Shown: piece by piece, positions 1 to 64,000 of the stretch
How the letters are laid out: every line of letters begins with the position of its first letter
Numbering within the stretch: the stretch's first letter is position 1
The notes under the pieces: generated by a model
The model's input: only the letters and a program-made list of their open reading frames with translations
The model's database searches: none
Told to the model about the DNA's origin: nothing
Source of the DNA: Candidatus Daviesbacteria bacterium
Lineage (GTDB): Bacteria; Patescibacteriota; Microgenomatia; Daviesbacterales; UBA10151
Assembly: GCA_016187025.1 (NCBI GenBank)
Contig: JACPKM010000001.1
Span: 448,055-512,054 of the forward strand
Direction: 5' to 3'
Length of the DNA stretch: 64,000 nucleotides
Made by a program: the position numbers and the translations under genes

Positions 1-1
1 G

Positions 2-250
2 AAAAAAAAGCAGGATATTTTACATTTGTTGGTATTACTCGCAATCTCTTTCTTGTCTTTGTCGCTGATTATCAAACTGCGGTATTCAACATGGCTTCAG
101 ATTAAAGTTGTGTTTATATTAACTTTGAGTTATTTAATATGGAGTTTTGTTTACCATCTTCATAATAAAAGTTTGACAAAAAATATTATGATAGAATACA
201 TCTTAACAGCAGCTTTAACTTTAGTTATAATCATGGGATTAGTAATATGA
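2..250 (+). CDS. 3'-end of a small polytopic membrane protein. The reading frame is open from the window edge (no stop between nt 2 and 25), so it is probably 5'-truncated.
   Basis: The ORF frame continues upstream of the first Met at 26 without a stop. The sequence is hydrophobic (2-3 predicted TM helices). Its stop overlaps the rmlA start (ATGA). Confidence 0.35.
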   Translation, partial: KKKQDILHLLVLLAISFLSLSLIIKLRYSTWLQIKVVFILTLSYLIWSFVYHLHNKSLTKNIMIEYILTAALTLVIIMGLVI

Positions 251-1326
251 AAGCGATCATTCCAACTGGCGGAAGAGGAACGAGGATGCAACCTTTAACT
301 TTTTCTGCCAATAAGCATTTTATTCCTGTTGCCAACAAGCCACTTATTTTTTATCCCATTGAAACGGTAGTATCAGCTGGGATTAAAGAAGTGGGAATTA
401 CCTACAACCCCGGATATCTTGATCAAGTGCAATCCATTTTAGGTAATGGAGAGAAATGGGGAGCAAAATTTACCTATATTATTCAAGAAAAACCGGCTGG
501 GCTTGCCAATATAGTGGAAGTTGCTGAGGAATTTGTTAATGGTGACTATTTTCTTTTGCACTTGGGTGACAATATTTTTGCTGACGGGATTCAAGAATTA
601 GTAGCCTATTTTAATAATGAAAAACCAGAAGGTCTGGTGCCGATGGTACATCATAAGGAAAACACTAGGTTGGGAGTCCCTTATTTTGATGATAATGGCA
701 GACTAGTAAAATATGTGGAAAAACCTCAAAATCCACCTCATGATTTTGCTATTCCAGGTCTTTATTTTTTTAGCCCGCTTATTTTCCAAAGCTTCAAAGG
801 GGAAGATAGAATTAAACCATCTGAAAGAGGTGAGTTAGAAATTAGTGCTCCTTATCAGTGGCTACTGGATCATAATTACAGAGTTGATGTTTTGGAATAT
901 AAGGGTAAATGGTTGGATCCAGGTAAATTTAATGATTGGATTGAGGCAAATCAGTATTTACTGGACAAAAAATTAGAAGAAAAAATGGAGGGCGAGATAG
1001 ATGAGGGTTCCCGGTTAGAAAATAGGGTAGGTATTGGACAGGGAAGCAGGATTATAAACTCAGAGATTCGTGGCCCAGTTGCGATAGGAAAAAATGTCAG
1101 GATCGAGAATTCGTTTATCGGACCCTTTACATCAATTTCAGACAATTGTGAAATTGAGGGAAGCAGAGTTGAAAACAGTGTTTTAATGAATGGAGTCAAA
1201 ATTTTGAATGTCAAACATCCAATAGATAGAAGCTTAGTAGGTGCAGACAGTGAGATTAAAAATGGAGAAGAGCATACCCGTACAATGAGCTTGTTTGTTG
1301 GGGAGAAATGCCAGATCCAAATTTAG
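247..1326 (+). CDS. rmlA: Glucose-1-phosphate thymidylyltransferase, long form with a C-terminal left-handed beta-helix
   Basis: The N-terminal nucleotidyltransferase motif is IPTGGRGTRMQPLT. The length is 359 aa. The C-terminus has hexapeptide-like repeats (IGKNVRIENSFIG...). It is followed by rmlB, rmlC and rmlD. Confidence 0.8.
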   Translation: MKAIIPTGGRGTRMQPLTFSANKHFIPVANKPLIFYPIETVVSAGIKEVGITYNPGYLDQVQSILGNGEKWGAKFTYIIQEKPAGLANIVEVAEEFVNGDYFLLHLGDNIFADGIQELVAYFNNEKPEGLVPMVHHKENTRLGVPYFDDNGRLVKYVEKPQNPPHDFAIPGLYFFSPLIFQSFKGEDRIKPSERGELEISAPYQWLLDHNYRVDVLEYKGKWLDPGKFNDWIEANQYLLDKKLEEKMEGEIDEGSRLENRVGIGQGSRIINSEIRGPVAIGKNVRIENSFIGPFTSISDNCEIEGSRVENSVLMNGVKILNVKHPIDRSLVGADSEIKNGEEHTRTMSLFVGEKCQIQI

Positions 1327-1338
1327 AAAGGAAACCAA

Positions 1339-2350
1339 ATTGAAACTTTTAGTTACAGGAGGAGCTGGTTTTATAGGGTCTAACTTTATTCATTATTGGT
1401 TAGAGCAGCATCCCGAGGATTCTATTGCTAACCTAGATGTTTTAACTTATGCTGGTCATCTAGAATCTCTAAAAGATATTGAAGAAAACTCCAATTATTC
1501 ATTTATTAAAGGTGACATAACTTATCCAGAAGATGTAAAAAGAGCTATGCAGGGTGTGGATGTGGTAGTGCACTTTGCAGCTGAGTCACATGTTGATAGG
1601 TCATTGGTAGATCCGATGGTATTTGTAAAAACCAATGTTGTTGGAACAGGGGTTTTACTGGAAGCAGCCCTAGATTATGAAGTGAAGCGTTTTCATCATG
1701 TGAGTACTGATGAGGTTTTTGGCCAGCTTGGTCCAAGTGATCCAGCTTTTGATGAGAATACAAATTATAATCCGCGGACCCCATATGCTGCATCAAAAGC
1801 TGGATCAGATCATCTAGTCCGTGCATTTTATACAGCTTATGGTTTGCCTATAACCATCAGCAATTGTGCCAATAACTTTGGGCCATTTCATGATCCAGAA
1901 AAGCTTATCCCCAGATTTATTACAAATCTGATGGAGGGTAAACATGTTCCACTGATGGGTAAGGGTGAAAATATCAGGGAGTGGTTATATGTTAAAGATC
2001 ATGCACGGGCAATTGATACTATTCTACAAAATGGGGAGATTGGAGAAACTTATTTAATAAGCGGTGAAGAAAAAACTAACCTAGAAGTGACAAAAAAAAT
2101 TCTAGAAATACTTGGAAAAGATGAATCTTTTATAGAATATGTTGATCATAGGTTAGGTCATGACTTTCGCTACGCTACTAACTCAACAAAGATACAAAAA
2201 TTAGGTTGGAAAGCAGAACACAGTTTTGAGGAGTGGCTTGAGAAAACAGTTAACTGGTATATAAAAAACGAGTGGTGGTGGAAACCTTTAAAAGCGAATA
2301 GACCCAATATTGACAGAAGTGCTCAAAAATTTTATGGTGGGAAAATATAA
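1339..2350 (+). CDS. rmlB: dTDP-glucose 4,6-dehydratase. The likely start is TTG at 1339 (the tracked ORF starts at 1295).
   Basis: The Rossmann motif is LLVTGGAGFIGSNF and the catalytic YAASK (YxxxK) is present. HVSTDEVFG is present. An AAAGGA RBS lies about 8 nt upstream of the TTG. The upstream gene's stop is at 1324-1326. Confidence 0.85.
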
Positions 2351-2902
2351 ATGAGTGACCAATTTGTAAAAAAAACTTCAATACCAGGACTTTTGGTATT
2401 AGAACGACCGTTTTTTTCTGATGAGCGGGGTTTTTTTCATGAAGTTTTTCATTTAGATGAGCTAGAAGAAGTACTGGGTCAACCATTCAAACCACTTCAA
2501 TGGAATCACTCCCGCTCTAAGCCCAGGGTTTTAAGAGGGCTTCATGCTGAAAACTGGAATAAGTTGATTTATCCGGTTACAGGTGAGGTGTTTGTAGCAG
2601 TTGTTGATATTAGGACTGATTCTGAAACTTTTGGAAAAATGGAAACCTTTCATTTTGATGAGGACAACAGAGCAGCACTTTTCCTGCCTCAGGGTTTGGC
2701 AAACTCTTTTTGTGTCTTAGGTGAAGAAGATGCAAATTATTTATATTTGGTTGATAAATACTACGACGGATCAGATACCCGAGCCATAGCCTTTGATGAT
2801 CCGGATTTAAACATCCAATGGCCGATTGATGATCCTATTATCTCAGACAGGGACAGATTTAACCCCCGTATTAGAGACCTCTTCCCAGAAAAATACAAAT
2901 AA
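2351..2902 (+). CDS. rmlC: dTDP-4-dehydrorhamnose 3,5-epimerase (cupin)
   Basis: The protein is 183 aa with an RmlC-like sequence (GLLVLERPFFSDERGFF...HSRSKPRVLRGLH). It sits between rmlB and rmlD. Confidence 0.8.
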   Translation: MSDQFVKKTSIPGLLVLERPFFSDERGFFHEVFHLDELEEVLGQPFKPLQWNHSRSKPRVLRGLHAENWNKLIYPVTGEVFVAVVDIRTDSETFGKMETFHFDEDNRAALFLPQGLANSFCVLGEEDANYLYLVDKYYDGSDTRAIAFDDPDLNIQWPIDDPIISDRDRFNPRIRDLFPEKYK

Positions 2903-2906
2903 AAAT

Positions 2907-3782
2907 ATGAACAAAGTGCTTCTAATTGGCGGGACAGGGTTGGTTGGATCTAGAATCATACAGCTGCTTGATAAAAAATTTGAATTTATTGCCCCATCCC
3001 ATGAGCAGTTAGATGTGCTAAATCCTGAGCTGGTTTTACAAGCTGTTGAAAACATTAAGCCCTCTAGTGTGCTTTATGCAGCAGGGTTTACCAATGTTGA
3101 TCTAGCAGAGGGGAAAGAGCAAGAGTGTTTTGCACTAAATTCTAAAGCGCCCGGTTATTTTGTTGAAGCAACAAAAAAAGCAAAGATCCCATTTTATTAT
3201 CTGTCTACTGATTATGTTTTTGACGGAGAGAAATCAGATGCTCCATATACAGAAGATGATTTGCCAAATCCCCTAGATCAAGTTTATGCAAAAAGTAAGT
3301 ATGAAGGAGAACAGGTAGTATTGGGTGCATCCCCAATTAATTCTGTTTTAAGAATTATTGTGCCTTTTTCAGCAGTCTTTACCAAAAAGCTTGATTTGGC
3401 AAGGCTTTTTGTCAGCAAGCTAAAAAATAATGAAAAGATAAGTGGAATCTATAATCAAAAAATAAATCCAGTGTTTGTTGATGATTTAGTTGCAGCTTTA
3501 GGAAAAATTTTAGAAGCCAGAGCCTCAGGAATTTATCACATAGCTGCAACAGATTTCACAACCCCTTATGGCTATGCAAAAACAGTTGCCAGGGTATTTG
3601 GTTTTGATGAAGGATTGATAGAAAAGGTAGACTATGAGGACTATGTTAAAACAAGGCGTGCAAAAAGGCCGCAAGACACCTGGCTTGATACTCACAAATT
3701 TAGAAAAGAGTTTGGTGAGGGAATACTTCATACAGTAGAAGAGGAGATTGAAGCATTTAAATCTCAGTTCATCCCAAAATAA
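2907..3782 (+). CDS. rmlD: dTDP-4-dehydrorhamnose reductase. The likely start is ATG at 2907, MNKVLLIGG.
   Basis: The GxxGxxG motif is LLIGGTGLVGSRI. YAKSK (YxxxK) is present. The size is about 290 aa. It completes the rml pathway. Confidence 0.75.
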   Translation: MNKVLLIGGTGLVGSRIIQLLDKKFEFIAPSHEQLDVLNPELVLQAVENIKPSSVLYAAGFTNVDLAEGKEQECFALNSKAPGYFVEATKKAKIPFYYLSTDYVFDGEKSDAPYTEDDLPNPLDQVYAKSKYEGEQVVLGASPINSVLRIIVPFSAVFTKKLDLARLFVSKLKNNEKISGIYNQKINPVFVDDLVAALGKILEARASGIYHIAATDFTTPYGYAKTVARVFGFDEGLIEKVDYEDYVKTRRAKRPQDTWLDTHKFRKEFGEGILHTVEEEIEAFKSQFIPK

Positions 3783-3798
3783 CTGGGATTGACTAAGT

Positions 3799-4842
3799 AT
3801 GTTAAATTTGTTTAAACTGACAAAGATGGGTAAAGGAAAAAAAGCTTTCATAACTGGAATCTCAGGCCAAGATGGTTCGTATTTAACCGAATTTTTGCTG
3901 GAAAAAGGGTATGAGGTAGCAGGTTTTATCAGAAGAACTGTTGCAAATGAGCCAAATAATATAAAACATCTGCAAGATGAGATAAAGATTTATCATGGTG
4001 ATCTAACTTCTCCTGAATCAATTGCTTTGGCACTTTACGATTTTCAACCAGACGAAATTTATAACCTGGCAGCTCAATCATCTCCTCTGGCTTCATTTCA
4101 TGATCCAATAGGAACAATGTCAGTAACAGGTTTAGGAGCAGTGCATGTATTTTTGCGTGCAAGACAAATTGTTCCTAAAGCGAAAATTTATCAAGCTTCA
4201 ACTTCTGAAATGTTTGGAGAGACCAAGCAAGTACCACAAGATGAAGATACCCCAATTGTTCCAGCCAATCCTTATGCTGCTGCAAAGGTATATGCACATT
4301 GGATGGCATCTATATTTAGAAGGGATAAGGTTCAACCTCAATTTATTTCTTGTGGTATACTCTTTAATCATGAAAGCCCAAGAAGGGGTGTTAATTTTAT
4401 TACCAGAAAGATTTCTGTTGCTGTTGCTTGTATTAAAAATGGTAAAAAAGAAAATATTCCTTTGAATGAGTTTGGTGAGCCAATTGTTCAAAACGGCAAG
4501 CTTGTTCTAGGGTATCTTCAGTCGGAAAGAGATTGGGGATATGCTCCTGATTATGTGGAGGCTATGTGGTTGATGCTTCAGCATGAAAAGCCTGATGAGT
4601 TTGTTATAGCTACAGGTGAAGTACACACAGTTGAGGATTTCTGCAGAGAAGCTTTTGCGGTAGTTAGTTTAGATTGGAAAGACTATGTTGTGACTAATCA
4701 AAAGTTTGTTCCTCCTGTTTATACCGGTCCTTTAAAAGGCAATGCTTCTAAAGCAAAGCGGGTATTAAAATGGCAACCAAAGACAACCTTTAAGGAACTA
4801 GTTAAAATCATGGTGCATCATGATTTAGCAAAATACGCTTAA
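3799..4842 (+). CDS. gmd: GDP-mannose 4,6-dehydratase
   Basis: The characteristic Gmd N-terminus is KKAFITGISGQDGSYLTEFLLEKGYEV. YAAAK (YxxxK) is present. The protein is about 340 aa. Confidence 0.8.
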   Translation: MLNLFKLTKMGKGKKAFITGISGQDGSYLTEFLLEKGYEVAGFIRRTVANEPNNIKHLQDEIKIYHGDLTSPESIALALYDFQPDEIYNLAAQSSPLASFHDPIGTMSVTGLGAVHVFLRARQIVPKAKIYQASTSEMFGETKQVPQDEDTPIVPANPYAAAKVYAHWMASIFRRDKVQPQFISCGILFNHESPRRGVNFITRKISVAVACIKNGKKENIPLNEFGEPIVQNGKLVLGYLQSERDWGYAPDYVEAMWLMLQHEKPDEFVIATGEVHTVEDFCREAFAVVSLDWKDYVVTNQKFVPPVYTGPLKGNASKAKRVLKWQPKTTFKELVKIMVHHDLAKYA

Positions 4843-4892
4843 AACTTCAAAGCCAGATTGCCAAACTTTATAGATTAAATTACAATCTTCTA

Positions 4893-6077
4893 ATGATAAA
4901 AAAACTCGCTGTAGTTCTCCCTACTTTTAACGAAAAGGAAAATCTTCAAAATACTATCACCGAAATATTGGCACAAGCCAAAAATTTAGCTGATTGGGAT
5001 ATTCATATAATTGTTTCTGATAGTCACTCTACAGATAAAACTGGTGAGGTGGCAAAAAAGTTAGCTGAAGAAAATCCAAAGATCCATTTTATAGAGGTGG
5101 AAAGAGGTTTGGGAGTAGGGCTTATTAAGGGTCATCAGTATGCGCTTAAAAAGATTCATCCTGATGTGATGGCTCAGCTTGATGCTGATGGTCAGGTAGA
5201 AGCTGATGTACTAGTTAGGTTAGTGCAGGGGATAGAGCAAGGGTATGATTTTGTGATGGGCTCAAGGCTTATTAAAGGTGGTAGTAACCAACTATCTTTT
5301 TCAAGAAGGATTTTTACTTTAGGGTCTTCCTTGATGTGCAGGTTTCTCATGGGACCAATGGATGTCAAAGAGTTTACAAACTCTGCCCGGGCTTTTACCC
5401 CGGAGATTTTTAAGAAAATTGATTTAAATAGTCTACCCTGGCGCGAAAAGACTTTTATTGTCCAACCAGCATTTGTAAATGAGATGGTTAAAGCAGGTGC
5501 GAAGTATAAAGAAGTGCCACTGGTTTTTAAAAATAGGCTAGAAGGATATTCAAAAAATAAAGTTTTTAACTATACCTATGATGTAATCACTTATGTTCTT
5601 GATGCCAGGTTTAAAAAATGGGGTTTGAGTTTCCCACTTTTTTATGTTGCCCGAAGAGCAAAAACTGTGGTGAAGTTTGGTATGGTTGGTTTTGTGGGTA
5701 CGGTAGTTGATTTTATATTTTATAAATTCTTTATTAATTTGGGTGGTTTTCCGCCTGCTACCTCAAAAGGAATCTCAACAGAAGTTGCAATTTTAAACAA
5801 CTTTTTACTGAATAACTATTGGACATTTAAATACCGAAAGACCAAAACCAGCTTTGCTCATAAACTAGGTTTGTTTAACTTAGTTAGTTTGGGTGGATTA
5901 GCTATAAGCGTAATGATTGTAAAGTTTTTCGATTTAGTTTACGGGGAGGGTAGTGTTAATATATTAGGTTTAAATGTTGCCTATAATAACTTTTATTTTT
6001 TTGCAACAATTCCTCCTGTGATGGTATGGAATTTTGTGGTTAATCATTTGGTAACCTGGAGAAACCAAAACGGGTAA
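4893..6077 (+). CDS. Polyprenyl-phosphate glycosyltransferase (Dpm1/GtrB-like GT2) fused to a C-terminal GtrA-like 4-TM domain
   Basis: The N-terminal GT2 signature is LAVVLPTFNEKENL...VSDSHSTDKT with a D-A-D-type motif (QLDADGQ). The C-terminal roughly 120 aa are hydrophobic in GtrA style (FGMVGFVGTVVDFIFYKFFINL...). Confidence 0.7.
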   Translation: MIKKLAVVLPTFNEKENLQNTITEILAQAKNLADWDIHIIVSDSHSTDKTGEVAKKLAEENPKIHFIEVERGLGVGLIKGHQYALKKIHPDVMAQLDADGQVEADVLVRLVQGIEQGYDFVMGSRLIKGGSNQLSFSRRIFTLGSSLMCRFLMGPMDVKEFTNSARAFTPEIFKKIDLNSLPWREKTFIVQPAFVNEMVKAGAKYKEVPLVFKNRLEGYSKNKVFNYTYDVITYVLDARFKKWGLSFPLFYVARRAKTVVKFGMVGFVGTVVDFIFYKFFINLGGFPPATSKGISTEVAILNNFLLNNYWTFKYRKTKTSFAHKLGLFNLVSLGGLAISVMIVKFFDLVYGEGSVNILGLNVAYNNFYFFATIPPVMVWNFVVNHLVTWRNQNG

Positions 6078-6083
6078 AACAGC

Positions 6084-7253
6084 TCAGTTGTATAACTCTA
6101 AGTTGGGAATTGGGGCTGTGTTTTCAATCAAAAAGTTTTGAGAATATAGATATATTGCAAATAACACGATTATAATCACCAACCTAAACTCCTTACTGGT
6201 TAATACTTTTTCAAAAGCAATCAAGGCAAAAGGGAATATTGGAAGGGTATACCTACTAATATCCCTGTGAGCAACAAAGGATGAGGCTATAATATAAGTT
6301 AAAACAAAAGCTGCCAAAGGATATAGTTTTTTTTTGATTAGATAAAATCCTGCCAAAAAGCCAAGTATAAAAATATATATTCCATCCTCAAGCCAAATAT
6401 CCCCCACCCAATATTGGTTTTTGTTAAATAAAGAAAAAGGAGGAAAAGTTAAATGAATATTGTCCCCACTATGAAAGTAAGCAAAAAAGTCCTGATAAGA
6501 GATAGAGTACCAATAAAAAATTACAAGTAGTGTAAAAGGAATAAATATTAAAGGAAGATAGCTTAAAAAATACTTTTTAAATTGCATAAAAAAGTTATCT
6601 TTACTTGTTTTAACCAGCTTCCACAATATATAAAAAGATAAAGCTATAAACAGTAATATACCCGGAGGGCGGGTAAACTGAGCAAGAGATCCAAAACCAG
6701 CAGCAAGCAAAATAAATTTCATCTTTTGAGCATTTTCAAATTTTAGGAAAAAATAAATAGCCATTAATACCAAAAATATAAACATTGGCTCTGCTGACCC
6801 AACTGATCTGACAATGACCCATCTGGCTGGAATAAACAAAAAAACAATTGAAAGAGCTAAAGGATGCCCAGTTAGTTTAAAGTTTCTTACCAAGAAATAA
6901 AATGCTACAACTGAAGAAATTGTAAACAATAAGGAGATAAAGATCATGGATTTTAAAAATCCCAAAAATGGCGCCAGGGCCAAGATAGCAAGCGAGTATC
7001 CAGGAAAGTGGGCTGCATAATAGTTAGCTGGTAATGATTGCCCAACTGCAGCGATTAAATTTGGATAATAGAAGGTTTTGGCAATCACTACATATTCTAA
7101 TCCATCGTAGTTTCTGTAAATATTTGCAATACCATTGCTAAAATCCAAGCCCAGAAAGCCAGAAAGTGATAAAAAGTGGGGAAGCCAAATCAGTAAAGTT
7201 GAGAAAACTGTAGTAGTAACCAGCAGTATAAGATCTTTAAAGCTTTTACCCAT
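6084..7253 (-). CDS. Polytopic membrane protein, GT-C-like (family with an 'N[YF]DG.EY..IA' motif; paralog of 45674..46831)
   Basis: The protein is 389 aa with more than 10 predicted TM helices. The motif RNYDGLEYVVIA matches ANFDGEHYLSIA in ORF 45674. It is one of only three minus-strand genes. Confidence 0.45.
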   Translation of the reverse strand: MGKSFKDLILLVTTTVFSTLLIWLPHFLSLSGFLGLDFSNGIANIYRNYDGLEYVVIAKTFYYPNLIAAVGQSLPANYYAAHFPGYSLAILALAPFLGFLKSMIFISLLFTISSVVAFYFLVRNFKLTGHPLALSIVFLFIPARWVIVRSVGSAEPMFIFLVLMAIYFFLKFENAQKMKFILLAAGFGSLAQFTRPPGILLFIALSFYILWKLVKTSKDNFFMQFKKYFLSYLPLIFIPFTLLVIFYWYSISYQDFFAYFHSGDNIHLTFPPFSLFNKNQYWVGDIWLEDGIYIFILGFLAGFYLIKKKLYPLAAFVLTYIIASSFVAHRDISRYTLPIFPFALIAFEKVLTSKEFRLVIIIVLFAIYLYSQNFLIENTAPIPNLELYN

Positions 7254-7302
7254 ATTAAAATGATAGCAGAAATAAATAGGGGTATGCTACACTTTGCTTT
7301 AT

Positions 7303-9492
7303 ATGGCAGTTAATCATTTGTCTGTTTTTTTCCCTGCTTATAATGAGGAAAAAAATATCTTATCCACAGTTACAAAAGCAGTTGAGGTTTTAAAGAAGCT
7401 AAATTTAAAAGATTTTGAGGTTATAGTGGTGGACGATGGGTCCAAAGATAACACTGCCCAGGTGGTTTATGAATTATCTAAAAAAGATAAAAGAATAAGG
7501 CTTATTGCCCATCAGACAAACAAAGGTTATGGCCATGCTTTAAAAACAGGTTTTTCTCAAGCAAGGTTTGAATGGGTAGCCTTTTCAGATTCTGATGGTC
7601 AGTTTGATTTTTCTGATATCACCAAGCTTTTAGAAGAATCTGATTCAGCAGATTTTGTTTTAGGTTACAGGATAAAAAGGGCAGACCCTTTTTTAAGAAA
7701 ATTATTTACCTTTGGCTGGAAAACGATAGCAGGAGTACTTTTTGGTCTAAAAGTCATAGACTATTCGTGTGGTTTTAAATTAATCAAAAAACAAGCTTTT
7801 GAGTCTTGTTTACCTCTTGAGTCTGAGGAAAAAGTTACACAAATAGAGCTTTTGGTCAAAGCGATGAAAAAAGGCTACCATTTTGCAGAAGTTGGAGTAA
7901 ACCATTATTCACGAAAATTTGGTAATCCAACAGGCGCTAATATTAAGGTAGTTTTAAAAAGCTTACTTGATATCCTAAAGCTTTGGTGGAATTTGGAAGA
8001 CAAGAAACCGCTCTTTCTTACTCTTTTGGCAATCTTGCTGCTTGCTGCTTTTTTACGCTTTTACAGACTGAATGAATATATGACCTTTTTGGGGGATGAA
8101 GGAAGAGATATGTTGATTATGAAAAAGATTCTGGTTGAGCTCGATTTGCCCTTAATCGGTCCGTCTACTTCGGTTGGGAATATTTATCTGGGGCCACTTT
8201 ATTACTACATGATGGCAATCCCCTCTTTTTTATTCTGGATGAATCCTACTGCTTCAGCAGGAATGAATGCACTGATCGGGGTTTTGACGGTTTACCTTAT
8301 TTATTATTTGGCAAAAATTTGGTTTGGAAGAATAAGTGCACTTACTGTAGCCTTTTTATATGCAATTAGTCCGATTGCAATAATTTACTCCCGCTCCTCA
8401 TGGAATCCAAACCCAGCTCCACTTTTTACCTTGCTTGGTATTCTTGGTTTTTTTAATGCACATACAACAAGAAATTTTAAATGGTTAATACTCACCGGGG
8501 TTTCATTTGCAGCAGCAGCTCAAATGCATTATCTTGCTTTGATCTTAATTCCTATTGCAGGAGTCATTTGGGCAACAGAGGCACTAAACAGAAAATCTTC
8601 AAAAAAAAGCTTTTGGTTAGGAACAATTCTTGGAATAATTTCCTATTTGGCTTTAATGACTCCCCTGGTTGTATTTGATCTGAAACATAACTTTTTAAAT
8701 TTCAGAGCAATGAAAGAGCTTTTTGTAGTAAGTGATGCCATAAAGGCGGAGTCAGCTGTAAACTTTGGTAAGTTTTTTGATTTAGTAACCCAAAAGCTTG
8801 TTAATCGCTACATAGTTGCAGGAAACGAGACATTAACTTTTGTCCTGCTTTTTATGATTTTAGTTCCTATTATTTGGATGTTTGTTAAAGCTTTGAAACA
8901 AAAATCCCTAGATTGGCCAAACTTTATTCTAGGGGTGTGGTTGATAGTGGGGCTAATTGGTTTAACCTTTTATCAAAAATCAATTTATGATCATTATTTA
9001 GGTTTTATAAGCCCGGCAGCATACCTTCTGGTTGCATCATTTATCAGTATGTATTTAGTCAAATTTAAAAATGCGAACAAACTAGTCAAGTCCGTTCCTT
9101 TAATTGTTCTAATCATAATGCTGGCTTTGGTAAATTTTCAAAAAAGTCCTTTAAAAGATGTTCCCAATAACCAGCTTAAAAGAACTCAAGAAATTGCAAA
9201 ATATATTATAAAGCAGTCTGAAAACAGACCTTTCAATTTTGCCCTTTTAGCAGAAAGAAATTATGATTCAGCGTATCAGTTTTATTTGTGGATTTATGGA
9301 CACAGACCCAAACAAGTCCCCTTTGATATTACAGATCAGTTGTTTGTTGTGTGTGAGGATTCGGTTTGTGATCCGGTATATAGCCCGAAATACGAGATAG
9401 CAGGTTATGGTTGGTCAAAAGTGGACGAGGTAAAAGAGGTTAGCGGAGTAAAGGTTTATAAGCTTAGCCCTAATCCTAGCGGAAAACCTTAA
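7303..9492 (+). CDS. Bifunctional protein: N-terminal Dpm1-like GT2 domain fused to a C-terminal GT39/83 (PMT/ArnT-like) GT-C membrane domain. The tracked ORF starts at TTG 7294; ATG 7303 is a likely start.
   Basis: The GT2 motifs are VFFPAYNEEKN...VVDDGSKDNT and FSDSDGQ. After about 230 aa there are more than 10 TM helices with a loop-1 motif FLGDEGRD (the DE motif of GT39/83). Confidence 0.65.
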   Translation: MAVNHLSVFFPAYNEEKNILSTVTKAVEVLKKLNLKDFEVIVVDDGSKDNTAQVVYELSKKDKRIRLIAHQTNKGYGHALKTGFSQARFEWVAFSDSDGQFDFSDITKLLEESDSADFVLGYRIKRADPFLRKLFTFGWKTIAGVLFGLKVIDYSCGFKLIKKQAFESCLPLESEEKVTQIELLVKAMKKGYHFAEVGVNHYSRKFGNPTGANIKVVLKSLLDILKLWWNLEDKKPLFLTLLAILLLAAFLRFYRLNEYMTFLGDEGRDMLIMKKILVELDLPLIGPSTSVGNIYLGPLYYYMMAIPSFLFWMNPTASAGMNALIGVLTVYLIYYLAKIWFGRISALTVAFLYAISPIAIIYSRSSWNPNPAPLFTLLGILGFFNAHTTRNFKWLILTGVSFAAAAQMHYLALILIPIAGVIWATEALNRKSSKKSFWLGTILGIISYLALMTPLVVFDLKHNFLNFRAMKELFVVSDAIKAESAVNFGKFFDLVTQKLVNRYIVAGNETLTFVLLFMILVPIIWMFVKALKQKSLDWPNFILGVWLIVGLIGLTFYQKSIYDHYLGFISPAAYLLVASFISMYLVKFKNANKLVKSVPLIVLIIMLALVNFQKSPLKDVPNNQLKRTQEIAKYIIKQSENRPFNFALLAERNYDSAYQFYLWIYGHRPKQVPFDITDQLFVVCEDSVCDPVYSPKYEIAGYGWSKVDEVKEVSGVKVYKLSPNPSGKP

Positions 9493-9514
9493 TTTACTCC
9501 ATATACAAGGTGAA

Positions 9515-9540
9515 TAAAGCTGATGACATCAAAGCTTTTA
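9515..9540 (+). terminator. Weak candidate rho-independent terminator hairpin after the 7303..9492 gene
   Basis: The stem TAAAGCT (9515-9521) pairs with AGCTTTA (9533-9539) around an 11-nt loop. It is followed by a T-rich stretch. The stem is AT-rich and only 7 bp, so it is weak. Confidence 0.2.
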
Positions 9541-9559
9541 ACTTGTACAATAATTTAGT

Positions 9560-10303
9560 ATGGCAAATCCCAAACTTTCAATAATTTTTCCCTCTTATAA
9601 TGAAGAAAAAAATATCCGCAATGGAATTTTAGAAACTGTAGAAAATTACTTAAAAATGGTAGATTATCCATTCGAGGCGCTTTTTGTAGATGATGGTTCC
9701 AAGGATCAAACCGCTACCCTATTAAAAGAATTTGTAAAAAATAATAAAAATTACCGCTTGATTGAAAATAGCCATGGAGGGAAAGCTATAACTGTAATTA
9801 CCGGTATGTTAGAAGCCAAGGGGGAAGTGGCACTCTTTTCTGATATGGATCAGGCTACTCCTTTAAAAGAGATAGAAAAGTTTTTTCCAAGATTTGACGA
9901 AGGGTATGATATTGTGATTGGATCGAGGCATGGTAGAAAAGGCGCGCCTTTTATAAGAAAACTATCTGCCTGGGGTTTTTCAGTTTTGAGATTAATTATT
10001 TTGGGATTACCGTTTAAAGATACCCAATGTGGATTTAAAGCATTCAACAAATCATCCATTGAAAAACTTTTCCCAAAAATAAAACATGAATGGGGAGTAT
10101 TGCATACAAAAGGTGGGGCAGTGAATGCTGGTTTTGATGTGGAGCTACTATATCTTGCTAAAAAATATGGATTTAAGATTGCGGAGGTAGAGGTGGAATG
10201 GAATTATGTTGACACAGAGCGAGTGCAGGTTATCAAAGATGCCGCAGCTGCAATTTATGATATGCTAAGAATTAGAATAAACGATTTTTCTGGTAAATAT
10301 TAA
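9560..10303 (+). CDS. GT2 glycosyltransferase, Dpm1/polyprenyl-phosphate-sugar synthase-like
   Basis: The motifs are LSIIFPSYNEEKN...FVDDGSKDQT and FSDMDQA. The protein is 247 aa and soluble. Confidence 0.75.
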   Translation: MANPKLSIIFPSYNEEKNIRNGILETVENYLKMVDYPFEALFVDDGSKDQTATLLKEFVKNNKNYRLIENSHGGKAITVITGMLEAKGEVALFSDMDQATPLKEIEKFFPRFDEGYDIVIGSRHGRKGAPFIRKLSAWGFSVLRLIILGLPFKDTQCGFKAFNKSSIEKLFPKIKHEWGVLHTKGGAVNAGFDVELLYLAKKYGFKIAEVEVEWNYVDTERVQVIKDAAAAIYDMLRIRINDFSGKY

Positions 10304-10425
10304 CTTTTCTCAACTCCTGCACTTATTCCCATAACTACCCCCGTTGTAGAAACCAACCCATCTTGCAGACCAGCTGAACGTAAGCATAGCTTTCCTTTTT
10401 ATAAACAAAAACGTAAAATATTAGA
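10304..10425 (+). promoter_or_regulatory. 122-nt intergenic region, noticeably more GC-rich and C-rich than its surroundings. It is a possible promoter or leader upstream of the GTG-start GT39 gene.
   Basis: Its composition contrasts with flanking DNA (CCCATAACTACCCCCGTTGTAGAAACCAACCCATCTTGCAGACCAGCTGAACG). It contains TTGCAG and TATAAA hexamers, but their spacing is not canonical. Confidence 0.2.
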
Positions 10426-11922
10426 GTGAAGTTGGTTTTCAAATACAAGACTGAAATCTTTGTTTTAGCAATACTTATTATCCTATATTTTGCCTTACGT
10501 TTGCCTAATTTAACTCTACAACCTATATTTGCGGATGAGGCAATCTATATCCGCTGGGCCCAGGTAATGAAATCAGAGCCTACTTTAAGGTTTGTCTCTC
10601 TTTCTGATGGGAAAACCCCATTTTTTATGTGGATGATGGTGCCGATGTTTAAAATCTTTGATGACCCACTTTTTGCCGGAAGATTCCTATCAGTTATTGC
10701 TGGACTCGGTACTCTCTTGGGAGTCTTTTTCCTGACCAGGAAAGTGTTTGGTAAACAAGCCGGTTACTGGTCGTCTCTAATATATGTTGTTACTCCATAT
10801 ACAGTGTTTTTTGACAGGATGGCTTTGGTTGATTCTATGCTTGCAGCATTTACTATTTGGTCTGTGTATTTTGCAATATGGCTTCTTCAATCGCAGCGAC
10901 TAGACTTGGCGATGATTCTGGGGTATTTTCTTGGAGGAGGGCTGCTTGTCAAAACTCCGGGAATGTTTAATCTTCTTGTTCTTCCTGTTAGCATCCTCGG
11001 GTTTAAATTTCAAAAGTCTTCAGGTAGTTTAGTAAAACTTTTGGTCTTTTGGAGTATTTCCTTAATTATTGGATTGGCAATTTATAATATTCTAAGGCTT
11101 GGCCCGGGGTTTGAACAGCTTTCTGCTAGAAACCAAGATTATGTTTTTTCTCCTAGTGAGCTTGTCGGAAGGCCGCTTGATCCATTCATACCACACTTAA
11201 GAGATCTCGCTGATTGGTACCCAAAACTATTAACCTGGTCTGGACTTACTTTCATATTTATTGGACTTTTTAAGTCACTAGTATCCAAGAATCGTTTAGG
11301 TTGGGTAGTGGTGGCTTGGGCCTTGGTACCGTTAATGATTCAACTGGCGTTTCTGAAAACTTTTACTGCAAGATATTTACTTTCATCAATTCCGCTGCTG
11401 ATAACTATAGGGGGTTTTGGTTTTGTTTATTTGAGTCAAAAGCTCAAACTATCATCGCTTTTTTCAATAGCTTTAGGTTTAATATTAATTCTGACTCAGA
11501 GTCTATACTTTGATTTAACCTTAATCAGTGATCCAGCTAAGGCTCCACTTCCAAGAGCAGAAAGAAGAGGCTATTTAGAAGACTGGACTGCAGGATATGG
11601 CCTCAAAGATATAGCACAATTTTTAGATGAAAAAAGTAAAGAAGATAAAGTGGTTGTTGGTACAGAAGGATTTTTTGGAACTTTGCCTGATGGACTATAT
11701 ATTTACTTGGACAAATCAGAGGTTGTCGTAATAGGGGGTAAATCTGCAATTTCAGAACAAATCAGGCAAACTGCAAAAGATAACTTGACTTATTTTGTTG
11801 GTAATAAAAAAAGAATTGAAGGTAACTTAAAAGATGTCGAGCTGGTGAGAGAATATCTAAAAGCAAAACCTTTGGATAATTCCCCACAGGATGCAATACA
11901 GCTTTATAAGGTAAATCCATAG
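10426..11922 (+). CDS. GT39/GT83-family (PMT/ArnT-like) GT-C membrane glycosyltransferase. GTG start.
   Basis: The protein is 498 aa with more than 10 TM helices. The loop-1 motif is IFADEAIYIRWA (DE motif). Confidence 0.65.
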   Translation: MKLVFKYKTEIFVLAILIILYFALRLPNLTLQPIFADEAIYIRWAQVMKSEPTLRFVSLSDGKTPFFMWMMVPMFKIFDDPLFAGRFLSVIAGLGTLLGVFFLTRKVFGKQAGYWSSLIYVVTPYTVFFDRMALVDSMLAAFTIWSVYFAIWLLQSQRLDLAMILGYFLGGGLLVKTPGMFNLLVLPVSILGFKFQKSSGSLVKLLVFWSISLIIGLAIYNILRLGPGFEQLSARNQDYVFSPSELVGRPLDPFIPHLRDLADWYPKLLTWSGLTFIFIGLFKSLVSKNRLGWVVVAWALVPLMIQLAFLKTFTARYLLSSIPLLITIGGFGFVYLSQKLKLSSLFSIALGLILILTQSLYFDLTLISDPAKAPLPRAERRGYLEDWTAGYGLKDIAQFLDEKSKEDKVVVGTEGFFGTLPDGLYIYLDKSEVVVIGGKSAISEQIRQTAKDNLTYFVGNKKRIEGNLKDVELVREYLKAKPLDNSPQDAIQLYKVNP

Positions 11923-11936
11923 ATTCAATAAATAAA

Positions 11937-13646
11937 ATGCATGTTTTAAATCTTTTTAAAAAGACCATTATTAGATTTCCGTGGATTTTAGTAATTCTGT
12001 TTACGATCCCAAGTTTTATTGCCCTTTTAAGGCCTGGCTTTTTTCCAATGCAAGATGATTTGCAGGTGTTTAGATTGCACCAAATGGATAAATGCATCAA
12101 GGATTTACAGATTCCCTGCCGGTGGATTCCTGACATGGGGTATCAGTACGGCTATCCTCAATTTAACTTCTATAATCCAAGTGTGTTTTATCTAGGGGAG
12201 GTATTTCATTTGGCAGGTTTTCAATTTATTGACTCAGTAAAAATACTTTTTATACTAGGCCTTGTTTTATCAGCTATTTCAATGTTTCTTTTGCTGAGAT
12301 CTTTTGTAGATAATTTCCCTGCGCTGGTTGGATCGCTACTTTATACATATGCTCCATTTAAGGCAGCCCAAGCCTATGTCCGCGGATCATTAAATGAGCT
12401 TTGGAGTTTTGTTTTCTTTCCCTTAATATTTCTTTTTGCCTACCAATTAATAAAAACCAACAAAAGCAAATACATAATATATCTAGCCTCTTCAGTTGGG
12501 TTAATGCTTCTTACCCATAATTTAATGTCTGTTGTAATTGCCCCCTTGGCAGCAGTTTGGATTCTTAACTGGTTAGTTTTGGAAAAAGGCTGGAGAGTTT
12601 TACCTAAGCTTTTTGTAAGCTTGCTTTTGGGGCTAGGCTTGTCAGCCTTTTTTGTTTTACCAGTTATATTTGAAGGTAAATATGTTCACTTGGAAACACT
12701 GATTGGGGGATACTTTGATTATAGACAACACTTTGTAAATATTTACCAGCTATTTTTATCTAACTATTTTGGATACGGTTCATCAGTTTTTGGAAACAAT
12801 GATGAGGTGTCTTTATCAGTTGGAATTGTGCAATGGATTAGCGCAGCTATTACTTTGACTCTTGCATTGATCAATTTTAAAAAGAAAAAAAAGCTTTCAA
12901 TTACTGTAATTATAGTATTTCTCCTATCAGTTTTTACAATATTTTTGATGCATCAGCGCTCAAGTTTTATTTGGGAAAGATTAGAGTTTTTCAAATATTT
13001 CCAGTTCCCTTGGAGGTTTCTGGCGGGTAGTACGTTTTTATTATCGATTCTTGGAGCAATGGGTATAAGCTTTATAACAAATAAAAGATTGTCAGTTATT
13101 TACGGAGGACTAATTACAGTTTCTTTGGGCATTCTTTATTTAAGCTTTTTTAAACCGGTAAGTTGGAATAATGTGTCTGATCAAGATAAATTTAGCGGAC
13201 AATCTTGGGAAAAGCAGTTAACAATAAGCATTTTTGACTACTTACCAATTTATGCCAAGCTACCTCCTAATAAGAAAGCGCCAGAGCGACCAGAAGTATT
13301 AGAAGGTGATGTTAAGGTTATAAGCTATTTTAAAGGCAGTAATTACCAAGAAGGTGAAGTAGAAGTGGTAGGTAATGAAGCAGTTATCAGAGTTCCTTTG
13401 TTTGATTTTCCTGGGATGAAAGTTACATCAAACAATAAACAAATACCCCACTGGCATAATGATTGCAGGTTTGAAGAATACTGTTTGGGTTTGATAACTT
13501 TTAAATTACCTGAAGGAAATCATAAAATAAAAGCTGAGCTAGGAGATACATTAATCAGAACAATAGGGAACACCATTTCCCTATTTTCATTTTTGACTAT
13601 AATTTCTTTCCTAACCAAAAGAGTATATGAGAAAACAACTAATTAA
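11937..13646 (+). CDS. Tandem paralog 1 of an uncharacterized GT-C-like membrane protein family (HHDD / QIPCRW / QFPWRFL motifs)
   Basis: There are about 12 TM helices, then a beta-rich domain of about 150 aa, then a C-terminal TM anchor. It shares these motifs with the next three ORFs: PGFFPMQDDLQV, DKCIKDLQIPCRWIPDMGYQYGYPQFNFYN, YFQFPWRFL. Confidence 0.5.
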   Translation: MHVLNLFKKTIIRFPWILVILFTIPSFIALLRPGFFPMQDDLQVFRLHQMDKCIKDLQIPCRWIPDMGYQYGYPQFNFYNPSVFYLGEVFHLAGFQFIDSVKILFILGLVLSAISMFLLLRSFVDNFPALVGSLLYTYAPFKAAQAYVRGSLNELWSFVFFPLIFLFAYQLIKTNKSKYIIYLASSVGLMLLTHNLMSVVIAPLAAVWILNWLVLEKGWRVLPKLFVSLLLGLGLSAFFVLPVIFEGKYVHLETLIGGYFDYRQHFVNIYQLFLSNYFGYGSSVFGNNDEVSLSVGIVQWISAAITLTLALINFKKKKKLSITVIIVFLLSVFTIFLMHQRSSFIWERLEFFKYFQFPWRFLAGSTFLLSILGAMGISFITNKRLSVIYGGLITVSLGILYLSFFKPVSWNNVSDQDKFSGQSWEKQLTISIFDYLPIYAKLPPNKKAPERPEVLEGDVKVISYFKGSNYQEGEVEVVGNEAVIRVPLFDFPGMKVTSNNKQIPHWHNDCRFEEYCLGLITFKLPEGNHKIKAELGDTLIRTIGNTISLFSFLTIISFLTKRVYEKTTN

Positions 13647-15297
13647 TAATTGGCAGGTTTTGACAATAATTGCTCTTTCAATGCTTATTGTTTGGCCGCT
13701 ATTTTTACCTGGGTATTTTACTCATCATGATGATTTACAAGTCATGAGGATATTTGAAATGAGAAAGTGTTTAGAGGACTTACAAATTCCTTGTAGATGG
13801 GTACCTGATATGGGTTATGGTAATGGTTTTCCGCTTTTTAATTATTACAGTGTCCTTCCTTATTATTTAGGGGCATTTTTTAGCTTTATTTTTGGTTACT
13901 TAATTTCAGCAAAAATACTATTTTTAGTTCCTTTGCTACTGGGTGGAGTATCAATGTATCTGTTTGCCAAGGAGATTTTTAACAAAGAGGTAGGGTTGGC
14001 AGTTGGGATAATTTATTCTTTTGCTCCGTACAGGGCAGTAGATAGCTATGTCAGAGGGGCTGTGGCAGAAAGCTTTGCACTGGCTATAATCCCTTTAGTA
14101 TTTTATTTTTTCTCAAGACTTATTAAAGAAAAAGGGTATTTAAACTTTTTAGGAGCGACACTTTCTCTTACTGCTTTTCTTATGTCTCATAATATAATGA
14201 CACTTTTTTTCCTGCCTATTTTACTTGTATGGATTCTAATATTAATTTTCCACAATAATGAACAGAGTTTTTATTCGAAGAAAAACTTTAAGTTTGTATT
14301 TCTTAGTTTAATACTAAGTATTGGTCTTTCTTCATTTTTTCTTCTTCCAGCCTTTCTAGAAAAAGATTTAGTTGAAATTGATACTTTAACCCGGTTTGAT
14401 CTAAACTTTAGGGTCCATTTCATTTCTATTGGACAGTTATTTGAAAGGTCGTGGGGGTATGGTGCATCAGTTTTAGGGCCAAATGATTCTATTTCATTTC
14501 AAATTGGCCTGCCTCTCTGGATATTGTCTGCTGTTTCAATTATCTGGTTTGTCCTTAACTTGACTAAAAGAAAAAATTTACTTGTCTATACCCTATTTTA
14601 CTTAAGTTTTATTGGATCAGTTTTTATGATGCATAACAAATCAGCTTTTATTTGGGAAAAGATTTCTCTTCTGCATTTTGCACAGTTTCCGTGGAGGTTT
14701 TTATCAATTACTATTTTTTCAGGAGCCATTCTTTCAGGGTTTGCTTTAACTATTTTTAAAGGAAGAGTCCAAAAAGTTATACTTTTTACAATTATTGTTT
14801 TGACAGTCTTTCTAAATTGGGGCTATTTTAAACCAAATAGTTTTTATCCTACCTCTGATCAAAAGAAGTTATCTGGTAAGGAATGGGAGAATCAACAAAA
14901 GGCTGCGATTTTTGATTATTTACCAAAGGGAGCAATAGATCCGCAAGAGGCAGCACCTGATAAACCGATTGTTTTATCAGGAGAAGTGAAGATAGAAAAT
15001 TTTCAAAAAAAGAGCAATAGATGGGAATTTATGGCTGAGGTAAACAAGGAGTCTAAGCTTGAAATGCCTGTTTTTGATTTTCCGGATTGGGAAGTTTTTA
15101 TAGACAGTAAAAAAATAAACCATGAAAAAAGCCCGCTTTTAAAAAGAGTAGCCTTCAGCGTTCCAGAAGGGGAGCATAAGATAAAAGGATACCTAAAAGA
15201 TACACCGGTAAGAAGTTTTGCCAATGCAACAACCCTTTTGTCGCTGATTGTTTTACTATTTTTAGTTTATGGAAAAGGTCGAAAAGTTTTTAATTAA
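13627..15297 (+). CDS. Tandem paralog 2 of the same family
   Basis: The motifs are PGYFTHHDDLQVMRIFEMRKCLEDLQIPCRWVPDMGYGNGFPLFNYY and FAQFPWRFL. It overlaps paralog 1 by about 20 nt. Confidence 0.5.
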   Translation: MRKQLINNWQVLTIIALSMLIVWPLFLPGYFTHHDDLQVMRIFEMRKCLEDLQIPCRWVPDMGYGNGFPLFNYYSVLPYYLGAFFSFIFGYLISAKILFLVPLLLGGVSMYLFAKEIFNKEVGLAVGIIYSFAPYRAVDSYVRGAVAESFALAIIPLVFYFFSRLIKEKGYLNFLGATLSLTAFLMSHNIMTLFFLPILLVWILILIFHNNEQSFYSKKNFKFVFLSLILSIGLSSFFLLPAFLEKDLVEIDTLTRFDLNFRVHFISIGQLFERSWGYGASVLGPNDSISFQIGLPLWILSAVSIIWFVLNLTKRKNLLVYTLFYLSFIGSVFMMHNKSAFIWEKISLLHFAQFPWRFLSITIFSGAILSGFALTIFKGRVQKVILFTIIVLTVFLNWGYFKPNSFYPTSDQKKLSGKEWENQQKAAIFDYLPKGAIDPQEAAPDKPIVLSGEVKIENFQKKSNRWEFMAEVNKESKLEMPVFDFPDWEVFIDSKKINHEKSPLLKRVAFSVPEGEHKIKGYLKDTPVRSFANATTLLSLIVLLFLVYGKGRKVFN

Positions 15298-16945
15298 ATA
15301 TAGATTTTTTGTTATTTCGGTACTTCTTGCTCCGGCTGTATGGGCTTTGTTCGTTCCTGGCTACTACGGTGCCTCAGATGATATTCATATAGCATGGCTT
15401 TATGAAATGGACCAAGTAATAAAGCTAGGACAATTTCCTCCAAGGTATGTTCCGGATTTAAGCTTTGGGTTTGGTTATCCTTTGTTTTCTTTTGTTTTTC
15501 CGCTACCGTTTTACATAGCAGAGATTGTTCATCTTATTTCTAGACTAAGCTTTGTTGATAGTGTAAAGTCTGTTTTTTTCCTCAGTGTTCCCCTTTCGTT
15601 TTTTACAATGTATTTGCTTCTTAAAAGGTTTTCCTCTCAGCTTTTATCAATTGCTGGAGCGCTTGTTTATGTCTACACACCTTACAGAGCAACTGATCTT
15701 TATGTTAGGGGAGCTATAGGGGAATTGTTTTCTTTTGCAGTTTTGCCAATTGTTGCCCTATCAGTAATTAAGTTATCAGGTTATAAGTTTAACTTAAAAT
15801 GGATTGGAATTGGCGGATTATCACTTAGTGCACTGATTCTTACTCATAATATTACAGCGTATATGTTTTACCCAACCGTTATTTTGTTATGGTTGGTGTT
15901 ATTGCTAGCAAGCAGAAGAGACCTTGCAAAAAAAGTATTGCAGTTTTTCTTGATGAATTTACTAGGTTTGGCGGGAAGTATTTACTTTTGGCTTCCGGCG
16001 ATAATTGAAAGTAAATTATTTAAGTACGATACCGTATTTAATTTCACCGATCATTTTCCGACCCTTAAACAGTTATTCACACCTTATTTTGGATACGGAG
16101 CATCAGTACCTGGGCCTTTTGATGGATTATCTTTTTTCATAGGATTTATAAATATATTATTAGTAATCACTGCGTTTTTATCAGTTTTCTTATACAGAAA
16201 AAAATATTCAAAGACCGAGTTTGCTTTTTTTGGTTGGCTGATGGTAATACTTTTAATGACTGTTTTTATGATGAATTTTAGATCCACTTTTGTTTGGGAA
16301 AATGTCCCGCTGATTCCCTATTTCCAGTTTCCCTGGAGGTTTTTAATTTTAACCACCTTTATCACCCCACTTTTTATTATCTTTCTTGAGAAAAGCGAGT
16401 ATAAAAACATACTGGCGATTCTTATTATAATTTCTGTAGTTTCACTCAATGGAGTCTATTTTAGACCTCATGATTTTTTGGGAAGAGAAGACAGTTATTT
16501 TTTAGATAGATACATTCCTTATCCCAAGGCAAGTGAGGAGTACAAAAAAACTCAAGAGGAGTATTTGCGTTTACCAAAAGATTTAATTAAAAGACCAGAC
16601 CAAAATTACCCTCTAACATTTCCTGTTACTGAGCAAATTATTCAGATTAATCCATTTAACAGATTAGCAGGTGAGACTAAGGTTAAAGCCGATAAAGACT
16701 TTATTCTATATTTTAACAAGTACTATTATCCGGGATGGCAGGTAAAAATCGATAAGCAAAAGACTGAGATATTTTCCAGTCCTCCTTTTGGGCAAGTTAG
16801 TGTTAAAATACCCTCTGGCGAGCATTTAGTGGAGATTTTATTTAAAGAAACCGTACTTAGGCAGTCGTTGAATCTTGTTTCTTTGCTGGCTATCATACTT
16901 TCCCTATCGCTTACATTTCAGACTAGACTCAAAGAAAATGAATAA
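15269..16945 (+). CDS. Tandem paralog 3 of the same family. It is diverged and has lost the Cys pair.
   Basis: The motifs are PGYYGASDDIHIAWLYEMDQVIKLGQFPPRYVPDLSFGFGYPLFSF and YFQFPWRFL. Its start overlaps paralog 2's stop. Confidence 0.5.
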   Translation: MEKVEKFLIKYRFFVISVLLAPAVWALFVPGYYGASDDIHIAWLYEMDQVIKLGQFPPRYVPDLSFGFGYPLFSFVFPLPFYIAEIVHLISRLSFVDSVKSVFFLSVPLSFFTMYLLLKRFSSQLLSIAGALVYVYTPYRATDLYVRGAIGELFSFAVLPIVALSVIKLSGYKFNLKWIGIGGLSLSALILTHNITAYMFYPTVILLWLVLLLASRRDLAKKVLQFFLMNLLGLAGSIYFWLPAIIESKLFKYDTVFNFTDHFPTLKQLFTPYFGYGASVPGPFDGLSFFIGFINILLVITAFLSVFLYRKKYSKTEFAFFGWLMVILLMTVFMMNFRSTFVWENVPLIPYFQFPWRFLILTTFITPLFIIFLEKSEYKNILAILIIISVVSLNGVYFRPHDFLGREDSYFLDRYIPYPKASEEYKKTQEEYLRLPKDLIKRPDQNYPLTFPVTEQIIQINPFNRLAGETKVKADKDFILYFNKYYYPGWQVKIDKQKTEIFSSPPFGQVSVKIPSGEHLVEILFKETVLRQSLNLVSLLAIILSLSLTFQTRLKENE

Positions 16946-18650
16946 CTTAATTAAGCTGGTAAAAAAGCCTGTAGCAATAACTTTTATATTATCAATTGCT
17001 CTACTGTGGCCGCTTTTTGTCGCACCTTACTTTACCCATCATGATGATGTGCAAGTTATTAGGCTATATGAGATGGACAAATGCATTAAAGATTTACAAA
17101 TCCCCTGTCGTTGGGTACCAGATTTGGGAGGACAATACGGCTATCCTCTTTTTAACTATTATGCACCTTTACCTTACTACGTCGGAGAAATATTTTTCTT
17201 ACTAACAAATAATTTGATTTTATCAATGAAGGTAATGTTTGTTATACCATTTATTGCCTCATTTATTTTCATGTATTTACTGGCAAAAAAGTTTTGGGGT
17301 GAGTTAGGTGCAAGTGTATCGGCCCTTTTTTACTCTTATGCTCCCTATCATGCACTTGATTTTTATGTCAGGGGAGCAATGGGAGAGTTATGGGCACTGA
17401 TGGCATTCCCAGCAATATTTTATTCCCTTTTTAAGCTATTTGAGAAAAAATCTATTGGTAATATCCTTTTTTTAACACTATCTTTCTCTGTACTTTTACT
17501 CTCTCATAATTTGTCTACAATGATATTTATACCCTTTGTGGCAATATTTACTATTTTTTTGTATCTGTTCAAAAGAGATAATTTTTTTGTTTTATCGATT
17601 CTTGCATCTTTTACTCTCGCAATTGTTTTATCATCTTTTTACTTTATACCTGTAATAGCTGAGAAAGACTTTGTTCATGTTGATACAACAACCTATGGAT
17701 ATTTTCATTATACTGAGCACTTTAAAGGATTTAAAAAGCTATTTTTGGATAGAAGCTGGGGTTGGGGACAATCAGTTAGGGAAGTGCCAGGAGGAGAAAG
17801 AGATGGGATATCTTTTCAAATTGGTTGGGTGCATGTTCTTGCTTGGGTAATTTCTCTATTTGTTGCCAAAAGATTGTGGAGCAGTAAAACTAACAAGCTG
17901 GCTGTTGCTACAATAATTTTAACCACTATTGGAATTATGTTTGCTATTTTTATGGTGAATCCTAGATCGGAGCCTATATGGAAGGCTATACCTCCTTTGG
18001 AGTTTTTGCAGTTTCCCTGGAGGTTTTTGATTTTAATAACATTTTTTATCTCATTTCTGTCAGGAAGTATCTTTTTGCTGACTCGCAGCAAAAAGATATG
18101 GTTACTTTTAATGGTAGCTGTTGCACTTTTTAACTTTAGCTATTTCAGGCCTGAAAAATTTATCTACACCAGTAACCAAGAGCTTTTGCAAGGAAGTAAT
18201 TGGAACAAGCAAATTATGCGTTCCATATTTGATTTTTTGCCAATTTATGCAAAAGAGCCTCCCGCCACACTTGCTGAATCTAACTACCAAATTTTAACCG
18301 GGGAAGCAAGTATAAAAGATTTTAATAAAGGCACAAATTGGTTTAACTTTAATGCCGATGTTAAAACGCATACTATTCTCAGGCTTTCTCAGTATTATTT
18401 TCCGGAATGGATTATTAAAATAGATGGACAGGTGGCCAATATAGAGTATAAGAATAATACTTTAGGTTTAATGACTCTTATTTTGGGAGAGGGAGAGTAC
18501 AGAATAGAAGGTAGGTTATTTGATACTCCTGTTCGTATACTATCAAACTGGCTAAGCTTAATCGGGTTTGTTGTAATATTGATTCTATTTCCCCTACAAT
18601 TTAAACGGATTCAAATTTGGATTATGTATTATTTAAAAAGAGCAGGATAA
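16938..18650 (+). CDS. Tandem paralog 4 of the same family. The likely start is ATG 16938 (MNNLIKLV); the tracked ORF starts at 16875.
   Basis: The motifs are APYFTHHDDVQVIRLYEMDKCIKDLQIPCRWVPDLGGQYGYPLFNYY and FLQFPWRFL. It has an ATGAATAA overlap with paralog 3's stop. Confidence 0.5.
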   Translation: MNNLIKLVKKPVAITFILSIALLWPLFVAPYFTHHDDVQVIRLYEMDKCIKDLQIPCRWVPDLGGQYGYPLFNYYAPLPYYVGEIFFLLTNNLILSMKVMFVIPFIASFIFMYLLAKKFWGELGASVSALFYSYAPYHALDFYVRGAMGELWALMAFPAIFYSLFKLFEKKSIGNILFLTLSFSVLLLSHNLSTMIFIPFVAIFTIFLYLFKRDNFFVLSILASFTLAIVLSSFYFIPVIAEKDFVHVDTTTYGYFHYTEHFKGFKKLFLDRSWGWGQSVREVPGGERDGISFQIGWVHVLAWVISLFVAKRLWSSKTNKLAVATIILTTIGIMFAIFMVNPRSEPIWKAIPPLEFLQFPWRFLILITFFISFLSGSIFLLTRSKKIWLLLMVAVALFNFSYFRPEKFIYTSNQELLQGSNWNKQIMRSIFDFLPIYAKEPPATLAESNYQILTGEASIKDFNKGTNWFNFNADVKTHTILRLSQYYFPEWIIKIDGQVANIEYKNNTLGLMTLILGEGEYRIEGRLFDTPVRILSNWLSLIGFVVILILFPLQFKRIQIWIMYYLKRAG

Positions 18651-18651
18651 T

Positions 18652-20136
18652 ATGTCATTTAACAGCAGCGATGGTGAAATAACTTACGAAAAGATAAAAG
18701 AAAGAGCCATTAAAGGTGTGGCTTTTTTGACCGGACGCAATTTTTTGCTTCAAGCTATTACCCAGATTTCATTTTTTCTTCTAACTATTTTTCTAAGCCC
18801 TAGTCAGTTTGGTGTATTTTTCTTAGTATCTACAGTAATTAACTTCTTTGCTTACTTTTCTGATATTGGCTTGGCAGCAGCTTTAATACAAAGAAAAGAT
18901 AAAGTTGCACAAGATGACCTTAAAACAGTTTTTACAGTGCAGCAGGTTTTAGTCTTACTGACAATTGCCATAATATTTATACTGACTCCTTTTTTTCAGA
19001 ACTGGTACAAACTTTCTCAAGAGGGAGTTTATCTTATTTGGGCTCTTGCCATATCTTTGCTTTTTTCTTCTTTGAAGACAATCCCTACTGTACTGCTAGA
19101 AAGACAACTTAGTTTTGGTAAATCAGTTCTACCTCAGATCGTTGAAACAATTGCATTTTATGCAACTGCTGTTGTGTTAGCTTTTAAAGGGTTTGGCGTT
19201 ACCAGTTTTACAGTAGCTGTTTTACTAAGAGGGATTTCAGGACTGTTATCTATATATCTTATACAACCTTGGCAACCAGGATTTGCCATTTCCAAAAAAT
19301 CTTTGCAAAGTCTTCTTAGATTTGGTGTACCTTATCAGCTGAATACTTTCCTGGCTTTAGTTAAAGATGATGGTCTGATCATGTTTTTGGGCGGAGTTTT
19401 GGGGACCTCAGGGATGGGGTTTTTAGGATGGGCTCAAAAATGGGGTTTTGCCCCTTTAAGATTTTTTATGGATCAAATTATCAAAGTCACATTTCCTGCA
19501 TTTTCCAGGCTTCAACATGATAAAGAAAAGTTATCAAATGCAGTGTCAAAGTCCATCTTGTTTGTTTCTTTAATGGTTTTTCCATCAGTTGTGGGTTTGG
19601 TAGTTTTGGCACCTCTTTTAACAACAGTTATCCCCAAGTATGAAAAATGGCAGCCTGCATTAGTAGCACTTTCTCTTTTTGGTTTTAATGCAATGTGGGC
19701 GGCAGTAACCACCCCTTTAACAAATACTTTAAATGCAATTGGAAAGATTCAGTTAACCTTTAGACTGATGATGATGTGGACAATATTAACATGGGTTTTT
19801 ATTCCGCTTCTGGCAATTAATTATGGTATTAACGGCGCAGCTTTAGGTTTTGCTTTAGTAGGTTTGAGTTCTGTGATAGCAATAGCTGTTGCATTAAAAT
19901 ATGTAGAAATTGATTTAACAAAATCAGTTATCAAACCCCTGATTTCATCTTTGGTCATGGGTATAGTTTTGTTTTATGTTTCTAGCATGCTTTCGCCTAC
20001 ACTGTTGAGTGTATTTATTCTACTTGCTTTAGGGATTGTTATTTATATATTGCAGATCTTACTTTTTCTAAGAGACGAGGTTGCACAGGGCCTTAGACAG
20101 CTAATTAATATTATTAAAGTTAAGGAAGTTAGTTGA
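18652..20136 (+). CDS. Wzx-type oligosaccharide flippase (MOP/PST family)
   Basis: The protein is 494 aa with about 14 TM helices. The N-terminus is typical of polysaccharide-biosynthesis-protein flippases (AIKGVAFLTGRNFLLQAITQISFFLLTIFLSPSQFGVFFLVSTVINFFAYFSDIGL). Confidence 0.7.
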   Translation: MSFNSSDGEITYEKIKERAIKGVAFLTGRNFLLQAITQISFFLLTIFLSPSQFGVFFLVSTVINFFAYFSDIGLAAALIQRKDKVAQDDLKTVFTVQQVLVLLTIAIIFILTPFFQNWYKLSQEGVYLIWALAISLLFSSLKTIPTVLLERQLSFGKSVLPQIVETIAFYATAVVLAFKGFGVTSFTVAVLLRGISGLLSIYLIQPWQPGFAISKKSLQSLLRFGVPYQLNTFLALVKDDGLIMFLGGVLGTSGMGFLGWAQKWGFAPLRFFMDQIIKVTFPAFSRLQHDKEKLSNAVSKSILFVSLMVFPSVVGLVVLAPLLTTVIPKYEKWQPALVALSLFGFNAMWAAVTTPLTNTLNAIGKIQLTFRLMMMWTILTWVFIPLLAINYGINGAALGFALVGLSSVIAIAVALKYVEIDLTKSVIKPLISSLVMGIVLFYVSSMLSPTLLSVFILLALGIVIYILQILLFLRDEVAQGLRQLINIIKVKEVS

Positions 20137-23100
20137 AAGTGAAAAAGATTTTAGTATTAATTGTTGCCTTCTTAGTATTTGTCTCTCAAGTTTCAGTTGT
20201 CTTTGCTGCGGAGAACTCGTTTGTAAATATTGTAAACCCAATAAGAGGCAAAGATTTCTGGGATACTAAAAACCAAGATGTAGATACAGTAGTTAAGGGC
20301 CAAGTTGAAATATTAAATAAATATGATGCTCCCGCTACTTGGCTAATAAGGCCTGATGCACTAAATGATTCTAGAATCAAAGAGATATTAAATAAAAGAA
20401 AAACAGATGAAACGGGATTGTTTTTAGAGATTACCCCAACTTTAACTGATAAAGCTCAAGTCAGATATAGGCAAAGTAAGGATTGGCATAGTCCAGGAAG
20501 CGCTTTTTTAACAGGGTATGAACAAGAAGAGAGGAAAAAAATAATTGACACAGCTTTTGAAAGCTTTAAGCAGGTCTTCAATTATTATCCTAAATCAGTA
20601 GGAGCCTGGTGGATTGATGCATACTCACTGTCTTATATGTCTGATAAGTATCAGATCACTGCAGCCTTAATTGTTGCAGATCAATACTCAACTGATAACT
20701 ATCAAATATGGGGACAATATTGGGCTACACCTTATTATCCTTCAATTAAAAATGCTTTAATCCCAGCACAGCAAACGAGCGAAAAAATCCCGGTTGTTTT
20801 AACTCAGTGGGCAGCCCGGGATCCAATTAACGGATATGGAAAAGGGGTTGAGGAAAGTACATATAGTGTGCAGCTCAATGATTATATAGATTTTCATGAA
20901 CTGGGAATAGATTATTTCGCCTCACTTGTGGATATTTATACCAAACCTGGCTTTGACCAGTTTGGTCAAATCGTAGTTGGTTTGGAAAATACCTATTCAT
21001 GGGAAAAATATAAAATTGAGTATGACAAACAGATTAAGCTGCTTTCAGAAAAACAAAAGCAGGGGCAGTTTAGATTAGCTAAAATGACTGAGTTTTCTGA
21101 CTGGTACCAGTTTTCTTATCCCGAGATTTCTCCAATGCATATTATTTCAGCCAATGATCCTTTGGGTAGTGATAAAAAGGCTGTCTGGTTTATGAATCCA
21201 TATTACCGGGTAGGATGGTTTTATCAGAATCCTGGAAGCAGCATACAAGATATAAGACAATACATTTCCTCCTCAGAAGAGATTTGTTACTTAAGAGGAT
21301 GTGATAAGCTAAATTTTGCAACCTATACTACCCGGGTTTTGGATTATGTGACCTATGGTCACAACTGGTTGCTTGATCAAGGGCGGATTAAAGGTTTTAC
21401 CATCGGTAAAAATAACGGAAACTATACTTTAAGCTATACAAATGAAGCAGGGGATAAAAGAAATATTGAATTCCTTCCTAGAGATATTTTGCTAGATAGT
21501 AATGTTTATACAATAGATAAGGCTATATTAGAAATTACATCTTTAAAATCCTTTGATACAAAAAAGGACCAGTCGCATTTATTTAAACAGTCGCAAATAA
21601 AAGATGTATTAAACTTTTCACTAGTATTAAAGTTTGTTGTGTTTCTAGGGTTTGTTGTAATTGCACTTTTGATTCCCGGTTTAGTGTTTACAAGGAACAT
21701 AAAAGAATTGGATCTTCCCTTAAGAGTTTTTGTTTCTCTTACCTCTGGGTTAGTGGTGTTTACCATGGTTGGATATTTACTAGGGATGACTAAGCTGTAT
21801 TGGCTCAGCTTTGTTTATATACTGGCTTTTTTGATTCTTTTCCTTAAGTTTCGGATCTATAACGAATTTGCCAATGTAAAACCAGTCTTTAATAAGCTAA
21901 ACTTTGCCATTTTTTTAACTGTTATATTAGGAATCATTTTCCAAATAGCTCCTGTATTTAAAAGCGGTATCGTGTTTAAAGATGGAATGGGTTTCTGGGG
22001 TCCCAATGGCCATGATGGGGTATGGCATCTGGCGCTGATTAATCAGCTAATAAAAAACATTCCTCCGGAAAATCCTGTCTTTTCTGGAGAAGTGCTAAAA
22101 AATTATCACTTCTTTTACGATCTGTTAGTGGCCCTAACAGCCAAGTTAACTACACTATCTGTTAGCGATCTTCTTTTCAGGTTTTTCCCAATTATTTTTT
22201 CTTTACTTCTTGGAATAGGTACATATTATCTATTTAAGTTAATGTTCCAAAACTATTACAACAATAATCATTGGAAACTAGGGGCAATATTTTCACTACT
22301 ATTTGTTTACTTTGCCGGTAGTTTTGGTTGGATTGTAGAGTATTTTAAAAATAAAAGCTTAGGAGGCGAATCTGACTTTTGGATCAACCAACCTGTTTCC
22401 TTTAACCTTAATCCCCCGTTTGCAATTTCTCTAATAATATTTATAGCCTTTATAATCTTACTTAACTTTTTAGCCAAAGGCAGAGCCAAGCTGATTCTAC
22501 TGCTTTCTGTGCTTTCTGCCAGCTTAGTAGGCTTTAAGGCATATGGAGCTATTTTGATATTTTTGTCTTTGCTGCCCTTTGCCCTTTTTAGTATATTCAC
22601 AAGAAAAAGCTTTAATCTGTTTGCAGTTTTGGTATTTGGGTTGATAATCGGATTTTTAATATTTGCTTTAGGCTATAAATCTACCCAAGCCCTTATTGGC
22701 GCATCCTCCCAATCACTTTTTATTTTCTCTCCCTTCTGGTTTATTCACTCGATGCTTGATTCGCCAGATAGAGTTGGTCTAACCAGAATCACTTTAATGA
22801 GAATGGTAGGCTATGAGACAAGCAATTTATTAAAAATCATCACCTCAGAACTAATAGGTCTTGTTGTTTTTGTAGTTGGAAACCTGGGGTTGAGGTTTTT
22901 AGGTCTCCTTGTATTCTTTAGAAAATCATTATTTAAAAACTTCTTTTTTTCCGAAGGAAAACAGTCCAACGGTTTTTCCCGCGCAGCGGGACAGTCCAAC
23001 GGTTTATTTACTTATTCTATGTTTTTAGGATTAGTATCATTCATAATTCCTACTTTCTTTATTCAAACAGGTAATCCTTGGAATACCATTCAGTTTTCCT

Positions 23101-23705
23101 ACTATGGTTTATTCATTTTTGCTCTTTTTGCAGGATTTGAGTTATCAAGGCTTTTGACAAAGTTACCAAAAGTTTTTGCATACCCTTTATTAATTCTGAT
23201 TTTAATACTAACCCCTATTAATTCAATTACAACGGCTAAAGGGTATTTAATTAACGCTCCTCATGCTTATGTTAGTAGTGAAGAGCTTGAGGGGCTACAG
23301 ATTTTAAGCAAAAAAGATGAAGGAGTAGTTCTAATCTATCCTTATGACAAAAATATCAGGGATCAGTTTGGGGAGCCTTTACCCCTGTTTGCCTACGATA
23401 CTTCAGCATATATATCTGCACTTACAAATAAACCAACATTTTTATCAGATATATCCCAAAATGAGATATTACAGACAAGCTATGAAAAAAGACTTGTAAT
23501 AAATAATGACTTTTTTAGATACCTGAGCCCAACTGGTGGATCTTCAGAAAAGATTAAAAAAGCAGGAGAAGTCTTAAGGCAAAATAATATCAGATATATT
23601 TATCTTCTAAAAGAATATAAAATAAAGGTTGATGCAGATAAGCTAAACCTTAAGAAAATTTTTGAGAATAATTCAGTTGAGGTTTATGAAAGATTATTAA
23701 ATTAA
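20133..23705 (+). CDS. A 1190-aa bipartite protein. It has a signal peptide and an extracytoplasmic domain of about 490 aa of unknown (possibly carbohydrate-active) function, fused to a GT-C-like polytopic membrane domain of about 700 aa.
   Basis: The N-terminal signal peptide is MKVKKILVLIVAFLVFVSQVSVVFA. The soluble region is rich in W and Y. The membrane domain starts near aa 497. Its motif FWGPNGHDGVWHLALINQL...NPVFSGEVLKNYHFFYDLL is paralogous to the minus-strand ORF 27188..29143. Confidence 0.5.
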   Translation: MKVKKILVLIVAFLVFVSQVSVVFAAENSFVNIVNPIRGKDFWDTKNQDVDTVVKGQVEILNKYDAPATWLIRPDALNDSRIKEILNKRKTDETGLFLEITPTLTDKAQVRYRQSKDWHSPGSAFLTGYEQEERKKIIDTAFESFKQVFNYYPKSVGAWWIDAYSLSYMSDKYQITAALIVADQYSTDNYQIWGQYWATPYYPSIKNALIPAQQTSEKIPVVLTQWAARDPINGYGKGVEESTYSVQLNDYIDFHELGIDYFASLVDIYTKPGFDQFGQIVVGLENTYSWEKYKIEYDKQIKLLSEKQKQGQFRLAKMTEFSDWYQFSYPEISPMHIISANDPLGSDKKAVWFMNPYYRVGWFYQNPGSSIQDIRQYISSSEEICYLRGCDKLNFATYTTRVLDYVTYGHNWLLDQGRIKGFTIGKNNGNYTLSYTNEAGDKRNIEFLPRDILLDSNVYTIDKAILEITSLKSFDTKKDQSHLFKQSQIKDVLNFSLVLKFVVFLGFVVIALLIPGLVFTRNIKELDLPLRVFVSLTSGLVVFTMVGYLLGMTKLYWLSFVYILAFLILFLKFRIYNEFANVKPVFNKLNFAIFLTVILGIIFQIAPVFKSGIVFKDGMGFWGPNGHDGVWHLALINQLIKNIPPENPVFSGEVLKNYHFFYDLLVALTAKLTTLSVSDLLFRFFPIIFSLLLGIGTYYLFKLMFQNYYNNNHWKLGAIFSLLFVYFAGSFGWIVEYFKNKSLGGESDFWINQPVSFNLNPPFAISLIIFIAFIILLNFLAKGRAKLILLLSVLSASLVGFKAYGAILIFLSLLPFALFSIFTRKSFNLFAVLVFGLIIGFLIFALGYKSTQALIGASSQSLFIFSPFWFIHSMLDSPDRVGLTRITLMRMVGYETSNLLKIITSELIGLVVFVVGNLGLRFLGLLVFFRKSLFKNFFFSEGKQSNGFSRAAGQSNGLFTYSMFLGLVSFIIPTFFIQTGNPWNTIQFSYYGLFIFALFAGFELSRLLTKLPKVFAYPLLILILILTPINSITTAKGYLINAPHAYVSSEELEGLQILSKKDEGVVLIYPYDKNIRDQFGEPLPLFAYDTSAYISALTNKPTFLSDISQNEILQTSYEKRLVINNDFFRYLSPTGGSSEKIKKAGEVLRQNNIRYIYLLKEYKIKVDADKLNLKKIFENNSVEVYERLLN
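22961..23005 (+). repeat. 15-nt direct repeat ACAGTCCAACGGTTT x2 flanking a GC-rich palindrome CCCGCgcaGCGGG, inside ORF 20133..23705
   Basis: The repeat is seen directly at 22961-22975 and 22991-23005. The palindrome lies at about 22978-22990. It encodes ...KQSNGFSRAAGQSNGLF... in a cytoplasmic loop. Confidence 0.5.
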
Positions 23706-25298
23706 ATGAAACTAAAAAACCCTTGGACAATACTTATTTCTATATTGATTTTTGCAGCATTTTTAAGAGGAGTAAACCTTTGGTCAAATCCTCCTGCTTT
23801 ATACGGAGATGAGCTAACTCTGGTTTATGATACCTACTCAATTTTAAAGACTGGCCAAGACCAACTGGGAAACTTCTTGCCCCTCACTTTCCCAATGGGA
23901 GCAGGTAGACCAGGTGGTTATATCTACTTTTCTCTGCCTTTTGTATTAGCATTTGGCCCATCAGAGTTGGGAATAAGAATGCTTTCGTTTCTGTCAGGAA
24001 TAGGAATAATAATACTCACCTTTTTTGTTTGCAGGAAACTTTTTTCTACTAAAGTAGCCCTAGCCAGTTCATTTTTGGCATCCATTTCTATATGGGAGAT
24101 TTCTCTTAGTAGGGGTGGGTTTGAAGCTCACTTTGCACTGTTTTTGGCTTTGCTTGGAGTATTTTCGCTTATAAAAGCATCACAAAAACCAATATTTTAT
24201 ATGCTTTCTGCAGCAAGCTTTGGCCTAACAGTTCATACTTACCCAACCTATAAACTAACCTTAGTTTTATTTTTACCACTGCTTTTATGGTTTTTAGGAT
24301 TCAAAAACTTTATTAAACAAAGGGATTTAAAATATATACTGCCTTCGTTACTACTTTTTATATTCTTTGTATTTTTATCTATCCTTCAAACATTTACTAC
24401 TGATTCAGAATACCGGCTATCTAAAATAAATGTTTTCTCCCAAGAAAAGGTAAGGGAGCAAATTATCCAGAAAATAAATTACGAAAGAAACATTAGCAAC
24501 TTGCCTTCCGCAATGACTAAAGTATTTCATAATAAACCAGTTGAGTATGGAAAAATTATCGGTGAAAATTATTTAAAAAACTTTTCAGCTGACTTTCTTT
24601 TTATTCATGGAGATAGAAACCCAAGACACAATATGGCTACTATGGGACAGTTGTATATAGCAGATATTGTATTGCTTCTTTTTGCTTTCCTTTTCATAAA
24701 AGATAAAGGTTACAAGTTAGTTACATTTTTGCTGCTGTGGGTAGGCATTGGAGCACTAGGGTCTATTTTTATTGATGAGCCTCATGCACTCAGAAATTCC
24801 TTTATGTTACCTCCTTTACTAATACTGTCTGGGTTCGGGGTTATTTCTTTCTGGGAAAATAATAAAGGTAAAAAAGGTTTAATCTGCAAATCAGTTTTAG
24901 CGGCAGTTTTAGTTACACAATTTGCCTTTTTTATTCAAAAACTATATTTTTTGTCACCTGATGAATACAGTCACTTTTGGTCATATCCTGCAAAGCAGGC
25001 CTCAGAAATTGCTTTATCTGAAAAAGACAATTTTAAATATATTCTTATCTCAGATAAAATTGACAACATTGAGTATGCTTACCCAGTGTATGCTAAAGCT
25101 GATCCCAATGAGGTAATTTCTCAAAACAAACAAAGGAAAAATCTGGCAGGCTATCAATTAAAAAAGATTGGGAATGTTTATATTGGTAATTTAACCTTAG
25201 ATAACATAGAACAACTGTTTGATCAGATTGAAGGAAACGCTTTATTTATTGGTAGCAGTATTGACCAGAAAGCAAATACTTTGGTACATAAAAAGTAA
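23706..25298 (+). CDS. GT39/GT83-family (PMT/ArnT-like) GT-C membrane glycosyltransferase
   Basis: The protein is 530 aa. The loop-1 motif is NPPALYGDELTLVYDTYSIL...GRPGGYIYFSLPF, typical of lipid-carrier-dependent GT39 proteins. Confidence 0.65.
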   Translation: MKLKNPWTILISILIFAAFLRGVNLWSNPPALYGDELTLVYDTYSILKTGQDQLGNFLPLTFPMGAGRPGGYIYFSLPFVLAFGPSELGIRMLSFLSGIGIIILTFFVCRKLFSTKVALASSFLASISIWEISLSRGGFEAHFALFLALLGVFSLIKASQKPIFYMLSAASFGLTVHTYPTYKLTLVLFLPLLLWFLGFKNFIKQRDLKYILPSLLLFIFFVFLSILQTFTTDSEYRLSKINVFSQEKVREQIIQKINYERNISNLPSAMTKVFHNKPVEYGKIIGENYLKNFSADFLFIHGDRNPRHNMATMGQLYIADIVLLLFAFLFIKDKGYKLVTFLLLWVGIGALGSIFIDEPHALRNSFMLPPLLILSGFGVISFWENNKGKKGLICKSVLAAVLVTQFAFFIQKLYFLSPDEYSHFWSYPAKQASEIALSEKDNFKYILISDKIDNIEYAYPVYAKADPNEVISQNKQRKNLAGYQLKKIGNVYIGNLTLDNIEQLFDQIEGNALFIGSSIDQKANTLVHKK

Positions 25299-25301
25299 GC
25301 A

Positions 25302-26528
25302 ATGTTTCATATCTTAAAAGAACCCTTTTACATAAACCTTCTACTGCTTGCAATTTTATTCAGGCTTTTGGTAATGCCTTTTTATTTTCACCCAGATATA
25401 AAAACATTCAACTTCCAGTCGCATTTTTTAAAGAGTGGAGTAATAAATATTTACACATATTTATCTGACAACAAAGAAAAGTTACCTTTAAAAGAAGACT
25501 TTGCTTATTTTCCGTTAACATATTTTTTCTTGGGATTTTATCAGATCATTGCCTCACCTATACTTGGATCAGAGTTTCAAACTTGGCTAACAGACGCTTC
25601 GGTCTCATCTGTTGAAAGAATTGGAGTTTTCAGATATCTTTTTATACTCAAGCTGCCCTACTTAATCTTAGATTTATTAATTGCATTTTTGTTAGCTGGT
25701 CTTTTTAAAGATGCTCAAACAAGAAAAAAGGTGTTTACGTTTTGGTTGTTTAACCCATTCTCGTTTGTAACCGTATATTTGTTTAGTAATGTTGACATAT
25801 TTCCCGTATTTCTAATAGTACTGAGTTTGTATCTTGCCAGTAAAAAACGGATTTTCTTATCAGCAATAGCACTAGGATTAGGAGCAGGTTTTAAAGCCTT
25901 TCCCTTACTACTTGCCCCATTTTTATATCTTGAGGCAAAAACCAAAAAACAGAAAATATTTACAATTTTAGGTTCTGCCGTCCTTTTTGCTTTAATTATT
26001 GGTCCCTTTATCACCTCATCTAGTTTTCGGCAGTCAACTTTAACATCAGGACTTACAACCAGAATCATCTCTTACGGGGTAGATATAGGGTTTGGGGAGT
26101 TGCTGTTGCCATCTGTTGTTTTACTTTCATTACTTTTTTTATGGAGGATGCTAAATGTAAATATTGAACTGTGGAAAAACTATCTAATTTCTTTTTTGCT
26201 CGTTTTAACACTAATTCATTTTCATATTCACTGGCTGCTTTGGGTTATTCCTTTTATGGCAATTTTGTATGCAGTAGGAAATAAAAATGATCAGATACTA
26301 GTTTTATCATTTTTGATTTTATCATTTGCAATTCCTCTTTTATATTCAGATAAATTTATGAGTGTAGGACTAATAAGCGTTATAGATCCACTGTATGCAT
26401 CCTTACCTACACCAGCATCAGCAGTCAGTAGGATTTACAAACCAGAAGTTTTGCAAAGTGTTTTACACAGCATCATAGTGGCATTAGGCATTATTTTGTC
26501 TTGGAGGAGTTTAACTAAGAAAATATGA
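25302..26528 (+). CDS. GT-C-like polytopic membrane protein with an N-terminal 'HPD' loop motif (paralog of 33705..34934)
   Basis: The protein is 408 aa with about 11 TM helices. It shares FHPDIKTF, LKLPYLILDLLIAF, FNPFSFV and GFKAFPLLLAPF motifs with ORF 33705. Confidence 0.45.
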   Translation: MFHILKEPFYINLLLLAILFRLLVMPFYFHPDIKTFNFQSHFLKSGVINIYTYLSDNKEKLPLKEDFAYFPLTYFFLGFYQIIASPILGSEFQTWLTDASVSSVERIGVFRYLFILKLPYLILDLLIAFLLAGLFKDAQTRKKVFTFWLFNPFSFVTVYLFSNVDIFPVFLIVLSLYLASKKRIFLSAIALGLGAGFKAFPLLLAPFLYLEAKTKKQKIFTILGSAVLFALIIGPFITSSSFRQSTLTSGLTTRIISYGVDIGFGELLLPSVVLLSLLFLWRMLNVNIELWKNYLISFLLVLTLIHFHIHWLLWVIPFMAILYAVGNKNDQILVLSFLILSFAIPLLYSDKFMSVGLISVIDPLYASLPTPASAVSRIYKPEVLQSVLHSIIVALGIILSWRSLTKKI

Positions 26529-27175
26529 AATTGACTTACTCGGCAATTTATCTTCCTGTAATACTGCTTTTAATCATACCTCTTGTCTTGTCTTTATTTT
26601 TAAACAATATCCCTAACGATTTTCAGCCATCTCTTACTACTACTCAACATATTTATCATGGTATGGATATAACTCAAGAGTTTGTCTCTGAAGATAATAA
26701 TTTAGTTGGAATTGGTATGAGCATAAAAAATCCATATTATAGAAACAGAAAAGATTTAATTTTTAGTCTGTTTTCTGCAGGAAAACAAGAGCTGAGAAGA
26801 GTAGTCTTGAACGGAAAAACAATTAAAGATGGAGAGTTTGTAGAAATTATTTTTGAACCAATAAAGGATGCAAAAAATAAAGATTTCATATTCAAAATGA
26901 GTGCACCCAACGTAGCTAGCCAAGAATCACTGGAGGTCTTCTTAACAAATAATAGCCCAAGTTGGAGTAAAAACTTTTTTGTTAAATCAGATATCCAGGA
27001 CACAGATGTTTCTTTCGTCACCCTACATGGATTTAATAATAGATTTGCTTTATATTTTGAAATAATAAAGGGTTGGATTGGAAGATTTTTTGCAGATACA
27101 ATCTTTTTTGCTTTTTACTGGATAAGTGTTTTAATTCTTATGATTTATTTAGTAGTAAAAAGTTTTTTTAGGTGA
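26525..27175 (+). CDS. Hypothetical bitopic protein. It has an N-terminal TM anchor, an extracytoplasmic domain of about 150 aa and a C-terminal TM helix.
   Basis: The ORF is 216 aa. Hydrophobic segments lie at both ends. I recognise no motifs. Confidence 0.35.
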   Translation: MKLTYSAIYLPVILLLIIPLVLSLFLNNIPNDFQPSLTTTQHIYHGMDITQEFVSEDNNLVGIGMSIKNPYYRNRKDLIFSLFSAGKQELRRVVLNGKTIKDGEFVEIIFEPIKDAKNKDFIFKMSAPNVASQESLEVFLTNNSPSWSKNFFVKSDIQDTDVSFVTLHGFNNRFALYFEIIKGWIGRFFADTIFFAFYWISVLILMIYLVVKSFFR

Positions 27176-27187
27176 TTTATGTCGGAT

Positions 27188-29143
27188 TTAATTAACCGAC
27201 CAAACTTCTACCTCTTGGTTTTCGTATATTTTCTTCAAGCTACTTTTTTCTAAATCGAACTTAGGTTTTAGGACTTTAGGAAAGTATAGATAATTTATTT
27301 TTTTTTCACTCAATAACTCTTTGTTATACAAGCTGTCATCTAGATAAATCTGCTTTTGAATGTTTTGTCTTGGTTGGTATTCATACCCCATAATGTCTAC
27401 CTGTTCTGTGTCTGCAAAAAAGACCCGCCTTTTTGAGAAAGCAGCCACATAGCTTGTGTCAAACCAGTCCCAAATACTTGGAGGAGAAGTTTTTAAGTTT
27501 AAGTACTGGTTATAAGGAGGAGTAAGTAGTACTGAGTTTTTTGGAGTAGACTGTGATATATAGTTTAGCGCTTCAAGCTCTTGTTTTGATATTTTTGAAG
27601 TAGGCGGATTTTTATAAAAATCATAAATTAACCCTACTTGAGTAGGGACTGCAATAGCAATAATTATTGAGGATATTAATACTTTTAAAGCTAAGTTCAG
27701 CCTTTTCAAGAGGGAAGAAACTGTCACTCCGGCAATAATACCCATGAGTAAAAGGAAATATTGTAAAAATTGAATGGTGTTGCTGGCAACGCCTTTTTGT
27801 AAAAATATTAAAGGTAAAATAAGGGAAGTAAGTATGGTAAACAATAGCATCAATAAAAAGTAATCAGCGAAAACTTGCTTAATCTTTTTTATCAAATACC
27901 AAAATCCTAAAAAACGTATACCCAAGTTTCCAAAAAGAAAAATCAAAAATCCAGTTGTCTCTATTTGGATCACTCTTTTCCAATTATTTTCAGCAATATA
28001 GGTTTGTCTTCTTAGCTCTAAATCAAGCCAGTTAAGTTTATCGGTGGATACAATCATCGTTCTGATAAACCACCAAGGTTCATAAATTAAAAAGTTTTGT
28101 GACTGGGAGCTATTTGGTAAATAAAGTAAAGCAGAAAGGAGTCCACTAGGAATCAAAATTTTAAATATGTTTACCCGTTTAGATTTTATCAGCTGCCATA
28201 TTCCTACTAAACCAAGGCTTAGGAAAATAACCACTCCTCCATAAACCTTGAAAACAGGTAAGGTACTGATAAGTAAAATAAGCATCAATGAATTAACCAA
28301 TCTCTGCTCCTTAATGTAAAAGTATAAAAGGATAAAAATTGTTAGAACTAAAATAGAGGCAATAATCTGCGGAGGATTACCAATAGTGCTTTGGATCTGA
28401 GAACTCCAGAAAATACCTTCTCCACCTATGCCTCTGTCTTGAATTATGGTAACTATATATCCAAAACTTCCTGCAAAGTAAGTAAATATTACTGTCCAAA
28501 TACCGGAAGAGAAGGTTTTACCAATTATGCGCCCTAAGCTAAAAGCAGCTGATCCAAGCAGGAAAGAGTATAACAGGGGAAAAAATCTAAAGTACAAATC
28601 AAGCGGATTGAGATCGAAGTACTTGTTAAAAAAAGCAGGAGTAATATCAGAAAAGAAATGGTAATTCACAAGTCTTTCTCCTGCAAAAACTGGATTTTGT
28701 AGTGGGAAACCCCTTTTTATTTCTTCCATTAAAGCAATGTGCCAAGCTCCATCATGTCCATGTGCGCTCCAAAAAACCAAATCATTGCCTAAAGAAATAC
28801 CGCTGGGGGCAATTATAGCCATCTGTCCAGCAATGCCTACTAAAAAGATAAAAAGCAGTATTATAAGCTTGTTTATATTCAGTTCTTTTAAGGCTTTAAT
28901 ATTTTGAAGCAGTTCTTTTCTAGTCAAAAGTAGACTTCCACCTAGTAAAAAGGGTAAAAACGCTATTTTGAGGATTAAGGCGGTATATGAAAGTACAGTA
29001 AATAAAATAAACCCAACTAGGACACTTAAAGTATATTTTTCTACAGGATGAAGATTTAAGTTAGCTTTGCTGAGGATATATAAACCAGGACACAAAAAAA
29101 AGATAAAAGTAACAAATAAGAAAATTAAAAAACCTGCGATCAT
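27188..29143 (-). CDS. GT-C-like polytopic membrane protein, paralog of the C-terminal domain of ORF 20133..23705
   Basis: The protein is 651 aa. Its motif VFWSAHGHDGAWHIALMEEIKRGFPLQNPVFAGERLVNYHFFSDI parallels FWGPNGHDGVWHLALINQLIKNIPPENPVFSGEVLKNYHFFYDLL. Confidence 0.5.
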   Translation of the reverse strand: MIAGFLIFLFVTFIFFLCPGLYILSKANLNLHPVEKYTLSVLVGFILFTVLSYTALILKIAFLPFLLGGSLLLTRKELLQNIKALKELNINKLIILLFIFLVGIAGQMAIIAPSGISLGNDLVFWSAHGHDGAWHIALMEEIKRGFPLQNPVFAGERLVNYHFFSDITPAFFNKYFDLNPLDLYFRFFPLLYSFLLGSAAFSLGRIIGKTFSSGIWTVIFTYFAGSFGYIVTIIQDRGIGGEGIFWSSQIQSTIGNPPQIIASILVLTIFILLYFYIKEQRLVNSLMLILLISTLPVFKVYGGVVIFLSLGLVGIWQLIKSKRVNIFKILIPSGLLSALLYLPNSSQSQNFLIYEPWWFIRTMIVSTDKLNWLDLELRRQTYIAENNWKRVIQIETTGFLIFLFGNLGIRFLGFWYLIKKIKQVFADYFLLMLLFTILTSLILPLIFLQKGVASNTIQFLQYFLLLMGIIAGVTVSSLLKRLNLALKVLISSIIIAIAVPTQVGLIYDFYKNPPTSKISKQELEALNYISQSTPKNSVLLTPPYNQYLNLKTSPPSIWDWFDTSYVAAFSKRRVFFADTEQVDIMGYEYQPRQNIQKQIYLDDSLYNKELLSEKKINYLYFPKVLKPKFDLEKSSLKKIYENQEVEVWSVN

Positions 29144-29285
29144 GACTTATTTTAGCCACTTTATTATTACACGTTCTGATTATGTGCGAAAGCTGCATTT
29201 TTTAAAAGACTAACCTGGTTTGTTATTGAAGATAAGATTTTCAGGTTCTCTTGATTTAATAGCTAATTCAAACTAAGATTTAGAT
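29144..29285. promoter_or_regulatory. AT-rich divergent intergenic region (142 nt) between the minus-strand ORF 27188..29143 and the plus-strand GT2 29286. It is a probable bidirectional promoter region.
   Basis: It is the largest non-coding gap between divergently oriented genes. Several TATAAT-like and TTGA-like hexamers are present. I could not pick out a specific -35/-10 pair with confidence. Confidence 0.3.
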
Positions 29286-30182
29286 GTGGATAAAAAGATT
29301 TCGGTAGTAATTAATACCTTAAATGAGGAAAAGAACTTAGAAAGGGTTCTAAAGTCGGTAAAATGGGCTGATGAGATAGTGGTGGTTGATATGCACTCTC
29401 AGGATAAAACCGTCCAAATTGCCAAAAGCTTTGGGGCTAAAGTGTATAACTGCCAAAAAAGTGACTTTGTAGAGCCGGCCCGTAACTTTGCTATTTCAAA
29501 AGCTTCTAATCAATGGGTAATGATTGTGGATGCAGATGAAGAAATTGGCGATAGGTTAAAAGTTAAATTAAGAGAATTAGTAAATACTGATAACGTAGAA
29601 TACGTTAGAATTCCAAGAAAGAACCTAATCTTTGGGAAATGGATGAAAGCTACTGGTTGGTGGCCAGACTATAATATCCGTTTTTTTAAAAAAGGATTGG
29701 TAGTTTGGTCTGATAAGATTCATATACCTCCCCAATCTCAAGGCCAGGGTGTGGACTTACCCGCAGAAGAGGCGCTTGCCATAATCCATTACCATTATGA
29801 GTCAATGACTCAGTATTTAGAAAGATTAAATAGATACACAACTATACAAGCAAGGGAGATTAACAAAAATGGATACCAATTTAGCTGGTCAGATTTAATC
29901 AAAAAGCCGATGGAGGAGTTTTTAGGTAGGTTCTTTGCTCAAAGAGGATATGAAGATGGTTTGCACGGATTATCTCTTAGTATTTTGCAAGCCTTTTCTT
30001 TTTTTGTAGTTTATCTGAAGCTATGGGAGATGGATAAGTTTACGATACAAGAAATCAAGTTGAAAGAATTGAAAGATCTATCAAACCAGTGTCAAAAGGA
30101 TCTTGATTATTGGTTTAGATACTCAAGACTATCTAAAAACCCCTTAAAAAGATTGGTCCAAAGGATTTCCAACAAGCTATGA
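29286..30182 (+). CDS. GT2 glycosyltransferase (WaaE/KdtX-like subgroup with a 'VKWADEIVVVD' motif). GTG start.
   Basis: The motifs are ISVVINTLNEEKNLERVLKSVKWADEIVVVDMHSQDKT and VDADEE. It has paralogs at 31034 and 43780. Confidence 0.7.
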   Translation: MDKKISVVINTLNEEKNLERVLKSVKWADEIVVVDMHSQDKTVQIAKSFGAKVYNCQKSDFVEPARNFAISKASNQWVMIVDADEEIGDRLKVKLRELVNTDNVEYVRIPRKNLIFGKWMKATGWWPDYNIRFFKKGLVVWSDKIHIPPQSQGQGVDLPAEEALAIIHYHYESMTQYLERLNRYTTIQAREINKNGYQFSWSDLIKKPMEEFLGRFFAQRGYEDGLHGLSLSILQAFSFFVVYLKLWEMDKFTIQEIKLKELKDLSNQCQKDLDYWFRYSRLSKNPLKRLVQRISNKL

Positions 30183-31030
30183 AAAGAGTAGGAGTTATAA
30201 TTCTCAACTATAAAGTTAAAGATTTAACAATAAGCTCTCTTGAGTCAGTGGCAAAATCAACATATAAAGACATTTTGATTTTTGTTGTAGATAATGCATC
30301 AGGCGATGGATTGGGTAAGGAATTGGAGTCAAGAAAAGATGTTAACTTTATCCAAAATACCGAAAATTTAGGTTATGCCGGAGGCAACAATGTAGGTATA
30401 AAAAAGGCAATAGAGGAGGGTGTGGATTATGTTTTTATACTAAACCCTGATGCTACTGTTGATAAAAGAGCAATAGAAATTTTAGTAAATAAGGCCAATG
30501 CGCTAAATGCTGATTTGTTAAACCCCAAGATTTATTTTAGTAATTCAAATAAAATCTGGTTTGCAGGAAAAAAATTTGATAAGGCAAATGTTTTAGGATT
30601 ACATATAGGCATGGATGAAGAAGATCACGGACAATATAGTAAAGATGTAGAAAGTGAAGATATTACAGGAGCAGCATTATTTGTCAAAGCTGAGGTTTTT
30701 AAAAAAATTGGGTATTTTGACGACAGATACTTTTTATATTATGAGGAAAGTGATTTTGGATTTAGAGCAAAAGAAGCAGGGTTTAAAATAATGTATATTC
30801 CAGAGGCTATTGTTTATCATCGTAATGCTCAATCAACCGGTTTGGGTTCTTCCTTGCAAGACTACTATATAACGCGAAATAGAATGTTATTTGCTTCTAA
30901 GTTTCTAAGCCTCAGAACACAATTTGCCTTGATCAGAGAAGCAATTAGAAACTTTAACAAACCAGTTAGAAGACAGGCATTTGTAGATTTTTTACTCAAA
31001 AAATTTGGCAAGGGGAGTTTTGCTATTTAA
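30179..31030 (+). CDS. GT2 glycosyltransferase (rhamnosyltransferase/WbbL-like)
   Basis: The motifs are VGVIILNYKVKDLTISSLESV...VVDNASGDG, YAGGNN and FILNPDA. Confidence 0.7.
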   Translation: MKRVGVIILNYKVKDLTISSLESVAKSTYKDILIFVVDNASGDGLGKELESRKDVNFIQNTENLGYAGGNNVGIKKAIEEGVDYVFILNPDATVDKRAIEILVNKANALNADLLNPKIYFSNSNKIWFAGKKFDKANVLGLHIGMDEEDHGQYSKDVESEDITGAALFVKAEVFKKIGYFDDRYFLYYEESDFGFRAKEAGFKIMYIPEAIVYHRNAQSTGLGSSLQDYYITRNRMLFASKFLSLRTQFALIREAIRNFNKPVRRQAFVDFLLKKFGKGSFAI

Positions 31031-31033
31031 ATT

Positions 31034-31840
31034 ATGCTTTCAGTAATTATTATTGCAAAAAACGAACAAGAGCTAATTAGAGGATGTTTAGAGTCTGTTA
31101 AATGGGCGGATGAGATTGTGGTGGTTGATAATGGCTCAGATGATAAGACAGCGGAAATTGCCCAAAAATATACAAGTAAAGTTTTTAAAATTGATGGATT
31201 AGATTTTGGGCAACTCAGGAATAATGCAATCGAAAAAACTGAAGGTGATTGGGTTTTATATGTAGATGCCGATGAAAGAGTGCTTGCGCCTTTAAAAGAT
31301 GAATTAATTGAAATAACTAAATCATCATCAAAATCAGCCTATGCAGTCTCGCGCAAAAATATCATATTTGGTCAGGAGGTAAGCTATGGACCGTATAAAA
31401 AAGATTGGATGATAAGATTATTTAAGAGAAAAGACTTTGAAACATGGGTTGGAGCAGTGCACGAATACGGGAAATTTAAAGGAGAGCTAGGTTATACAAA
31501 AAATTATTTTTTACATCTTACGCATAGGAATATAGACCATTTTATAAAAAAGAGTTTAGAGTGGTCAAAAATAGATGCAAAGCTTCGTTTAGAAGCTGGA
31601 CACCCCAAGATGGTTAAATGGAGATTTGTGAGAATATTTCTTTCTGAGCTTTACACTCAGGGAGTCCTAAGGAAAGGCTTTTTTTCTGGTACGGTAGGCA
31701 TTATAGATTCTATATTACAAGTCTTTTTCTTTTATATGACTTATGTCCGTTTATGGGAGTTGCAACAACCAAAACCCTTAGATGAGGTTTATAAAGACAT
31801 TGATCAAAAGCTTGTTGAGAATGATTTTAAATACAAATGA
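31034..31840 (+). CDS. GT2 glycosyltransferase (WaaE/KdtX-like; paralog of 29286)
   Basis: The motifs are LSVIIIAKNEQELIRGCLESVKWADEIVVVDNGSDDKT and VDADER. Confidence 0.7.
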   Translation: MLSVIIIAKNEQELIRGCLESVKWADEIVVVDNGSDDKTAEIAQKYTSKVFKIDGLDFGQLRNNAIEKTEGDWVLYVDADERVLAPLKDELIEITKSSSKSAYAVSRKNIIFGQEVSYGPYKKDWMIRLFKRKDFETWVGAVHEYGKFKGELGYTKNYFLHLTHRNIDHFIKKSLEWSKIDAKLRLEAGHPKMVKWRFVRIFLSELYTQGVLRKGFFSGTVGIIDSILQVFFFYMTYVRLWELQQPKPLDEVYKDIDQKLVENDFKYK

Positions 31841-32913
31841 AAATTGCAATATATTCCCCTTACCTAGATACATTTGGTGGTGGAGAAAGATACGTTTTAA
31901 CAGTAGCAGAGGTTTTATCTCAAGACTCACAAGTAGATTTATTATTGGATACGCATTTAGCCGATTTAATCAACCAAGACTATATTACAAAGGCAAATGA
32001 GCGCTTTAGGTTGGATTTGGCTAAAGTTAATCTAGTAAAAGCTCCGATAGGAAAGACAAGCAATTTTTTTACCAGACTCAAATTCTTAAAGCAATATGAT
32101 GTGTTATTTTATCTGACAGATGGTAGTGTTTTTTTATCAACAGCAAAAAGAAACTTTGTTCATATCCAAAGTCCTTTTGAAGGTCAGCCTGCCAAGAATT
32201 TATGGGGTAGAATCAAGCTTTTTGGCTGGGAAAGAGTAATATATAACTCAGAATTTACCAGAAAAAACGCTTCGAAGTTTTGGCCCATTAAAGACGGGGT
32301 AATTTATCCACCTGTTGATACTACTAGTATAAAGCCATTAAAAAAGAAAAAATATGTTCTTTCTGTAGGCCGTTTTTTTGGATATTTAAAAGAAAAAAAG
32401 CATGAGGTTATGATCCAAGTGTTTTCAGATATGTATAAGTCAGGAAAAGTAGACGGATGGAGTTTAAACTTAGCAGGTTCTGCTACTCAAGCAGATTTAA
32501 CTTATGTGGAAAGTCTAAAAAAAACTGCTGCAGGTTTACCAGTGAGCTTCCATCTAAATCTAAATTATCAGGATTTGATAGAGCTTTATGGAGAAAGTAG
32601 TATATATTGGCATGCAATGGGTTACCAAGAATCTGATCCAACAAAAATGGAACACTTCGGAATATCTACAGTTGAAGCTATGGCGGCAGGATGTGTACCG
32701 GTGGTAATAAACAAAGGCGGACAAACAGAAATTGTGACTGATGGTGAAAACGGCTTCTTATGGGAATCCTTGGAAGATTTAAAAAGTAAAACACAAAAAT
32801 TAATTGTTGATGAAAAGCTGCTGAAAAGCTTATCTGAAAACTCATTAAAAAAAGCGCAGGATTTTTCTAAAGAAAACTTTGAACAAGATATTAAAAAGGT
32901 ATTCTATGGCTAA
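31837..32913 (+). CDS. GT4 glycosyltransferase
   Basis: The C-terminal GT4 signature is EHFGISTVEAMAAGCVPVVINKGGQTEIV (E-x7-E type). Confidence 0.75.
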   Translation: MKIAIYSPYLDTFGGGERYVLTVAEVLSQDSQVDLLLDTHLADLINQDYITKANERFRLDLAKVNLVKAPIGKTSNFFTRLKFLKQYDVLFYLTDGSVFLSTAKRNFVHIQSPFEGQPAKNLWGRIKLFGWERVIYNSEFTRKNASKFWPIKDGVIYPPVDTTSIKPLKKKKYVLSVGRFFGYLKEKKHEVMIQVFSDMYKSGKVDGWSLNLAGSATQADLTYVESLKKTAAGLPVSFHLNLNYQDLIELYGESSIYWHAMGYQESDPTKMEHFGISTVEAMAAGCVPVVINKGGQTEIVTDGENGFLWESLEDLKSKTQKLIVDEKLLKSLSENSLKKAQDFSKENFEQDIKKVFYG

Positions 32914-33700
32914 TATTGTTTCCATATTAACTGTTACATATAATAGTGAAGATTGTATTGATCAATACCTTATTTCAGTATCTAATGCCTTACCAAAAAA
33001 TGGGGAGCTAATTATTGTTGATTCCTGCTCAACTGATAAAACCAAAGAAAAACTACTGTTGTTTAAAGATAAGTTTTTAAAAAGTATACAAATAAAACTA
33101 ATCTTCAAAAACGAAAATATTGGTTATGGGAAGGGGAATAATATCGCTGCAAGCTGTGCCAGTGGTAAATACTTATTTATTTTAAATCCGGATACAACCA
33201 TTAGAAAAGATGCGATAGAAAAATTAATTGAGTATTCACAAAACAATCAAAATGTAGGACTGGTAGCACCCAGGATTGTTCAAAACGACGGAATCCTTCA
33301 GCCTTCAGTAAGAAATCTCCCTACCATATGGAATGCGATTAAGGAGTATTACATAGGCATTAAAGATTCCTATGCTCCTTATGCACCTTTAGGGAGCGAA
33401 CCTGTAAAGGTGGAATGCGTAGTAGGTGCAGCAATGCTGATTAAAGCAATGCTTTTTAGACAGCTTAATGGTTTTAATGAAAAATTCTTTATGTACTATG
33501 AGGATTTGGATTTGTGCAGAAGGATTAGAAAGAAGGGCATGAAAATAGTCTATTTACCTGAATCTGAAATTACTCATAAAGTGGGAGGAAGCATTTCTGC
33601 TTTGAAGGAGAAATGGATAAAAGAGAGCGCTAAGATTTATCATGGATCATATATGTGGTTTTTTCTCAGTATGGTTTTGCGGTTAAGACCATTAAAATAA
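32906..33700 (+). CDS. GT2 glycosyltransferase (WbbL-like). The likely start is ATG 32906 (ATGGCTAA overlap); the tracked ORF starts at 32879.
   Basis: The motifs are VSILTVTYNSEDCI...IIVDSCSTDKT, YGKGNN and ILNPDT. Confidence 0.7.
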   Translation: MANIVSILTVTYNSEDCIDQYLISVSNALPKNGELIIVDSCSTDKTKEKLLLFKDKFLKSIQIKLIFKNENIGYGKGNNIAASCASGKYLFILNPDTTIRKDAIEKLIEYSQNNQNVGLVAPRIVQNDGILQPSVRNLPTIWNAIKEYYIGIKDSYAPYAPLGSEPVKVECVVGAAMLIKAMLFRQLNGFNEKFFMYYEDLDLCRRIRKKGMKIVYLPESEITHKVGGSISALKEKWIKESAKIYHGSYMWFFLSMVLRLRPLK

Positions 33701-33704
33701 TTAT

Positions 33705-34934
33705 ATGAACAAAATTGCTTTAATCTTAATTGTGGGGATTTTACTAAGAATCCTTATTGCTGCATCAACGTATCATCCAGATTTGCAAACCTTTAATCTC
33801 GCAGGACAAATAGTAGCATCAGGTCACGTACTGGATATTTATGATTACCTTCAAAACTTGCCAGATAGTCATGAGTGGAAAAACTTAGCATTATTTAACT
33901 ACCCTCCAGCAATATATATTTTCCATGGAAGCTTCAATTTTATCTTTTCGAGTATTTTTTATCTTTGGCAGGTAAATTATTTCTTAATGGATGTCATAAC
34001 AAATTATGGAAACATTAATTTTAACCTACATTTGCTTTTGCTCAAGATTCCGTACTTAATATTTGATTTGCTAGCAGCATTTTTTATAATAAAATTGTTT
34101 GATAACAAAAAAGATAAACTGATAGCTTTTGGGTTGTGGATGTTTAATCCTATAAACCTCTATGCAACTTACATGATGGGACAGTTTGATATCATACCAA
34201 CTTCTTTAATGGTTCTTGCATTAGTTTTTGCATCCAAGAATAAGCTACCTACTGCAGCTTTCTTTCTAGGGTTTGGTATAGCTTTTAAGGTTTTTCCAAT
34301 ATTTTTGCTACCAATTTTTATATTGATGACAAACAGATGGCTAGATAGAGCAAAGATTGGTTTGATTGCATTTATTCCTTATTTAATTTCTGTAGTTCCT
34401 TTTATATCTTCTTCCGGCTTTAGGACAAATGCTTTATTTGCTGACCAAGGGTCAAAAAGTTTGTATTCTACCTTGGCTGTTTCAGGAGGGGAGCGGATTT
34501 TTCTGTTTCCTTTATTTTTACTGGCATTTTATTTGATTTTGCTGAAAAAAGGAGTCAACAAAGAAGTGTTAAACTCTAAGTCGTTAATTGCATTTTTGTT
34601 ATTTTTTATCTTTACCCACTTTCATCCGCAATGGTTATTGTGGATAACCCCATTTTTAATTATTTGTTTAGTTAGAGAAAAGACTAAGAATTTAATACAG
34701 ATTTTAATTCTATTAATATCATATCTTATTTCACTTTTTTTCTTTGAATCATCGTTAACAGTTAATTTGTTTGCTCCTCTACTTCCGTTTCTAAAGAATT
34801 TACCAGGAATCTGGGAGATTTTAAACATCAACATTGACATAAACTATTCAAGAAGTATTACACAAACTATTTTTGCTGCAGCTTCTTTGTACTTAATTTA
34901 TATACATTTCCCATCAAAAGATGCTAAAGATTAA
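33705..34934 (+). CDS. GT-C-like polytopic membrane protein with an 'HPD' motif (paralog of 25302..26528)
   Basis: The motifs are YHPDLQTF, LLKIPYLIFDLLAAF, FNPINLY and GFGIAFKVFPIFLLPIF. Confidence 0.45.
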   Translation: MNKIALILIVGILLRILIAASTYHPDLQTFNLAGQIVASGHVLDIYDYLQNLPDSHEWKNLALFNYPPAIYIFHGSFNFIFSSIFYLWQVNYFLMDVITNYGNINFNLHLLLLKIPYLIFDLLAAFFIIKLFDNKKDKLIAFGLWMFNPINLYATYMMGQFDIIPTSLMVLALVFASKNKLPTAAFFLGFGIAFKVFPIFLLPIFILMTNRWLDRAKIGLIAFIPYLISVVPFISSSGFRTNALFADQGSKSLYSTLAVSGGERIFLFPLFLLAFYLILLKKGVNKEVLNSKSLIAFLLFFIFTHFHPQWLLWITPFLIICLVREKTKNLIQILILLISYLISLFFFESSLTVNLFAPLLPFLKNLPGIWEILNINIDINYSRSITQTIFAAASLYLIYIHFPSKDAKD

Positions 34935-36405
34935 CTTTAAAGTAGCCTTCCTGTTTCTATTTTCTACAATTATTTTGTGGAGTTTGTTGACATATAAGCT
35001 AACAGACGTCCCACCTGCAATCAACGGAGATGAGGTGCATATAGGTTACAATGCTACTCTCATTGCCGACACAGCCTATGATCAAAATGGAAAATTTATG
35101 CCCATATTTGTAAGTGATGAGGGTAAAACTGATTGGAAGCAACCAATTACCCTTTACTCAACAGTTACAGCTTTTAAGATATTTGGACCTTCATTTTTTA
35201 TTTTAAGAGCAGTCAGTGTCCTCTTTACTTTAGTTAGCTGTCTATTATTATTTTTGCTTGTAAAGAATATGTTGAATATAAAAACTGCAATAGTTGCAGT
35301 AGTTATATTTGTTACCTCACCGATAGTAATGATTCAATCTCATCTAGCCCTAGAAAATATTGCACCAGTGCCATTTATCATTTTTTCATTGTTAATGTTT
35401 GTAAAGTACCTGAAGAGTCTAAATACTAAACTTCTAATTTTTGCTGGGATGAGTCTTGGTATAAGTTTTTACTCTTACTTGGGTATGAGATTGATTGCAC
35501 CTATGCTGGGAATGCTTTTGCTGGCATTTATAGTTTATTTACACAAAAAAGAGGGGAGAGGGAAAATAATTAAACCCTTACTTTTTTTTATTCTGGGCAC
35601 ATTACCTTTTGTTATCTTAATTCCAATTTTGAAACAGATGTATCCTGGAGCAATTTTGGCTGAAAACCGCCCTCAATCGATTTCTTCTTACCAGCAATTT
35701 TTACTGCCTTTTTTGTCTATTTATGATCTGAGCTTTCTATACTTAAAAGGTGATGCAACCCTATATCATTCAACAGGAAAGCATGGAATATTACTCCTTG
35801 CTTCACTACCCTTGTTTTTAATCGGTGCTTATAAAAGTATTTTAGATAGAAGTAAGCTTTTAATATTTTTGCTTATCTCTTTTTTTATTTTACCCGTTCT
35901 TTATGGCTTAACAGATTCGATATATAGAGGTAGCCGCATATTAGCAATTATTCCGCTTTATTCAATTATTTCAGCGTATGGATTTATAGCTTTTAGTAAA
36001 TATCAAGCGAAGCTACGAAAGTATGTTTTAGTAATTTTTATAGTTTTTTTCTTTGTGAATTATTTTGACTTTTTAAGTTACTACTGGGGAGATTATGCAA
36101 ATAGATCAAGATTAGTTTTTGATGGTGGCGCATATCCTGCATATAAAAATCTATACTTTCTCTCTAAGAAAATGAACATTAAGCCTTTTGTTGAGATTGG
36201 TGTTTATGGCGAAGAGACCCTAGCTTCTAGCTTTTTTGACAGGGTCTATTTTAATAATAGATTAAATAAAATAGAAAGATATACAAAACTACCTGAGCCG
36301 GGTATTGTATTAGTTCACGATAGTGATATGCAAAAGTACATAGATTTAGGCTTTAAAGAAATGCCTTCTGATTTTCCTTATTATAAACTTATGTGGCAAA
36401 ATTAA
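34921..36405 (+). CDS. GT39/GT83-family GT-C membrane glycosyltransferase
   Basis: The protein is 494 aa. The loop-1 motif is DVPPAINGDEVHIGYNATLIA...GKFMPIF. Confidence 0.6.
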   Translation: MLKINFKVAFLFLFSTIILWSLLTYKLTDVPPAINGDEVHIGYNATLIADTAYDQNGKFMPIFVSDEGKTDWKQPITLYSTVTAFKIFGPSFFILRAVSVLFTLVSCLLLFLLVKNMLNIKTAIVAVVIFVTSPIVMIQSHLALENIAPVPFIIFSLLMFVKYLKSLNTKLLIFAGMSLGISFYSYLGMRLIAPMLGMLLLAFIVYLHKKEGRGKIIKPLLFFILGTLPFVILIPILKQMYPGAILAENRPQSISSYQQFLLPFLSIYDLSFLYLKGDATLYHSTGKHGILLLASLPLFLIGAYKSILDRSKLLIFLLISFFILPVLYGLTDSIYRGSRILAIIPLYSIISAYGFIAFSKYQAKLRKYVLVIFIVFFFVNYFDFLSYYWGDYANRSRLVFDGGAYPAYKNLYFLSKKMNIKPFVEIGVYGEETLASSFFDRVYFNNRLNKIERYTKLPEPGIVLVHDSDMQKYIDLGFKEMPSDFPYYKLMWQN

Positions 36406-36409
36406 TAAA

Positions 36410-37333
36410 ATGCAAAGTTTGATACTTTATTTAGCTTTAGCTCTAGCAGTTTATAAAGGAGCAAAAATATTTAATAACGAAAGGAATTTTCAATTCTTTT
36501 CTGTTATTTCTATACTGCTTTCTCCTGTTTTAATCTATTTTGTTAAGTTATCTCAAATACCCAGTACTTTGATCTTATCCATAGCGGTAATTGCAACCAT
36601 TATATTAATGAATGCAAAGGTGCATTATTCAGCAGTTTTTGCATTAATAGTAATTTCTTACTTATATTATCCACTGAGTCCACTAATATTTATTCCACTG
36701 ATATTAATAAGTCTTGTGTTTTTTCAAGGAAAAGACTCCTTGAAAAGTAAGTTTGTTTTTTTGGGAATTGTTTTGCTTGTATCAATAGCCTCGTTAATTG
36801 TTTACTACCAAAGGGATAGTAATGGATTTAAAAATCTATTCTCCATTTATAATCATATAGGAATTATTAATGGGGTTAATGCCTCAAGAGGGATGGGGAT
36901 TGAAAATGGTTGGCCACTATTTTTGGAAAAAATATTTTTCAATCAGTCATGGTATATTGTCTCAGGGTTTTTTACATGGCTTTCTAATATTTCTATATAT
37001 AAATTCTTTGGACTTGATTATACTTATTCGAAAGATTTTTTAGAAAATCTTACCCTTTTTCCCAGAGTATTCATAATTCCATTCTTACTGGGGCTAGTAT
37101 CTATTATTAGAAGTAACATAAAAAAAAGCTGGTTATTACCAATCTTTTCTTTTATACCTCTATTACCATTTATGTTCGTTTATCCCTCAATACCAAAATT
37201 AAGTTACCTCCCCTCCCTTCCCTTTATTGCTTTTATTGTGTCGTTTGGTTTTATTTCTTTAAATAAATATCTTAGAATTTTAATATTGTTTTTTGCCTTT
37301 TTGGAGGCGTTGATAACATTAATTTATGTATAA
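36410..37333 (+). CDS. Hypothetical polytopic membrane protein
   Basis: The protein is 307 aa with about 8 predicted TM helices. It has no recognisable motif. It lies inside the GT-C array. Confidence 0.4.
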   Translation: MQSLILYLALALAVYKGAKIFNNERNFQFFSVISILLSPVLIYFVKLSQIPSTLILSIAVIATIILMNAKVHYSAVFALIVISYLYYPLSPLIFIPLILISLVFFQGKDSLKSKFVFLGIVLLVSIASLIVYYQRDSNGFKNLFSIYNHIGIINGVNASRGMGIENGWPLFLEKIFFNQSWYIVSGFFTWLSNISIYKFFGLDYTYSKDFLENLTLFPRVFIIPFLLGLVSIIRSNIKKSWLLPIFSFIPLLPFMFVYPSIPKLSYLPSLPFIAFIVSFGFISLNKYLRILILFFAFLEALITLIYV

Positions 37334-38978
37334 GTTAACCTTTAGTAAAACTACTGCCGCCTTTCTGGTTATCTTATTTTTAAGTTTCTTTTTGCGCTTT
37401 TATGGATTAACTCACAATCCTGTACAGCTAAACCACGATGAAATAAGCCAGCTATATGATACGGGTTCAATTATTGCTACAAGTAAAGATATTTACGGAA
37501 ATAAATTACCCTTAGCATTTCCTTCAACAGGAGATTATAAACCTGGTCACTACATTTATATTACAACCATCCCTTATTTAATCTTTGGTAATAAAGAATT
37601 TGTTATAAGGTTTGCTGCAGCTTTTTTTGGATCATTGCTACCTTTGGTGATTTTTATCCTACTTTATTCCACCACCAAAAAATTACTTTTATCCTTTTTA
37701 GCTGCCCTTTTTGTCACAATAAACCCCGCGGATATTTTTTATGCCCGGAAAAGCTTTGAAAATGTTATAGGAGTATTTCTACTATTTTCCGGCCTTACAT
37801 TACTTATAAATTTTATCGGAAAGAAGTTAAAGCTTTTTGTTGGTATTGGTGGCCTGCTGCTTATTTCATCTTCTATGTATGTATATACTTCTGAAACAAT
37901 TATTGCTCCAGTAATTTTGTTTTTATCAATATTGATTTACAAAAAGGAAATTTTTCAGGCCAAGAAAAGATGGTTGGTACTGCTGCTTTTATTTGTTTTA
38001 ACCCTTATTCCCCTGCTTTATTTAAACCAGATTGACAGCAACTTAAAATTTAGAGCTTCTTCAGTATTTATCACCCAAGATAGGCTTTTAGGAGAGAGGC
38101 TATCTGGTGTTCAAACTGGTAATTTTTTTCTCAGCGAAATTTCTAAAAAAATTATAACCTTTGAATTTATTGTTGATAGATACCTACAGCAGTTTAATCC
38201 ACTATTTATTTTTGGTAATGGATTAAATCTAACAAATCAGGGATTTATAGGAGTAGGTCCATTACTTGCTGTTGAGTTACCTTTTTTTATAGCAGGTTTA
38301 ATCTTTGTATTACGTAATGCAAAAAGTTACAGAGTTTATCTCCTAATATGTTTGTCTTTTATGATAGGATTTATTCCTACAGCTTTAACATTTGAAGAAA
38401 AAAGTCCTCATAGAGTAATTTTTTCATTTACTTCAGCGGCAATAATATCTTCCCTTGGAGTTTACTGGTTTATAGAATGTGTAAAAAGATTCAACAAGAT
38501 CACAAAAAGGGCTATTTATGCCACAATAATAGCCTTTTTTGTTGCAAACTTTGTCTATTTTATACAAATATATACAGTCAACTGGCCTTATGAAAAATCA
38601 CAACATCTTCATTATCCGTTCAAGCAAATAGCTTTATTTGCCTGGTATAATTATTCACAATTTGATCAGATCATCATTGATCCTGTTTACGGAGATGTAG
38701 CTCCTGTGCAAGCCGTAGCAGTACACTACTACCTTGCCTATTATGGAAATTATTCTCCCGATAGATTCCAAAAAGATTTAAAGCTGAATGAGTGGGGAAT
38801 GAGTGTAGATAAGTTTGCTATAAGAACAGTTTATTGGCCAAAAGATCAAAAATTGCAAAATACATTAATAATAGCAAGCCCCTGGAGTCTTCCTATAAAA
38901 GATTTACCAAAAGAAAAGATTTTAAAGACATTTAACTTTTACAATGGTAAGCCAGCTTATTATGCAATAAAGCTCTAG
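37326..38978 (+). CDS. GT39/GT83-family GT-C membrane glycosyltransferase (tandem array member 1)
   Basis: The motif is LRFYGLTHNPVQLNHDEISQLYDTGSIIATSKDIYGNKLPLAF (DE motif). The protein is 550 aa. Confidence 0.65.
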   Translation: MYKLTFSKTTAAFLVILFLSFFLRFYGLTHNPVQLNHDEISQLYDTGSIIATSKDIYGNKLPLAFPSTGDYKPGHYIYITTIPYLIFGNKEFVIRFAAAFFGSLLPLVIFILLYSTTKKLLLSFLAALFVTINPADIFYARKSFENVIGVFLLFSGLTLLINFIGKKLKLFVGIGGLLLISSSMYVYTSETIIAPVILFLSILIYKKEIFQAKKRWLVLLLLFVLTLIPLLYLNQIDSNLKFRASSVFITQDRLLGERLSGVQTGNFFLSEISKKIITFEFIVDRYLQQFNPLFIFGNGLNLTNQGFIGVGPLLAVELPFFIAGLIFVLRNAKSYRVYLLICLSFMIGFIPTALTFEEKSPHRVIFSFTSAAIISSLGVYWFIECVKRFNKITKRAIYATIIAFFVANFVYFIQIYTVNWPYEKSQHLHYPFKQIALFAWYNYSQFDQIIIDPVYGDVAPVQAVAVHYYLAYYGNYSPDRFQKDLKLNEWGMSVDKFAIRTVYWPKDQKLQNTLIIASPWSLPIKDLPKEKILKTFNFYNGKPAYYAIKL

Positions 38979-39026
38979 TATTATTTTGTTTTACTTCACT
39001 CAAGCTAACTGATAACATTAATTTAC

Positions 39027-40679
39027 ATGAATAAGTTAATTATTACCTTACTCTGTCTCATAGTCTTATTTTCCTTCGGACTTAGATTTTATAAAGTTTC
39101 AGAGGTTCCTCCTTCTTTAAACTGGGATGAAGCATCAATTGGCTACAATGCCTATTCTATTTTAAAAACGGGTAAAGATGAGTGGGGTAAACTATTACCC
39201 CTACACTTTAGATCTTATGGAGAGTATAAGCTCCCAGTACAAGTTTATGCTTCTATACCAGGCATAGCAATTTTTGGATTAAATGAATTTGGGGTAAGAA
39301 TCACTCCTGTAGTGTATGGAGCACTCACTGTTTTGATATTATTTTTCCTAGTACGTGAGCTATTTAAAAGCTACTGGATAGGACTTTTCTCTTCACTGTT
39401 ACTAGCAATATCTCCCTGGCATATTCAGCTGACAAGAGGCTCTTTTGAGTCTGCTTTTGCATGCTTTTGGGTAGTTTTGGGAATATGGTTTCTTGTTAAA
39501 GGGTTTAAAGACCCAAAATGGTGGATTGTTGCAATGATTCCACTTGCTTTATCTGTCTACACCTACAACACAGCGAGGGTGTTTACACCAGTATTTTTAC
39601 TTTTGGTTGCAGTCATCTACCATAAAGATATCCAAAAACAAATAAGGCATTTTCTGATATCACTTACTATATTTACTATCTTGATGATTCCACTACTTTT
39701 TTTTCTGTTAAGCGGAGAAGGGAATTCACGGTATAAGCTTGTGAGTGTGACAGATGATCCTGGGTTAGTACTCAGAATTAATGAACAAAGGGGGTTATCT
39801 AACTTACCTGGACCGCTTCCAAGACTTGTACACAACAAAGTATCTTATGTTGCAAAGGCTGTAATAGGTAATTATTTAGCACATTTTACCCCGGACTTTT
39901 TGTTTATATCAGGAGCTCCGCACAAACAGCACCATGTACAAAAAATAGGACAGCTATATTTGTATCAAGCTCCATTCTTACTTTTGGGGCTTTTATATCT
40001 GTTTAAGGCAAGACATAAGTTTAGATGGTTGTTGGTAACCTGGCCATTGTTAACATTTTTCCCAGTGGCCTTTACAAATGATAGCATCCCTAATGCCCTA
40101 AGAAGCTTAATCGCTGCTCCTTTTTATCAAATTATTACTGGAGTAGGGTTATATAATGCCTTTGTTTGGATTAGAAAAAGGTCATGTCCAGCTTTTTACA
40201 TCAGCGCTTTTGTTATGGCCACAGTAGCAATTACTACTTTTATACTTTATTTTCGAAACTACCTTTTTATCTATCCTCTAGAGTATTCCCGAGACTGGCA
40301 ATACGGTAACAAGCAGGCAGTTGAAACAATAAAGCAAAACTATGATAAGTATGATTTGATTGTATTCTCCAGACATTATGGAGAGCCACATATGTTTACG
40401 CTATTTTTTACTACATATGATCCGGCAAGATTCTTTAACGATCCTAGATTAACTAGGTTTGAGACTTATGACTGGGTAAGAGTCGTTAAATTTGACAAAT
40501 TTTACTTTCCTGATTTAGGAGATAAAGGTACTAAGTTTGACGATATCGTATCAAAAAACCCAGGCAAAAGAATACTCTTTATTGGCATACCCGGGGATTT
40601 TCCTAGCAGTATAACACCTATTAAAAAAGTAGATTTTTTGAATGGTAATCATGCATTTGAGATTATAGAGGTAATGTGA
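39027..40679 (+). CDS. GT39/GT83-family GT-C membrane glycosyltransferase (tandem array member 2)
   Basis: The motif is FYKVSEVPPSLNWDEASIGYNAYSILKTGKDEWGKLLPLHF. Confidence 0.65.
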   Translation: MNKLIITLLCLIVLFSFGLRFYKVSEVPPSLNWDEASIGYNAYSILKTGKDEWGKLLPLHFRSYGEYKLPVQVYASIPGIAIFGLNEFGVRITPVVYGALTVLILFFLVRELFKSYWIGLFSSLLLAISPWHIQLTRGSFESAFACFWVVLGIWFLVKGFKDPKWWIVAMIPLALSVYTYNTARVFTPVFLLLVAVIYHKDIQKQIRHFLISLTIFTILMIPLLFFLLSGEGNSRYKLVSVTDDPGLVLRINEQRGLSNLPGPLPRLVHNKVSYVAKAVIGNYLAHFTPDFLFISGAPHKQHHVQKIGQLYLYQAPFLLLGLLYLFKARHKFRWLLVTWPLLTFFPVAFTNDSIPNALRSLIAAPFYQIITGVGLYNAFVWIRKRSCPAFYISAFVMATVAITTFILYFRNYLFIYPLEYSRDWQYGNKQAVETIKQNYDKYDLIVFSRHYGEPHMFTLFFTTYDPARFFNDPRLTRFETYDWVRVVKFDKFYFPDLGDKGTKFDDIVSKNPGKRILFIGIPGDFPSSITPIKKVDFLNGNHAFEIIEVM

Positions 40680-42205
40680 ATACAAAAATAGTTTTAGTAC
40701 TAATTTTGTCTCTATTTTTAGTAACGCGGTTTTATAGAATAGCCGAGGTTCCAACATCTTTATACTGGGATGAAGCATCAATTGGCTACAATGCTTATTC
40801 TATTTTAACAACAGGCAAAGATGAATGGGGACAAGTATTACCAGTGCATTTTAGGGCATTCGGTGAATATAAACTACCTATCTATATATACACTGATGTA
40901 GCATTTGTAAAGCTATTTGGATTGAATGAATTGGCCGTTAGGTTACCTTCTGTTTTGTATACTTTTTTTTCAGTAATTTTAATCTATCTCTTAACTTTTC
41001 AGCTTACTGGTAGAAAACTAGCCAGTGTCTTGAGTGCATTTTTGTTTAGTATTTCTCCTTGGATGTTTATTTTTAGTAGGACAGGTTACGAGGCAGTAGC
41101 AGGATTGACGTTTTATTTACTAGGTATTTATTTATACCTCAGGAGTAAGAGTGCTACGTTTTTTATTTTATCTGGGTTAGCTTTTGCAATGAGTCTTTTT
41201 AGCTATAATAGTTTTCGAATTATTATTCCTTTAACAATTTTAGTTTTGTTGGTAAAGGATTTTAAAAAATCAAACATAAGAGATTTTATTAAAACTAGAT
41301 TATTGTTAGTGCCGGTACTTATAGCAGTCTACGTTCCCATATTAAGGTTTTACACCATAGGTGATGGTCTAGTAAGATTTCGATCTGTTGGTATATTTGA
41401 AGAAGGGATCAGTCTAGCAAGTTTTAAACTTTTTTTCCTAAATTATTTATCCCACTTTAATCCTGTCTTTTTGTTTTTGCAAGGAGACGGTAATTTGCGG
41501 AGTCAACAGTTCGGCTTTGGCCAATTATTTCCAGTGGACCTTCCATTTATCCTCGTGGGAATTTGGTATATATTAAAATCCAATATAAGAAACTATTTTT
41601 TAATTATTGCTTTGCTTGCTATTGCACCGATACCAGCAAGTCTTACTAAAGAATCCCCTCATGCTTTAAGGTCGATTGCAATGTCACCTTTTTTATCAAT
41701 TTTTTCTGCAATCGGAATCTATTACTTAGTAACAATAGTTAAAAAGTTTAGGAAAGTATTTTTAGCATTGGTAGTTTTAATAAACCTAGCTTTTTTTGGT
41801 ATTTATTTTTATTCTTTTTTACAAATTTATCCAACAAAGTCAGCAAATGATTGGCAGTATCCTTATAAAAAACTTTTTGTTGAAAAATCTGAAGAATTTA
41901 AAAAGTATAATGATGTTTATATATCAAATTATCTTGCGCAACCCTATATTTTTTATCTCTTTTATACAAAATATAACGCTGAAAAGTTTTTAAAAACATC
42001 AGAGAGAAATATTCCGCAAGAGTGGGGTTTTTCATCAGTAAGCAAAATAGATAATTTGCACTTTGTAAATTTAAAGATGGTTGAGACTTTCTCTGACAAA
42101 AGCTTGATAGTTGCTCCTATTAGTAGCAATGTGCAAGCAAAAAAGATCAATACCGCTGATACAAAGAATAATGAATACAATTTGAATTTATATATAAATG
42201 AATAA
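40676..42205 (+). CDS. GT39/GT83-family GT-C membrane glycosyltransferase (tandem array member 3)
   Basis: The motif is FYRIAEVPTSLYWDEASIGYNAYSILTTGKDEWGQVLPVHF. The coding nucleotides at about 40766-40808 are almost identical to 39123-39165. Confidence 0.65.
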   Translation: MNTKIVLVLILSLFLVTRFYRIAEVPTSLYWDEASIGYNAYSILTTGKDEWGQVLPVHFRAFGEYKLPIYIYTDVAFVKLFGLNELAVRLPSVLYTFFSVILIYLLTFQLTGRKLASVLSAFLFSISPWMFIFSRTGYEAVAGLTFYLLGIYLYLRSKSATFFILSGLAFAMSLFSYNSFRIIIPLTILVLLVKDFKKSNIRDFIKTRLLLVPVLIAVYVPILRFYTIGDGLVRFRSVGIFEEGISLASFKLFFLNYLSHFNPVFLFLQGDGNLRSQQFGFGQLFPVDLPFILVGIWYILKSNIRNYFLIIALLAIAPIPASLTKESPHALRSIAMSPFLSIFSAIGIYYLVTIVKKFRKVFLALVVLINLAFFGIYFYSFLQIYPTKSANDWQYPYKKLFVEKSEEFKKYNDVYISNYLAQPYIFYLFYTKYNAEKFLKTSERNIPQEWGFSSVSKIDNLHFVNLKMVETFSDKSLIVAPISSNVQAKKINTADTKNNEYNLNLYINE

Positions 42206-43790
42206 AAAGATAATCTTTATTTTAGGTTTAATTATTGTACTAGCTCTTTTTGTTAGGGTATATAAACTTGGTTCAGTTCCTCCATCACTGACTTGGGATG
42301 AAGCAGATGTGGGTTATAACGCTTGGACAATTGCAAATTACGGAAAAGATGAATGGGGGGAAGCTTTTCCCTTAATATTTAGATCTTTTGGTGATGATAA
42401 GCAGCCTGTTCATATTTATTCAACCGCTCTCAGTGTAAAACTGTTTGGATTATCAGAATTTAGCACCCGGTTGCCAATGGCAATCTACGGGGCTTTAAAT
42501 GTTTTGCTTGTATTTTTGCTGGTTTTGGTAATGTTTAAAAATAAGACTTTGGCTTTTCTTTCAAGCTTTTTACTGGCAATATCTCCATATAATATTCATT
42601 TTTCTCGTTTTAATCATGAGGCGAACGCAACCTTACTTTTCTTTTTACTAGGAATGTTGCTATTTTATCTGTCTTTTGAAAAGAGAAAAGGGTTTTTGGT
42701 ATTTTCTGCCTTAAGTTTTGGAATAAGTATTATTTCCTATCATTCAGCAAAACTAGTTGTACCCCCAATGATTTTAGCATTGGCCGTATTTTATTATAAA
42801 AAGCTTTTAAGTAATAAGATCTATTTTGTAACCGCTTCTTTGATATTTGCCTTTTTTATAATCCTGTTTTTACTGGAGCCAAGATTTATGGGATTATCAA
42901 GGGCAAGCCAGACATCATTAGGTTCAGAGGCTATAAAACAAACATCCATTTATAACAAAACCGGTAATATGTTTTTAGGAAAGTTGGAGATTATTAGTCA
43001 AAATTATCTCAAGAACTTATCTTGGGAATTTCTGTTTACCAAAGGAGATCCAAATCCTCGATTATCGTCTCAGGTTAGTGGACAATTTTATAAAATAGAT
43101 TCACTTTTTTTATTGCTGGGATTAATCTATATTTTTATCAAGAGAAGTAGATCCGGATTTATATTAGTTTTATGGGCAATTCTAGCACCTATTCCAGCTA
43201 GCATCACTTCAGAATCTCCTCACGCAGCCAGAGCACTATTTATGATGGGGAGTGTAAATATAATTTCAGCTTTAGGAATAAATTTTGCTATTTCGCAAAT
43301 TAAATTAAAGAAGATAAGATACAGTCTCCTTGTTTTTGTTTTACTGATATATTTTGCAAGTTTTGGACAATTTATTTATAACTATTTTAATAACTTTGCG
43401 AGAAACTATGCGATAGACTATCAGTATGGTATGAAGCAGGTTGTTGAATATGCTAAGGAAAATCCAAACTACTCACATGTATTTACGACAAAACTAAGGG
43501 GACAACCCTACATTTTCTATTTATATTATCTAAAGTATCCGTTACCTGATTATTTAAATAATGTGGTTTACAATAGAGGGGAAAGCAGCAGTTTTAACAT
43601 GGTTGATTATTTTGATAAGTATTATTTCGATAACTGGGACCCTATAGAAAGTAGACCTGATGCAAATGTATTGTATATATTAACTTCCAGTGAGTATGAT
43701 GGTTTAAGATATAAGAATCTATTTGATGTTAAGAGGGTAATCTATAATCCGAATGAGACGATAGCTTTTTATTTGGTAAGTGCAAACTAA
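42198..43790 (+). CDS. GT39/GT83-family GT-C membrane glycosyltransferase (tandem array member 4)
   Basis: The motif is VYKLGSVPPSLTWDEADVGYNAWTIANYGKDEWGEAFPLIF. Confidence 0.65.
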   Translation: MNKKIIFILGLIIVLALFVRVYKLGSVPPSLTWDEADVGYNAWTIANYGKDEWGEAFPLIFRSFGDDKQPVHIYSTALSVKLFGLSEFSTRLPMAIYGALNVLLVFLLVLVMFKNKTLAFLSSFLLAISPYNIHFSRFNHEANATLLFFLLGMLLFYLSFEKRKGFLVFSALSFGISIISYHSAKLVVPPMILALAVFYYKKLLSNKIYFVTASLIFAFFIILFLLEPRFMGLSRASQTSLGSEAIKQTSIYNKTGNMFLGKLEIISQNYLKNLSWEFLFTKGDPNPRLSSQVSGQFYKIDSLFLLLGLIYIFIKRSRSGFILVLWAILAPIPASITSESPHAARALFMMGSVNIISALGINFAISQIKLKKIRYSLLVFVLLIYFASFGQFIYNYFNNFARNYAIDYQYGMKQVVEYAKENPNYSHVFTTKLRGQPYIFYLYYLKYPLPDYLNNVVYNRGESSSFNMVDYFDKYYFDNWDPIESRPDANVLYILTSSEYDGLRYKNLFDVKRVIYNPNETIAFYLVSAN

Positions 43791-44562
43791 TTTTATGAAA
43801 ATATCGGTATGTTTGGCAGTTTTCAATGAGGAAAATAACCTTTATGAATGTCTAAAATCCGTTGAGAGTTTGGCGGATGAAATTGTAATAGTTGATGGTG
43901 GATCTAGCGATAAAACTGTAAATATTGCAAATGAGTTTAGGGCTAAAGTTATAAAAACAGACAATCCAGCAAATTTTCATATTAATAAAAATAAAGCAAT
44001 TGATGCTGCGATAGGAGATTGGGTTTTACAGCTTGATGCGGATGAAAGAGTTCCTGCTGAATTAAAAGAGGAAATTCAAAAGGGGATAGAAGATAATCAA
44101 TATAACGGATACTGGATACCCAGACAAAACTTTTTCTTAGGAAGATTTCTAAAAAAGGGAGGACAATACCCAGATTATACTTTAAGACTTTATAAAAAAG
44201 GTAAAGGAAGATTGCCGGCAAAGGATGTTCATGAGCAGGCTAAAGTTGAGGGAGAGATAGGATACTTACATTCTCCCCTTTTACATTATCGAGACCGGAA
44301 TTTTTCTCACTACATTGATGGACTTGATAGGTATACCAGCTTTATTGCAAGACAGCTATATGAACAGAAATTAACTATAAATACGATTTCTTTTATAGAC
44401 TACTTTTTTATTAAACCTTTTTTCTGGTTTATTAAAACCTACTTTAGACATAAAGGCTTTACGGACGGCTTCCCAGGGTTTATTTTTTCTCTGTTTTCTT
44501 CACTAAGGTATCCAATTGCATATATAAAGTTCTACCTCGCCCGCACTAAAGAGAAATTATGA
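43780..44562 (+). CDS. GT2 glycosyltransferase (WaaE/KdtX-like; paralog of 29286 and 31034)
   Basis: The motifs are ISVCLAVFNEENNLYECLKSVESLADEIVIVDGGSSDKT and LDADER. It ends in a TGA stop. Confidence 0.7.
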   Translation: MQTNFMKISVCLAVFNEENNLYECLKSVESLADEIVIVDGGSSDKTVNIANEFRAKVIKTDNPANFHINKNKAIDAAIGDWVLQLDADERVPAELKEEIQKGIEDNQYNGYWIPRQNFFLGRFLKKGGQYPDYTLRLYKKGKGRLPAKDVHEQAKVEGEIGYLHSPLLHYRDRNFSHYIDGLDRYTSFIARQLYEQKLTINTISFIDYFFIKPFFWFIKTYFRHKGFTDGFPGFIFSLFSSLRYPIAYIKFYLARTKEKL

Positions 44563-44622
44563 GATGCTTGCCCGTAGAACTTTGCCTTTTTCTAAAGAAA
44601 AATGTAAAACTGTGGAGGAAAA

Positions 44623-45696
44623 ATGATCAAAGTAGCAATTAATATAAAACCACTTGAATCAGGACACAAAACTAGGGGGATTGGTTACTATATAACTCAC
44701 TTATTAAATGAATTAGAGAAGAAAGATGATGTAAAAGTTATTCAGTTCAGAGAAGAAAAAGAATTAGCTGATATAGATGTTGTTCATTATCCCTGGTTTG
44801 ACTTTTTCTTCAGAAGTCTGCCTATTAAAAGTAAGTTTCCGAGAGTTATTACAGTACACGATGTTATTCCCTTGGTTTTTTATAAAAACTATCCTTCCGG
44901 TATAAAGGGAAAAATTAACTTAGTTGTGCAAAAAATTGCACTTAACAATAGCTCCCTTGTAATCACAGATTCTGAAGCCTCCAAAAAAGATATCAAAAAT
45001 TATTTAGGAATAAATGAAAATAAGATAGATGTAGTTTATCTTGCTCCTGACAAAACATTTAAAATTTTAAAACAAACAGAAACTTTAAGATTAAAAATGA
45101 AGTATCATCTGCCGGATGAATTTGTTTTATATGTGGGCGATGCAAACTATATAAAAAATTTACCATTTTTACTTAAAGGGTTTATAAAATTGAAAGCTAA
45201 AAATGAGCACAGAAACCTGAAACTAGTTTTAATAGGACAGGTATTTTTGAAAAAAGCAGAATATATTAATCATCCTGAGCTACAAAGTTTAAAAGAAGTG
45301 CTTACTCTTATAGAGGACCAAAGATTAGAGTCAGAAGTTATCAGGCCTGGCTTCATATCAGATGAGGAGCTGACTGCATTCTATAATCTTGCTACTGTTT
45401 ATGTACAACCTTCATTATATGAAGGCTTTGGTCTTCCCATCCTTCAGGCTTTTGCTTGTGGGACACCTGTTGTAAGCTCTGATGCGGGAAGTTTAACAGA
45501 GGTAGGTGGAAATGCAGCTGTTTATTTCTCACCAAATAATTTAGAACAGTTTGTAAAGATTTTAGAAGACGTCTTAATTAGCAGTTCGCTTCGGAAAAAG
45601 ATTTCTGATTTAGGAAAAAAACAATTAGAAAAGTTTTCTTGGAAAAAAATAGCTGACCAAACGATTAACTCATATGAGAAAGCTATTAAAAAGTAA
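44623..45696 (+). CDS. GT4 glycosyltransferase
   Basis: A GGAGG RBS lies 5 nt upstream of the ATG. The GT4 signature is EGFGLPILQAFACGTPVVSSDAGSLTEV. Confidence 0.75.
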   Translation: MIKVAINIKPLESGHKTRGIGYYITHLLNELEKKDDVKVIQFREEKELADIDVVHYPWFDFFFRSLPIKSKFPRVITVHDVIPLVFYKNYPSGIKGKINLVVQKIALNNSSLVITDSEASKKDIKNYLGINENKIDVVYLAPDKTFKILKQTETLRLKMKYHLPDEFVLYVGDANYIKNLPFLLKGFIKLKAKNEHRNLKLVLIGQVFLKKAEYINHPELQSLKEVLTLIEDQRLESEVIRPGFISDEELTAFYNLATVYVQPSLYEGFGLPILQAFACGTPVVSSDAGSLTEVGGNAAVYFSPNNLEQFVKILEDVLISSSLRKKISDLGKKQLEKFSWKKIADQTINSYEKAIKK

Positions 45697-46831
45697 CACT
45701 TTAAACATCCTTTTTCTCTTTTTGGTGTGGCGGATATTACTTATTATATTTTTCCTAATCGGAGTAAGTTTTATTCCGTTGGCCTACACCGATAGATTCT
45801 TAGGTGGTGGACCAATCTATCATTTTATATACCCGGAACTTTTTTCTTGGGCTAATTTTGATGGTGAGCATTACCTTTCTATTGCAATTTTTGGTTATAA
45901 AAGTTTGCAGCAGGCATTTTTCCCGATGTATCCGTTACTGATTTACGTAATCTCCAAGCCTTTCTATGCTGACTTGCTAACTTCCTTAACCTCCGCTACT
46001 ATTACGGGACTATTAATATCAAATCTGTCACTTGCCTTATCACTCTTACTACTTTTTAAACTTGTTAATATAGATTATTCAAAAAGGATTGCATATTGGG
46101 TAGTTATTTTGACACTTGTCTTTCCAACTTCATTTTATTTTGGATTAGTTTATAGCGAATCTCTATATCTGCTTTTATCCCTGGGTGCTTTTTATGCTGC
46201 TAGGAAAAACATGTGGTGGTTGGTAGCGGTACTTGGGGGTATCTGTTCTGCAACCAGAATATTTGGACTGCTAATTTTTCCTGCACTGGTAATAGAAGCA
46301 TGGCAGCAAAAAAGCATAAAGAAAAACTTTCTTTTTTTATGTCTTTTACCAGCAGGATTTTTAATATATATGTTTTATCAGTGGATAAGTGTTGGAGATC
46401 CACTGGCGTTTTATAATTTGCAAAAAATTGTGGGTGAACAACATCAATCAGGAATAACTTTACTTCCACAAATTTATTACCGGTATGTGAAAATCTTATT
46501 TTCACTTGATGTGAATAATATAATGTATCAAACTATTGTTTTAGAGCTGTTGACAGGACTGGCATTTTTTATCTTGCCTATATATGGATATGTAAAAGGC
46601 ATCAGGCTTTCCTATATTTTCTATGCGCTAACTGCGTTTATCTTACCCACTATTCAAGGGAGCTTATCATCTCTACCCCGATATGTAATTGTGCTTTTCC
46701 CCAGTTTTCTTGCATTAGCAATATTCTTAAATAAATTCCCTCTTTATATTAAGATCTCTATTTTGGTAATCTTATTTTTATTTCTTAGTTTAGAAACAGC
46801 CCTTTTTTTAAGGGGATATTGGGTAGCATGA
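45674..46831 (+). CDS. GT-C-like polytopic membrane protein (paralog of the minus-strand ORF 6084..7253)
   Basis: The protein is 385 aa with more than 10 TM helices. ANFDGEHYLSIA corresponds to RNYDGLEYVVIA in ORF 6084. Confidence 0.45.
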   Translation: MRKLLKSNTLNILFLFLVWRILLIIFFLIGVSFIPLAYTDRFLGGGPIYHFIYPELFSWANFDGEHYLSIAIFGYKSLQQAFFPMYPLLIYVISKPFYADLLTSLTSATITGLLISNLSLALSLLLLFKLVNIDYSKRIAYWVVILTLVFPTSFYFGLVYSESLYLLLSLGAFYAARKNMWWLVAVLGGICSATRIFGLLIFPALVIEAWQQKSIKKNFLFLCLLPAGFLIYMFYQWISVGDPLAFYNLQKIVGEQHQSGITLLPQIYYRYVKILFSLDVNNIMYQTIVLELLTGLAFFILPIYGYVKGIRLSYIFYALTAFILPTIQGSLSSLPRYVIVLFPSFLALAIFLNKFPLYIKISILVILFLFLSLETALFLRGYWVA

Positions 46832-48117
46832 TGAAACTATTAAATAGCATTTTTAAATATAGGTTATTTACTGGTAGTGTTTTAATGATTATCGGCAGCA
46901 ACCTAATAAATGGGCTTAACTATATATATCATTTTATTATGGGTAGGATGCTCGGTCCAGCAAGTTACGGTGAGTTGTCCGTATTATTTTCATTGATGGG
47001 TCTTTTAGGAATATTTACATTGTCTTTTGGACTGGTAATAGTAAAGTTTGTATCGGGTGCAAAGTCTGATGAAGAAGTTAAAAAACTAGCAAATTGGATT
47101 AATAAAAAGATAATACTGGTTTCGTTAATATTTGGAGTTTTTATAGTGCTAATATCTCCTTTTTTATCTGAATTTCTCAATATTGGCAATTTAGTACTTT
47201 TCGTTCTCATAGCATTTTATGCAGTCTTTAGTTATCCAGCTTTTTTCAACAGATCCATTCTTCAAGGGCTTTTAAAGTTTAAAGAGATGTTGTTTAGTAT
47301 ATTGGTCGATAATAGTATAAAACTTACTCTGGGAATCTTAATGGTGTATTTAGGATATTCAGTAGGAGGGGCACTATTTGCTTTAGTTGTTGCCAGTATG
47401 ATTGGTTGGTTATCATCAATATATTTTATAAAAGATTATTTAGACGTTAAAACTAGAGGTAATCCGCAACTTAAAGCCATGTTTGTTTACTCCATCCCTG
47501 TTTTTATACAATCTGTCGCAGTAACGTCCTTATACTCATCAGATTTAGTATTAGTTAAACATTTTTTTTCTTCCTATGAATCGGGTTTGTATGCAGCTTT
47601 ATCCACATTCGGAAAGATTATCTTTTTTGCTACAGCTCCCATCTCATCTGTGATGTTTCCTTTGATATCACGGAAGCATTCTAAGGGTGAAGGATATCAT
47701 AAAGTGTTTTTATATAGTTTATTGCTCACCTTAGGTTTATCGATATCGATTTTAGCAGCCTATTTCGTATTTCCCAGGTTAATAATTGAGATGTTATATG
47801 GGCCCAAATTTATTGATGCATCATATTTGTTATTTAAATTTGGGTTGTTTATGACAATTTTTACAACCGCTTCCTTAGTAATTAGCTATTATCTTTCTTT
47901 AGGCAAAAGTAGAATAGTTATTTTTCCACTTTTTGCAGCTGCCGTGCAATTGGTCGGGATTTGGTTATACCATGATAGCCTAGATACTGTTATTAACGTT
48001 TCGATATTAGTTGTTGCTTTACTCTTAATTTGCTTATTTATATACTATGGACATGCATCCAAAATTAATATCAGTTATAGTTCCCGCATACAAGCAGGAA
48101 AATACCATACTTCATGA
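46819..48117 (+). CDS. Wzx-type oligosaccharide flippase (MOP/PST family), second copy
   Basis: The protein is 432 aa with about 12 TM helices. The N-terminus is flippase-like (LFTGSVLMIIGSNLINGLNYIYHFIMGRMLGPASYGELSVLFSLMGLLG). Confidence 0.65.
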   Translation: MGSMMKLLNSIFKYRLFTGSVLMIIGSNLINGLNYIYHFIMGRMLGPASYGELSVLFSLMGLLGIFTLSFGLVIVKFVSGAKSDEEVKKLANWINKKIILVSLIFGVFIVLISPFLSEFLNIGNLVLFVLIAFYAVFSYPAFFNRSILQGLLKFKEMLFSILVDNSIKLTLGILMVYLGYSVGGALFALVVASMIGWLSSIYFIKDYLDVKTRGNPQLKAMFVYSIPVFIQSVAVTSLYSSDLVLVKHFFSSYESGLYAALSTFGKIIFFATAPISSVMFPLISRKHSKGEGYHKVFLYSLLLTLGLSISILAAYFVFPRLIIEMLYGPKFIDASYLLFKFGLFMTIFTTASLVISYYLSLGKSRIVIFPLFAAAVQLVGIWLYHDSLDTVINVSILVVALLLICLFIYYGHASKINISYSSRIQAGKYHTS

Positions 48118-48859
48118 CTTGAAAAAGATTAAGTCAGTGTTAGATAGTCTACGATATCCAAATGAGTTGATTTGTGTAGTTGATGGTAAAGTGGATAATA
48201 CCTTTAAAATTGCCCAAAAGTTTGCCAGTCAATACACAAACGTAAAAACAATAGGTTACGAAACAAATAAAGGTAAGGGATATGCTGTAAGGTATGGTAT
48301 GGCAGAAAGCAAGGGTGATGTAGTTGGTTTTATAGATGCAGGAATGGATATAGATCCAAATGGTTTATCAATGCTTCTTGAGCATTTTGAATGGTACAAT
48401 GCCGACATTATCGTTGGTTCAAAAAGACATCCGGTATCCAAAGTAGCCTACCCTTGGCAAAGAAAAATTTTATCTTTTGGCTATCAAATGTTAGTATTTT
48501 TCTTGTTTGGTTTAAAAATTAGGGATACACAAGTAGGTATGAAATTTTTTAGAAGAGATGTGCTAGAAAAAGTTTTACCAAGGCTGCTGGTAAAGACTTA
48601 TGCATTTGATATTGAAATTCTGGGAGTTGCTAATTATTTAGGATTCAAAAAAATTTACGAAGCTCCTATAGAGATTAAATTGGAATTCAGAACAGGATCT
48701 GATCTAACAAGCCGTAAGTTTTTAAGGACAATAACAGCCATGTTAATTGATACCTTAGCAGTTTTTTATAGACTAAGAGTACTTCAATATTACTCAGATA
48801 AAAATCACAGGAAGTGGAGATACGATCCAGAGCTTGATTTTAGGGTAAATGTTGTTTAA
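48047..48859 (+). CDS. GT2 glycosyltransferase (Dpm1/GtrB-like)
   Basis: The motifs are ISVIVPAYKQENTI...VVDGKVDNT and FIDAGMD. A C-terminal amphipathic region is typical of polyprenyl-P-sugar synthases. Confidence 0.7.
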   Translation: MDMHPKLISVIVPAYKQENTILHDLKKIKSVLDSLRYPNELICVVDGKVDNTFKIAQKFASQYTNVKTIGYETNKGKGYAVRYGMAESKGDVVGFIDAGMDIDPNGLSMLLEHFEWYNADIIVGSKRHPVSKVAYPWQRKILSFGYQMLVFFLFGLKIRDTQVGMKFFRRDVLEKVLPRLLVKTYAFDIEILGVANYLGFKKIYEAPIEIKLEFRTGSDLTSRKFLRTITAMLIDTLAVFYRLRVLQYYSDKNHRKWRYDPELDFRVNVV

Positions 48860-48917
48860 TCCTATTAGGATCGTCTACCCACAAGTATTATTTTTTGATT
48901 GAAGGTTATAAAAGATT

Positions 48918-50045
48918 ATGAAGATTGTTATATTTTCCTGGAGAGGACCAGGTCATCCAAATGCAGGTGGAGCTGAACAGGTAACGCTAGAACACGCTAA
49001 GGGATGGGTTAAAAAGGGTTACGATGTAACGCTCTTTACCTCAACTTTCCCAGGAGGAGCCGAAAAAGAGATCATTGAAGGAGTAAAGGTAATTCGTAAA
49101 GGAGATCAAATTGTGGGTGTTAGATTAGCAGCCTGCTTTTGGTATCTGATGGGTGATCATCAAAAGTTCGACATTGTTGTTGATGAATTTCATGGACTTC
49201 CTTTCTTTACACCTCTTTTTGTAAAGACAAAAAAACTTGCCTTTATCCATGAAGTAGCAAAAGAGGTGTGGAGGTTAAACCCATGGCCTAAACCTTTAAA
49301 TCTCATTCCCTCAATTTTAGGGTTATTATTTGAGCCATTTATATTCAAACTTCTTTATGCCAATACTCCATTTATGACCGTCTCAGAATCTACGATGCAC
49401 GATTTAATAGACTGGGGAATTGATCCTAAGAACATTACTGTTATTCATAATGGTTTCAGCGCTAAGGGTATCAGGAAAAGGTACAAAAAAGAATTAATAA
49501 AAACCGTTATTTTCTTAGGGGCATTGAGTCAAGACAAGGGAATTGAAGAAGCAATAGACGTTTTTTCCTATATTTATGATAATCTAGATAAAAAATGGCA
49601 AATGTGGGTAGTTGGAAAAGGCGGAAGCAGTTACCTACATGACTTAATTTTGAAAACACAAAGCTTGGGAGTCAAAAATAAGATCAAATTTTTGGGATAT
49701 GTCGATAATAATAAAAAGTTTGAGTTACTTTCTAGGGCTCACCTTTTGATAAATACTTCAGTCAGAGAAGGGTGGGGCCTTGTTGTTATTGAAGCTGCTG
49801 CTGTTGGTGTTCCTTCGGTGGCATTTAATGTCTCCGGTCTAAAAGATTCTATTATCGATAAAAAGACAGGATTGTTATTTAGCTATGGAGATATTAAAGG
49901 TATGGCAGAGGGAATAGTGCAGTTAGTTAACGATCAAACGAAGTATAAAAAGCTAGCAAAAGAAGCAAAAAATCGTACTAAAGAATTTAATTGGAGCAAA
50001 TCTACTTTACAAAGCGGCCAATTAATAGTTGATCTAGTAGGTTGA
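48918..50045 (+). CDS. GT4 glycosyltransferase
   Basis: The GT4 signature is EGWGLVVIEAAAVGVPSVAFNVSGLKDSI. Confidence 0.75.
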   Translation: MKIVIFSWRGPGHPNAGGAEQVTLEHAKGWVKKGYDVTLFTSTFPGGAEKEIIEGVKVIRKGDQIVGVRLAACFWYLMGDHQKFDIVVDEFHGLPFFTPLFVKTKKLAFIHEVAKEVWRLNPWPKPLNLIPSILGLLFEPFIFKLLYANTPFMTVSESTMHDLIDWGIDPKNITVIHNGFSAKGIRKRYKKELIKTVIFLGALSQDKGIEEAIDVFSYIYDNLDKKWQMWVVGKGGSSYLHDLILKTQSLGVKNKIKFLGYVDNNKKFELLSRAHLLINTSVREGWGLVVIEAAAVGVPSVAFNVSGLKDSIIDKKTGLLFSYGDIKGMAEGIVQLVNDQTKYKKLAKEAKNRTKEFNWSKSTLQSGQLIVDLVG

Positions 50046-50077
50046 AATTTAACTACTAATTCACTAAACTTATTTTT

Positions 50078-51055
50078 ATGCTAAAAAAAGACAGAGTTTT
50101 AGTAACAGGAGCAGGGGGTTTTATTGGCCATCATTTAGTATCTTATCTCAAGAAAAAGGGTTATTGGATAAGGGGAGTTGATATCAAGGAACCGGAATAC
50201 GAGAAGTCCCAGGCAGACGAATTCTTAGTTTTAGATTTAAGAGAAAAAGATAATGCACTCAAGGCTACTAAGGGAGTAGACCACGTATATGCTCTGGCAG
50301 CTGATATGGGAGGTATGGGTTTTATTTCTTCTAATCATGCAACTATTCTTTATAATAATTCGATGATTAATTTAAATACAATTGAAACTGCTAGAACGAA
50401 TGGTGTGAAGAGGTACTTCTATGCTTCTTCAGCTTGTATATACCCAGAATATCGACAAAAGGAAGTAAACTTAACACCTCTGAAAGAAGAAGATGCATAT
50501 CCTGCTCAACCTCAAGATGCCTACGGATGGGAAAAGTTAGTTAGCGAAATTTTAGTTAAGTATTATCATGAAGAACATGGAATAGAGACAAGAGTGGCTC
50601 GTTTTCATAATATTTTTGGTCCTCTAGGAACCTGGGATGGGGGAAGAGAAAAAGCTCCTGCAGCAGTTTGTAGAAAAGTTGCTATAGCTAAATTAACTGG
50701 AAATCATGAAGTGGAAATTTGGGGAGATGGAAAGCAGACAAGATCATTTTGCTATATTGACGATTGCATTGAGGGGATTTACAAATTAATGATGTCAGAC
50801 TTTAGGGAACCTCTAAATATTGGTCAAGATAGAATGGTTACAATAAATCAACTAGTTGATATTATTACAGATATTGCTGGTATAAAAGTAGTAAAAAAAC
50901 ACATTACCGGTCCTCAAGGTGTCAGAGGGAGAAATTCTGATAATACGAGATTAAGAAAAGAGCTGCAATGGGAACCTGAAATTTCTTTAGAAGAGGGATT
51001 AGCCAGGACTTATAAATGGATAGAAGAACAAGTAAAAGCAAAGATTGTATCCTAA
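50078..51055 (+). CDS. NAD-dependent sugar-nucleotide epimerase with a GDP-mannose 3,5-epimerase (GME)-like signature
   Basis: The motifs are VLVTGAGGFIGHHL and YASSACIYPEYRQ...PQDAYGWEKL. The ASSACIYPE block and YxxxK closely resemble the plant/bacterial GME family. Confidence 0.55.
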   Translation: MLKKDRVLVTGAGGFIGHHLVSYLKKKGYWIRGVDIKEPEYEKSQADEFLVLDLREKDNALKATKGVDHVYALAADMGGMGFISSNHATILYNNSMINLNTIETARTNGVKRYFYASSACIYPEYRQKEVNLTPLKEEDAYPAQPQDAYGWEKLVSEILVKYYHEEHGIETRVARFHNIFGPLGTWDGGREKAPAAVCRKVAIAKLTGNHEVEIWGDGKQTRSFCYIDDCIEGIYKLMMSDFREPLNIGQDRMVTINQLVDIITDIAGIKVVKKHITGPQGVRGRNSDNTRLRKELQWEPEISLEEGLARTYKWIEEQVKAKIVS

Positions 51056-51079
51056 AGATTTATCATTTTAATAGCCTAA

Positions 51080-51841
51080 TTGATAAAACTTTTATTATTT
51101 GGTATAAAGTTTCAAATGAAAGTAACCGATAAAAAAAGGAAATATAGCGTATCTGTAATTATTCCTTGCTACAACGAGGAAGGCAATATTGAGGAGTGTA
51201 TAAGACGAGTTCCTAAACTTGGCAGTGATACTGAAATAGTCGTAGTAGATGATGGATCCAAGGATGCTACAGCAGATATAATCAAGAAACTTCGTAAAAG
51301 ATATAAAAATTTAAAACTTATGTCTTATTTTCCAAACAGAGGCAAAGGCAATGCTGTTAGGGCAGGTCTAAATGCGGCCAAAGGAGACGTCCTTATTATT
51401 CTAGATGCTGATATGGCAGTGGCTCCAGAAGAGATGAATAAATTTGTTAAGCCTCTTATTGATGGCAAAGTCGGATTTACAAACGGAACAAGATTTATTT
51501 ATAAAATGGAGAAAGGAGCTATGGGGAAAATTAACTATATAGGGAATAGATTAATGGGGTTACTGTTTACTCTGGCTATAGGACAGAAAATTACCGACAG
51601 TCTTTGTGGAACTAAGGCTTTATTCAGAAAAGATTACAAAAAAATAGGAATTCATAAAGATGATCCATGGGGAGATTTCTCTTTAATTTTTGGAGCTGCT
51701 AGATTAGGACTCAAGATTCAAGAGATATCTATACACTACAAAAAACGGGTGGCCGGTAAGTCAAAAATGAAATTAATAGAACATGGTACGAAGTTATTCT
51801 ATATATGGTTTAGACAATTCCAGCAATATCGTTTTCAGTAA
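51080..51841 (+). CDS. GT2 glycosyltransferase (Dpm1/GtrB-like polyprenyl-phosphate-sugar synthase)
   Basis: The motifs are VSVIIPCYNEEGNIEECI...VVVDDGSKDATA and ILDADMA. Confidence 0.75.
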   Translation: MIKLLLFGIKFQMKVTDKKRKYSVSVIIPCYNEEGNIEECIRRVPKLGSDTEIVVVDDGSKDATADIIKKLRKRYKNLKLMSYFPNRGKGNAVRAGLNAAKGDVLIILDADMAVAPEEMNKFVKPLIDGKVGFTNGTRFIYKMEKGAMGKINYIGNRLMGLLFTLAIGQKITDSLCGTKALFRKDYKKIGIHKDDPWGDFSLIFGAARLGLKIQEISIHYKKRVAGKSKMKLIEHGTKLFYIWFRQFQQYRFQ

Positions 51842-51854
51842 GTTTTGTTTTTCT

Positions 51855-52583
51855 ATGAGGAAAAAAGCCAAAAATGAGCATCTCCAGAAGTTGAACCTTT
51901 TTATCAAACAACAACAGCACCTTAAGAAAGTTTATGCCCAGGTAAAAGGTATCTATTTGATAAATGAAAAGATTGGGTTAGTAATGGGAGGACATGGGCT
52001 TGATCATGTTCAAAGAGTCGCTGGAATGTCAGCGGTATTATCCTCACTGGAAGGAGTAAGCCCTTATCTACCAATTTTGGCAGCTTTAATACATGATTTA
52101 GGACGTATTAGCAACGACCCTAGAGCTAAAACTTACTTACATGGACAGTTATCTGTGAAAATGTCCAAAGAGATTTGAACCTCACTGCCTTTAACTGCAG
52201 AGGAGAGGATCATAGTTCAAAATGCAGTGATTGATCACCCTTTACTTAATGATAAGGTAAGAGTGAACTGGCTAGTGAAGGTATTGATGGATGCCGATAG
52301 ATTGGATAGTATGGGAGCGCTGGGTCCAGTAAGAGCAGCAGCTACGAGGTGGAATCTTCCCCTCTATACTGATAAAAAAATTGAATCTGCAGAGGAAAAA
52401 GACATAAAATCCATATTTCAGGATTTTTCCATCAGAGTCCCTAAAATCTATAATTCATTATGGACTAAATCAGCTCGTCAAATTGCCAGGTCCAGAATTC
52501 AATTTTTAAGGGTATTTATCAAAGAGTATGAAAAAGAGGCTCACTTTATGTTAAAAAGTTTTCATGATCTAGAAATTGAGTAA
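51855..52583 (+). pseudogene. HD-domain phosphohydrolase gene interrupted by a single in-frame TGA (52176-52178). The two tracked ORFs 51783..52178 and 52227..52583 are in the same frame.
   Basis: The upstream part carries the H...HD motif (LDHVQRVAG...ALIHDLGR). The downstream part carries DADRLD. Translating through the TGA gives a continuous sensible sequence (...KEI*TSLPLTAEERIIVQNAVIDHPLLND...). Confidence 0.5.
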
Positions 52584-52606
52584 AATATGTTATATTCTCA
52601 TTACTT

Positions 52607-55102
52607 GTGTCAATAATAAAATATATTTTAGTAACTGGCTCTGGTGGATTGATTGGTTCTGAAGCAGTCAACTTTTTTTGCAAGAATGACTACCAGGTAG
52701 TTGGGATCGACAATAATATGCGGGCATATTATTTTGGAAATGAAGGAAGTACGCATGAAAGTATTGAGAAGCATCAGAAAATCTATAAAAATTACAAACA
52801 TTTTAATATTGATATCCGAGAGAAAGAAGCGATAGAAGAAATTTTTAGAAAGTATAAATTTGATTTAATCATTCATACTGCCGCTCAACCTTCTCATGAT
52901 TGGGCTGCTAAAGAACCGTTAACGGATTTTAGCGTAAATGCCAATGGGACTCTAATATTATTAGAGAATTTTAGAAAATACTCATCAGAAGGAGTGTTTA
53001 TATTTACCTCTACTAATAAGGTTTATGGAGATAATCCTAATTTCTTGCCACTTGTAGAGAACAAAACAAGATTTGAGATAGATTCTAAACATAAGTATAA
53101 GAATGGAATAACAGAGGATATGCCGTTGGATAATACTACCCATAGCCTTTTTGGGGTTTCTAAAGCAGCAGCCGATTTGATGGTACAAGAGTATGGTAGA
53201 TATTTTAATTTAAAAACAGGTATCTTTAGGGGCGGGTGTTTAACAGGTTCGGGTCACGCGGGAGTACAGCAACATGGATTCTTATCGTACCTGGTTAAAT
53301 GTATTGTGACCGGCAGGAAATATACAATTTTTGGATACAAGGGTAAGCAGGTGAGAGATAATATTCACGCGCACGATTTAATTAACGCCTTTTATCACTT
53401 TTACCAAAAACCCCATATAGGGGAAGTTTACAATATTGGGGGGTCAAGGTTTGCCAATATTTCGATGCTAGAGGCAATAAAAAAAATTGAAGATATTTCA
53501 GATAGGAAATCAAATATTGAGTACATTGACCAAAATAGAATTGGAGATCACATTTGGTATGTATCTTGTATTGATAAGTTCAAAAACAGTTATCCCGACT
53601 GGAAGTATGAGTACGATATTGATGCTACTATAGAAGACATTTGCAGGAATAGTTACTTTGCTAAAAAAGTGTTCTCATTCTCGGTAGCTAAAAATTTAGA
53701 CTACTGGAGAGAAAAAAATTGGTATTACCATAACTTGTTGAGACAAATATTTAAAGAGGCTATCCCTGAGGGTTCAAAGGTATTACAAGTAGGTTACGGA
53801 TTGGGTGATATATTAGCATCGTTATTTCCTAAAAAAGGTGTAAGTATTGATGTTGACGACGATGTAGTTACGGTTTCAAAACGCAGATATCCCTACATCA
53901 AGTTTTTAAAAGCAGATCCAGAAAAGATTGGCCTAAAGAATAGGTTTGATTATGCGATTTTTCCAAATTCTGTCGATCACTTTACAGATATTCAACTTGT
54001 TTTGGAGAGAGTAAGTAGTGTTCTAAACAATAAGGGAAAAATTGTTATTGCTGGAATTAATCCAAGGTGGGAGCAAATATTTTATATATTAGAAAAACTC
54101 AATTTAAAAAGAAATGAACCTCCGCGAAATTGGTTGAGAATAGAGAATTTGAAAAACTTAGTAACTGTTTCTGGATATGAAGTAACAGATTATGGTTTCA
54201 GGATTTTAGTTCCAATGCATATCCCTGTTATAAGTAGGGTGATTAACAGGTTGGTAAAAAATGTAAAGTTCTTATCGCGTTTTTGCGTTGAACAATACGT
54301 CGTAGGCGAAAAGAAAAAAATTGTTATAGATAAAAAATTGACAACATCAATTATTATTCCCCATTTCAATCAATACGAAGATTTAAAAAAATGCTTACAA
54401 GAGCTTCCCAAAATTGGGAAAAAAACAGAGGTTGTATTGGTGGATTATGGTTCTGACAGTAACATTGTAGATCTGGTAAAAAGACTTATAAAAGGGTATA
54501 AAAACATAGAATTTATTGCTACTAAATGCGGGCGAAAAGAAGCGATTAAGCTAGGTTTAAACGCAGCTTCGGGAGATATATTCATAATTTATGAAGCAGA
54601 GATGGGTGTGCCAGCTACAGAACTAGTCAGCCTATACAAGTTATTGGCATCTAAACAAGCAGATTTTGTAAACGGTACTAGGCATATTTACCCCTTGAAG
54701 GGGCAACGTCTGCGTCAATTAAATATAATTGTTAACCTTCTATTTGGATGGTTTTATACTTGGTTACTAGGGCAGCAAGTAACTGATCTTTTATGTAATG
54801 TAAAAGCGTTGTGTAAAGAAGACTATGCGAAACTCAAAATAAACGGAAAAATAGATAGCAACTTTGATCTTCTTTTTGCTGCTGCAACAAATAATTTAAA
54901 AATTGTAGAATTACCAGTGCACTACCGCAAAAATTTCTCAGCTAAGTCAAATATAGAATTATTCAAACATATAGTTTTACTTGTTCAGATGGGTTTATTT
55001 GGTCTTTGGAGTATGAAGATTAAATCTTTACTTAAGGTGAGAACAAAGAAGATATCTTTACCGCGTGGAAAAAAATTAATCTTAGATCTTGTAGGGAAAT
55101 AA
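52607..55102 (+). CDS. Tri-domain fusion protein. The N-terminal extended-SDR domain is CDP-tyvelose-2-epimerase-like with Tyr->Phe at the YxxxK position. The middle domain is a class I SAM-dependent methyltransferase. The C-terminal domain is GT2 (Dpm1-like). GTG start.
   Basis: The SDR motifs are [23 protein letters not shown] and FGVSKAAAD (F where Y is expected), plus GKQVRD..H..D and NIGG. The MTase has [10 protein letters not shown] (motif I). The GT2 has [14 protein letters not shown]...[10 protein letters not shown], and YEAEM replaces the DAD motif. Confidence 0.65.
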
Positions 55103-55110
55103 GTCTTTTT

Positions 55111-56100
55111 ATGATAGTCATTACTGGAGCGAATGGTTTTGTGGGGCAAAAATTGGCACCCCTAGCTTTAAACTATTTTAAACCATCAGATATTCTATGT
55201 TTAATCCATAATGAAAATTCCCATTTGGAAAAAAGAGGTATTAAAATTTTAAAAAAGTTTGGATTAAAAACTTTAGAGGTCGATTTAGTTACAGGTAAAA
55301 ATTTAGATTTTGTTCCTAAGTCACCCGAATTTGTTATTCATTTGGCTGCGAATACCGACACTTCAAAATCTGATCACAGGGTAAACGATATTGGGACCAA
55401 AAATCTATTAGCAGTTTTATCGGGCATTGGTCCTAAAACGCATTTTATATATACTGGTACAACTGTATTGATGAGTGGAAGGGTTAAATGTCATAAACCC
55501 TTTAGTGAAAAGGATAGAGCAAATCCTACGAATGAGTATGGCAGAACTAAATTACGGGCGGAGAAGATATTACAAGAAGCTTGTCAGGAAAAGAAGTTTA
55601 GCTTAACAATAGCCAGGTTGAATACCGTCTATGGAGGAGACCCCAGAGAGCATAAGATGTTTAAAGTTTTGGAAAAAGATATAAAAAAGAGTAAATTCAC
55701 AACAAGGCTTAACTGGCCAGGTAAGACAAGCATAGTGCATGTTGATGACGTGGCAAAAGCCTTGCTTATGCTGTTAAAAAAACCGCCAAAACCAGGTCAA
55801 TCAGAGCTTGTTTTGCTATCTGCAGAATCTCCAACTTTCTCTGAAATCATTAAAGTTATGCATGAGAAGATGGGTTATAGTTATAAACCAATTAATCTCC
55901 CCGCTTTTTTTTGGAAACTCTTATCTAACAATAGAAAATTTATATTATATTTAGAAAAAATTACCCCTCCCAGCTTGTATAATCTATTTTGGAGATTAGG
56001 TTTAATTGTAGATGATGTTATATGGTGTGAAAGCATTAATGTTCCAAGGAAATTGTCAAATTGGAATCCTAAAAAAATTATAGAGGTTGAGAAATTTTAG
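55111..56100 (+). CDS. NAD(P)-dependent epimerase/dehydratase/reductase (extended SDR), generic
   Basis: The motifs are IVITGANGFVGQKL and YGRTK (YxxxK). The protein is 329 aa. It could be the 4-keto-6-deoxyhexose reductase partner of Gmd/GME, but the sequence alone does not resolve this. Confidence 0.6.
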   Translation: MIVITGANGFVGQKLAPLALNYFKPSDILCLIHNENSHLEKRGIKILKKFGLKTLEVDLVTGKNLDFVPKSPEFVIHLAANTDTSKSDHRVNDIGTKNLLAVLSGIGPKTHFIYTGTTVLMSGRVKCHKPFSEKDRANPTNEYGRTKLRAEKILQEACQEKKFSLTIARLNTVYGGDPREHKMFKVLEKDIKKSKFTTRLNWPGKTSIVHVDDVAKALLMLLKKPPKPGQSELVLLSAESPTFSEIIKVMHEKMGYSYKPINLPAFFWKLLSNNRKFILYLEKITPPSLYNLFWRLGLIVDDVIWCESINVPRKLSNWNPKKIIEVEKF

Positions 56101-56153
56101 TAGCCTCGTAAAAAGGCCTTGCGAAATAAATAACCATCCTTTATTATTGACTG

Positions 56154-56660
56154 ATGTTTAAGAAAAATGTACTCATTGCCTTCTTTTTAGCTGTTATATT
56201 GATCCTTCCAGCAATAAAGATAACTTATGCAAATAATACAGCAATAGACCTACCGAAAACGCAAATAAATCCGGGATCTTTTTATTATTCTTTCAAGAGA
56301 TTATGGGAGAAAGGAATGACAATACTTAATTTCTCTGAGGAGTCTAAAATCCCGTATTATGATTCATTAGTTGCAATTCGTTTGGCGGAACTTGACTACG
56401 TAGTTAAAAACAAAATACTCTCCGAAATCGAAACATCTTCTCAGCGCTTTGCTTATTATGCAGGCACACTAACTGGGGAGTTGACTAAATTAAATAAATC
56501 GGATAAAAATAAACAAGTGATTGGGAAATACATGAAATACAAAGTTTTCTTAGAGCAGTTAAGAGATAACTTTCCCGTAAACTCAAGTTACTGGATGTTG
56601 TTGCAACACGACATCAATTCTTTAGATAATTATATTGAGAAATTAAATAAAACTACGTAA
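56154..56660 (+). CDS. Hypothetical secreted or lipid-anchored protein (N-terminal signal peptide or TM anchor)
   Basis: The protein is 168 aa. The N-terminal hydrophobic segment is LIAFFLAVILILPAIKITYA. It has no recognisable motifs. Confidence 0.35.
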   Translation: MFKKNVLIAFFLAVILILPAIKITYANNTAIDLPKTQINPGSFYYSFKRLWEKGMTILNFSEESKIPYYDSLVAIRLAELDYVVKNKILSEIETSSQRFAYYAGTLTGELTKLNKSDKNKQVIGKYMKYKVFLEQLRDNFPVNSSYWMLLQHDINSLDNYIEKLNKTT

Positions 56661-56669
56661 ACTTCTAAT

Positions 56670-57938
56670 ATGAAAAATTCATTGTCTAAAAACTCACATA
56701 GAATAAAGGAGGTAAATAAATTAAAAGACTGTAGAGTTTGTGGTGGAACCTCACTTTTAACTTTTTTACAGCTTGGCCCAACTCCAGCTCCTAATGGATT
56801 TTTAGATAAAATGCAATTGAATAATTCTGAAAAGTTCTATCCTCTTGATGTATGTTTTTGTGAAAGCTGTGGAATGGTTCAACTGGCTCATGTTGTATCT
56901 CCGAAAGTAATGTTTAGTAACTACGTTTATATACCCTCAACTTCAGTAACAATGCAAGGACATTTTAATAAGTTATCGATAGATGCTATTAAAAGGACAA
57001 ATGCCGAAAGAGGGAATTTAGTCGTAGACATTGGTAGCAACGACGGAACCTTACTTAAGTTTTTTAAGGAATCAGAAATGCAGATCCTAGGAGTTGATCC
57101 AGCAGTGAATTTAGCAGATAAGGCGAACAAAGAAGAGATTGAAACCATTTGTGACTTATTTACCAGAGATTTAGCAAAAAGAATTAGAAAAGAGAAGGGA
57201 GAAGCAAAAATTATTACCGCTACTAACGTTTTCGCGCACGCTCCGGATTTACATGATTTTGTGGAAGGGGTGAAGGCTTTATTGTCTGATGATGGATTAT
57301 TCATAATTGAGTTTCCTTATTTGATTGATCTTCTTGAAAAGGTAGAGTTCGATACTATTTACCAAGAGCATTTGTCCTATATTGCTTTAACCCCTCTTAA
57401 TAAACTCTTGGAGAAGCATGGTATGTACTTGATAGATGCTAAGAGAATACCTGTACATGGCGGATCGATTAGGGTATACGTTAGTAAAGTTAACAAAGCC
57501 TCTTCCCAAAAGTTTAAATCATTAATAAAGCTTGAGAAAAAAAAGGGAATCTTAAATAGAGAAACCTATCTTAAATTTAGAAAAAGAGTTGATAATATAA
57601 GACATGATCTCGTCCAGCTTCTCTGGAGTCTAAGGCTTAAAGATAAGAAAATTGTTGGATATGGAGCGTCAGCAAAGGGAAATGTTACTCTTAATTACTG
57701 TCGGATTGGACCTGAAACACTTGACTACATTGTTGATTCGATCTCTTATAAGCAAGGTAAATTTACTCCAGGGATGCATATTCAAATACATCCTGAGAAA
57801 AAATTATTGGAAGACCAACCTGATTATACTCTTATACTGGCCTGGAACTTTGCCGACGAGATAATTAACAAACAAGAAGAATATAGGAAAAAGGGTGGAA
57901 AATTTATCTTGATGCTCCCTGAAGTTAGGATAGTCTAA
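56670..57938 (+). CDS. NDP-hexose C-methyltransferase (TylCIII-like: zinc-ribbon, SAM-MTase and C-terminal C-methyltransferase domains)
   Basis: The N-terminal zinc ribbon is CRVCGG...CESCGMVQL. The SAM-binding motif is VVDIGSNDGTLLKFF. The protein is about 420 aa. This architecture is typical of sugar 3-C-methyltransferases. Confidence 0.6.
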   Translation: MKNSLSKNSHRIKEVNKLKDCRVCGGTSLLTFLQLGPTPAPNGFLDKMQLNNSEKFYPLDVCFCESCGMVQLAHVVSPKVMFSNYVYIPSTSVTMQGHFNKLSIDAIKRTNAERGNLVVDIGSNDGTLLKFFKESEMQILGVDPAVNLADKANKEEIETICDLFTRDLAKRIRKEKGEAKIITATNVFAHAPDLHDFVEGVKALLSDDGLFIIEFPYLIDLLEKVEFDTIYQEHLSYIALTPLNKLLEKHGMYLIDAKRIPVHGGSIRVYVSKVNKASSQKFKSLIKLEKKKGILNRETYLKFRKRVDNIRHDLVQLLWSLRLKDKKIVGYGASAKGNVTLNYCRIGPETLDYIVDSISYKQGKFTPGMHIQIHPEKKLLEDQPDYTLILAWNFADEIINKQEEYRKKGGKFILMLPEVRIV

Positions 57939-58714
57939 GGATTTACCAGTTTCTCTATTCTCTTTTGAAGATTTTTTTCGGGATCCTTAAAGATATTTAC
58001 CTGAAATCCAAGGTGCGATAAGAAATAAAGCGCTAAAACCTTAAAAGTTCCAATAGAATAAAGTATACTGTTTTTTAAACTTGCTCCCCTCTTTTTTCCC
58101 TGGTAGGAAGTTTCAACGGGCACCTGAGCTGTTCTTACTTTTTTATATATTGATTGGGCAATTAGTTCAAAACTGAAAAGATAGTCATTTGAGTTTTCTT
58201 CAAAATTAACCTTTTTTAACATATCTTTTGTATATACCCTAAAACCTTGATGAAAATCGTTCAGTCTCACTCCTAATACTAAACTATCAATAGAATTAAG
58301 GAGTCTTAAAGGAATTAATTTCCAGATAAACATACCATTTTTAATTGGTTGCAAAAGGCTCGTGAAGCGATTACCTAAGATGAGTTGATACCCTTCCTGA
58401 ACCTTTTTAAGAGCTGCTGGAATAGCTGAAGGGTTGTATTCCCCATCCGGATGGATATCTATTAAGATTTCCGCTCCTCTTTTTAGTGCGATTGATAGAG
58501 CTTTCTTCATATTACCACCATATCCTAGATTCACGGGATTTTTGTAGGATATAATACCTAACTTTTTTGCAAGCTCATAAGTATTATCCTTTGAAGCATC
58601 ATCTACCAAAATAATTTCATCAGCAAAATTTTTAGGAAAACTTTTGTAAAAATTCTCTAAAGTTTTTTCTGCATTATAGGCCAGAAAAAAAACAATTATT
58701 TTTGGCTTGTTCAT
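57935..58714 (-). CDS. GT2 glycosyltransferase
   Basis: The motifs are KIIVFFLAYNAEKTLENF...ILVDDASKDNT and DIHPDGEY. It is convergent with the upstream gene, with overlapping stops. Confidence 0.7.
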   Translation of the reverse strand: MNKPKIIVFFLAYNAEKTLENFYKSFPKNFADEIILVDDASKDNTYELAKKLGIISYKNPVNLGYGGNMKKALSIALKRGAEILIDIHPDGEYNPSAIPAALKKVQEGYQLILGNRFTSLLQPIKNGMFIWKLIPLRLLNSIDSLVLGVRLNDFHQGFRVYTKDMLKKVNFEENSNDYLFSFELIAQSIYKKVRTAQVPVETSYQGKKRGASLKNSILYSIGTFKVLALYFLSHLGFQVNIFKDPEKNLQKRIEKLVNP

Positions 58715-58765
58715 AACATACTATTTTCTTTTTAGTTTACATACATTATACTAATTTTTAGCTCT

Positions 58766-59794
58766 ATGGGAAATGACAAAGTTTTACATGGCCGGAAAAA
58801 AGGATTTTTGAAAGATAGCTCAATTTATCGTCCGTCTGATTTTTGGATTAAATTAAATGACATTCATCAGAAACAGTTAATGTTAGCTGGATTCAAAAAT
58901 TTTAAACGCTCAATTAATATGAAATATTTTAATTGGAGTACTTTGGGAATACTAGCTCACCAAGGACATCTAATTATTAATCAAATTAAAAGGGGTAACT
59001 GGCAGCCAATATTCAAAAGTAATTTTTTTAACTATAAAAGTAAATCTCGTTCAGCAGTATATAGGTTTAATCCTATTTCAGCCTTTATTTATAAAACCTT
59101 TGTAGCAGCTTATATGGATTATCTGCAGGGAGTGGATAAACAGAATATATTCAAAAAAATTAGTGAACCAAAAATCGGTAATCCATTCCTAATATCTTAT
59201 AGAGACAAGAAAATCTCTCAAGATTTATGTAATTCGGTTCATGAGTTTTACAGCATTACTAACCCGCTTGAGAAAACAAAGAAATTGAGAATTCTAGAAA
59301 TAGGAGCTGGTTATGGAAGGCTTGGCTATATTTTCCTAAATCAACTACGAGATTGTTCGTATTGTATAATTGATATTCCACCCGCCCTATTTGTTGCTCA
59401 AAAATATCTTACCAAAGTTTTTCCTAGGGAAAAATTTTTTCACTTCCGGTCCTTTAATTCATTTAAAAAAGTAAAAAAAGAGTTTGAGTCAGCGCGAATA
59501 AGTTTTCTTAATGCTGATCGGATAGAATTATTACCCGATAATTATTTTGATTTGGTGATTAACGTTAGTTCTTTACATGAAATGACTAGAGAGCAAATTA
59601 ATAATTATTTTAGACAGATTAATCGTATTTGTCGTGGATATTTTTACACTAAACAATGGCGAAAATCCAGAACCTCTGATAACAACTATATATCTGAAGG
59701 GGATTATCCCCGTCATGCTCGTTGGAATACAATTTTTCAGCGTCAACACCCAATACAGAAAATGTTCTTCGAAGCATTATACAAAATTCTTTAA
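58766..59794 (+). CDS. Putative sugar O-methyltransferase (class I SAM-dependent)
   Basis: The SAM motif I is LRILEIGAGYGRLGYIF. The size and context resemble the putative sugar O-MTases found in glycan loci. The start is ambiguous. Confidence 0.45.
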   Translation: MGNDKVLHGRKKGFLKDSSIYRPSDFWIKLNDIHQKQLMLAGFKNFKRSINMKYFNWSTLGILAHQGHLIINQIKRGNWQPIFKSNFFNYKSKSRSAVYRFNPISAFIYKTFVAAYMDYLQGVDKQNIFKKISEPKIGNPFLISYRDKKISQDLCNSVHEFYSITNPLEKTKKLRILEIGAGYGRLGYIFLNQLRDCSYCIIDIPPALFVAQKYLTKVFPREKFFHFRSFNSFKKVKKEFESARISFLNADRIELLPDNYFDLVINVSSLHEMTREQINNYFRQINRICRGYFYTKQWRKSRTSDNNYISEGDYPRHARWNTIFQRQHPIQKMFFEALYKIL

Positions 59795-61719
59795 TGCAAA
59801 ATCATTACTTTAGTAAATTGAGAGTAAATCTTAGTAACCTCGAATCTTTTTTTATTGGAAGAAATTCATTGCAATTATTTTTGATACTTATACCTATAGT
59901 CGCTCTAATTCAATTTTCACTGCTTAATATTATTTTAAAATATGGATTTACAGCAGATGAGTGGTTATTGCTTTTTGACTTTAATACAATTGGATCGAGC
60001 GGAGATTTTCTAGAGAGAGTTTTTGCTATTTTTCGAGCAAAAGGGATTTATACTAGTTATCAAGTTCTTTATATAGGTATACTTGCAGGTTTATTTAAAG
60101 ATAATTACCAAGCATATCAGCTAACAAATATTATTTTTAAAATCCTAGCTATTCTCTCTTTATTTCCTCTCATCGCAGTAGTTTTTAAAAGGAGATTGCT
60201 TGCTTTTTTGACTACCATATTTTATGCACTCAGTTACTCATCAACTGGTGCTTTACAGTTTGTAGTCAAAGGAAGTGATTATCTAGCAATTTTCTTTATG
60301 AATATCTATTTATTAACGCATTACTATTCCTTAAAGAAAAAGAGTAAATCTTTTTTATTCTTTACTGCGATTATGCTTTTTTTATCGTTTATGTTTTCAC
60401 CTATAAGAATATATCCACTCCTATTCTTTGTTGTAATATTTGAGGTTTTTGTATGGACAAGAGCTAAGGGATTTCTAGGTCTCTGGTCGGCATTCTTTAG
60501 ACTAGCTGTTATACTTTCACCTTTTATAATGCTAATGCTTTTATTACCTAAAGCCACAGGTAGCTACCTGGAGGGGCCTTTAGTAATTTATAAACTTTTA
60601 ACTTATGGTAATTACCAACTCTTATTGAGCCCTTTTGCAGGCTTAGGGTATACTTTTCTTACTAATGATTACTGGCCATTATTTGGCCAAATAATTCTTG
60701 ATTCTTTTAAGGAATACTTTTTCTTTTTGCTTCGCGGTCCTATAATTTTCTACTCAGCACTTACTGTTTTAATCGGTTTTTTAATCACTAAAAGGCCAAT
60801 TTTTTTTATTCTGGGGGTTATTTTGGCAAATGTAATTTTTGAAATAACCTGTTACTTTTTAATAAATAACGTAAGATTATCTAGTGGACCAAATATCAAG
60901 GGTTTTTATTTAACCACTATCTATGCAATCTTTTTTGGATTTTTCTGTTTATCCATTGGATTTGCAAGTTTGATTGTATGGTTAAAGCACAAGCAAAATA
61001 TCTTACTCCTGTCCCTTTTAGCAGGGCCATTTTTTTCTAGCATATTTCTATGGGGAACCTGGCTTATTATTGGAGATTCCCTAACCTTTAAAGAGGGAAT
61101 ACATTGGTATTTGATAATTCCACCAATAGGCAGTAGCTTATTTTTAGCAAGCCTAATGGTATTAGGATTCGATAGGATTAAGAAAGTTACTAACTCGTAC
61201 TTAAAATGGGTTTTAATAACATTTTTATTTTTAACCTTACTGCCCATGTATCAAATGGGCAGTAAAGAGATTAGTACAACATTTTCATACTTACTAAGTA
61301 TAGGTTATGGAGCTTCAGATCAGGAGCTAATGAAAGGTCAAGTGGAAGGATTTATCAAAGAACCTTTCGAGGGGAAACCAGCATTATTCTATTTAGATAC
61401 TTCTGAAAACAACTCAGTAGACCCTTTATTTTATCCGGTAACATTAATTTCCGGATTTGATAAAAAGATGCATTTTAGAAATTGGGACATAGTAAAAGGT
61501 TGCATTGGTTTAATACTCGATAAGACTATTCTTGAAAAATCAATGGTAATGGAAGAGGGTGTTAAAGGATTCAAAGTTAGGAGTTTATGTATAGAAGACA
61601 ATTTTTTTACAAGTAATGATGAAATATTTTACAAACTGGAGAATTTTTATGCCCTTAAGTTTATAGGTAAGGACGTGTCCGATAATACAAAGAGAGTGCT
61701 TGACGATCTCAAATATTAA
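59794..61719 (+). CDS. GT-C-like polytopic membrane protein, tandem paralog A ('[DE][DE]W' loop motif family). The likely start is ATG 59794 (TAATG overlap).
   Basis: About 14 TM helices are followed by a C-terminal soluble domain of about 150 aa. It shares long identical peptide stretches with ORF 61753 (YQLTNI.FKILA.LSLFPLI.VVFKR.LLAFLTT..Y..SYSSTGALQFVVKG.DYLAIFFMNI). Confidence 0.5.
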   Translation: MQNHYFSKLRVNLSNLESFFIGRNSLQLFLILIPIVALIQFSLLNIILKYGFTADEWLLLFDFNTIGSSGDFLERVFAIFRAKGIYTSYQVLYIGILAGLFKDNYQAYQLTNIIFKILAILSLFPLIAVVFKRRLLAFLTTIFYALSYSSTGALQFVVKGSDYLAIFFMNIYLLTHYYSLKKKSKSFLFFTAIMLFLSFMFSPIRIYPLLFFVVIFEVFVWTRAKGFLGLWSAFFRLAVILSPFIMLMLLLPKATGSYLEGPLVIYKLLTYGNYQLLLSPFAGLGYTFLTNDYWPLFGQIILDSFKEYFFFLLRGPIIFYSALTVLIGFLITKRPIFFILGVILANVIFEITCYFLINNVRLSSGPNIKGFYLTTIYAIFFGFFCLSIGFASLIVWLKHKQNILLLSLLAGPFFSSIFLWGTWLIIGDSLTFKEGIHWYLIIPPIGSSLFLASLMVLGFDRIKKVTNSYLKWVLITFLFLTLLPMYQMGSKEISTTFSYLLSIGYGASDQELMKGQVEGFIKEPFEGKPALFYLDTSENNSVDPLFYPVTLISGFDKKMHFRNWDIVKGCIGLILDKTILEKSMVMEEGVKGFKVRSLCIEDNFFTSNDEIFYKLENFYALKFIGKDVSDNTKRVLDDLKY

Positions 61720-61752
61720 TCAGATAATCTATCAATCTAAATAGGCTAAATA

Positions 61753-63663
61753 ATGCGAGCAAGTTTTACCAAGGCTAAGGATTCTCTTTTCAATAGTTCT
61801 AAGATACTATTTATTGCCACTAGTATTCTGATATGTATCTCACAGTTCTTACTTCTAAAAATAGTTCTTAACTTCGGGCTTTCGTCGGAAGACTGGCTAC
61901 TAGTATTTGATTACAAAACAATTGGAGGGGATAGAAGTTTCTTAGATAAGCTTTCTACTATTTTTATTACAGAAGGTATTTATTCGACAACCTTTATTTT
62001 TTACATAGGTATACTTGAAAGTTTCCTAAAAGATAATTTTTTGGCTTACCAATTGACAAATATAACCTTTAAGATACTGGCTACTCTTTCCTTATTCCCC
62101 CTTATTTTAATAGTCTTTAAAAGGAAGTTACTGGCTTTTTTAACAACTTTTCTTTATGGCATCAGTTATTCCTCAACTGGAGCATTGCAGTTTGTGGTTA
62201 AGGGTACAGATTATCTGGCAATTTTTTTTATGAATATTTGTTTAATAATGTATTATTTTTCCTTTAATACAAATAGGAATCTTTTTCTCTTGTTTACTTC
62301 TGTATTGCTGTTTTTAGCTTTTATCTTCTCTCCTATCAGAATATATCCGTTTTTATTATTTATTTTTCTCTTTGAAGTGATTTTTTGGTTCGAATCTAAA
62401 GGTTTTTTTGGTTTAATAAAAGTATTTTTTAGATTAGTTATCATATTCTCTCCTTTTATATTACTTTTAGTTTTACTCCCTAAATCTACAGGAAGTTATC
62501 TTAATGGACCATTAGTAGTATACAGTCTTTTATCTTATGGAAATTACCAGCTGTTGCTTACTCCATTTTCAGGCTTAGGCTATGCGATTTTGCCTAATGA
62601 CTACTGGTCAATATTCGGTAAATTAACCCTTGATAATTTTAAGGACTATATGTCCTTCTTAATTTCAGGACCAATAATTATTTATTCAGCTTTAACTATT
62701 TTACTTGGTTTTTTGATTTCTAAAGGTAAAGCAGCATATTGGTTTATTCTGGGAGTGATAGCCACTAATATAGTTTTTGAGATTATCTGTTACTTTTTAA
62801 TAACTAATGTAAGGGGAGGCGATGGACCTAATATAAAGGGATTTTATCATATCAGCACCTATGCCATATTTCTTGGCTTTTATGTAGTATCTGTTGCTAT
62901 ATCAAGTCTGATTCTATGGTTTAAAAACAAATTTAATATTTTACTCTTTGCTCTTTTTATCGGCCCCATTTTCTCCAGTATATTTTTGTGGGGTACATGG
63001 ATAATTATTGGTGACAATCTATCCTTCAAAGAAGGCATACACTGGTATTTAATAATACCACCAATTGGTACCAGTATATTTTTGGCTAGTTTAATGACAC
63101 TTGGTTTTGATAGGATCAAGAGAATCGTAAATCCAAACTTAAGAACGACTTTAATAACTGGTTTATTTTTAATAATAGTGCCTATCTATTTGATAAGTAG
63201 TAAAGAAATTAATACTACATTTACTAATTTACTAAATATAGGTTATGGGGCATCCGATATAAATGGTATGAAAAGTAAAATATTTAAGTACCTTATAAAC
63301 CCTGCTGATCAAAAAAATGCACTTTTTTATTTTGATGCCAGCGATGATTTAACCACGCCCCAACTTTTTTATCCTGTAACTGTCATGTCTGGCTTTGAGC
63401 AAAAAATGCATATTTATAATGGGAGAATTATCGATGGTTGTGTGGGTATTATAACCGAAAAAGCCATCCTTCAAAAATCAATAACTATGAAGTATGGAGT
63501 TAAAGGATTTAATTCTAACAGTCTATGTGTGGAAGATTCTTACGCTACCGGGATGCAACAGGTATTTTATTCCTCAGATGAATTTTACAGCTTTAAATTG
63601 AAGGATAAAAATGTAATAGATGTTAAGGAAAATGTACTTAAAGAATTAGGATTTGACAATTAA
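61753..63663 (+). CDS. GT-C-like polytopic membrane protein, tandem paralog B
   Basis: The protein is 636 aa with the same architecture and motifs as paralog A (LSSEDWLLVFDYKTIGG). Confidence 0.5.
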   Translation: MRASFTKAKDSLFNSSKILFIATSILICISQFLLLKIVLNFGLSSEDWLLVFDYKTIGGDRSFLDKLSTIFITEGIYSTTFIFYIGILESFLKDNFLAYQLTNITFKILATLSLFPLILIVFKRKLLAFLTTFLYGISYSSTGALQFVVKGTDYLAIFFMNICLIMYYFSFNTNRNLFLLFTSVLLFLAFIFSPIRIYPFLLFIFLFEVIFWFESKGFFGLIKVFFRLVIIFSPFILLLVLLPKSTGSYLNGPLVVYSLLSYGNYQLLLTPFSGLGYAILPNDYWSIFGKLTLDNFKDYMSFLISGPIIIYSALTILLGFLISKGKAAYWFILGVIATNIVFEIICYFLITNVRGGDGPNIKGFYHISTYAIFLGFYVVSVAISSLILWFKNKFNILLFALFIGPIFSSIFLWGTWIIIGDNLSFKEGIHWYLIIPPIGTSIFLASLMTLGFDRIKRIVNPNLRTTLITGLFLIIVPIYLISSKEINTTFTNLLNIGYGASDINGMKSKIFKYLINPADQKNALFYFDASDDLTTPQLFYPVTVMSGFEQKMHIYNGRIIDGCVGIITEKAILQKSITMKYGVKGFNSNSLCVEDSYATGMQQVFYSSDEFYSFKLKDKNVIDVKENVLKELGFDN

Positions 63664-64000
63664 TGAAAACACTATACAAAACTAATTTACAACTTTTTCT
63701 ACTTCTTATATTAATAATTGGGGTTTCCCAGTATTTATTTTTTGGATTAGTCTTAAACTATGGATTTACTCCCGATGATTGGGGATTACTTCTCTTCTAC
63801 AAAACTTTAGGAGATAATCCTTTATCTCAAATACCATATGTTTGGTCTGTAAAAGGAGCTTATACTACTGGGCCGATATATTTTATTGGCATTCTAAATG
63901 ATTTCTTTGGTTTAAATTACCAGGCCTATCAAATAACTAATATTGTTTTAAAAACCTTAGCTACTCTTTCCTTATTCCCCCTTATTTTAATAGTCTTTAA
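63663..64000 (+). CDS. GT-C-like polytopic membrane protein, tandem paralog C. It is 3'-truncated by the window edge and is not in the ORF track.
   Basis: The ATG at 63663 overlaps the previous stop (TAATG). The translation MKTLYKTNLQLFLLLILIIGVSQYLFFGLVLNYGFTPDDWGLLLFYKTLGDNPLSQ... parallels paralogs A and B. The last 41 or more nt are identical to 62080-62120. Confidence 0.5.
   Translation, partial: MKTLYKTNLQLFLLLILIIGVSQYLFFGLVLNYGFTPDDWGLLLFYKTLGDNPLSQIPYVWSVKGAYTTGPIYFIGILNDFFGLNYQAYQITNIVLKTLATLSLFPLILIVF

Follow-up and report, generated by a model that had tools for sequence, protein, structure and literature searches.

Among the described systems, the three-component ones (GtrA/GtrB/Gtr*, CsbB/GtcA/YfhO, ArnC/ArnEF/ArnT) combine a GT2 synthase, a flippase and an outer-face GT-C glycosyltransferase in a 1:1:1 ratio and add one side-chain sugar. 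The locus investigated here lies in a 64-kb window (the whole stretch of DNA analysed) of a Candidatus Daviesbacteria MAG (Microgenomates, Patescibacteria), a member of the CPR with a tiny genome; it likewise contains Dpm1/ArnC/GtrB-type GT2 enzymes, a GtrA domain and PMT_2-type GT-Cs, but in a 7:1:21 ratio of synthases, GtrA domain and GT-Cs, with components fused to each other (GT2-GtrA, GT2-GT-C, SDR-MT-GT2), and it appears to build the glycan itself. The assembly of mycobacterial LM, LAM and arabinogalactan (PimE, MptA-C, EmbA-C, AftA-D, Ppm1) shares with it the many GT-Cs, the polyprenyl-P-sugars and extracellular elongation and branching; a GT87 family is found in the locus, and AftA, AftB, AftD and PimE are structural neighbours of the predicted models. 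Mycobacterial GT-C genes are scattered across a 4.4-Mb genome, whereas here 21 are found within 60 kb of a CPR genome; moreover, the locus lacks Emb-type carbohydrate-binding domains and the decaprenyl-phosphoarabinose pathway, and its sugars are rhamnose, 6-deoxyhexoses and methyl sugars.

In its logic, which combines cytoplasmic GTs, a Wzx-like flippase and an OST-fold GT-C with Dol-P-hexose synthases and, for a late sugar, a PMT_2-like GT-C, the locus resembles archaeal N-glycosylation in Haloferax (AglB, AglJ/AglD, AglR, AglS) and the bacterial PglB system. One of the GT-C families described below (family C) is predicted to share the fold of AglB/STT3, C-terminal domain included, yet it has no detectable sequence similarity to STT3, AglB or PglB and does not conserve their WWDYG and DxD motifs. 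Its best structural match are the DPY19 C-mannosyltransferases, themselves GT-Cs that take their sugar from Dol-P-Man and transfer it to peptides; these, however, are eukaryotic enzymes.

Census and fold of the membrane glycosyltransferases

An earlier note on this DNA had described an outsized island of about 20 GT-C genes from at least five families, and both figures stand: the window contains 20 GT-C-type genes in full length, a further one that the window end interrupts and a truncated remnant, and BLASTP sorts the GT-C genes into six sequence families. The note's pointer to CPR/Microgenomates was borne out as well. Together the GT-C genes occupy 34,260 nt (53.5% of the window). Nearly half of the ORFs of at least 150 aa (23 of 48) encode polytopic membrane proteins; two of these are Wzx flippases and the remaining 21 are all GT-C-like. 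Accompanying them are seven GT2 domains of the Dpm1/ArnC/GtrB type, a single GtrA domain, the two Wzx flippases and eight cytoplasmic GTs, as well as genes for dTDP-rhamnose, GDP-6-deoxyhexose and methyl sugars. The organisation is compact and mostly same-strand, the ORF set covering 98.5% of the window with a largest intergenic gap of 142 bp, and terminator-like sites show no excess over the shuffled background. Co-transcription of the locus, as suggested earlier, can be supported only in part; the three genes on the minus strand (starting at 6084, 27188 and 57935; genes are named here by their lowest coordinate) exclude a single transcript.

Pfam gathering scores for a GT-C family (PMT_2, PMT, PTPS_related, GT87 or PIG-U) are reached by 11 ORFs. 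That nine polytopic ORFs have no significant Pfam match of their own could be taken to mean that the polytopic proteins are transporters, permeases or otherwise not glycosyltransferases, a reading to which we give next to no credence: all are tied to GT-C enzymes by paralogy, profile comparison, Pfam matches of orthologs or predicted structure, and Foldseek returned transporter folds at a probability of 0.09 or below only. Fold searches thus contradict a transporter identity. In the PDB, the AlphaFold models of families C and E (pLDDT 89-90) matched GT-C enzymes alone. In all families the acidic motif lies in the loop after the TM1-equivalent helix, on the predicted outer side; it is found 1-30 residues past the relevant TM helix in each of the 20 complete genes, and in 18 of them a K/R-bearing segment precedes that helix. 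The models of families C and E place the motif where the first juxtamembrane helix begins, the position at which GT-C-A enzymes carry their catalytic Asp, e.g. PimE D58 (PMC12041525). Two tests set in advance, of GT-C versus transporter fold and of motif placement in extracytoplasmic loops, therefore both came out on the side of GT-C enzymes, and a direct search found the motifs in the places given earlier.

Six GT-C families

Family A (PMT_2) comprises eight genes, as had been counted for the DE-motif PMT-type proteins, and the DE is invariant in its alignment. The gene 7294-9492 (+) encodes a Dpm1-like GT2 and a PMT_2 GT-C in one polypeptide (Glycos_transf_2 110.7 bits, PMT_2 46.5 bits), with a cytoplasmic GT2 part at residues 1-230 and the DE 10 residues past the first TM of the GT-C part. 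It is joined by 10426-11922 (+; PMT_2 59.1 bits, PMT 35.6 bits, DE at residue 37), 23706-25298 (+; PMT_2 28 bits and paralogy), 34921-36405 (+; PMT_2 48.5 bits, PMT 31.3 bits) and a tandem of four (37326-38978, 39027-40679, 40676-42205 and 42198-43790, all +), three of which score 36-59 bits for PMT_2, while 37326 is placed by paralogy (E 3e-42). Directly before this tandem lies the truncated ORF 36410-37333 (+; hhalign against the PMT_2 family alignment 92%), in which TM1, the DE loop and the C-terminal domain are missing; it matches residues 98-387 of a PMT_2 protein (542 aa) that occupies the syntenic position in a related contig (L010), and is probably non-catalytic.

The four family B genes (PTPS_related; 11937-13646, 13627-15297, 15269-16945 and 16875-18650, all +) stand in tandem and are 30-40% identical to each other; two of them score 53 and 39 bits with the Pfam model, and hhalign links the family to PMT_2 with a probability of 96.4%. 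Of the HHDD/QFPWRFL signature formerly ascribed to these four proteins, QFPWRF is invariant and a DD follows TM1 in all, but HHDD is exact in two only, the others reading QDD and SDD. Family D (GT87/PIG-U-like) consists of the two expected HPD genes, 25302-26528 (+; HPD at residue 30; PIG-U 33 bits, GT87 24.2 bits) and 33705-34934 (+; HPD at residue 24; GT87 29.6 bits against a cut-off of 25).

Family E, without a Pfam model, accounts for the three [DE][DE]W genes, which lie in tandem on the plus strand (59722-61719, 61753-63663 and, cut by the window end, 63663-64000); the last is assigned by 45% identity over 112 aa (E 2e-26). Profile comparison with PMT_2 gives a probability of 94.3%. The family is restricted to Daviesbacteria-like genomes, with only 84 homologs, and in close relatives both its arrangement and its copy number vary (3 to 7 in about 22 kb). 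Family F is PIG-V-like and likewise has the anticipated two genes, although the N[YF]DG.EY motif is exact only in 6084-7253 (-; NYDGLEY at residue 48; PMT_2 18 bits, below threshold), whereas 45674-46831 (+; PIG-V/GT76-like) reads NFDGEHY at residue 61. Orthologs of the latter (55-63% identity) carry PF04188, several being named 'mannosyltransferase family protein' by NCBI, and hhalign aligns its family with the small 6084 family (298 representatives) at 99.4% (E 2e-21), the N.DG motif included.

Family C, also without a Pfam model, is formed by the two HDGxWH genes foreseen in the earlier note. The 1190-aa product of 20133-23705 (+) consists of a signal anchor, a DUF3863-like domain of about 475 aa, which would lie outside the cell, and a C-terminal family C module with HDGVWH at residue 627; its own DUF3863 match is weak, and the ortholog in a second related contig (L011) carries PF12979. 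It is 31% identical over 700 aa to the product of 27188-29143 (-), which has HDGAWH at residue 130, and whose model shows a fold like that of STT3, AglB and DPY19 with a globular, OST-like domain at the C-terminus. The best 18 Foldseek matches of the family C model (E 5e-9 to 1.5e-6) are all DPY19, STT3, PglB or AglB, led by DPY19 (E 5e-9) at a sequence identity of about 10%, and the next is AftA at 3e-3; the predicted structure thus places the family nearest to the oligosaccharyltransferases (STT3/AglB/PglB) and DPY19. Pfam gave no STT3 match for family C, and PDB profile searches were empty. Where oligosaccharyltransferases carry DxD, its first outer loop carries HDGxWH; instead of WWDYG, the orthologs read W-x-W-[FS]-D-[TS], while the tryptophans are absent from the paralog 20133. 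Compared with archaeal and bacterial OSTs, family C has three extra N-terminal helices, and its N-terminus would lie outside the cell. The suggestion that much of the locus belongs to families lacking a characterised member is borne out for B, C and E.

Donors, flippases and conservation

Seven Dpm1-like GT2 domains were counted, one more than before: 4893, the N-terminus of 7294, 9560, 48047 (48047-48859, +), 51080 (51080-51841, +), 57935 (57935-58714, -) and the C-terminus of 52607. Their joint profile confirms the Dpm1/GtrB assignment, matching DPMS (5mlz) at 1e-34 (profile positions 6-216 of 248), ArnC at 2e-28 (5-228 of 248) and GtrB (5ekp) at 2e-24 (6-140); nearly all other GT2 structures align over about the first 100-140 positions only. 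In 4893-6077 (+) the GT2 is fused to a GtrA-type four-helix membrane domain, the only one of the window (Glycos_transf_2 81 bits, GtrA_DPMS_TM 65 bits), and from its sequence the product is a predicted polyprenyl-P-sugar synthase joined to a putative flippase. The Dpm1/ArnC-like 9560-10303 (+), without a TM helix and covered by the same profile, is a candidate for another such synthase. The 831-aa product of 52607-55102 (+) unites, according to Pfam, an SDR dehydratase/epimerase, a SAM methyltransferase and a Dpm1/AglJ/ArnC-like GT2; the NCBIfam AglJ and ArnC models match at residues 580-793, and the protein is 39% identical to 51080.

Two Wzx-type flippases were found, as claimed, at 18652-20136 (+; Polysacc_synt_3 172.9 bits) and 46819-48117 (+; Polysacc_synt 85 bits). 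Five soluble cytoplasmic-type GTs identified by Pfam (29286-33700, +; GT2 29286-30182, 30179-31030 and 31034-31840, GT4 31837-32913, GT2 32879-33700), free of TM helices save for one predicted hydrophobic segment in 29286, presumably build a lipid-linked oligosaccharide. Further cytoplasmic-type GTs are a GT2 (43780-44562, +) and a GT4 (44623-45696, +), both by Pfam, and a GT4 at 48918-50045 (+). A bitopic 216-aa conserved protein (26525-27175, +), which had no family match in the searches made, always adjoins a family C gene.

The sugar-nucleotide pathways described earlier were recovered by Pfam and NCBIfam. Directly upstream of the interval 4893-64000, a block at 247-4842 (all +) contains rmlA in its long form (247-1326; rmlA_long 370.9 bits, cut-off 320), rmlB (1295-2350; dTDP-glucose dehydratase 443 bits, cut-off 365), rmlC (2351-2902) and rmlD (2826-3782), both by Pfam and by best NCBIfam matches below cut-off, and a GDP-mannose 4,6-dehydratase-like gene (gmd, 3799-4842; best NCBIfam match, below cut-off). 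A GDP-fucose-synthase-like SDR lies at 50078-51055 (+). The sugar-tailoring block spans 55111-59794 and is syntenic in loci L005-L007; besides the GT2 57935, it comprises an SDR reductase (55111-56100), a DUF5667 membrane-anchored protein (56154-56660), an NDP-hexose C-methyltransferase (56670-57938) and a NanM-like sugar O-methyltransferase (58766-59794), all on the plus strand.

A core cassette (Wzx, DUF3863-GT-C of family C, PMT_2, GT87-like, 216-aa protein, family C GT-C, five cytoplasmic GTs) is conserved in two other Microgenomates contigs (L010 and L011, 62% and 51% identity), with the flippase 18652, the 216-aa protein and the order of the five GTs in equivalent places. From this synteny in other Microgenomates, the core cassette has the look of an envelope locus common to the lineage. 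Three Daviesbacteria-like MAGs share the distal block, and the central cassette and most genes of families A, B, C and D keep a one-to-one order in relatives at 45-75% identity. The Pfam matches of the window include neither a priming phosphoglycosyltransferase nor a Wzy polymerase, an LCP-type ligase or an ABC exporter, so that the pathway is not self-contained.

What the locus may build

We consider it likely, from functions assigned by homology or predicted fold, that the window represents the core envelope-glycan locus of the Daviesbacteria cell, acting through lipid-carrier-dependent glycosylation at the outer face of the membrane. Judging from the gene families, the locus would supply dTDP-L-rhamnose, derivatives of GDP-4-keto-6-deoxymannose and C- and O-methylated sugars; the seven GT2 domains are of the kind that loads single sugars on polyprenyl phosphate, and the eight soluble GT2/GT4 enzymes with the two Wzx proteins are of the kind building and exporting a polyprenyl-PP-linked oligosaccharide. 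The core cassette would make a basal glycan on the carrier, flip it and then pass it to an acceptor or extend it extracellularly, while each paralog of the tandem arrays (four of family B, five of A, at least three of E) would draw on the polyprenyl-P-sugar pool for one particular sugar or linkage, in the manner of mycobacterial LM/LAM/arabinogalactan assembly or of a multiplied Gtr/CsbB-YfhO system. The product would be a complex surface glycoconjugate, in the form of a polysaccharide (wall or lipid-anchored), of a glycoprotein or of both. This route fits what has been published on the working of three-component systems (PMC11127046) and on GT-C catalysis (PMC12041525); the single GtrA domain for seven polyprenyl-P-sugar synthases and the missing priming, polymerase, ligase and exporter genes speak against it.

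It is quite possible, if short of our expectation, that the product is specifically a rhamnose-rich wall polymer or lipid-anchored glycan elongated and branched by the GT-Cs outside the membrane, like the mycobacterial polymers or the side chains that decorate the rhamnose polysaccharides of streptococci and lactococci. The adjacent rmlABCD, the GT87 (PimE/Mpt-like) and PIG-V-like mannosyltransferase families and the tandem paralogs, which look as linkage-specific as the Emb/Aft/Mpt sets, agree with such a polymer, but Pfam found neither an LCP ligase, a polymerase nor an ABC or MATE polymer exporter in the window, carbohydrate-binding modules of the Emb and AftD kind are missing, and the modelled family C is nearer to OSTs than to Aft or Emb enzymes. 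That last resemblance, the constant pairing of a family C gene with Wzx and the five-GT block and the presence of AglJ, Agl23 and AglF models among weak NCBIfam matches would fit archaeal Agl-like protein glycosylation, in which Wzx flips the oligosaccharide made by the five GTs, family C transfers this oligosaccharide, or a first sugar, onto secreted proteins such as pilins or those of the S-layer, and PMT_2-type GT-Cs add later sugars from polyprenyl-P donors, as do AglS, AglD and AglR in Haloferax. We nevertheless regard this as improbable, given the missing sequence-level link to OSTs, the divergent motifs and the fact that no candidate acceptor protein was found.

Many of the paralogs could also be interchangeable decorators that make the surface variable, as in serotype-like variation or in evading phages or hosts, rather than enzymes acting one after another in a single pathway. 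GT-Cs of the Gtr type are well known for seroconversion (PMC11127046), family E is variable and confined to Daviesbacteria, and 36410 is truncated where a relative's gene is full-length; on the other hand, the one-to-one gene order in relatives favours fixed, non-redundant roles, and neither invertible promoters nor repeats or genes of mobile elements were noticed, which leaves this a rather doubtful account of the locus. The truncated 36410 and the varying family E do mean that not every paralog need be active or share one pathway, also if the locus is the core envelope-glycan locus proposed above. Its mechanism, transfer by GT-Cs from lipid-linked donors at the outside face, is already of a known kind; new are the scale and two unannotated GT-C families. 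Together with the donor-making enzymes, this set of GT-Cs implies that the cell carries a very elaborate, so far unstudied surface-sugar coat.

Gene content and GT-C families

The window is almost completely coding: ORFs cover 98.5% of it, the largest intergenic gap measures 142 bp, and 47 of the 50 tabulated ORFs lie on the + strand. According to a hydropathy scan, 23 of the 48 ORFs of at least 150 aa encode polytopic membrane proteins, two of which are Wzx flippases and the other 21 GT-C-like. The GT-C tally amounts to 20 complete candidates, a further gene that is partial and another that is truncated (36410-37333); GT-C genes occupy 34,260 nt (53.5% of the window), whose end cuts the third gene with a [DE][DE]W motif, starting at 63663. 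Logan contigs containing a neighbour of the last complete gene stop at the array of these [DE][DE]W paralogs (family E). The division of the GT-C-like proteins into motif-bearing groups, as proposed in the earlier note, is reproduced by BLASTP, which sorts the 21 ORFs exactly into the same groups, and every listed motif was found in the window, with minor corrections only. Scans for promoters and terminators gave match counts not above those in shuffled sequence. The best sigma-70-like matches in intergenic gaps (203-231, 4858-4886 and 9523-9551, + strand, 10-11 of 12 positions) closely precede rmlA, the GT2-GtrA gene and the GT2 gene at 9560 (genes are named here by their start in the window) and are possible promoters, their totals not exceeding those of shuffled sequence.

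Between 8 and 14 TM helices were predicted by the hydropathy scan in 20 of the 21 candidate ORFs (truncated 36410 included) and five in 39027; the AF2 models of family E and of family C, the HDGxWH proteins, were built from alignments of homologs and contain 11-14 long helices (pLDDT 88.7 and pTM 0.91 for family C, pLDDT 90.3 and pTM 0.90 for family E). The Pfam gathering score for PMT_2, PMT, PTPS_related, GT87 or PIG-U is reached by 11 ORFs. In hhalign comparisons with family A (PMT_2), family B (PTPS_related) scored a probability of 96.4% and family E 94.3%, and the families of 6084 and 45674, which make up the PIG-V-like family F, matched each other at 99.4% (E 2e-21) with the N.DG motif in register. 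Families E, C and B, a larger family C profile and the C-terminal domain of family C were compared with PDB entries by sequence and profile, and nothing relevant was found; solved GT-Cs are therefore linked to these proteins through predicted structure and profile-profile comparison. Only sub-threshold hints came from an NCBIfam scan of the unassigned membrane ORFs.

All 20 complete genes carry their family motif (DE, DD, HDGxWH, HPD, [DE][DE]W or N[YF]DG) 1-30 residues after the relevant TM helix; in 18 of them a segment bearing K/R comes before that helix. In the models of families C and E the motif opens the first helix that follows the TM1 equivalent. The positive-inside rule and homology suggest that these motifs face the outer side, and the catalytic Asp of GT-C-A enzymes, such as D58 of PimE, is found at the same position (PMC12041525). 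The GT-Cs are putative users of polyprenyl-P or -PP sugar donors, a role to which the presence of seven Dpm1-like synthases in the locus lends contextual support.

Seven of the eight family A genes score 28-59 bits against Pfam PMT_2/PMT (cut-off 26.1), and 37326 is placed with them by paralogy (E 3e-42). The DE pair directly after TM1 is invariant in the family A alignment. The nearest solved relatives by sequence, AglB (7e-5) and ArnT (2.4e-4), align over approximately 160 residues only; no gene of the family closely resembles a characterised enzyme, be it ArnT or the MIR-bearing Pmt, and no MIR domain was detected in family A by the Pfam scan. In family D (GT87/PIG-U-like), 33705 reaches 29.6 bits against GT87 (cut-off 25), and 25302 falls just below this cut-off with 24.2 bits and lies above that of PIG-U with 33 bits. 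The window members of family F themselves stay below Pfam Mannosyl_trans2 (PF04188, GT76), the PIG-V mannosyltransferase family, while most orthologs of 45674 (55-63% identity) carry this domain; the family of 6084 is small, with 298 representatives. Family E counts only 84 homologs among 5.8 billion proteins. A Daviesbacteria-like MAG contig (L005, CAZYPW010000009.1) carries seven family E paralogs, on both strands of a 15-kb stretch (7056-21653), with identities to the window copies from 74% down to 20%, a range which indicates that the family is expanding rapidly.

The ORF at 36410-37333 (+; 307 aa, 9 TM helices) lacks the catalytic loop and aligns to residues 98-387 of a 542-aa PMT_2 protein encoded at the syntenic site of another Microgenomates contig (L010, 1178-2806). 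On this alignment it is a GT-C fragment, and its reading as a novel small membrane protein was rejected; it represents either a paralog in decay or a membrane subunit without catalytic activity.

Donor synthesis and comparison with three-component systems

The seven Dpm1-like GT2 domains cluster together. Their common profile matches dolichyl-phosphate mannose synthase (DPMS, 5mlz; 1e-34) and ArnC (2e-28) over nearly the full length and GtrB (2e-24) over the first 140 positions, and nearly all other GT2 structures match it only over roughly the first 100-140 positions. Three of the seven occur in fusions, the partners being GtrA, a family A GT-C, and an SDR together with a methyltransferase. 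The last, at 52607-55102 (+), is an 831-aa triple fusion of an SDR dehydratase/epimerase, a SAM methyltransferase and a Dpm1/AglJ/ArnC-like GT2 domain, the latter with EAE in place of the usual DAD. This fusion suggests that a modified (methylated, deoxy) sugar is channelled straight onto polyprenyl phosphate. Two short adjoining ORFs at 51783-52178 and 52227-52583 (+; 131 and 118 aa), between a Dpm1-like GT2 gene and the triple fusion, have HD-domain-like motifs (HDLGR) and look like the two parts of a single split gene; this arrangement recurs in an independent Logan assembly (L008), where the 131-aa ORF is followed by a second one called at 98 aa.

Soluble GTs of cytoplasmic type comprise five further GT2 and three GT4 enzymes, and the sugar-nucleotide genes include rmlA-D, Gmd-like and Fcl-like genes, further SDRs, an NDP-hexose C-methyltransferase and a NanM-like O-methyltransferase. 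Between the sugar reductase and the C-methyltransferase lies the gene of a small DUF5667 protein with a membrane anchor (56154-56660, +), a position kept in all three related loci. Neither a priming phosphoglycosyltransferase nor Wzy, an LCP ligase or an ABC exporter was found in the window by Pfam.

Taking the enzyme types, the predicted folds, the motif positions and the conserved linkage as shown at the level of sequence and models, we propose that the cytoplasmic GTs would build a carrier-linked glycan, which Wzx would flip, while the seven Dpm1-like synthases would supply a pool of different polyprenyl-P-sugars; on the outer face, the GT-C arrays would draw on this pool to transfer the glycan, extend it and decorate it, with one linkage per paralog. 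Synthases of the Dpm1/GtrB/ArnC type are likewise found in the three-component systems (Gtr, CsbB-GtcA-YfhO). Those systems, however, pair every synthase with a small flippase of its own (GtrA/GtcA or SMR-type), whereas the one GtrA_DPMS_TM domain of this locus is fused to GT2 at 4893-6077; since ORFs fill nearly the whole window, there is no room for further small flippase ORFs, and the two Wzx proteins belong to another type. Moreover, a single GT-C adding one side-chain sugar there contrasts with 21 GT-C genes and seven synthases here. The proposed scheme would follow the three-component logic (PMC11127046), enlarged to the scale of mycobacterial LM/LAM/arabinogalactan assembly.

Family C and the possible acceptors

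The model of family C has 18 significant Foldseek matches (E 5e-9 to 1.5e-6), which are exclusively DPY19 and STT3/PglB/AglB; the next match is AftA at 3e-3, and transporters receive negligible probability, which agrees with the GT-C fold assumed in the earlier note and argues against a transporter fold. Family C consists of the gene at 27188-29143 (-) and the C-terminal half of 20133-23705. With a GT-C membrane domain followed by a C-terminal globular domain of oligosaccharyltransferase (OST) type, family C has the layout of OSTs. The model places three extra helices ahead of the TM1 equivalent, and from helix parity the N-terminus would lie outside the cell. Such an orientation fits the 1190-aa paralog 20133, in which a signal anchor and a domain of about 475 aa precede the module. 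This N-terminal domain (20133-21632, +), presumably extracellular, is weakly DUF3863-like (PDB 3lm3, uncharacterised), and PF12979 is carried by its ortholog in a further Microgenomates contig (L011); it could be acceptor-binding or glycan-processing. Next to the other family C gene, a 216-aa protein with one TM helix at each end and no family match is encoded at 26525-27175 (+); it is kept beside family C in L010 (50% identity) and L011 (34%) and may be a partner subunit. Among the 705 homologs of family C, the best 120 are, the exact match aside, 48-63% identical to the query; the homologs are mostly hypothetical proteins, and the few with a source name mostly come from Daviesbacteria or other Patescibacteria/Microgenomates MAGs.

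What the glycan would be attached to can be read in more than one way. As the leading sub-hypothesis we tentatively regard, at somewhat less than even confidence, a wall polymer or lipoglycan as acceptor or product. Protein glycosylation through the OST/DPY19-like family C seems rather unlikely to us. The structural matches and the OST layout speak for it; against it, the C-terminal domain of family C lacks WWDYG, its orthologs keeping P-x-I-W-x-W-[FS]-D-[TS]-x-Y, where W-x-W-[FS]-D-[TS] resembles WWDYG in flavour and place, yet is not WWD, and paralog 20133 has LFAYDTSAY at the equivalent place. Nor was a link to OSTs found at the level of sequence: Pfam STT3 gave no match to family C even at E up to 10, and no OST was among the PDB matches of the two family C profiles (A2, A5) and of the C-terminal domain profile (A10). 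Sequence comparison tied family C to no other family either, hhalign against family A giving a non-significant 11.9%. An acceptor protein, too, was not identified. The most far-reaching version of protein glycosylation, which we consider unlikely, is that family C represents an unrecognised bacterial counterpart of the OST/DPY19 branch and the conserved cassette (Wzx, family C, five cytoplasmic GTs, PMT_2 and GT87 enzymes) a CPR-wide glycosylation system for S-layer or pilus proteins, similar in logic to the archaeal Agl pathway. If true, the paralog arrays would make unusually large glycans, rich in methyl- and deoxy-sugars, entirely outside the cell.

Conservation across relatives and the CPR cell surface

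Around family C lies a cassette of Wzx, DUF3863-family C, PMT_2, GT87-like, 216-aa protein, family C (opposite strand), GT2, GT2, GT2, GT4 and GT2, in this order. A relative with a 62%-identical family C ortholog and a Microgenomates-group MAG at 51% share the gene order. More PMT_2 genes come next, joined in the closer relative by a second GT87-like gene, and in these two 22-kb loci about one gene in two is of a GT-C type. Three Daviesbacteria-like MAGs retain synteny over the distal block, which consists of the C-methyltransferase, GT2, O-methyltransferase and family E; the copy number of family E varies among them, with up to seven in 22 kb. Two of the Daviesbacteria-like contigs (L005, L006) are titled 'uncultured Gammaproteobacteria bacterium', yet their genes share synteny and 45-77% identity with those of Daviesbacteria, and the records are probably mislabelled. 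The conserved cassette together with the rare, copy-variable family E leads us to read the locus as a lineage-wide core with a fast-duplicating periphery, and it does not look like a mobile island. A mobile or horizontally acquired island was rejected: GC is flat at 30-37% across the whole window, a tRNA scan of the window found no tRNA genes, integrase marks are missing as well, and the cassette is syntenic in relatives only 51% identical.

A literature search found no published description of such loci in CPR bacteria, and most of the proteins are named hypothetical in database records. The kind of system is already known; new are its density (about 60 kb of a CPR genome encode 21 GT-Cs and seven donor synthases), its fusions and its two GT-C families without a Pfam model. 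Of these two families, C is widespread with an OST-like fold and E is Daviesbacteria-specific and rapidly duplicating; PTPS_related is a third family without a characterised member. All three are targets for the founding of CAZy families, for glycoengineering with new donor and linkage specificities and for studying the evolution of OST-type enzymes, while the GT2-GT-C, GT2-GtrA and dehydratase-methyltransferase-GT2 fusions are natural experiments on the coupling of donor synthesis, flipping and transfer.

The genomes of CPR/Patescibacteria typically measure about 1 Mb, the organisms presumably live attached to other cells, and their cell surfaces are, to our knowledge, almost unstudied. Here one locus of 60 kb, of which GT-C enzymes make up about half, would be devoted to glycan assembly on the outer face, its core being conserved across Microgenomates. 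The size of the locus in a small genome and its conserved core indicate that the surface glycan is a major investment, one which is probably essential and likely mediates host attachment, phage interaction and envelope integrity.

Follow-up and report, generated by a model that had tools for sequence, protein, structure and literature searches.

Four tandem PF10131 paralogs with predicted GT-C folds in a polysaccharide-like locus of Candidatus Daviesbacteria

Described GT-C systems and their relation to the c1–c4 array

YfhO has 13 transmembrane (TM) helices with a 389-aa loop between the last two, and a conserved DXD could not be found in it (PMC5836110). Members of the YfhO family transfer GlcNAc to LTA in B. 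subtilis and S. aureus and act on WTA in Listeria, and the streptococcal proteins PgtC2 and PgfM1 take part in protein O-glycosylation (PMC12041528). The four proteins described here (c1–c4) are encoded in tandem in a 64,000-nucleotide stretch of DNA, referred to here as the window. As with YfhO, they are GT-C proteins that go together with a polyprenyl-phosphate-sugar synthase of the GT2 type (for c1–c4 by locus), and in their models a large extracellular domain separates the final two TM helices. However, they are ~300 aa shorter with an external domain of 125 aa, and they have a well-conserved Asp motif in the first loop, unlike YfhO, for which no conserved DXD was found.

The mycobacterial embCAB genes form a tandem operon, and EmbA and EmbB form a heterodimer, as PDB entry titles also indicate. 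Like c1–c4, the embC-embA-embB products are tandem GT-C paralogs using a polyprenyl-phosphate sugar (proposed for c1–c4) and have C-terminal extracytoplasmic carbohydrate-binding domains; Emb structures are among the Foldseek matches of c2 and c3. Unlike c1–c4, the Emb proteins are ~1,050–1,100 aa long, have 15 TM helices and carry two CBMs, sequence similarity between the two groups is not detectable, and a complex of c1–c4 is putative.

The fold class with its seven-helix N-terminal module is common to c1–c4 and to AglB/PglB/STT3, AftA, ArnT, ALG12 and AftD. Shared features with the solved GT-C(A) enzymes include an acidic residue where the first external loop begins, Arg/His residues directed at the lipid phosphate, and a C-terminal module that varies, although the likeness is at the level of fold (TM-score 0.36–0.47, 10–15% identity) and c1–c4 contain neither WWDYG, DxD/DxxK nor other motifs of the solved families. 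The OST enzymes and ArnT are not known to have a last TM helix that follows the external domain, as c1–c4 do. The PMT_2/GT39 systems (GtlB, GacL, CsdB/D/F) show weak homology to c1–c4 over TM3–TM7 and the same genomic logic of a GT2, a flippase and a GT-C enzyme (PMC8035078), but with a different first-loop motif and a different C-terminal domain.

Gene array, family and relatives

The array consists of four genes:

11937–13646, + strand: c1, ORF for a GT-C fold paralog of 569 aa with signature M[QH]DD and C-x7-C.
13627–15297, + strand: c2, GT-C fold paralog of 556 aa with HHDD and C-x7-C.
15269–16945, + strand: c3, divergent paralog of 558 aa with ASDD, without the cysteine pair.
16938–18650, + strand: c4, GT-C fold paralog of 570 aa from ATG with HHDD and C-x7-C.

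These are consecutive, overlapping, rightwards-reading ORFs at the positions given in an earlier note on this DNA. The overlaps are 20, 29 and 8 nt (c1/c2, c2/c3 and c3/c4 respectively), with differing reading frames, and a gap of 14 nt separates c1 from the end of the upstream gene. A length of 591 aa for c4, the upper end of the ~560–590 aa given previously, counts from the first in-frame TTG at 16875; the ATG at 16938, which is the start in NCBI record MBI2600835, gives the shorter product. Pairwise identities are 33–41% over the full length (c1 and c2, 38%) with 74 invariant columns, and by alignment the four are true paralogs, with c2 nearest the family consensus. At the DNA level only the conserved motifs are similar, recurring every ~1.66–1.68 kb, so there has been neither recent duplication nor gene conversion.

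Profile searches place c2 (53.4 bits) and c4 (39.2 bits) in Pfam family PF10131 (gathering cut-off 26.4 bits, whole-protein score), as they do 55 of 56 aligned relatives, among which 16/56 also match PMT_2 and 7/56 STT3. The two remaining copies fall below the cut-off, c1 with 19.2 bits and c3 with no match in the Pfam search, and are joined to c2 and c4 because of their full-length identity and the family HMM. The model begins at c2 residue 71 and thus omits TM1 and the H-D-D...R loop, and c2 matches only profile positions 1–342 of 621, so that its C-terminal domain differs from that of PF10131. The family had been left without a name in the earlier note, but it is already in Pfam as 'PTPS_related', a member of the GT-C clan related to YfhO, and c1–c4 add members to it; 'PTPS_related' is also the NCBI name of several orthologs. 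PF10131 is listed in clan CL0111, and the sole paper found on the family calls its function unknown (PMC7801869); no reported biochemical activity or solved structure of a member was found in the libraries searched. The YfhO model (PF09586, cut-off 28.5 bits) has no match in c1–c4 at E≤1; among relatives, P0121 (63.5 bits), P0010 and P0026 do match it.

Two other assignments were considered and rejected. Although NCBI names c1 a 'glycosyltransferase family 39 protein', a CAZy GT39/PMT identity is not indicated, since PMT_2 (PF13231) scores 22.2 bits in c1 (E 1.8e-4) and 15.7 bits in c4, with all four copies under the cut-off of 26.1, and PF02366 (PMT) has no match in c1–c4. Wzy_C (PF04932) matches c4 alone (15.8 bits, E 0.013; cut-off 31.7), and an O-antigen ligase identity was set aside because of this score and because WaaL and Wzy do not appear among the fold matches.

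All four copies have 1:1 orthologs, with identities of 60–74% (in related locus L001, 67% for c1 and 60% for c3). A dN/dS comparison had been suggested earlier as a check on the copies, and against the orthologs pN (0.16–0.27) is far below pS (~0.75–0.8) for each of them. Among the Microgenomates the order c1-c2-c3 occurs in 28 loci and c1-c2-c3-c4 in eight, c4 being present only in some relatives, and this conserved order indicates that the duplication is ancient; single-copy loci account for 15 of 84, many of them ending at contig ends. Several relatives are fusions: P0121 is a natural c2+c3 fusion in a single 1093-aa ORF found on three contigs, P0122, P0137 and P0154 contain two to four domains per protein, and P0127, P0134, P0136 and P0211 have an N-terminal GT2 domain joined to the family member.

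Predicted fold, topology and conserved residues

The AF2 models of c2 (pLDDT 90.5, pTM 0.92) and c3 (pLDDT 81, pTM 0.87) both contain 12 TM helices, arranged as TM1–7 followed by TM8–12 plus an external domain. GT-C(A) enzymes are defined as polytopic membrane proteins in which the first seven TM helices form a conserved N-terminal module and a variable module comes next, and their first external loop contains two alpha-helices with the catalytic base in the first (PMC13503287). Both models have the seven-helix module and a variable module, and the position of D35, three residues ahead of the loop helix in the c2 model, corresponds to the expected acidic residue in or at that helix. Only one of the two published loop helices is predicted (c2 38–50, c3 40–52), and the rest of external loop 1 is of low confidence (c2 51–72, coil, pLDDT 54–74; c3, pLDDT 39–63).

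Every Foldseek match of probability 1.0 to the c2 and c3 models is a GT-C(A) enzyme. For c2 these PDB entries are AglB, PglB, AftA, STT3 and ArnT, and c3 matches AftA, AglB, ArnT and ALG12; the high-probability matches together span AglB (3.5e-5), PglB, AftA, STT3, ArnT, ALG12, AftD, DPY19 and Emb. Profile and fold searches thus return glycosyltransferases; a placement among transporters, which the earlier note had named as fatal to its reading, did not result. It is very improbable that c1–c4 are instead Wzy/WaaL-like polymerases or ligases, lipid-linked-sugar flippases or transporters. The weak Wzy_C match of c4, the presence of some MFS transporters low in the Foldseek lists, and the speculation that YfhO flips its own donor (PMC5836110) point that way, but the Wzy_C score is well under its cut-off and confined to one copy, the MFS matches have probabilities of at most 0.12 and TM-scores of ~0.12, and WaaL, Wzy and SEDS structures are missing from the best 50 Foldseek matches, the top ranks of which are all GT-C.

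The predicted topology has both termini in the cytoplasm and the acidic loop outside. Lys and Arg account for 31.4% of residues in the predicted cytoplasmic loops against 8.9% in the external ones, the positive-inside rule holding in 123 of 123 sequences. The N-terminal GT2 fusions also require an N-in arrangement, the GT2 domain being presumed cytoplasmic because of its nucleotide-sugar donors. Both lines of evidence agree with the earlier placement of the DD loop outside the cytoplasm. The C-terminal part of c2 contains two elements:

14827–15204, + strand: c2 external domain, residues 401–526, two short helices and a beta-sandwich (AF2 secondary structure).
15205–15270, + strand: c2 TM12, C-terminal anchor returning the chain to the cytoplasm (AF2 helix 527–548).

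The beta-rich external domain followed by a TM helix is as described before, although its size is ~125 aa rather than 150. The models place the beta-sandwich between the last two helices, the YfhO arrangement, and in a local Foldseek search that of c2 resembles glycoside hydrolase beta-sandwich domains (probability 0.96–0.99, E-values 0.2–0.3). The tail after TM12 is basic (GKGRKVFN), and the return of TM12 to the cytoplasm allows the c2+c3 fusion in P0121.

Three motifs on the predicted outer face have equivalents in all four copies:

13708–13809, + strand: c2 first external loop motif PGYFTHHDDLQVMRIFEMRKCLEDLQIPCRWVPD, with D35-D36 at 13729–13734; equivalents at 12033–12134 (c1), 15356–15457 (c3) and 17022–17123 (c4).
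14047–14058, + strand: c2 YVRG(xxxE) in external loop 2/start of TM4 (R143, E148); equivalents at 12375–12386 (c1), 15701–15712 (c3) and 17364–17375 (c4).
14683–14703, + strand: c2 QFPWRFL at the external end of TM10; equivalents at 13002–13022 (c1), 16325–16345 (c3) and 18009–18029 (c4).

Conservation was counted over 270 domain instances, with c2 numbering. R57 is present in all 270, D35 in 265, H34 in 236 and D36 in 205; R143 and E148 occur in 267 each, H188 in 268, E245 in 265, and Q353, P355, W356 and R357 in 269 each. The family-wide invariant residues D35, R57, R143, E148, H188, E245 and QFPWR357 are kept by c1–c4. QFPWRFL is found in every copy as previously reported, but the HHDD attributed to the array is present in c2 and c4 only, with MQDD in c1 and ASDD in c3. 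HHDD is a subtype signature, the family-wide core being H-D-[DN] plus the invariant Arg. The pair C48/C56 is complete in 203 domain instances and missing altogether in 67; c1, c2 and c4 have the C-x7-C and c3 does not (V...P), in agreement with the earlier description. The proposal made there of a GT-C-type family with an acidic pair just after TM1 is borne out by the PF10131 scores, the Foldseek matches and the outside position of the loop, and the catalytic role of the pair is putative.

Copy c3 has diverged furthest in the first loop (Q38H, R41W, C56P) and also has H336N, and its external domain contains a c3-specific insert modelled with low confidence, but it retains the equivalents of R57, R143, E148, H188, E245 and R357. 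The c3 type is present in 48 related loci with the invariant residues conserved and groups with many family members without the cysteine pair. Judged by these comparisons it is an old, separate orthologous lineage that lacks the pair and not a product of recent decay. The loss of cysteines after duplication suggested previously is therefore probably the reverse of what happened, or at least very old, the c3 lineage being conserved across Microgenomates. We give almost no credence to c3 being a degenerating duplicate about to become a pseudogene, as might be read from the absent Pfam match, the lowest ortholog identity (60%), the missing His/Cys signature and the low-confidence insert. Its frame is intact, pN is 0.27 against a pS of 0.78, its external-loop identity within type (0.67–0.76) equals that of the other types, its wide occurrence with invariant residues kept and its confident GT-C fold model speak against decay, and c3 genes broken by frameshift or truncation were not the rule among the relatives.

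The order c1-c2-c3 does not vary over 36 loci, the gene overlaps are compatible with translational coupling, c2-type and c3-type domains are joined in the 1093-aa ORF, and two to four domains occur in one protein in P0122, P0137 and P0154. Together with the divergent first loop of c3, this would fit an obligate hetero-oligomer of c1, c2 and c3 resembling EmbA-EmbB or Pmt1-Pmt2, with c3, devoid of the Cys and His residues, serving acceptor handling or as a scaffold and perhaps not catalysing. Such an arrangement is unlikely, as order and fusions are equally expected for sequentially acting enzymes, single-copy loci exist (15/84, many at contig ends), and nothing marks c3 as inactive because it keeps every family-invariant residue, Asp included. 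It is equally doubtful that the conserved triad is a Microgenomates-specific (CPR) hetero-oligomeric GT-C machine that builds or polymerises, on the outer side of the membrane, a wall glycopolymer particular to this lineage. Three ancient paralogs would then be physically coupled, sometimes fused into one polypeptide, with an extracytoplasmic C-x7-C disulfide stabilising two lineages and not the third, and the activity of PF10131 would found a new GT-C family in CAZy.

Genomic context and proposed function

Genes flanking the array include the following:

4893–6077, + strand: GT2 with a GtrA/DPMS-type TM domain, candidate donor synthase/flippase module (PF00535 81 bits, PF04138 65 bits).
7294–9492, + strand: GT2 + PMT_2 (GT-C) fusion protein.
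9560–10303, + strand: GT2 of polyprenyl-phosphate-sugar synthase type, candidate donor synthase (Glycos_transf_2 90 bits).
10426–11922, + strand: PMT_2-type GT-C enzyme directly upstream of c1 (PMT_2 59 bits).
18652–20136, + strand: MOP/Wzx-type flippase, 2 nt past the c4 stop (Polysacc_synt_3 173 bits).

The PMT_2 gene upstream of c1 aligns with the c1–c4 family profile (hhalign E 2.7e-5) and is syntenic in L001, and the flippase gene (MOP flippase family 141 bits) is syntenic in L001–L003. The best NCBIfam matches of the 9560–10303 GT2 are PgfS (84 bits, cut-off 500 bits), ArnC and dolichyl-phosphate hexose transferase, all far under their equivalog cut-offs. The locus looks like one for a polysaccharide, with rmlABCD, two MOP flippases and numerous genes of the GT2 and GT4 types. 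Its GT2 synthase-type genes and GtrA/Wzx-type flippase genes, of putative specificities, match published multi-component transmembrane glycosylation systems (PMC8035078; PMC11127046).

Fold, topology, residue conservation, synteny and fusions are direct results of the models and comparisons; catalysis, donor, acceptor and how c1–c4 share the work are what we infer. The four proteins are probably paralogous GT-C membrane glycosyltransferases of PF10131 with a YfhO-like architecture, using polyprenyl-phosphate-sugar donors and a cell-surface acceptor. Most likely they transfer sugars from lipid-linked donors to the cell surface, donor sugar and acceptor being suggested by the gene neighbourhood; the evidence for a lipid-phosphate-sugar is circumstantial and comprises the GT2 fusions, the adjacent GT2 genes and flippases, and the invariant outer-face Arg and His residues. 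A cytoplasmic GT2 enzyme would load sugar onto polyprenyl phosphate. The lipid-linked sugar would be flipped by the GtrA-type module or by the Wzx-type MOP flippase next to c4, assigned putatively from its neighbourhood, and each paralog would then transfer the sugar to a cell-surface acceptor. The active site would lie on the outer face, formed by the TM1 loop (Asp35 after His34, Arg57) with Arg143/Glu148, His188, Glu245 and the QFPWR357 turn. Asp35 may act as the base and Arg/His residues may hold the leaving lipid phosphate, and the external beta-sandwich may help to bind the acceptor.

PMTs in actinobacteria carry out extracytoplasmic protein O-glycosylation, and the acceptor of c1–c4 could likewise be protein, the targets being Ser/Thr-rich regions of proteins at the surface or in the membrane (S-layer, pilins, lipoproteins). 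YfhO-family GT-C enzymes glycosylate proteins together with a GT2, GtrB or PgfS (PMC12041528), PgfS is the best match of the adjacent GT2, and c1 bears a PMT-type GT39 name. A protein acceptor is possible but on balance improbable: the PgfS match is far under its cut-off, the locus is polysaccharide-like, the external domain weakly resembles glycoside hydrolase beta-sandwiches and not MIR or TPR modules, and the window showed no gene for a candidate Ser/Thr-rich substrate.

Under the preferred reading as GT-C enzymes of cell-surface glycosylation, c1–c4 most likely act on the same envelope polymer, encoded by the 64-kb glycan island. Since the paralogs are ancient and their first loops are type-specific, the most likely differences between them lie in the donor, the linkage or the acceptor position. 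Residues specific to a type reach their highest density in external loop 1, with 9.4 per 100 aa compared to 0.9–3.5 in the TM segments.

The paralog array and its surroundings

The four tandem membrane-protein paralogs, c1–c4, were described from sequence alone in an earlier note as overlapping genes, and with minor corrections this holds: the ORFs occupy 11937–18650 and their products are 33–41% identical in pairwise comparisons, with 74 invariant columns in the alignment of the four copies.

ORFs of the array.
11937–13646 (+): c1, 569 aa
13627–15297 (+): c2, 556 aa
15269–16945 (+): c3, 558 aa
16875–18650 (+): c4, open from a TTG at 16875 (591 aa); the ATG at 16938 (570 aa), as in the GenBank record, is the more likely start

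Successive ORFs overlap by 20, 29 and 8 nt in differing frames, 14 nt separate c1 from the end of the upstream gene, and the downstream gene begins 2 nt past the c4 stop. Promoter-like and terminator-like sites are not above the level of shuffled sequence (72 vs 65.6 and 16 vs 13.8, respectively), and together with the overlaps and tight spacing this makes an operon with translational coupling plausible. DNA similarity among the copies is restricted to conserved motifs (period ~1.67 kb, 60–81% identity), on which grounds recent duplication or gene conversion is rejected. A 124-aa antisense ORF (11762–12136, –) that spans the junction between the PMT_2 gene and c1 is probably spurious because it lies opposite the conserved c1 start. 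The exact c1–c4 proteins are present in GenBank (MBI2600832–35; Candidatus Daviesbacteria MAG, Microgenomates, CPR; 512-kb contig), c1 as a 'glycosyltransferase family 39 protein' and c2–c4 as 'hypothetical protein'; with three of the four genes 'hypothetical', the present outcome is a refined annotation and not a new kind of system.

All 64 kb of the window belong to one glycan-biosynthesis island with nearly all genes on the + strand, and the three-to-four-gene module adjoins candidate donor synthases and a flippase.

Features of the island around the array.
247–3782: rmlABCD
within the window: GDP-mannose dehydratase-type enzyme
4893–6077: GT2 fused to a GtrA/DPMS transmembrane (TM) domain
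7294–9492: GT2 and PMT_2 fusion
9560–10303: small GT2 of the polyprenyl-phosphate-sugar synthase type
10426–11922: PMT_2 GT-C enzyme
18652–20136: MOP/Wzx flippase
further downstream: more PMT_2, GT87/PIG-U-like GT-C, many GT2 and GT4, a second MOP flippase, epimerases and methyltransferases

The window totals are at least 11 GT-C-type genes (four PF10131, seven PMT_2 with the GT2 fusion counted among them, plus three PIG-U/GT87-like), ~12 GT2, three GT4 and two MOP flippases; there are also several epimerases and methyltransferases, C-methyltransferases among them. An 831-aa ORF (52607–55102, +) is an unusual three-domain fusion of NAD-dependent epimerase/dehydratase, methyltransferase and GT2. 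The 1190-aa protein adjoining the flippase (20133–23705, +) has no Pfam match and a 1168-aa syntenic counterpart in the closest genome, L001; beyond a TM helix at about residue 600 lies 'GFWGPNGHDGVWHLALINQLIKN', which resembles the H-D loop of the c1–c4 family. The protein is possibly one more divergent GT-C-like enzyme; aligning the family profile to it with hhalign gave no significant match (probability 0.8%), and none was obtained for the 550-aa product of the ORF at 37326–38978 (+). This ORF and those at 59722–61719 (+), 61753–63663 (+) and 27188–29143 (–) encode proteins of 550–665 aa with no Pfam family above cut-off, the best match among the four being DUF6798 (E 0.003), for the last of them. 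A related island, L084, likewise encodes proteins without a Pfam match (657 and 658 aa) beside a GT87 gene.

Family membership, fold and orientation

Pfam searches match c2 (53.4 bits) and c4 (39.2 bits) to PF10131 'PTPS_related' (cut-off 26.4), with c1 at 19.2 bits and no Pfam match for c3; weak PMT_2 matches occur alongside. PF10131 is a member of the Pfam GT-C clan CL0111 (PMC7801869), in keeping with the GT-C-like reading proposed from the sequence. The sole paper found that names PF10131 states its function as unknown (PMC7801869), and no functional study was found in the literature searched on PF10131/PTPS_related or on CPR/Microgenomates glycosyltransferases. NCBIfam has no model for the family, profile tests for YfhO, PMT/GT39 (NCBI's label for c1) and Wzy_C were failed by all four copies, and sequence searches of the PDB with profiles of 4 and of 123 sequences returned nothing significant. 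The assignments that hold are the GT-C fold class for all four copies and PF10131 for c2 and c4 alone; novelty is limited, c1–c4 being new members of this known family of putative glycosyltransferases.

The PF10131 model starts at c2 residue 71, past TM1 and the first loop, and therefore omits the best-conserved polar motif and most informative loop of the family; c2 residues 1–70 (window 13627–13836), including the near-invariant Asp35 and invariant Arg57 (c2 numbering throughout), lie outside it. A model extended to cover them would probably pick up c1 and c3. The family is large: counted as clusters at 50% identity, a search with a four-copy profile yields 18,087 representatives at E<=1e-3, of which 5,549 reach E<=1e-30. 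With c2 as query there are >2,000 close relatives, the best 72% identical, and those that are named come mostly from Daviesbacteria and other Microgenomates.

AlphaFold2 gave a confident model for c2 (pLDDT 90.5, pTM 0.92; 56-sequence alignment) and a usable one for c3 (pLDDT 81.1, pTM 0.87). In Foldseek searches of the PDB, matches of probability 1.0 are to GT-C enzymes only: AglB (3.5e-5), PglB, AftA, STT3, ArnT, ALG12, AftD, DPY19 and Emb for c2, and AftA, AglB, ArnT, ALG12, AftD, ALG3 and AftB for c3. Profile search and structure comparison thus both agree with the earlier note, and c1–c4 are likely to be GT-C glycosyltransferases acting outside the membrane. A non-transferase role is poorly supported.

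Segments of the c2 model (12 TM helices).
residues 9–26: TM1
residues 27–72: external loop 1, with a helix at 38–50
residues 73–244: TM2–7
residues 245–294: external loop
residues 295–400: TM8–11
residues 401–526: external domain of two short helices and a beta-sandwich
residues 527–548: TM12

Lysine and arginine make up 31.4% of predicted cytoplasmic loops vs 8.9% of external loops among 123 diverse members, and the bias toward cytoplasmic loops is present in all 123. A GT2 domain is fused at the N-terminus of several relatives (P0127, P0134, P0136 and P0211), and as GT2 enzymes use nucleotide-sugar donors this domain is presumed cytoplasmic, so that the N-terminus must lie inside and loop 1 outside. 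Both lines support an N-in/C-in orientation, in which the DD motif is not cytoplasmic. Within the external domain, c3 has a charged insert (DRYIPYPKASEEYKKTQEEY...; c3 residues 431–466, window 16559–16666) that is modelled at pLDDT <50 and corresponds to a gap in the other three copies.

The candidate active site and the cysteine pair

Conservation counts are out of 270 aligned domain instances. On the outer face, the near-invariant residues are R57 and P134 (270 each), H188 (268), R143 and E148 (267 each), D35 and E245 (265 each), and Q353, P355, W356 and R357 (269 each); H34 (236) and D36 (205) vary more, and the exact HHDD string occurs in only 122. This makes H-D-[DN]...P-x-R-W with YVRGxxxE, SHN and QFPWR the family core, and not HHDD as such. 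As first noted, QFPWRFL is in all four copies and the C-x7-C pair in c1, c2 and c4 but not in c3; HHDD, first given as a shared motif with copy 3 as the exception, is limited to c2 and c4, with MQDD in c1 and ASDD in c3. R57, R143, E148, H188, E245 and R357 are kept in all four types (a type being the ortholog group of each copy).

First-loop signatures of the four types.
c1: M[QH]DD, cysteine pair
c2: HHDD, cysteine pair
c3: [AV]SDD, no cysteines
c4: HHDD, cysteine pair

In GT-C(A) enzymes of known structure the catalytic base lies in the first helix of external loop 1, and Arg/His residues of the external loops bind the donor phosphate (PMC13503287). D35 is three residues ahead of the first helix of this loop in the c2 model; the c2 and c3 models have one helix there, compared with two in the defined GT-C(A) feature. 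In the likeliest mechanism, each paralog would be an extracytoplasmic, inverting-type GT-C transferase in which D35 would serve as the base and R57, R143, H188 and R357 would hold the lipid phosphate, transferring sugar from a flipped polyprenyl-phosphate-sugar to an envelope acceptor, with the external beta-sandwich contributing to acceptor binding. In c2 this sandwich has weak local Foldseek matches to glycoside-hydrolase beta-sandwich domains. Fold, topology, residue conservation, synteny and fusions are results of the analysis; catalysis, donor, acceptor and the division of labour among the copies are inferred. D35, R57, R143, E148, H188 and R357 are concrete targets for heterologous expression and mutagenesis.

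The paralogs are predicted to work like YfhO, GtlB, ArnT or Emb enzymes. As in YfhO, a large external domain separates the two final TM helices, but the paralogs are about 300 aa shorter than YfhO; their tandem arrangement recalls embCAB. A protein acceptor, as for the YfhO-family enzymes PgtC2 and PgfM1, is a rather unlikely rival reading.

Cysteines C48 and C56 occur together in 203 of the 270 instances and are both missing from 67, with no instance of a single one, which would fit an extracytoplasmic disulfide. In a neighbour-joining tree of 123 members the pattern needs only ~2 state changes, and the covariation evidence for a disulfide is therefore weak. Sequences with the cysteines (c1, c2 and c4 types) make up a single clade of 63, and c3 sits among those without them. 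The earlier note has both cysteines lost in c3; as the tree keeps c3 out of the cysteine-bearing clade, it gives no sign of a recent loss. With its midpoint root the tree fits equally a gain of the pair in the c1/c2/c4 common ancestor and a single loss long ago.

Conservation and probable specialisation of the module

In L001 (108-kb contig) all four genes recur in unchanged order, flanked by the same PMT_2 gene, MOP flippase and large unknown protein. Orthologs correspond one to one at 67, 74, 60 and 68% identity for c1–c4 (31–41% off-diagonal). Synonymous sites are saturated (pS 0.69–0.76 between paralogs, 0.70–0.82 between closest orthologs), so no meaningful dN/dS can be given for c1–c4; pN against the L001 orthologs is 0.16–0.27, far below pS.

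With one genome scanned per species, 563 relatives were recovered. The best 80 loci among these, many of which are truncated by contig ends, come almost without exception from Microgenomates (Daviesbacteria, Woesebacteria, Shapirobacteria, Collierbacteria and Blackburnbacteria) and have tandem runs of three copies in 32, four in 10, two in 15 and one in 15. The typed order is c1-c2-c3 in 28 of them and c1-c2-c3-c4 in eight. Residues that are constant within a type and different between types number 9.4 per 100 aa in external loop 1 and 0.9–3.5 per 100 aa in TM segments, as would be expected of old paralogs specialised in substrate or linkage. By pN, c3 is the fastest copy, yet it is no faster than neighbouring genes; the type residues do not show the pattern of a decaying copy, and decay of c3 is contradicted by the evidence.

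Two to four family domains occur in one polypeptide in P0121, P0122, P0137 and P0154, the last two being proteins of 3329 and 1670 aa with four matching stretches each. P0121 (L084 8001–11282; 1093 aa), recovered on three contigs, joins a c2-type to a c3-type domain with almost no linker and directly follows a c1-type gene; such a fusion is topologically possible because TM12 brings the chain back to the cytoplasm. The fusion is consistent with the paralogs being physically associated, and in a rival reading c1-c2-c3 would form an obligate complex with c3 as a specialised subunit; we regard this as improbable and prefer a division of labour in which each paralog would be a transferase in its own right. 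P0256 combines a family domain with a TMEM260-like GT-C (O-mannosyltransferase) module and TPR repeats.

The envelope chemistry of CPR/Patescibacteria is almost unknown and the organisms are mostly uncultured. A GT-C family of about 5,500 clusters (50% identity, E<1e-30) is here given a candidate active site, lying beyond the Pfam model, and a predicted topology; a c1-c2-c3(-c4) module is conserved in Microgenomates, and fusions provide evidence of the donor pathway. A demonstrated activity could make PF10131 the basis of a new CAZy family and help to account for surface decoration in Microgenomates. Microgenomates-type arrays 50–72% identical to that of the window also occur in dozens of 'binchicken' TPA MAGs (L004, L007, L009, L010 and others) titled 'uncultured Gammaproteobacteria bacterium', titles that look like placeholder or wrong taxonomy.

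Follow-up and report, generated by a model that had tools for sequence, protein, structure and literature searches.

A conserved three-domain protein of Patescibacteria with an SDR domain that carries phenylalanine at the catalytic tyrosine position

Removal of the catalytic tyrosine from canonical SDR epimerases, as in GalE Y149F, lowers the reaction rate by about four orders of magnitude. Among such enzymes the CDP-tyvelose 2-epimerases (TyvE/RfbE; SDR1E, EC 5.1.3.10) are the closest described relatives of the protein considered here, and the residues of TyvE that contact the sugar and the CDP moiety have been assigned (PMC13098431; PMC7851689). Specifically, TaTyvE, a tetramer, carries a Thr124-Asn125-Lys126 (TNK) segment and contacts the hexose through Val83-Ala84-Met85 (VAM) and Gln205 (PMC13098431), while cytidine is bound in TyvE by Trp207, Trp210 and Phe211 (PMC7851689).

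The protein described here is encoded in a very large cell-surface glycan cluster of a Candidatus Daviesbacteria (Patescibacteria) genome, of which a window of 64,000 nucleotides (contig JACPKM010000001.1, positions 448,055 to 512,054 of the forward strand) was analyzed. Within the window the cluster comprises rmlB, a GMD-like gene, 12 GT2-like ORFs, four PMT_2 GT-C genes, a Wzx-type flippase, and C- and O-methyltransferases, with PMT_2 genes located upstream of the ORF of interest. That ORF begins with GTG, spans 52607..55102 with its stop codon included, and encodes 831 aa, in which a Pfam domain search recovers the three domains first recognized from the sequence alone: residues 7-278 match Epimerase (PF01370; E 2.7e-38), residues 376-527 match Methyltransf_31/11/23 (E 1e-10), and residues 581-716 match Glycos_transf_2 (E 2.4e-12). 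It is preceded by a canonical SDR similar to GDP-fucose synthase and GME (325 aa, YGWEK; 50078..51055) and by a stand-alone Dpm1/AglJ-like GT2 (253 aa; 51080..51841), which has DDGS and DAD intact and is paralogous to the fused GT2 (39% identity, E 6e-55), and it is followed, 9 nt past its stop codon, by a canonical RmlD-like SDR (329 aa, YGRTK; 55111..56100). The fusion and these flanking genes all lie on the + strand. A neighboring HD-domain gene, unrelated to the fusion, contains an in-frame stop.

The same 831-aa ORF recurs unchanged in three independent assemblies, each built from a sequencing run of its own. In addition, 53 near-full-length homologues from Patescibacteria, 54-70% identical to the query, contain the same three domains in uninterrupted reading frames with conserved linkers, and are found in syntenic clusters; AF2 models are confident for both halves of the protein. 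An earlier note on this DNA had asked whether the fusion might be an artefact of assembly or might be split in related genomes, and the three matching assemblies together with the 53 fused homologues rule out both. These observations indicate that the ORF is a genuine, selected and conserved multi-domain enzyme of Patescibacteria.

The N-terminal domain (aa 1-352; 52607..53662) displays the Rossmann fold and C-terminal substrate domain of extended SDRs (PF01370), with a TyvE-like fold, and its NAD-binding glycine motif, G11-S-G-G14-L-I-G17 (GxxGxxG; 52637..52657), is invariant across the clade to which it belongs. Its closest solved relatives are the CDP-tyvelose 2-epimerases 9RL0 (E 5.5e-37) and 1ORR (E 7e-35), in agreement with the affinity first proposed for it, and comparison of its AF2 model (pLDDT 94) with 1ORR gives TM 0.88/0.93 and an rmsd of 1.9 Å. 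In both the 9RL0 and the 1ORR alignment HSPYGCSKGAAD stands opposite the 12-residue query segment that contains FGVSK (F182-G-V-S-K186; 53150..53164), the counterpart of YGCSK in TyvE; because both alignments match this segment, Phe182 is assigned to the position of the catalytic Tyr164, and Lys186 to that of Lys168. The substitution of Tyr by Phe at the canonical position, previously suggested from the sequence, is thereby confirmed, and the Ser/Thr-Tyr-Lys triad (YxxxK) of extended SDRs is incomplete, with Thr136, located in the retained TNK segment (T136-N137-K138; 53012..53020), and Lys186 present and the tyrosine replaced. The neighboring sequence HKYKNG (aa 159-166) had been considered as the true, displaced YxxxK, but it was rejected because its loop is hypervariable among clade members, in length as well as in sequence. 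As reported before, the four other SDR-like ORFs of the window (1295-2350, 3799-4842, 50078-51055, 55111-56100) all retain YxxxK.

TyvE (1ORR, 9RL0) gives both the best sequence and the best fold match to this domain, and the two have in common GxxGxxG, the Asp after beta-2, Arg39 (Arg35 in StTyvE), Thr-Asn-Lys, the triad Lys, GKQVRD and NIGG. Identity is only ~33%, however. In addition to the change of Tyr164 to Phe, the sugar-contacting V83-A84-M85 of TaTyvE is represented by P95-S96-H97-D98 (52889..52900; PMC13098431), and S193, Q199 and Q205 by the clade-specific C211, H217 and H223 (53237..53275) of the loop closing over the sugar pocket. The cytidine-site residues W207/W210/F211 are Phe225/Tyr228/Leu229 in the query (PMC7851689), while the segment R311-I-G-D-H315 (53537..53551) aligns with the TyvE diphosphate-binding loop that includes Arg299, from which it differs in the clade-specific His315 (PMC13098431). 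Unlike TyvE, moreover, the query domain is fused to a methyltransferase and a GT2, and no CDP-3,6-dideoxyhexose genes were identified nearby.

Phe182 is not, as it had first appeared, an oddity of the fusion but the rule in a very large clade composed mostly of stand-alone proteins of ~350 aa. This 'Phe clade', a grouping defined in the present analysis by its signature and not a curated family, is present in at least 598 GTDB species of many phyla, and in the homologue search each of the 8000 database candidates that were scored gave E <1e-40. Phenylalanine occupies position 182 in each of the 53 fusion homologues and in 77 of the 78 best GTDB loci with a readable motif; the latter encode stand-alone proteins of ~350 aa (57-65% identity) and derive from Patescibacteria, Bacteroidota, Cyanobacteria, Planctomycetota, Verrucomicrobiota, Acidobacteriota, Omnitrophota, and one Woesearchaeota MAG. 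The Phe-type domain is also fused to GT4, GT8, GT26 and other GT2 domains, as well as, in one protein, to a PF03414 (GT6) match, and nearly all SDR-GT4, SDR-GT8 and SDR-GT26 fusions likewise carry the phenylalanine. Among clade representatives residue 182 is F in 93, Y in 10, L in three, M in one and S in one; the tyrosine is thus dispensable within the clade, in which the other pocket residues are fixed. The split state of the fusion is the SDR alone and not three separate genes, with no MTase-GT2 gene adjoining the stand-alone Phe-SDR in 80 GTDB loci. The other SDRs and GT2s of the window share 24-31% identity with the recurrent partners of stand-alone Phe-SDRs and are not claimed as their orthologues. 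Neither the fusion nor the isolated SDR domain nor the partner SDR scores above the cut-off of any NCBIfam model, and the searchable literature, which yielded work on TyvE, contained nothing on the Phe-type clade or the fusion and no characterized member of either, consistent with the initial statement that no counterpart had been described. The sole FxxxK match in the literature is yeast Pbr1, which is unrelated.

Members of the clade are united by invariant G11/G14/G17, D69, H90, A92, A93, Q94, T136, K138, K186, H97, C211, H217, H223 and H315, and by a signature that reads QPSHD / C / H / H where TyvE has QVAMT / S / Q / Q. All of its elements, namely AAQPSH(D), STNK, HS-x-[F]-G-x-SK, Cys211, His217, His223 and R-x-G-D-H, are found in the query, and P95, S96 and H97 are invariant, with D98 nearly so, in the A2 set. 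By these sequence features the first domain is a member of a large uncharacterized sister clade of the CDP-tyvelose 2-epimerases, in which H97, C211, H217, H223 and H315 are predicted to fall at sites lining the sugar and diphosphate pocket of TyvE. Some of the signature may serve NAD binding only, because 'SH' after AAQ/AAE is also found in 4,6-dehydratases (ESHVD), where it has no known catalytic role, and for the same reason PSHD is not claimed as a new catalytic dyad. Nevertheless, the conserved NAD motifs, Thr136-Asn137-Lys138, Lys186, and the invariant polar residues of the pocket form what is, as far as alignment can tell, a pattern of altered chemistry and not of decay.

The central domain (aa ~360-565; 53684..54301) is identified by Pfam and by fold search as a class I SAM-methyltransferase. 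Its motif I (53780..53809) retains GxGxG, with GYGLGD conserved to 90% or more among family members, and the acidic D415 (53849-53851) is conserved at the end of the next strand; both G396-Y-G-L-G400 and D415 are present in at least 90% of homologues. The Asp/Glu that usually precedes motif I is Gln394 in the query. Class I methyltransferases are recovered by Foldseek, including the sugar O-methyltransferases RebM and AtmM, and the context of the domain suggests that it would act on a sugar oxygen.

The closest folds to the C-terminal GT2 (GT-A) domain (aa ~578-800; 54338..55006) are ArnC, DPMS and GtrB. These are the top Foldseek matches (ArnC 9B77/9BHC, DPMS 5MLZ, GtrB; E 1e-14 to 1e-10), with ArnC and DPMS also found by phmmer, and they indicate that the domain has a polyisoprenyl-phosphate glycosyltransferase fold. 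In common with DPMS (5MLZ), GtrB (5EKP), ArnC (9B77) and AglJ it possesses the GT-A fold, an N-terminal 'IIIP..N' strand and Asp613, and it resembles polyisoprenyl-phosphate glycosyltransferases further in a 'GD' that precedes the DxD position by six residues and in segments that may correspond to interface helices. It differs from them in having no clear transmembrane segment: the helices at aa ~704-722 and 785-803 are moderately hydrophobic, with a Kyte-Doolittle 19-mer maximum of 1.48 that lies below the usual transmembrane threshold, and hydropathy therefore offers no support for a transmembrane anchor. The long, moderately hydrophobic C-terminal helix (aa 782-814; 54950..55048) is probably a membrane-interface helix and not a clear transmembrane span.

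Taken together, these data are best explained, with a probability of about 0.55, by a genuine fusion that combines an active NAD-dependent SDR, a methyltransferase and a polyprenyl-phosphate module within a surface-glycan cluster. The SDR domain would serve as an NAD-dependent modifier of a sugar nucleotide, probably as an epimerase or oxidoreductase and probably with a nucleotide specificity other than CDP, its acid/base work having shifted from the tyrosine to other residues of the pocket. The central methyltransferase would methylate the SDR product, and the GT2 would receive the methylated product and either load it onto polyprenyl phosphate itself or hold the lipid carrier while the canonical paralogue (51080-51841) catalyzes transfer; the lipid-linked sugar could then be flipped and used by GT-C enzymes, following the logic of ArnA-ArnC-ArnT. 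This order of the three reactions is suggested only by the fusion. The large loss of rate that canonical SDR epimerases suffer without their tyrosine speaks against an active SDR domain. More tentatively, the Phe-type SDRs may constitute a new catalytic class of extended SDRs, in which His, Cys and Asp residues acting as acid/base, or a bound metal, replace the Tyr-Lys pair, the substrate is a sugar nucleotide or a lipid-linked sugar, and the product is an unrecognized activated sugar supplied to GT2, GT4, GT8 and GT26 enzymes for surface glycans in numerous bacterial phyla and in some archaea; in that case the Daviesbacteria fusion would place the making, methylation and lipid loading of such a sugar on one polypeptide.

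Several other readings have to be set against this one. The unusual motifs are the sole reason to suspect an assembly artefact, a product of frameshifting or read-through, or a pseudogene in decay, and the identical ORF in three independently assembled runs, the unbroken frames and conserved linkers of 53 homologues at 54-70% identity, and the confident models of both halves leave that explanation a negligible chance. Scarcely more credible is the notion of the first domain as an ordinary CDP-paratose/tyvelose 2-epimerase, in line with automatic JGI annotation of clade members. Among solved structures TyvE is indeed the nearest in both sequence and fold, and the TNK segment and GKQVRD are common to both, but identity remains near 33%, Tyr164 is Phe, VAM is PSH, Gln205 is His, and the cytidine site has changed from W207/W210/F211 to F/Y/L (PMC7851689; PMC13098431). 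No NCBIfam equivalog cut-off is reached either, and among the annotated ORFs of the window, a set to which many ORFs at 1-31 kb do not belong, none scores above threshold for a CDP-hexose pathway model, with CDP-glucose 4,6-dehydratase seen as a weak secondary match only. The 240 listed homologues bear generic names or the JGI name 'CDP-paratose 2-epimerase', a name at odds with three of the four sequence features of that family checked here. A more serious contender, though still an unlikely one, is that the SDR domain performs no redox chemistry and instead serves the attached transferase as a recognition, scaffold or regulatory module that binds NAD or an NDP-sugar, the stand-alone form perhaps entering hetero-oligomers with a neighboring Tyr-type SDR. 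The missing tyrosine is consistent with such a role, as are the fusions to unrelated GT2, GT4, GT8 and GT26 domains and to the one GT6 (PF03414) match, and in 32 of ~78 loci the stand-alone Phe-SDR has a Tyr-bearing TyvE-like SDR no more than four genes away, mostly directly adjacent; since TaTyvE is a tetramer (PMC13098431), mixed SDR oligomers are conceivable. Most stand-alone copies, however, have no adjacent Tyr-type partner, and the earlier note's picture of a passive binding and recognition module fits poorly with the distribution of constraint. Across the 53 homologues mean identity to the query falls from 77% in the SDR to 59% in the methyltransferase and 43% in the GT2, and the stand-alone Phe-SDRs show a mean pairwise identity of 64.5%, compared with 50.5% for co-located Tyr-type SDRs and 47% for co-located GT2s. 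The retention of all NAD-site residues, of TNK and of Thr and Lys from the triad, along with additional invariant polar residues in the sugar pocket, would also be unusual for a pure binding module, and members with Tyr182 have the same pocket signature, so that the identity of the clade is independent of the loss of tyrosine.

The metal site of the GT2 domain is degenerate across the fusion family. E663-A-E665 (54593..54601) aligns with the DAD of ArnC and PfDPMS, which upholds the original observation of YEAEM where paralogues have DAD or DSD, and among the 12 GT2-like ORFs of the window an acidic Glu-x-Glu at this site is found in the fusion only. The anomaly is broader than was then claimed: the first position is Asp in 51 of the 53 homologues, with the query alone having Glu, and the second Asp is present in only 16 and missing in 37, the query retaining an acidic residue there while the family reads D-x-[L/V/N/Q/R/D]. 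In place of the 'DD' of ArnC and DPMS the query has D613-Y614 (54443..54448), D613 being found in 50 of 53 homologues and position 614 varying (G22, D21, N6 and others), and at the site of Gln93, a metal ligand in PfDPMS, the family has Ser or Thr and the query Gly. Because the metal site is degenerate and no transmembrane helix is clear, polyprenyl-phosphate transfer by the fused GT2, and with it the activity of this domain, must be considered uncertain. One could accordingly suppose that the SDR and methyltransferase are active and that the fused GT2 is a dead copy used to bind the membrane or lipid carrier or to form a complex, with transfer left to the paralogue at 51080-51841; this proposal would fit together with the favored explanation and is possible, if somewhat doubtful. 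The changes of DD to DY and DAD to EAE, the family-wide scarcity of the second Asp, the Ser/Thr at the Gln93 position, the standing of the GT2 as the least conserved domain (43%), and the intact paralogue two genes upstream all lend it weight. Against it stand the invariant E672, R692, Y695, P696, D727, L755, I766 and E768 and the nearly invariant K733 and H772, the capacity in principle of Glu to stand in for Asp as a metal ligand, and the syntenic loci L004 and L005, where no extra GT2 is similarly placed directly upstream.

Surface chemistry is thought to mediate the attachment of Patescibacteria to host cells. Should the Phe clade be catalytically active, it would represent a widespread natural exception to the Ser/Thr-Tyr-Lys rule of sugar-nucleotide SDRs, and a common step of cell-surface glycan synthesis, in Patescibacteria among others, would still be awaiting assignment; were its members pseudoenzymes instead, they would be unusually conserved and widespread ones. 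The natural fusions to glycosyltransferases provide a direct experimental handle, as the attached transferase should use the product of the SDR.

In its overall organization the fusion recalls the Arn pathway (ArnA/ArnC/ArnT), where SDR-based modification of a sugar nucleotide is likewise fused to a group-transfer domain, a GT2 loads the product onto undecaprenyl phosphate, and the resulting lipid-linked sugar is used by a PMT_2/ArnT-like GT-C; in structure the fused GT2 comes closest to ArnC, and PMT_2 genes lie upstream. The domains are not orthologous, however, the SDR being TyvE-like and not UXS/ArnA-like. Whereas ArnA joins a formyltransferase to an SDR decarboxylase, here a methyl group would be added, with three activities on one chain, and the fused GT2 has a degenerate DxD and lacks the C-terminal transmembrane hairpin. 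A precedent for an extended SDR that remains active with a residue other than Tyr in its triad, by means of other pocket residues, is provided by the CapE/FnlA-type UDP-GlcNAc 4,6-dehydratase/5-epimerases, which naturally lack the canonical tyrosine and have a Ser-Met-Lys triad. These enzymes differ from the Phe clade in belonging to another subfamily (Polysacc_synt_2-like), in having Met as the replacement, and in catalyzing a known reaction, and the relationship exists at the level of the superfamily only. Conversely, NmrA, HSCARG and MAT2B retain the SDR fold without the catalytic tyrosine and act as dinucleotide sensors or regulatory subunits, yet these families have also diverged in the glycine motif and the substrate pocket, both of which the Phe clade has kept under very strong constraint.

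The ORF at 52607-55102 (+) is uninterrupted, begins with GTG and encodes 831 amino acids, upon which Pfam places three non-overlapping domains: an NAD-dependent epimerase/dehydratase (SDR) domain at aa 7-278 (E 2.7e-38), a region matching class I methyltransferase models at aa 376-527 (E 1e-10 for the best of them) and Glycos_transf_2 at aa 581-716 (E 2.4e-12). The three-domain composition that the earlier note had read from the sequence is thereby recovered by domain search, while no NCBIfam model reached its curated cut-off against the protein. That the fusion is an assembly artefact is effectively excluded, as the identical 831-aa product is encoded on contigs of three separate sequencing runs (one source names it as a Candidatus Daviesbacteria protein) and 53 near-full-length homologues (54-70% identity) were found in which the same three domains are likewise fused, their named sources being Patescibacteria (Woesebacteria, "Patescibacteria group"). 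The gene order of the window also occurs on two long contigs, the common arrangement being PMT_2 GT-C genes, GT2, GT4, a gene of unknown function, a Wzx-type flippase, GT2, GT4, SDRs in some cases, and finally the fusion. It is secure that this enzyme, with its three domains, is conserved and that its SDR is part of a large and as yet uncharacterised sister clade of CDP-tyvelose 2-epimerase (TyvE) with Phe at the catalytic Tyr position. A second, more distant SDR-methyltransferase-GT2 architecture is found in the homologous proteins P0057 and P0059 (870-877 aa), whose SDR is 49-51% identical to that of the fusion and has the signature QPSHDK / YYI, and whose GT2 domain also matches the GT21 model; this indicates that the design is split into at least two lineages.

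The closest solved proteins to the SDR by sequence are both TyvE enzymes, 9RL0 (E 5.5e-37) and 1ORR (E 7e-35), and in a structure comparison with the AlphaFold2 model covering aa 1-355 (pLDDT 94.2, pTM 0.92) 1ORR again ranks first (TM 0.88/0.93, rmsd 1.9 A). The affinity to TyvE proposed initially is therefore upheld, and a 14-residue motif and NIGG are present in both. Each alignment lays a 12-residue segment of the fusion on HSPYGCSKGAAD, placing Phe182 at the position of the catalytic Tyr164 and Lys186 at that of Lys168, as had been suspected. The alternative that the nearby HKYKNG is the true YxxxK fails on the hypervariability of its loop across the clade. All four other SDR-like ORFs in the window keep YxxxK, again as described.

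Residue roles were read across from TaTyvE, in which the triad T124/Y164/K168, a TNK segment, a sugar-contacting VAM segment with Gln205, and a loop including Arg299 have been defined (PMC13098431), the cytidine site of TyvE being W207/W210/F211 (PMC7851689). When clade members were aligned with two TyvE sequences and partner SDRs, GxxGxxG, D35, R39 (StTyvE Arg35), D69, H90-x-A-A-Q94, T136-N137-K138 and K186 proved to be retained in the clade. At other positions the Phe clade has residues of its own, which from the alignment are putative pocket residues: P95-S96-H97 followed by D98 for VAM, C211 for S193, H217 for Q199, H223 for Q205, F225/Y228/L229 for W207/W210/F211, and H315 (within R311-x-G-D-H315) for the Gln of the loop including Arg299. 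That the SDR is an ordinary TyvE is effectively excluded. Phe-clade proteins (P0087, P0093, P0270 and many others) carry the automatic JGI name "CDP-paratose 2-epimerase", which is probably an over-annotation, since three features of that enzyme are missing from them: its catalytic Tyr, its VAM segment and the residues of its cytidine site.

The substitution is not an oddity of the fusion but typical of the clade. HS[LI]FGVSK is present in 53/53 fusion homologues, and the same N-terminal SDR (55-68% identity), again with Phe save for one Met exception, is joined to GT4 (PF00534; more than 20 proteins), GT26 WecB/TagA/CpsF (PF03808; about 30, from Acidobacteriota), GT8 (PF01501), other GT2 domains and, in one protein, a region matching PF03414 (GT6). 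Four Phe-type SDRs of 460-480 aa (P0099, P0103, P0108, P0117) have instead of a C-terminal glycosyltransferase an N-terminal extension of ~100 aa for which no Pfam match is listed. A GTDB scan with one genome per species found relatives in at least 598 species. The best 80 (56-65% identity) come from Patescibacteria, Bacteroidota, Cyanobacteria (Nostoc), Planctomycetota, Verrucomicrobiota, Acidobacteriota, Omnitrophota, Nitrospinota and Proteobacteria as well as a Woesearchaeota MAG; an ORF could be called in 79 of them, nearly all stand-alone and ~350 aa long, and 77 of the 78 with a readable motif have Phe. An all-against-all search of 50%-identity representatives gave 644 clusters below E 1e-30, and among those bearing the clade signature residue 182 is Phe in 93, Tyr in 10, Leu in 3, Met in 1 and Ser in 1. 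Since even the few Tyr182 members share this signature, what defines the clade is a remodelled pocket that is itself fixed, while F, Y, L or M can all occupy the former Tyr site. A second search, from a stand-alone member, yielded at least 8000 candidates, all with E below 1e-40, named solely "NAD-dependent epimerase/dehydratase family protein" or, by JGI, "CDP-paratose 2-epimerase". In line with the earlier note, which knew of no described counterpart, searches of open-access literature and of the family libraries yielded no characterised member or fusion, which is absence of evidence and not proof.

Genes within four positions on each side of stand-alone Phe-SDRs recur, mostly at +/-1 or +/-2. 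Specifically, 32 loci have a second TyvE-like SDR, one that carries the Tyr (signature "STSR...Y...K"), 27 have a Dpm1/AglJ-like GT2 and 10 a GT26. Nine loci from about six phyla (L009, L013, L027, L035, L041, L045, L046, L047 and L077; match at about 6001-7060 in most) share a cassette of Tyr-type SDR (~354 aa), Phe-type SDR (~350 aa) and Dpm1/AglJ-like GT2 (~250 aa), for which there is no curated name.

The remaining two domains are covered by a confident model of aa 355-831 (pLDDT 88.7, pTM 0.85). Structural matches of its methyltransferase half are class I enzymes, the sugar O-methyltransferases RebM and AtmM among them, and at least 90% of homologues keep motif I (GYGLGD) as well as the acidic residue D415. 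The nearest folds to the GT2 are the polyisoprenyl-phosphate glycosyltransferases ArnC (9B77, 9BHC; E about 1e-14), DPMS (5MLZ) and GtrB. Hydropathy reveals two moderately hydrophobic helices and no clear transmembrane span. The DD and DAD of ArnC and Pyrococcus DPMS correspond to D613-Y614 and E663-A-E665, confirming the noted loss of DxD, and among the 12 GT2-like ORFs of the window Glu-x-Glu occupies this site in the fusion only; the stand-alone GT2 at 51080-51841 (39% identity, E 6e-55) retains DDGS and DAD. Within the family D613 is kept in 50/53 members and the first Asp of DxD in 51/53, Glu there being confined to the query, whereas the second Asp persists in only 16/53 and is elsewhere L, V, N, Q or R (Leu in 16). 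In DPMS, Asp91 and Gln93 are reportedly metal ligands, and the Gln93 position is Ser or Thr in the family alignment. Every member has E672, R692, Y695, P696, D727, L755, I766 and E768, and almost every one has K733 and H772. This pattern suggests a family of metal-independent or non-catalytic GT-A domains.

The 64-kb window is largely given over to glycan synthesis. It holds rmlB at 1295-2350, which scores above its curated NCBIfam cut-off, and a GMD-like SDR at 3799-4842, such that the island encoding the fusion probably also supplies dTDP-rhamnose and GDP-6-deoxyhexose donors; ORFs within 247-4842 fit candidate rmlA, rmlC and rmlD by size and position. GT4s, a GT87-like gene, a Polysacc_synt flippase and four tandem PMT_2 GT-C genes (34921-43790, where 4/5 large ORFs match PF13231) are also present, and a series of ORFs of 490-1190 aa lying upstream (10426-25298) may comprise further GT-C genes. 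One canonical SDR lies on each side of the fusion. Just downstream are a sugar C-methyltransferase (Methyltransf_13/14, TylC3-like architecture; 56670-57938) and a NanM-family putative sugar O-methyltransferase (58766-59794), and the cluster thus seems to make several methylated sugars. The 125-aa ORF antisense within the former (56927-57304, -) is most likely a chance ORF. An HD-domain phosphohydrolase-like gene (51783-52583, +) is interrupted by a single in-frame TGA (52176-52178) into two same-frame ORFs of 131 and 118 aa, both of which the independent assembly L001 has as well; a pseudogene is one possibility, stop-codon read-through or recoding another.

We favour, at a probability of roughly 0.55, an SDR that is still an NAD-dependent sugar-nucleotide enzyme, with acid/base chemistry and nucleotide preference unlike those of TyvE. 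It would supply a modified sugar to the transferase fused to it or encoded beside it; in the fusion this sugar would additionally be methylated, handed to the ArnC-like module for loading onto polyprenyl phosphate, and then used by GT-C enzymes. The main rival, retained from the earlier note but rather unlikely, regards the Tyr-less SDR as a non-catalytic binding or recognition module, possibly pairing with a Tyr-type SDR. Compared with the query, the 52 fusion homologues average 77% identity in the SDR, 59% in the methyltransferase and 43% in the GT2. In loci that allow the Phe-SDR and a partner to be compared, mean pairwise identity reaches 64.5% among Phe-SDRs, 50.5% among Tyr-SDRs and 47% among GT2s; the Phe-SDR is therefore the most conserved of the partners in fusion and cassette alike, which would be difficult to explain if the domain had decayed. 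A GT2 that is catalytically dead, to which its altered DxD site would correspond, or that works without metal is a tentative possibility compatible with an active SDR and a binding module alike.

Natural SDRs without the triad Tyr exist, such as the CapE type with Ser-Met-Lys, so that the lack of this Tyr has a precedent outside the Phe clade. The clade is of interest for how large and how conserved it is, and because naturally occurring fusions open it to testing. The scheme proposed for the fusion, in turn, resembles the ArnA/ArnC/ArnT arrangement.
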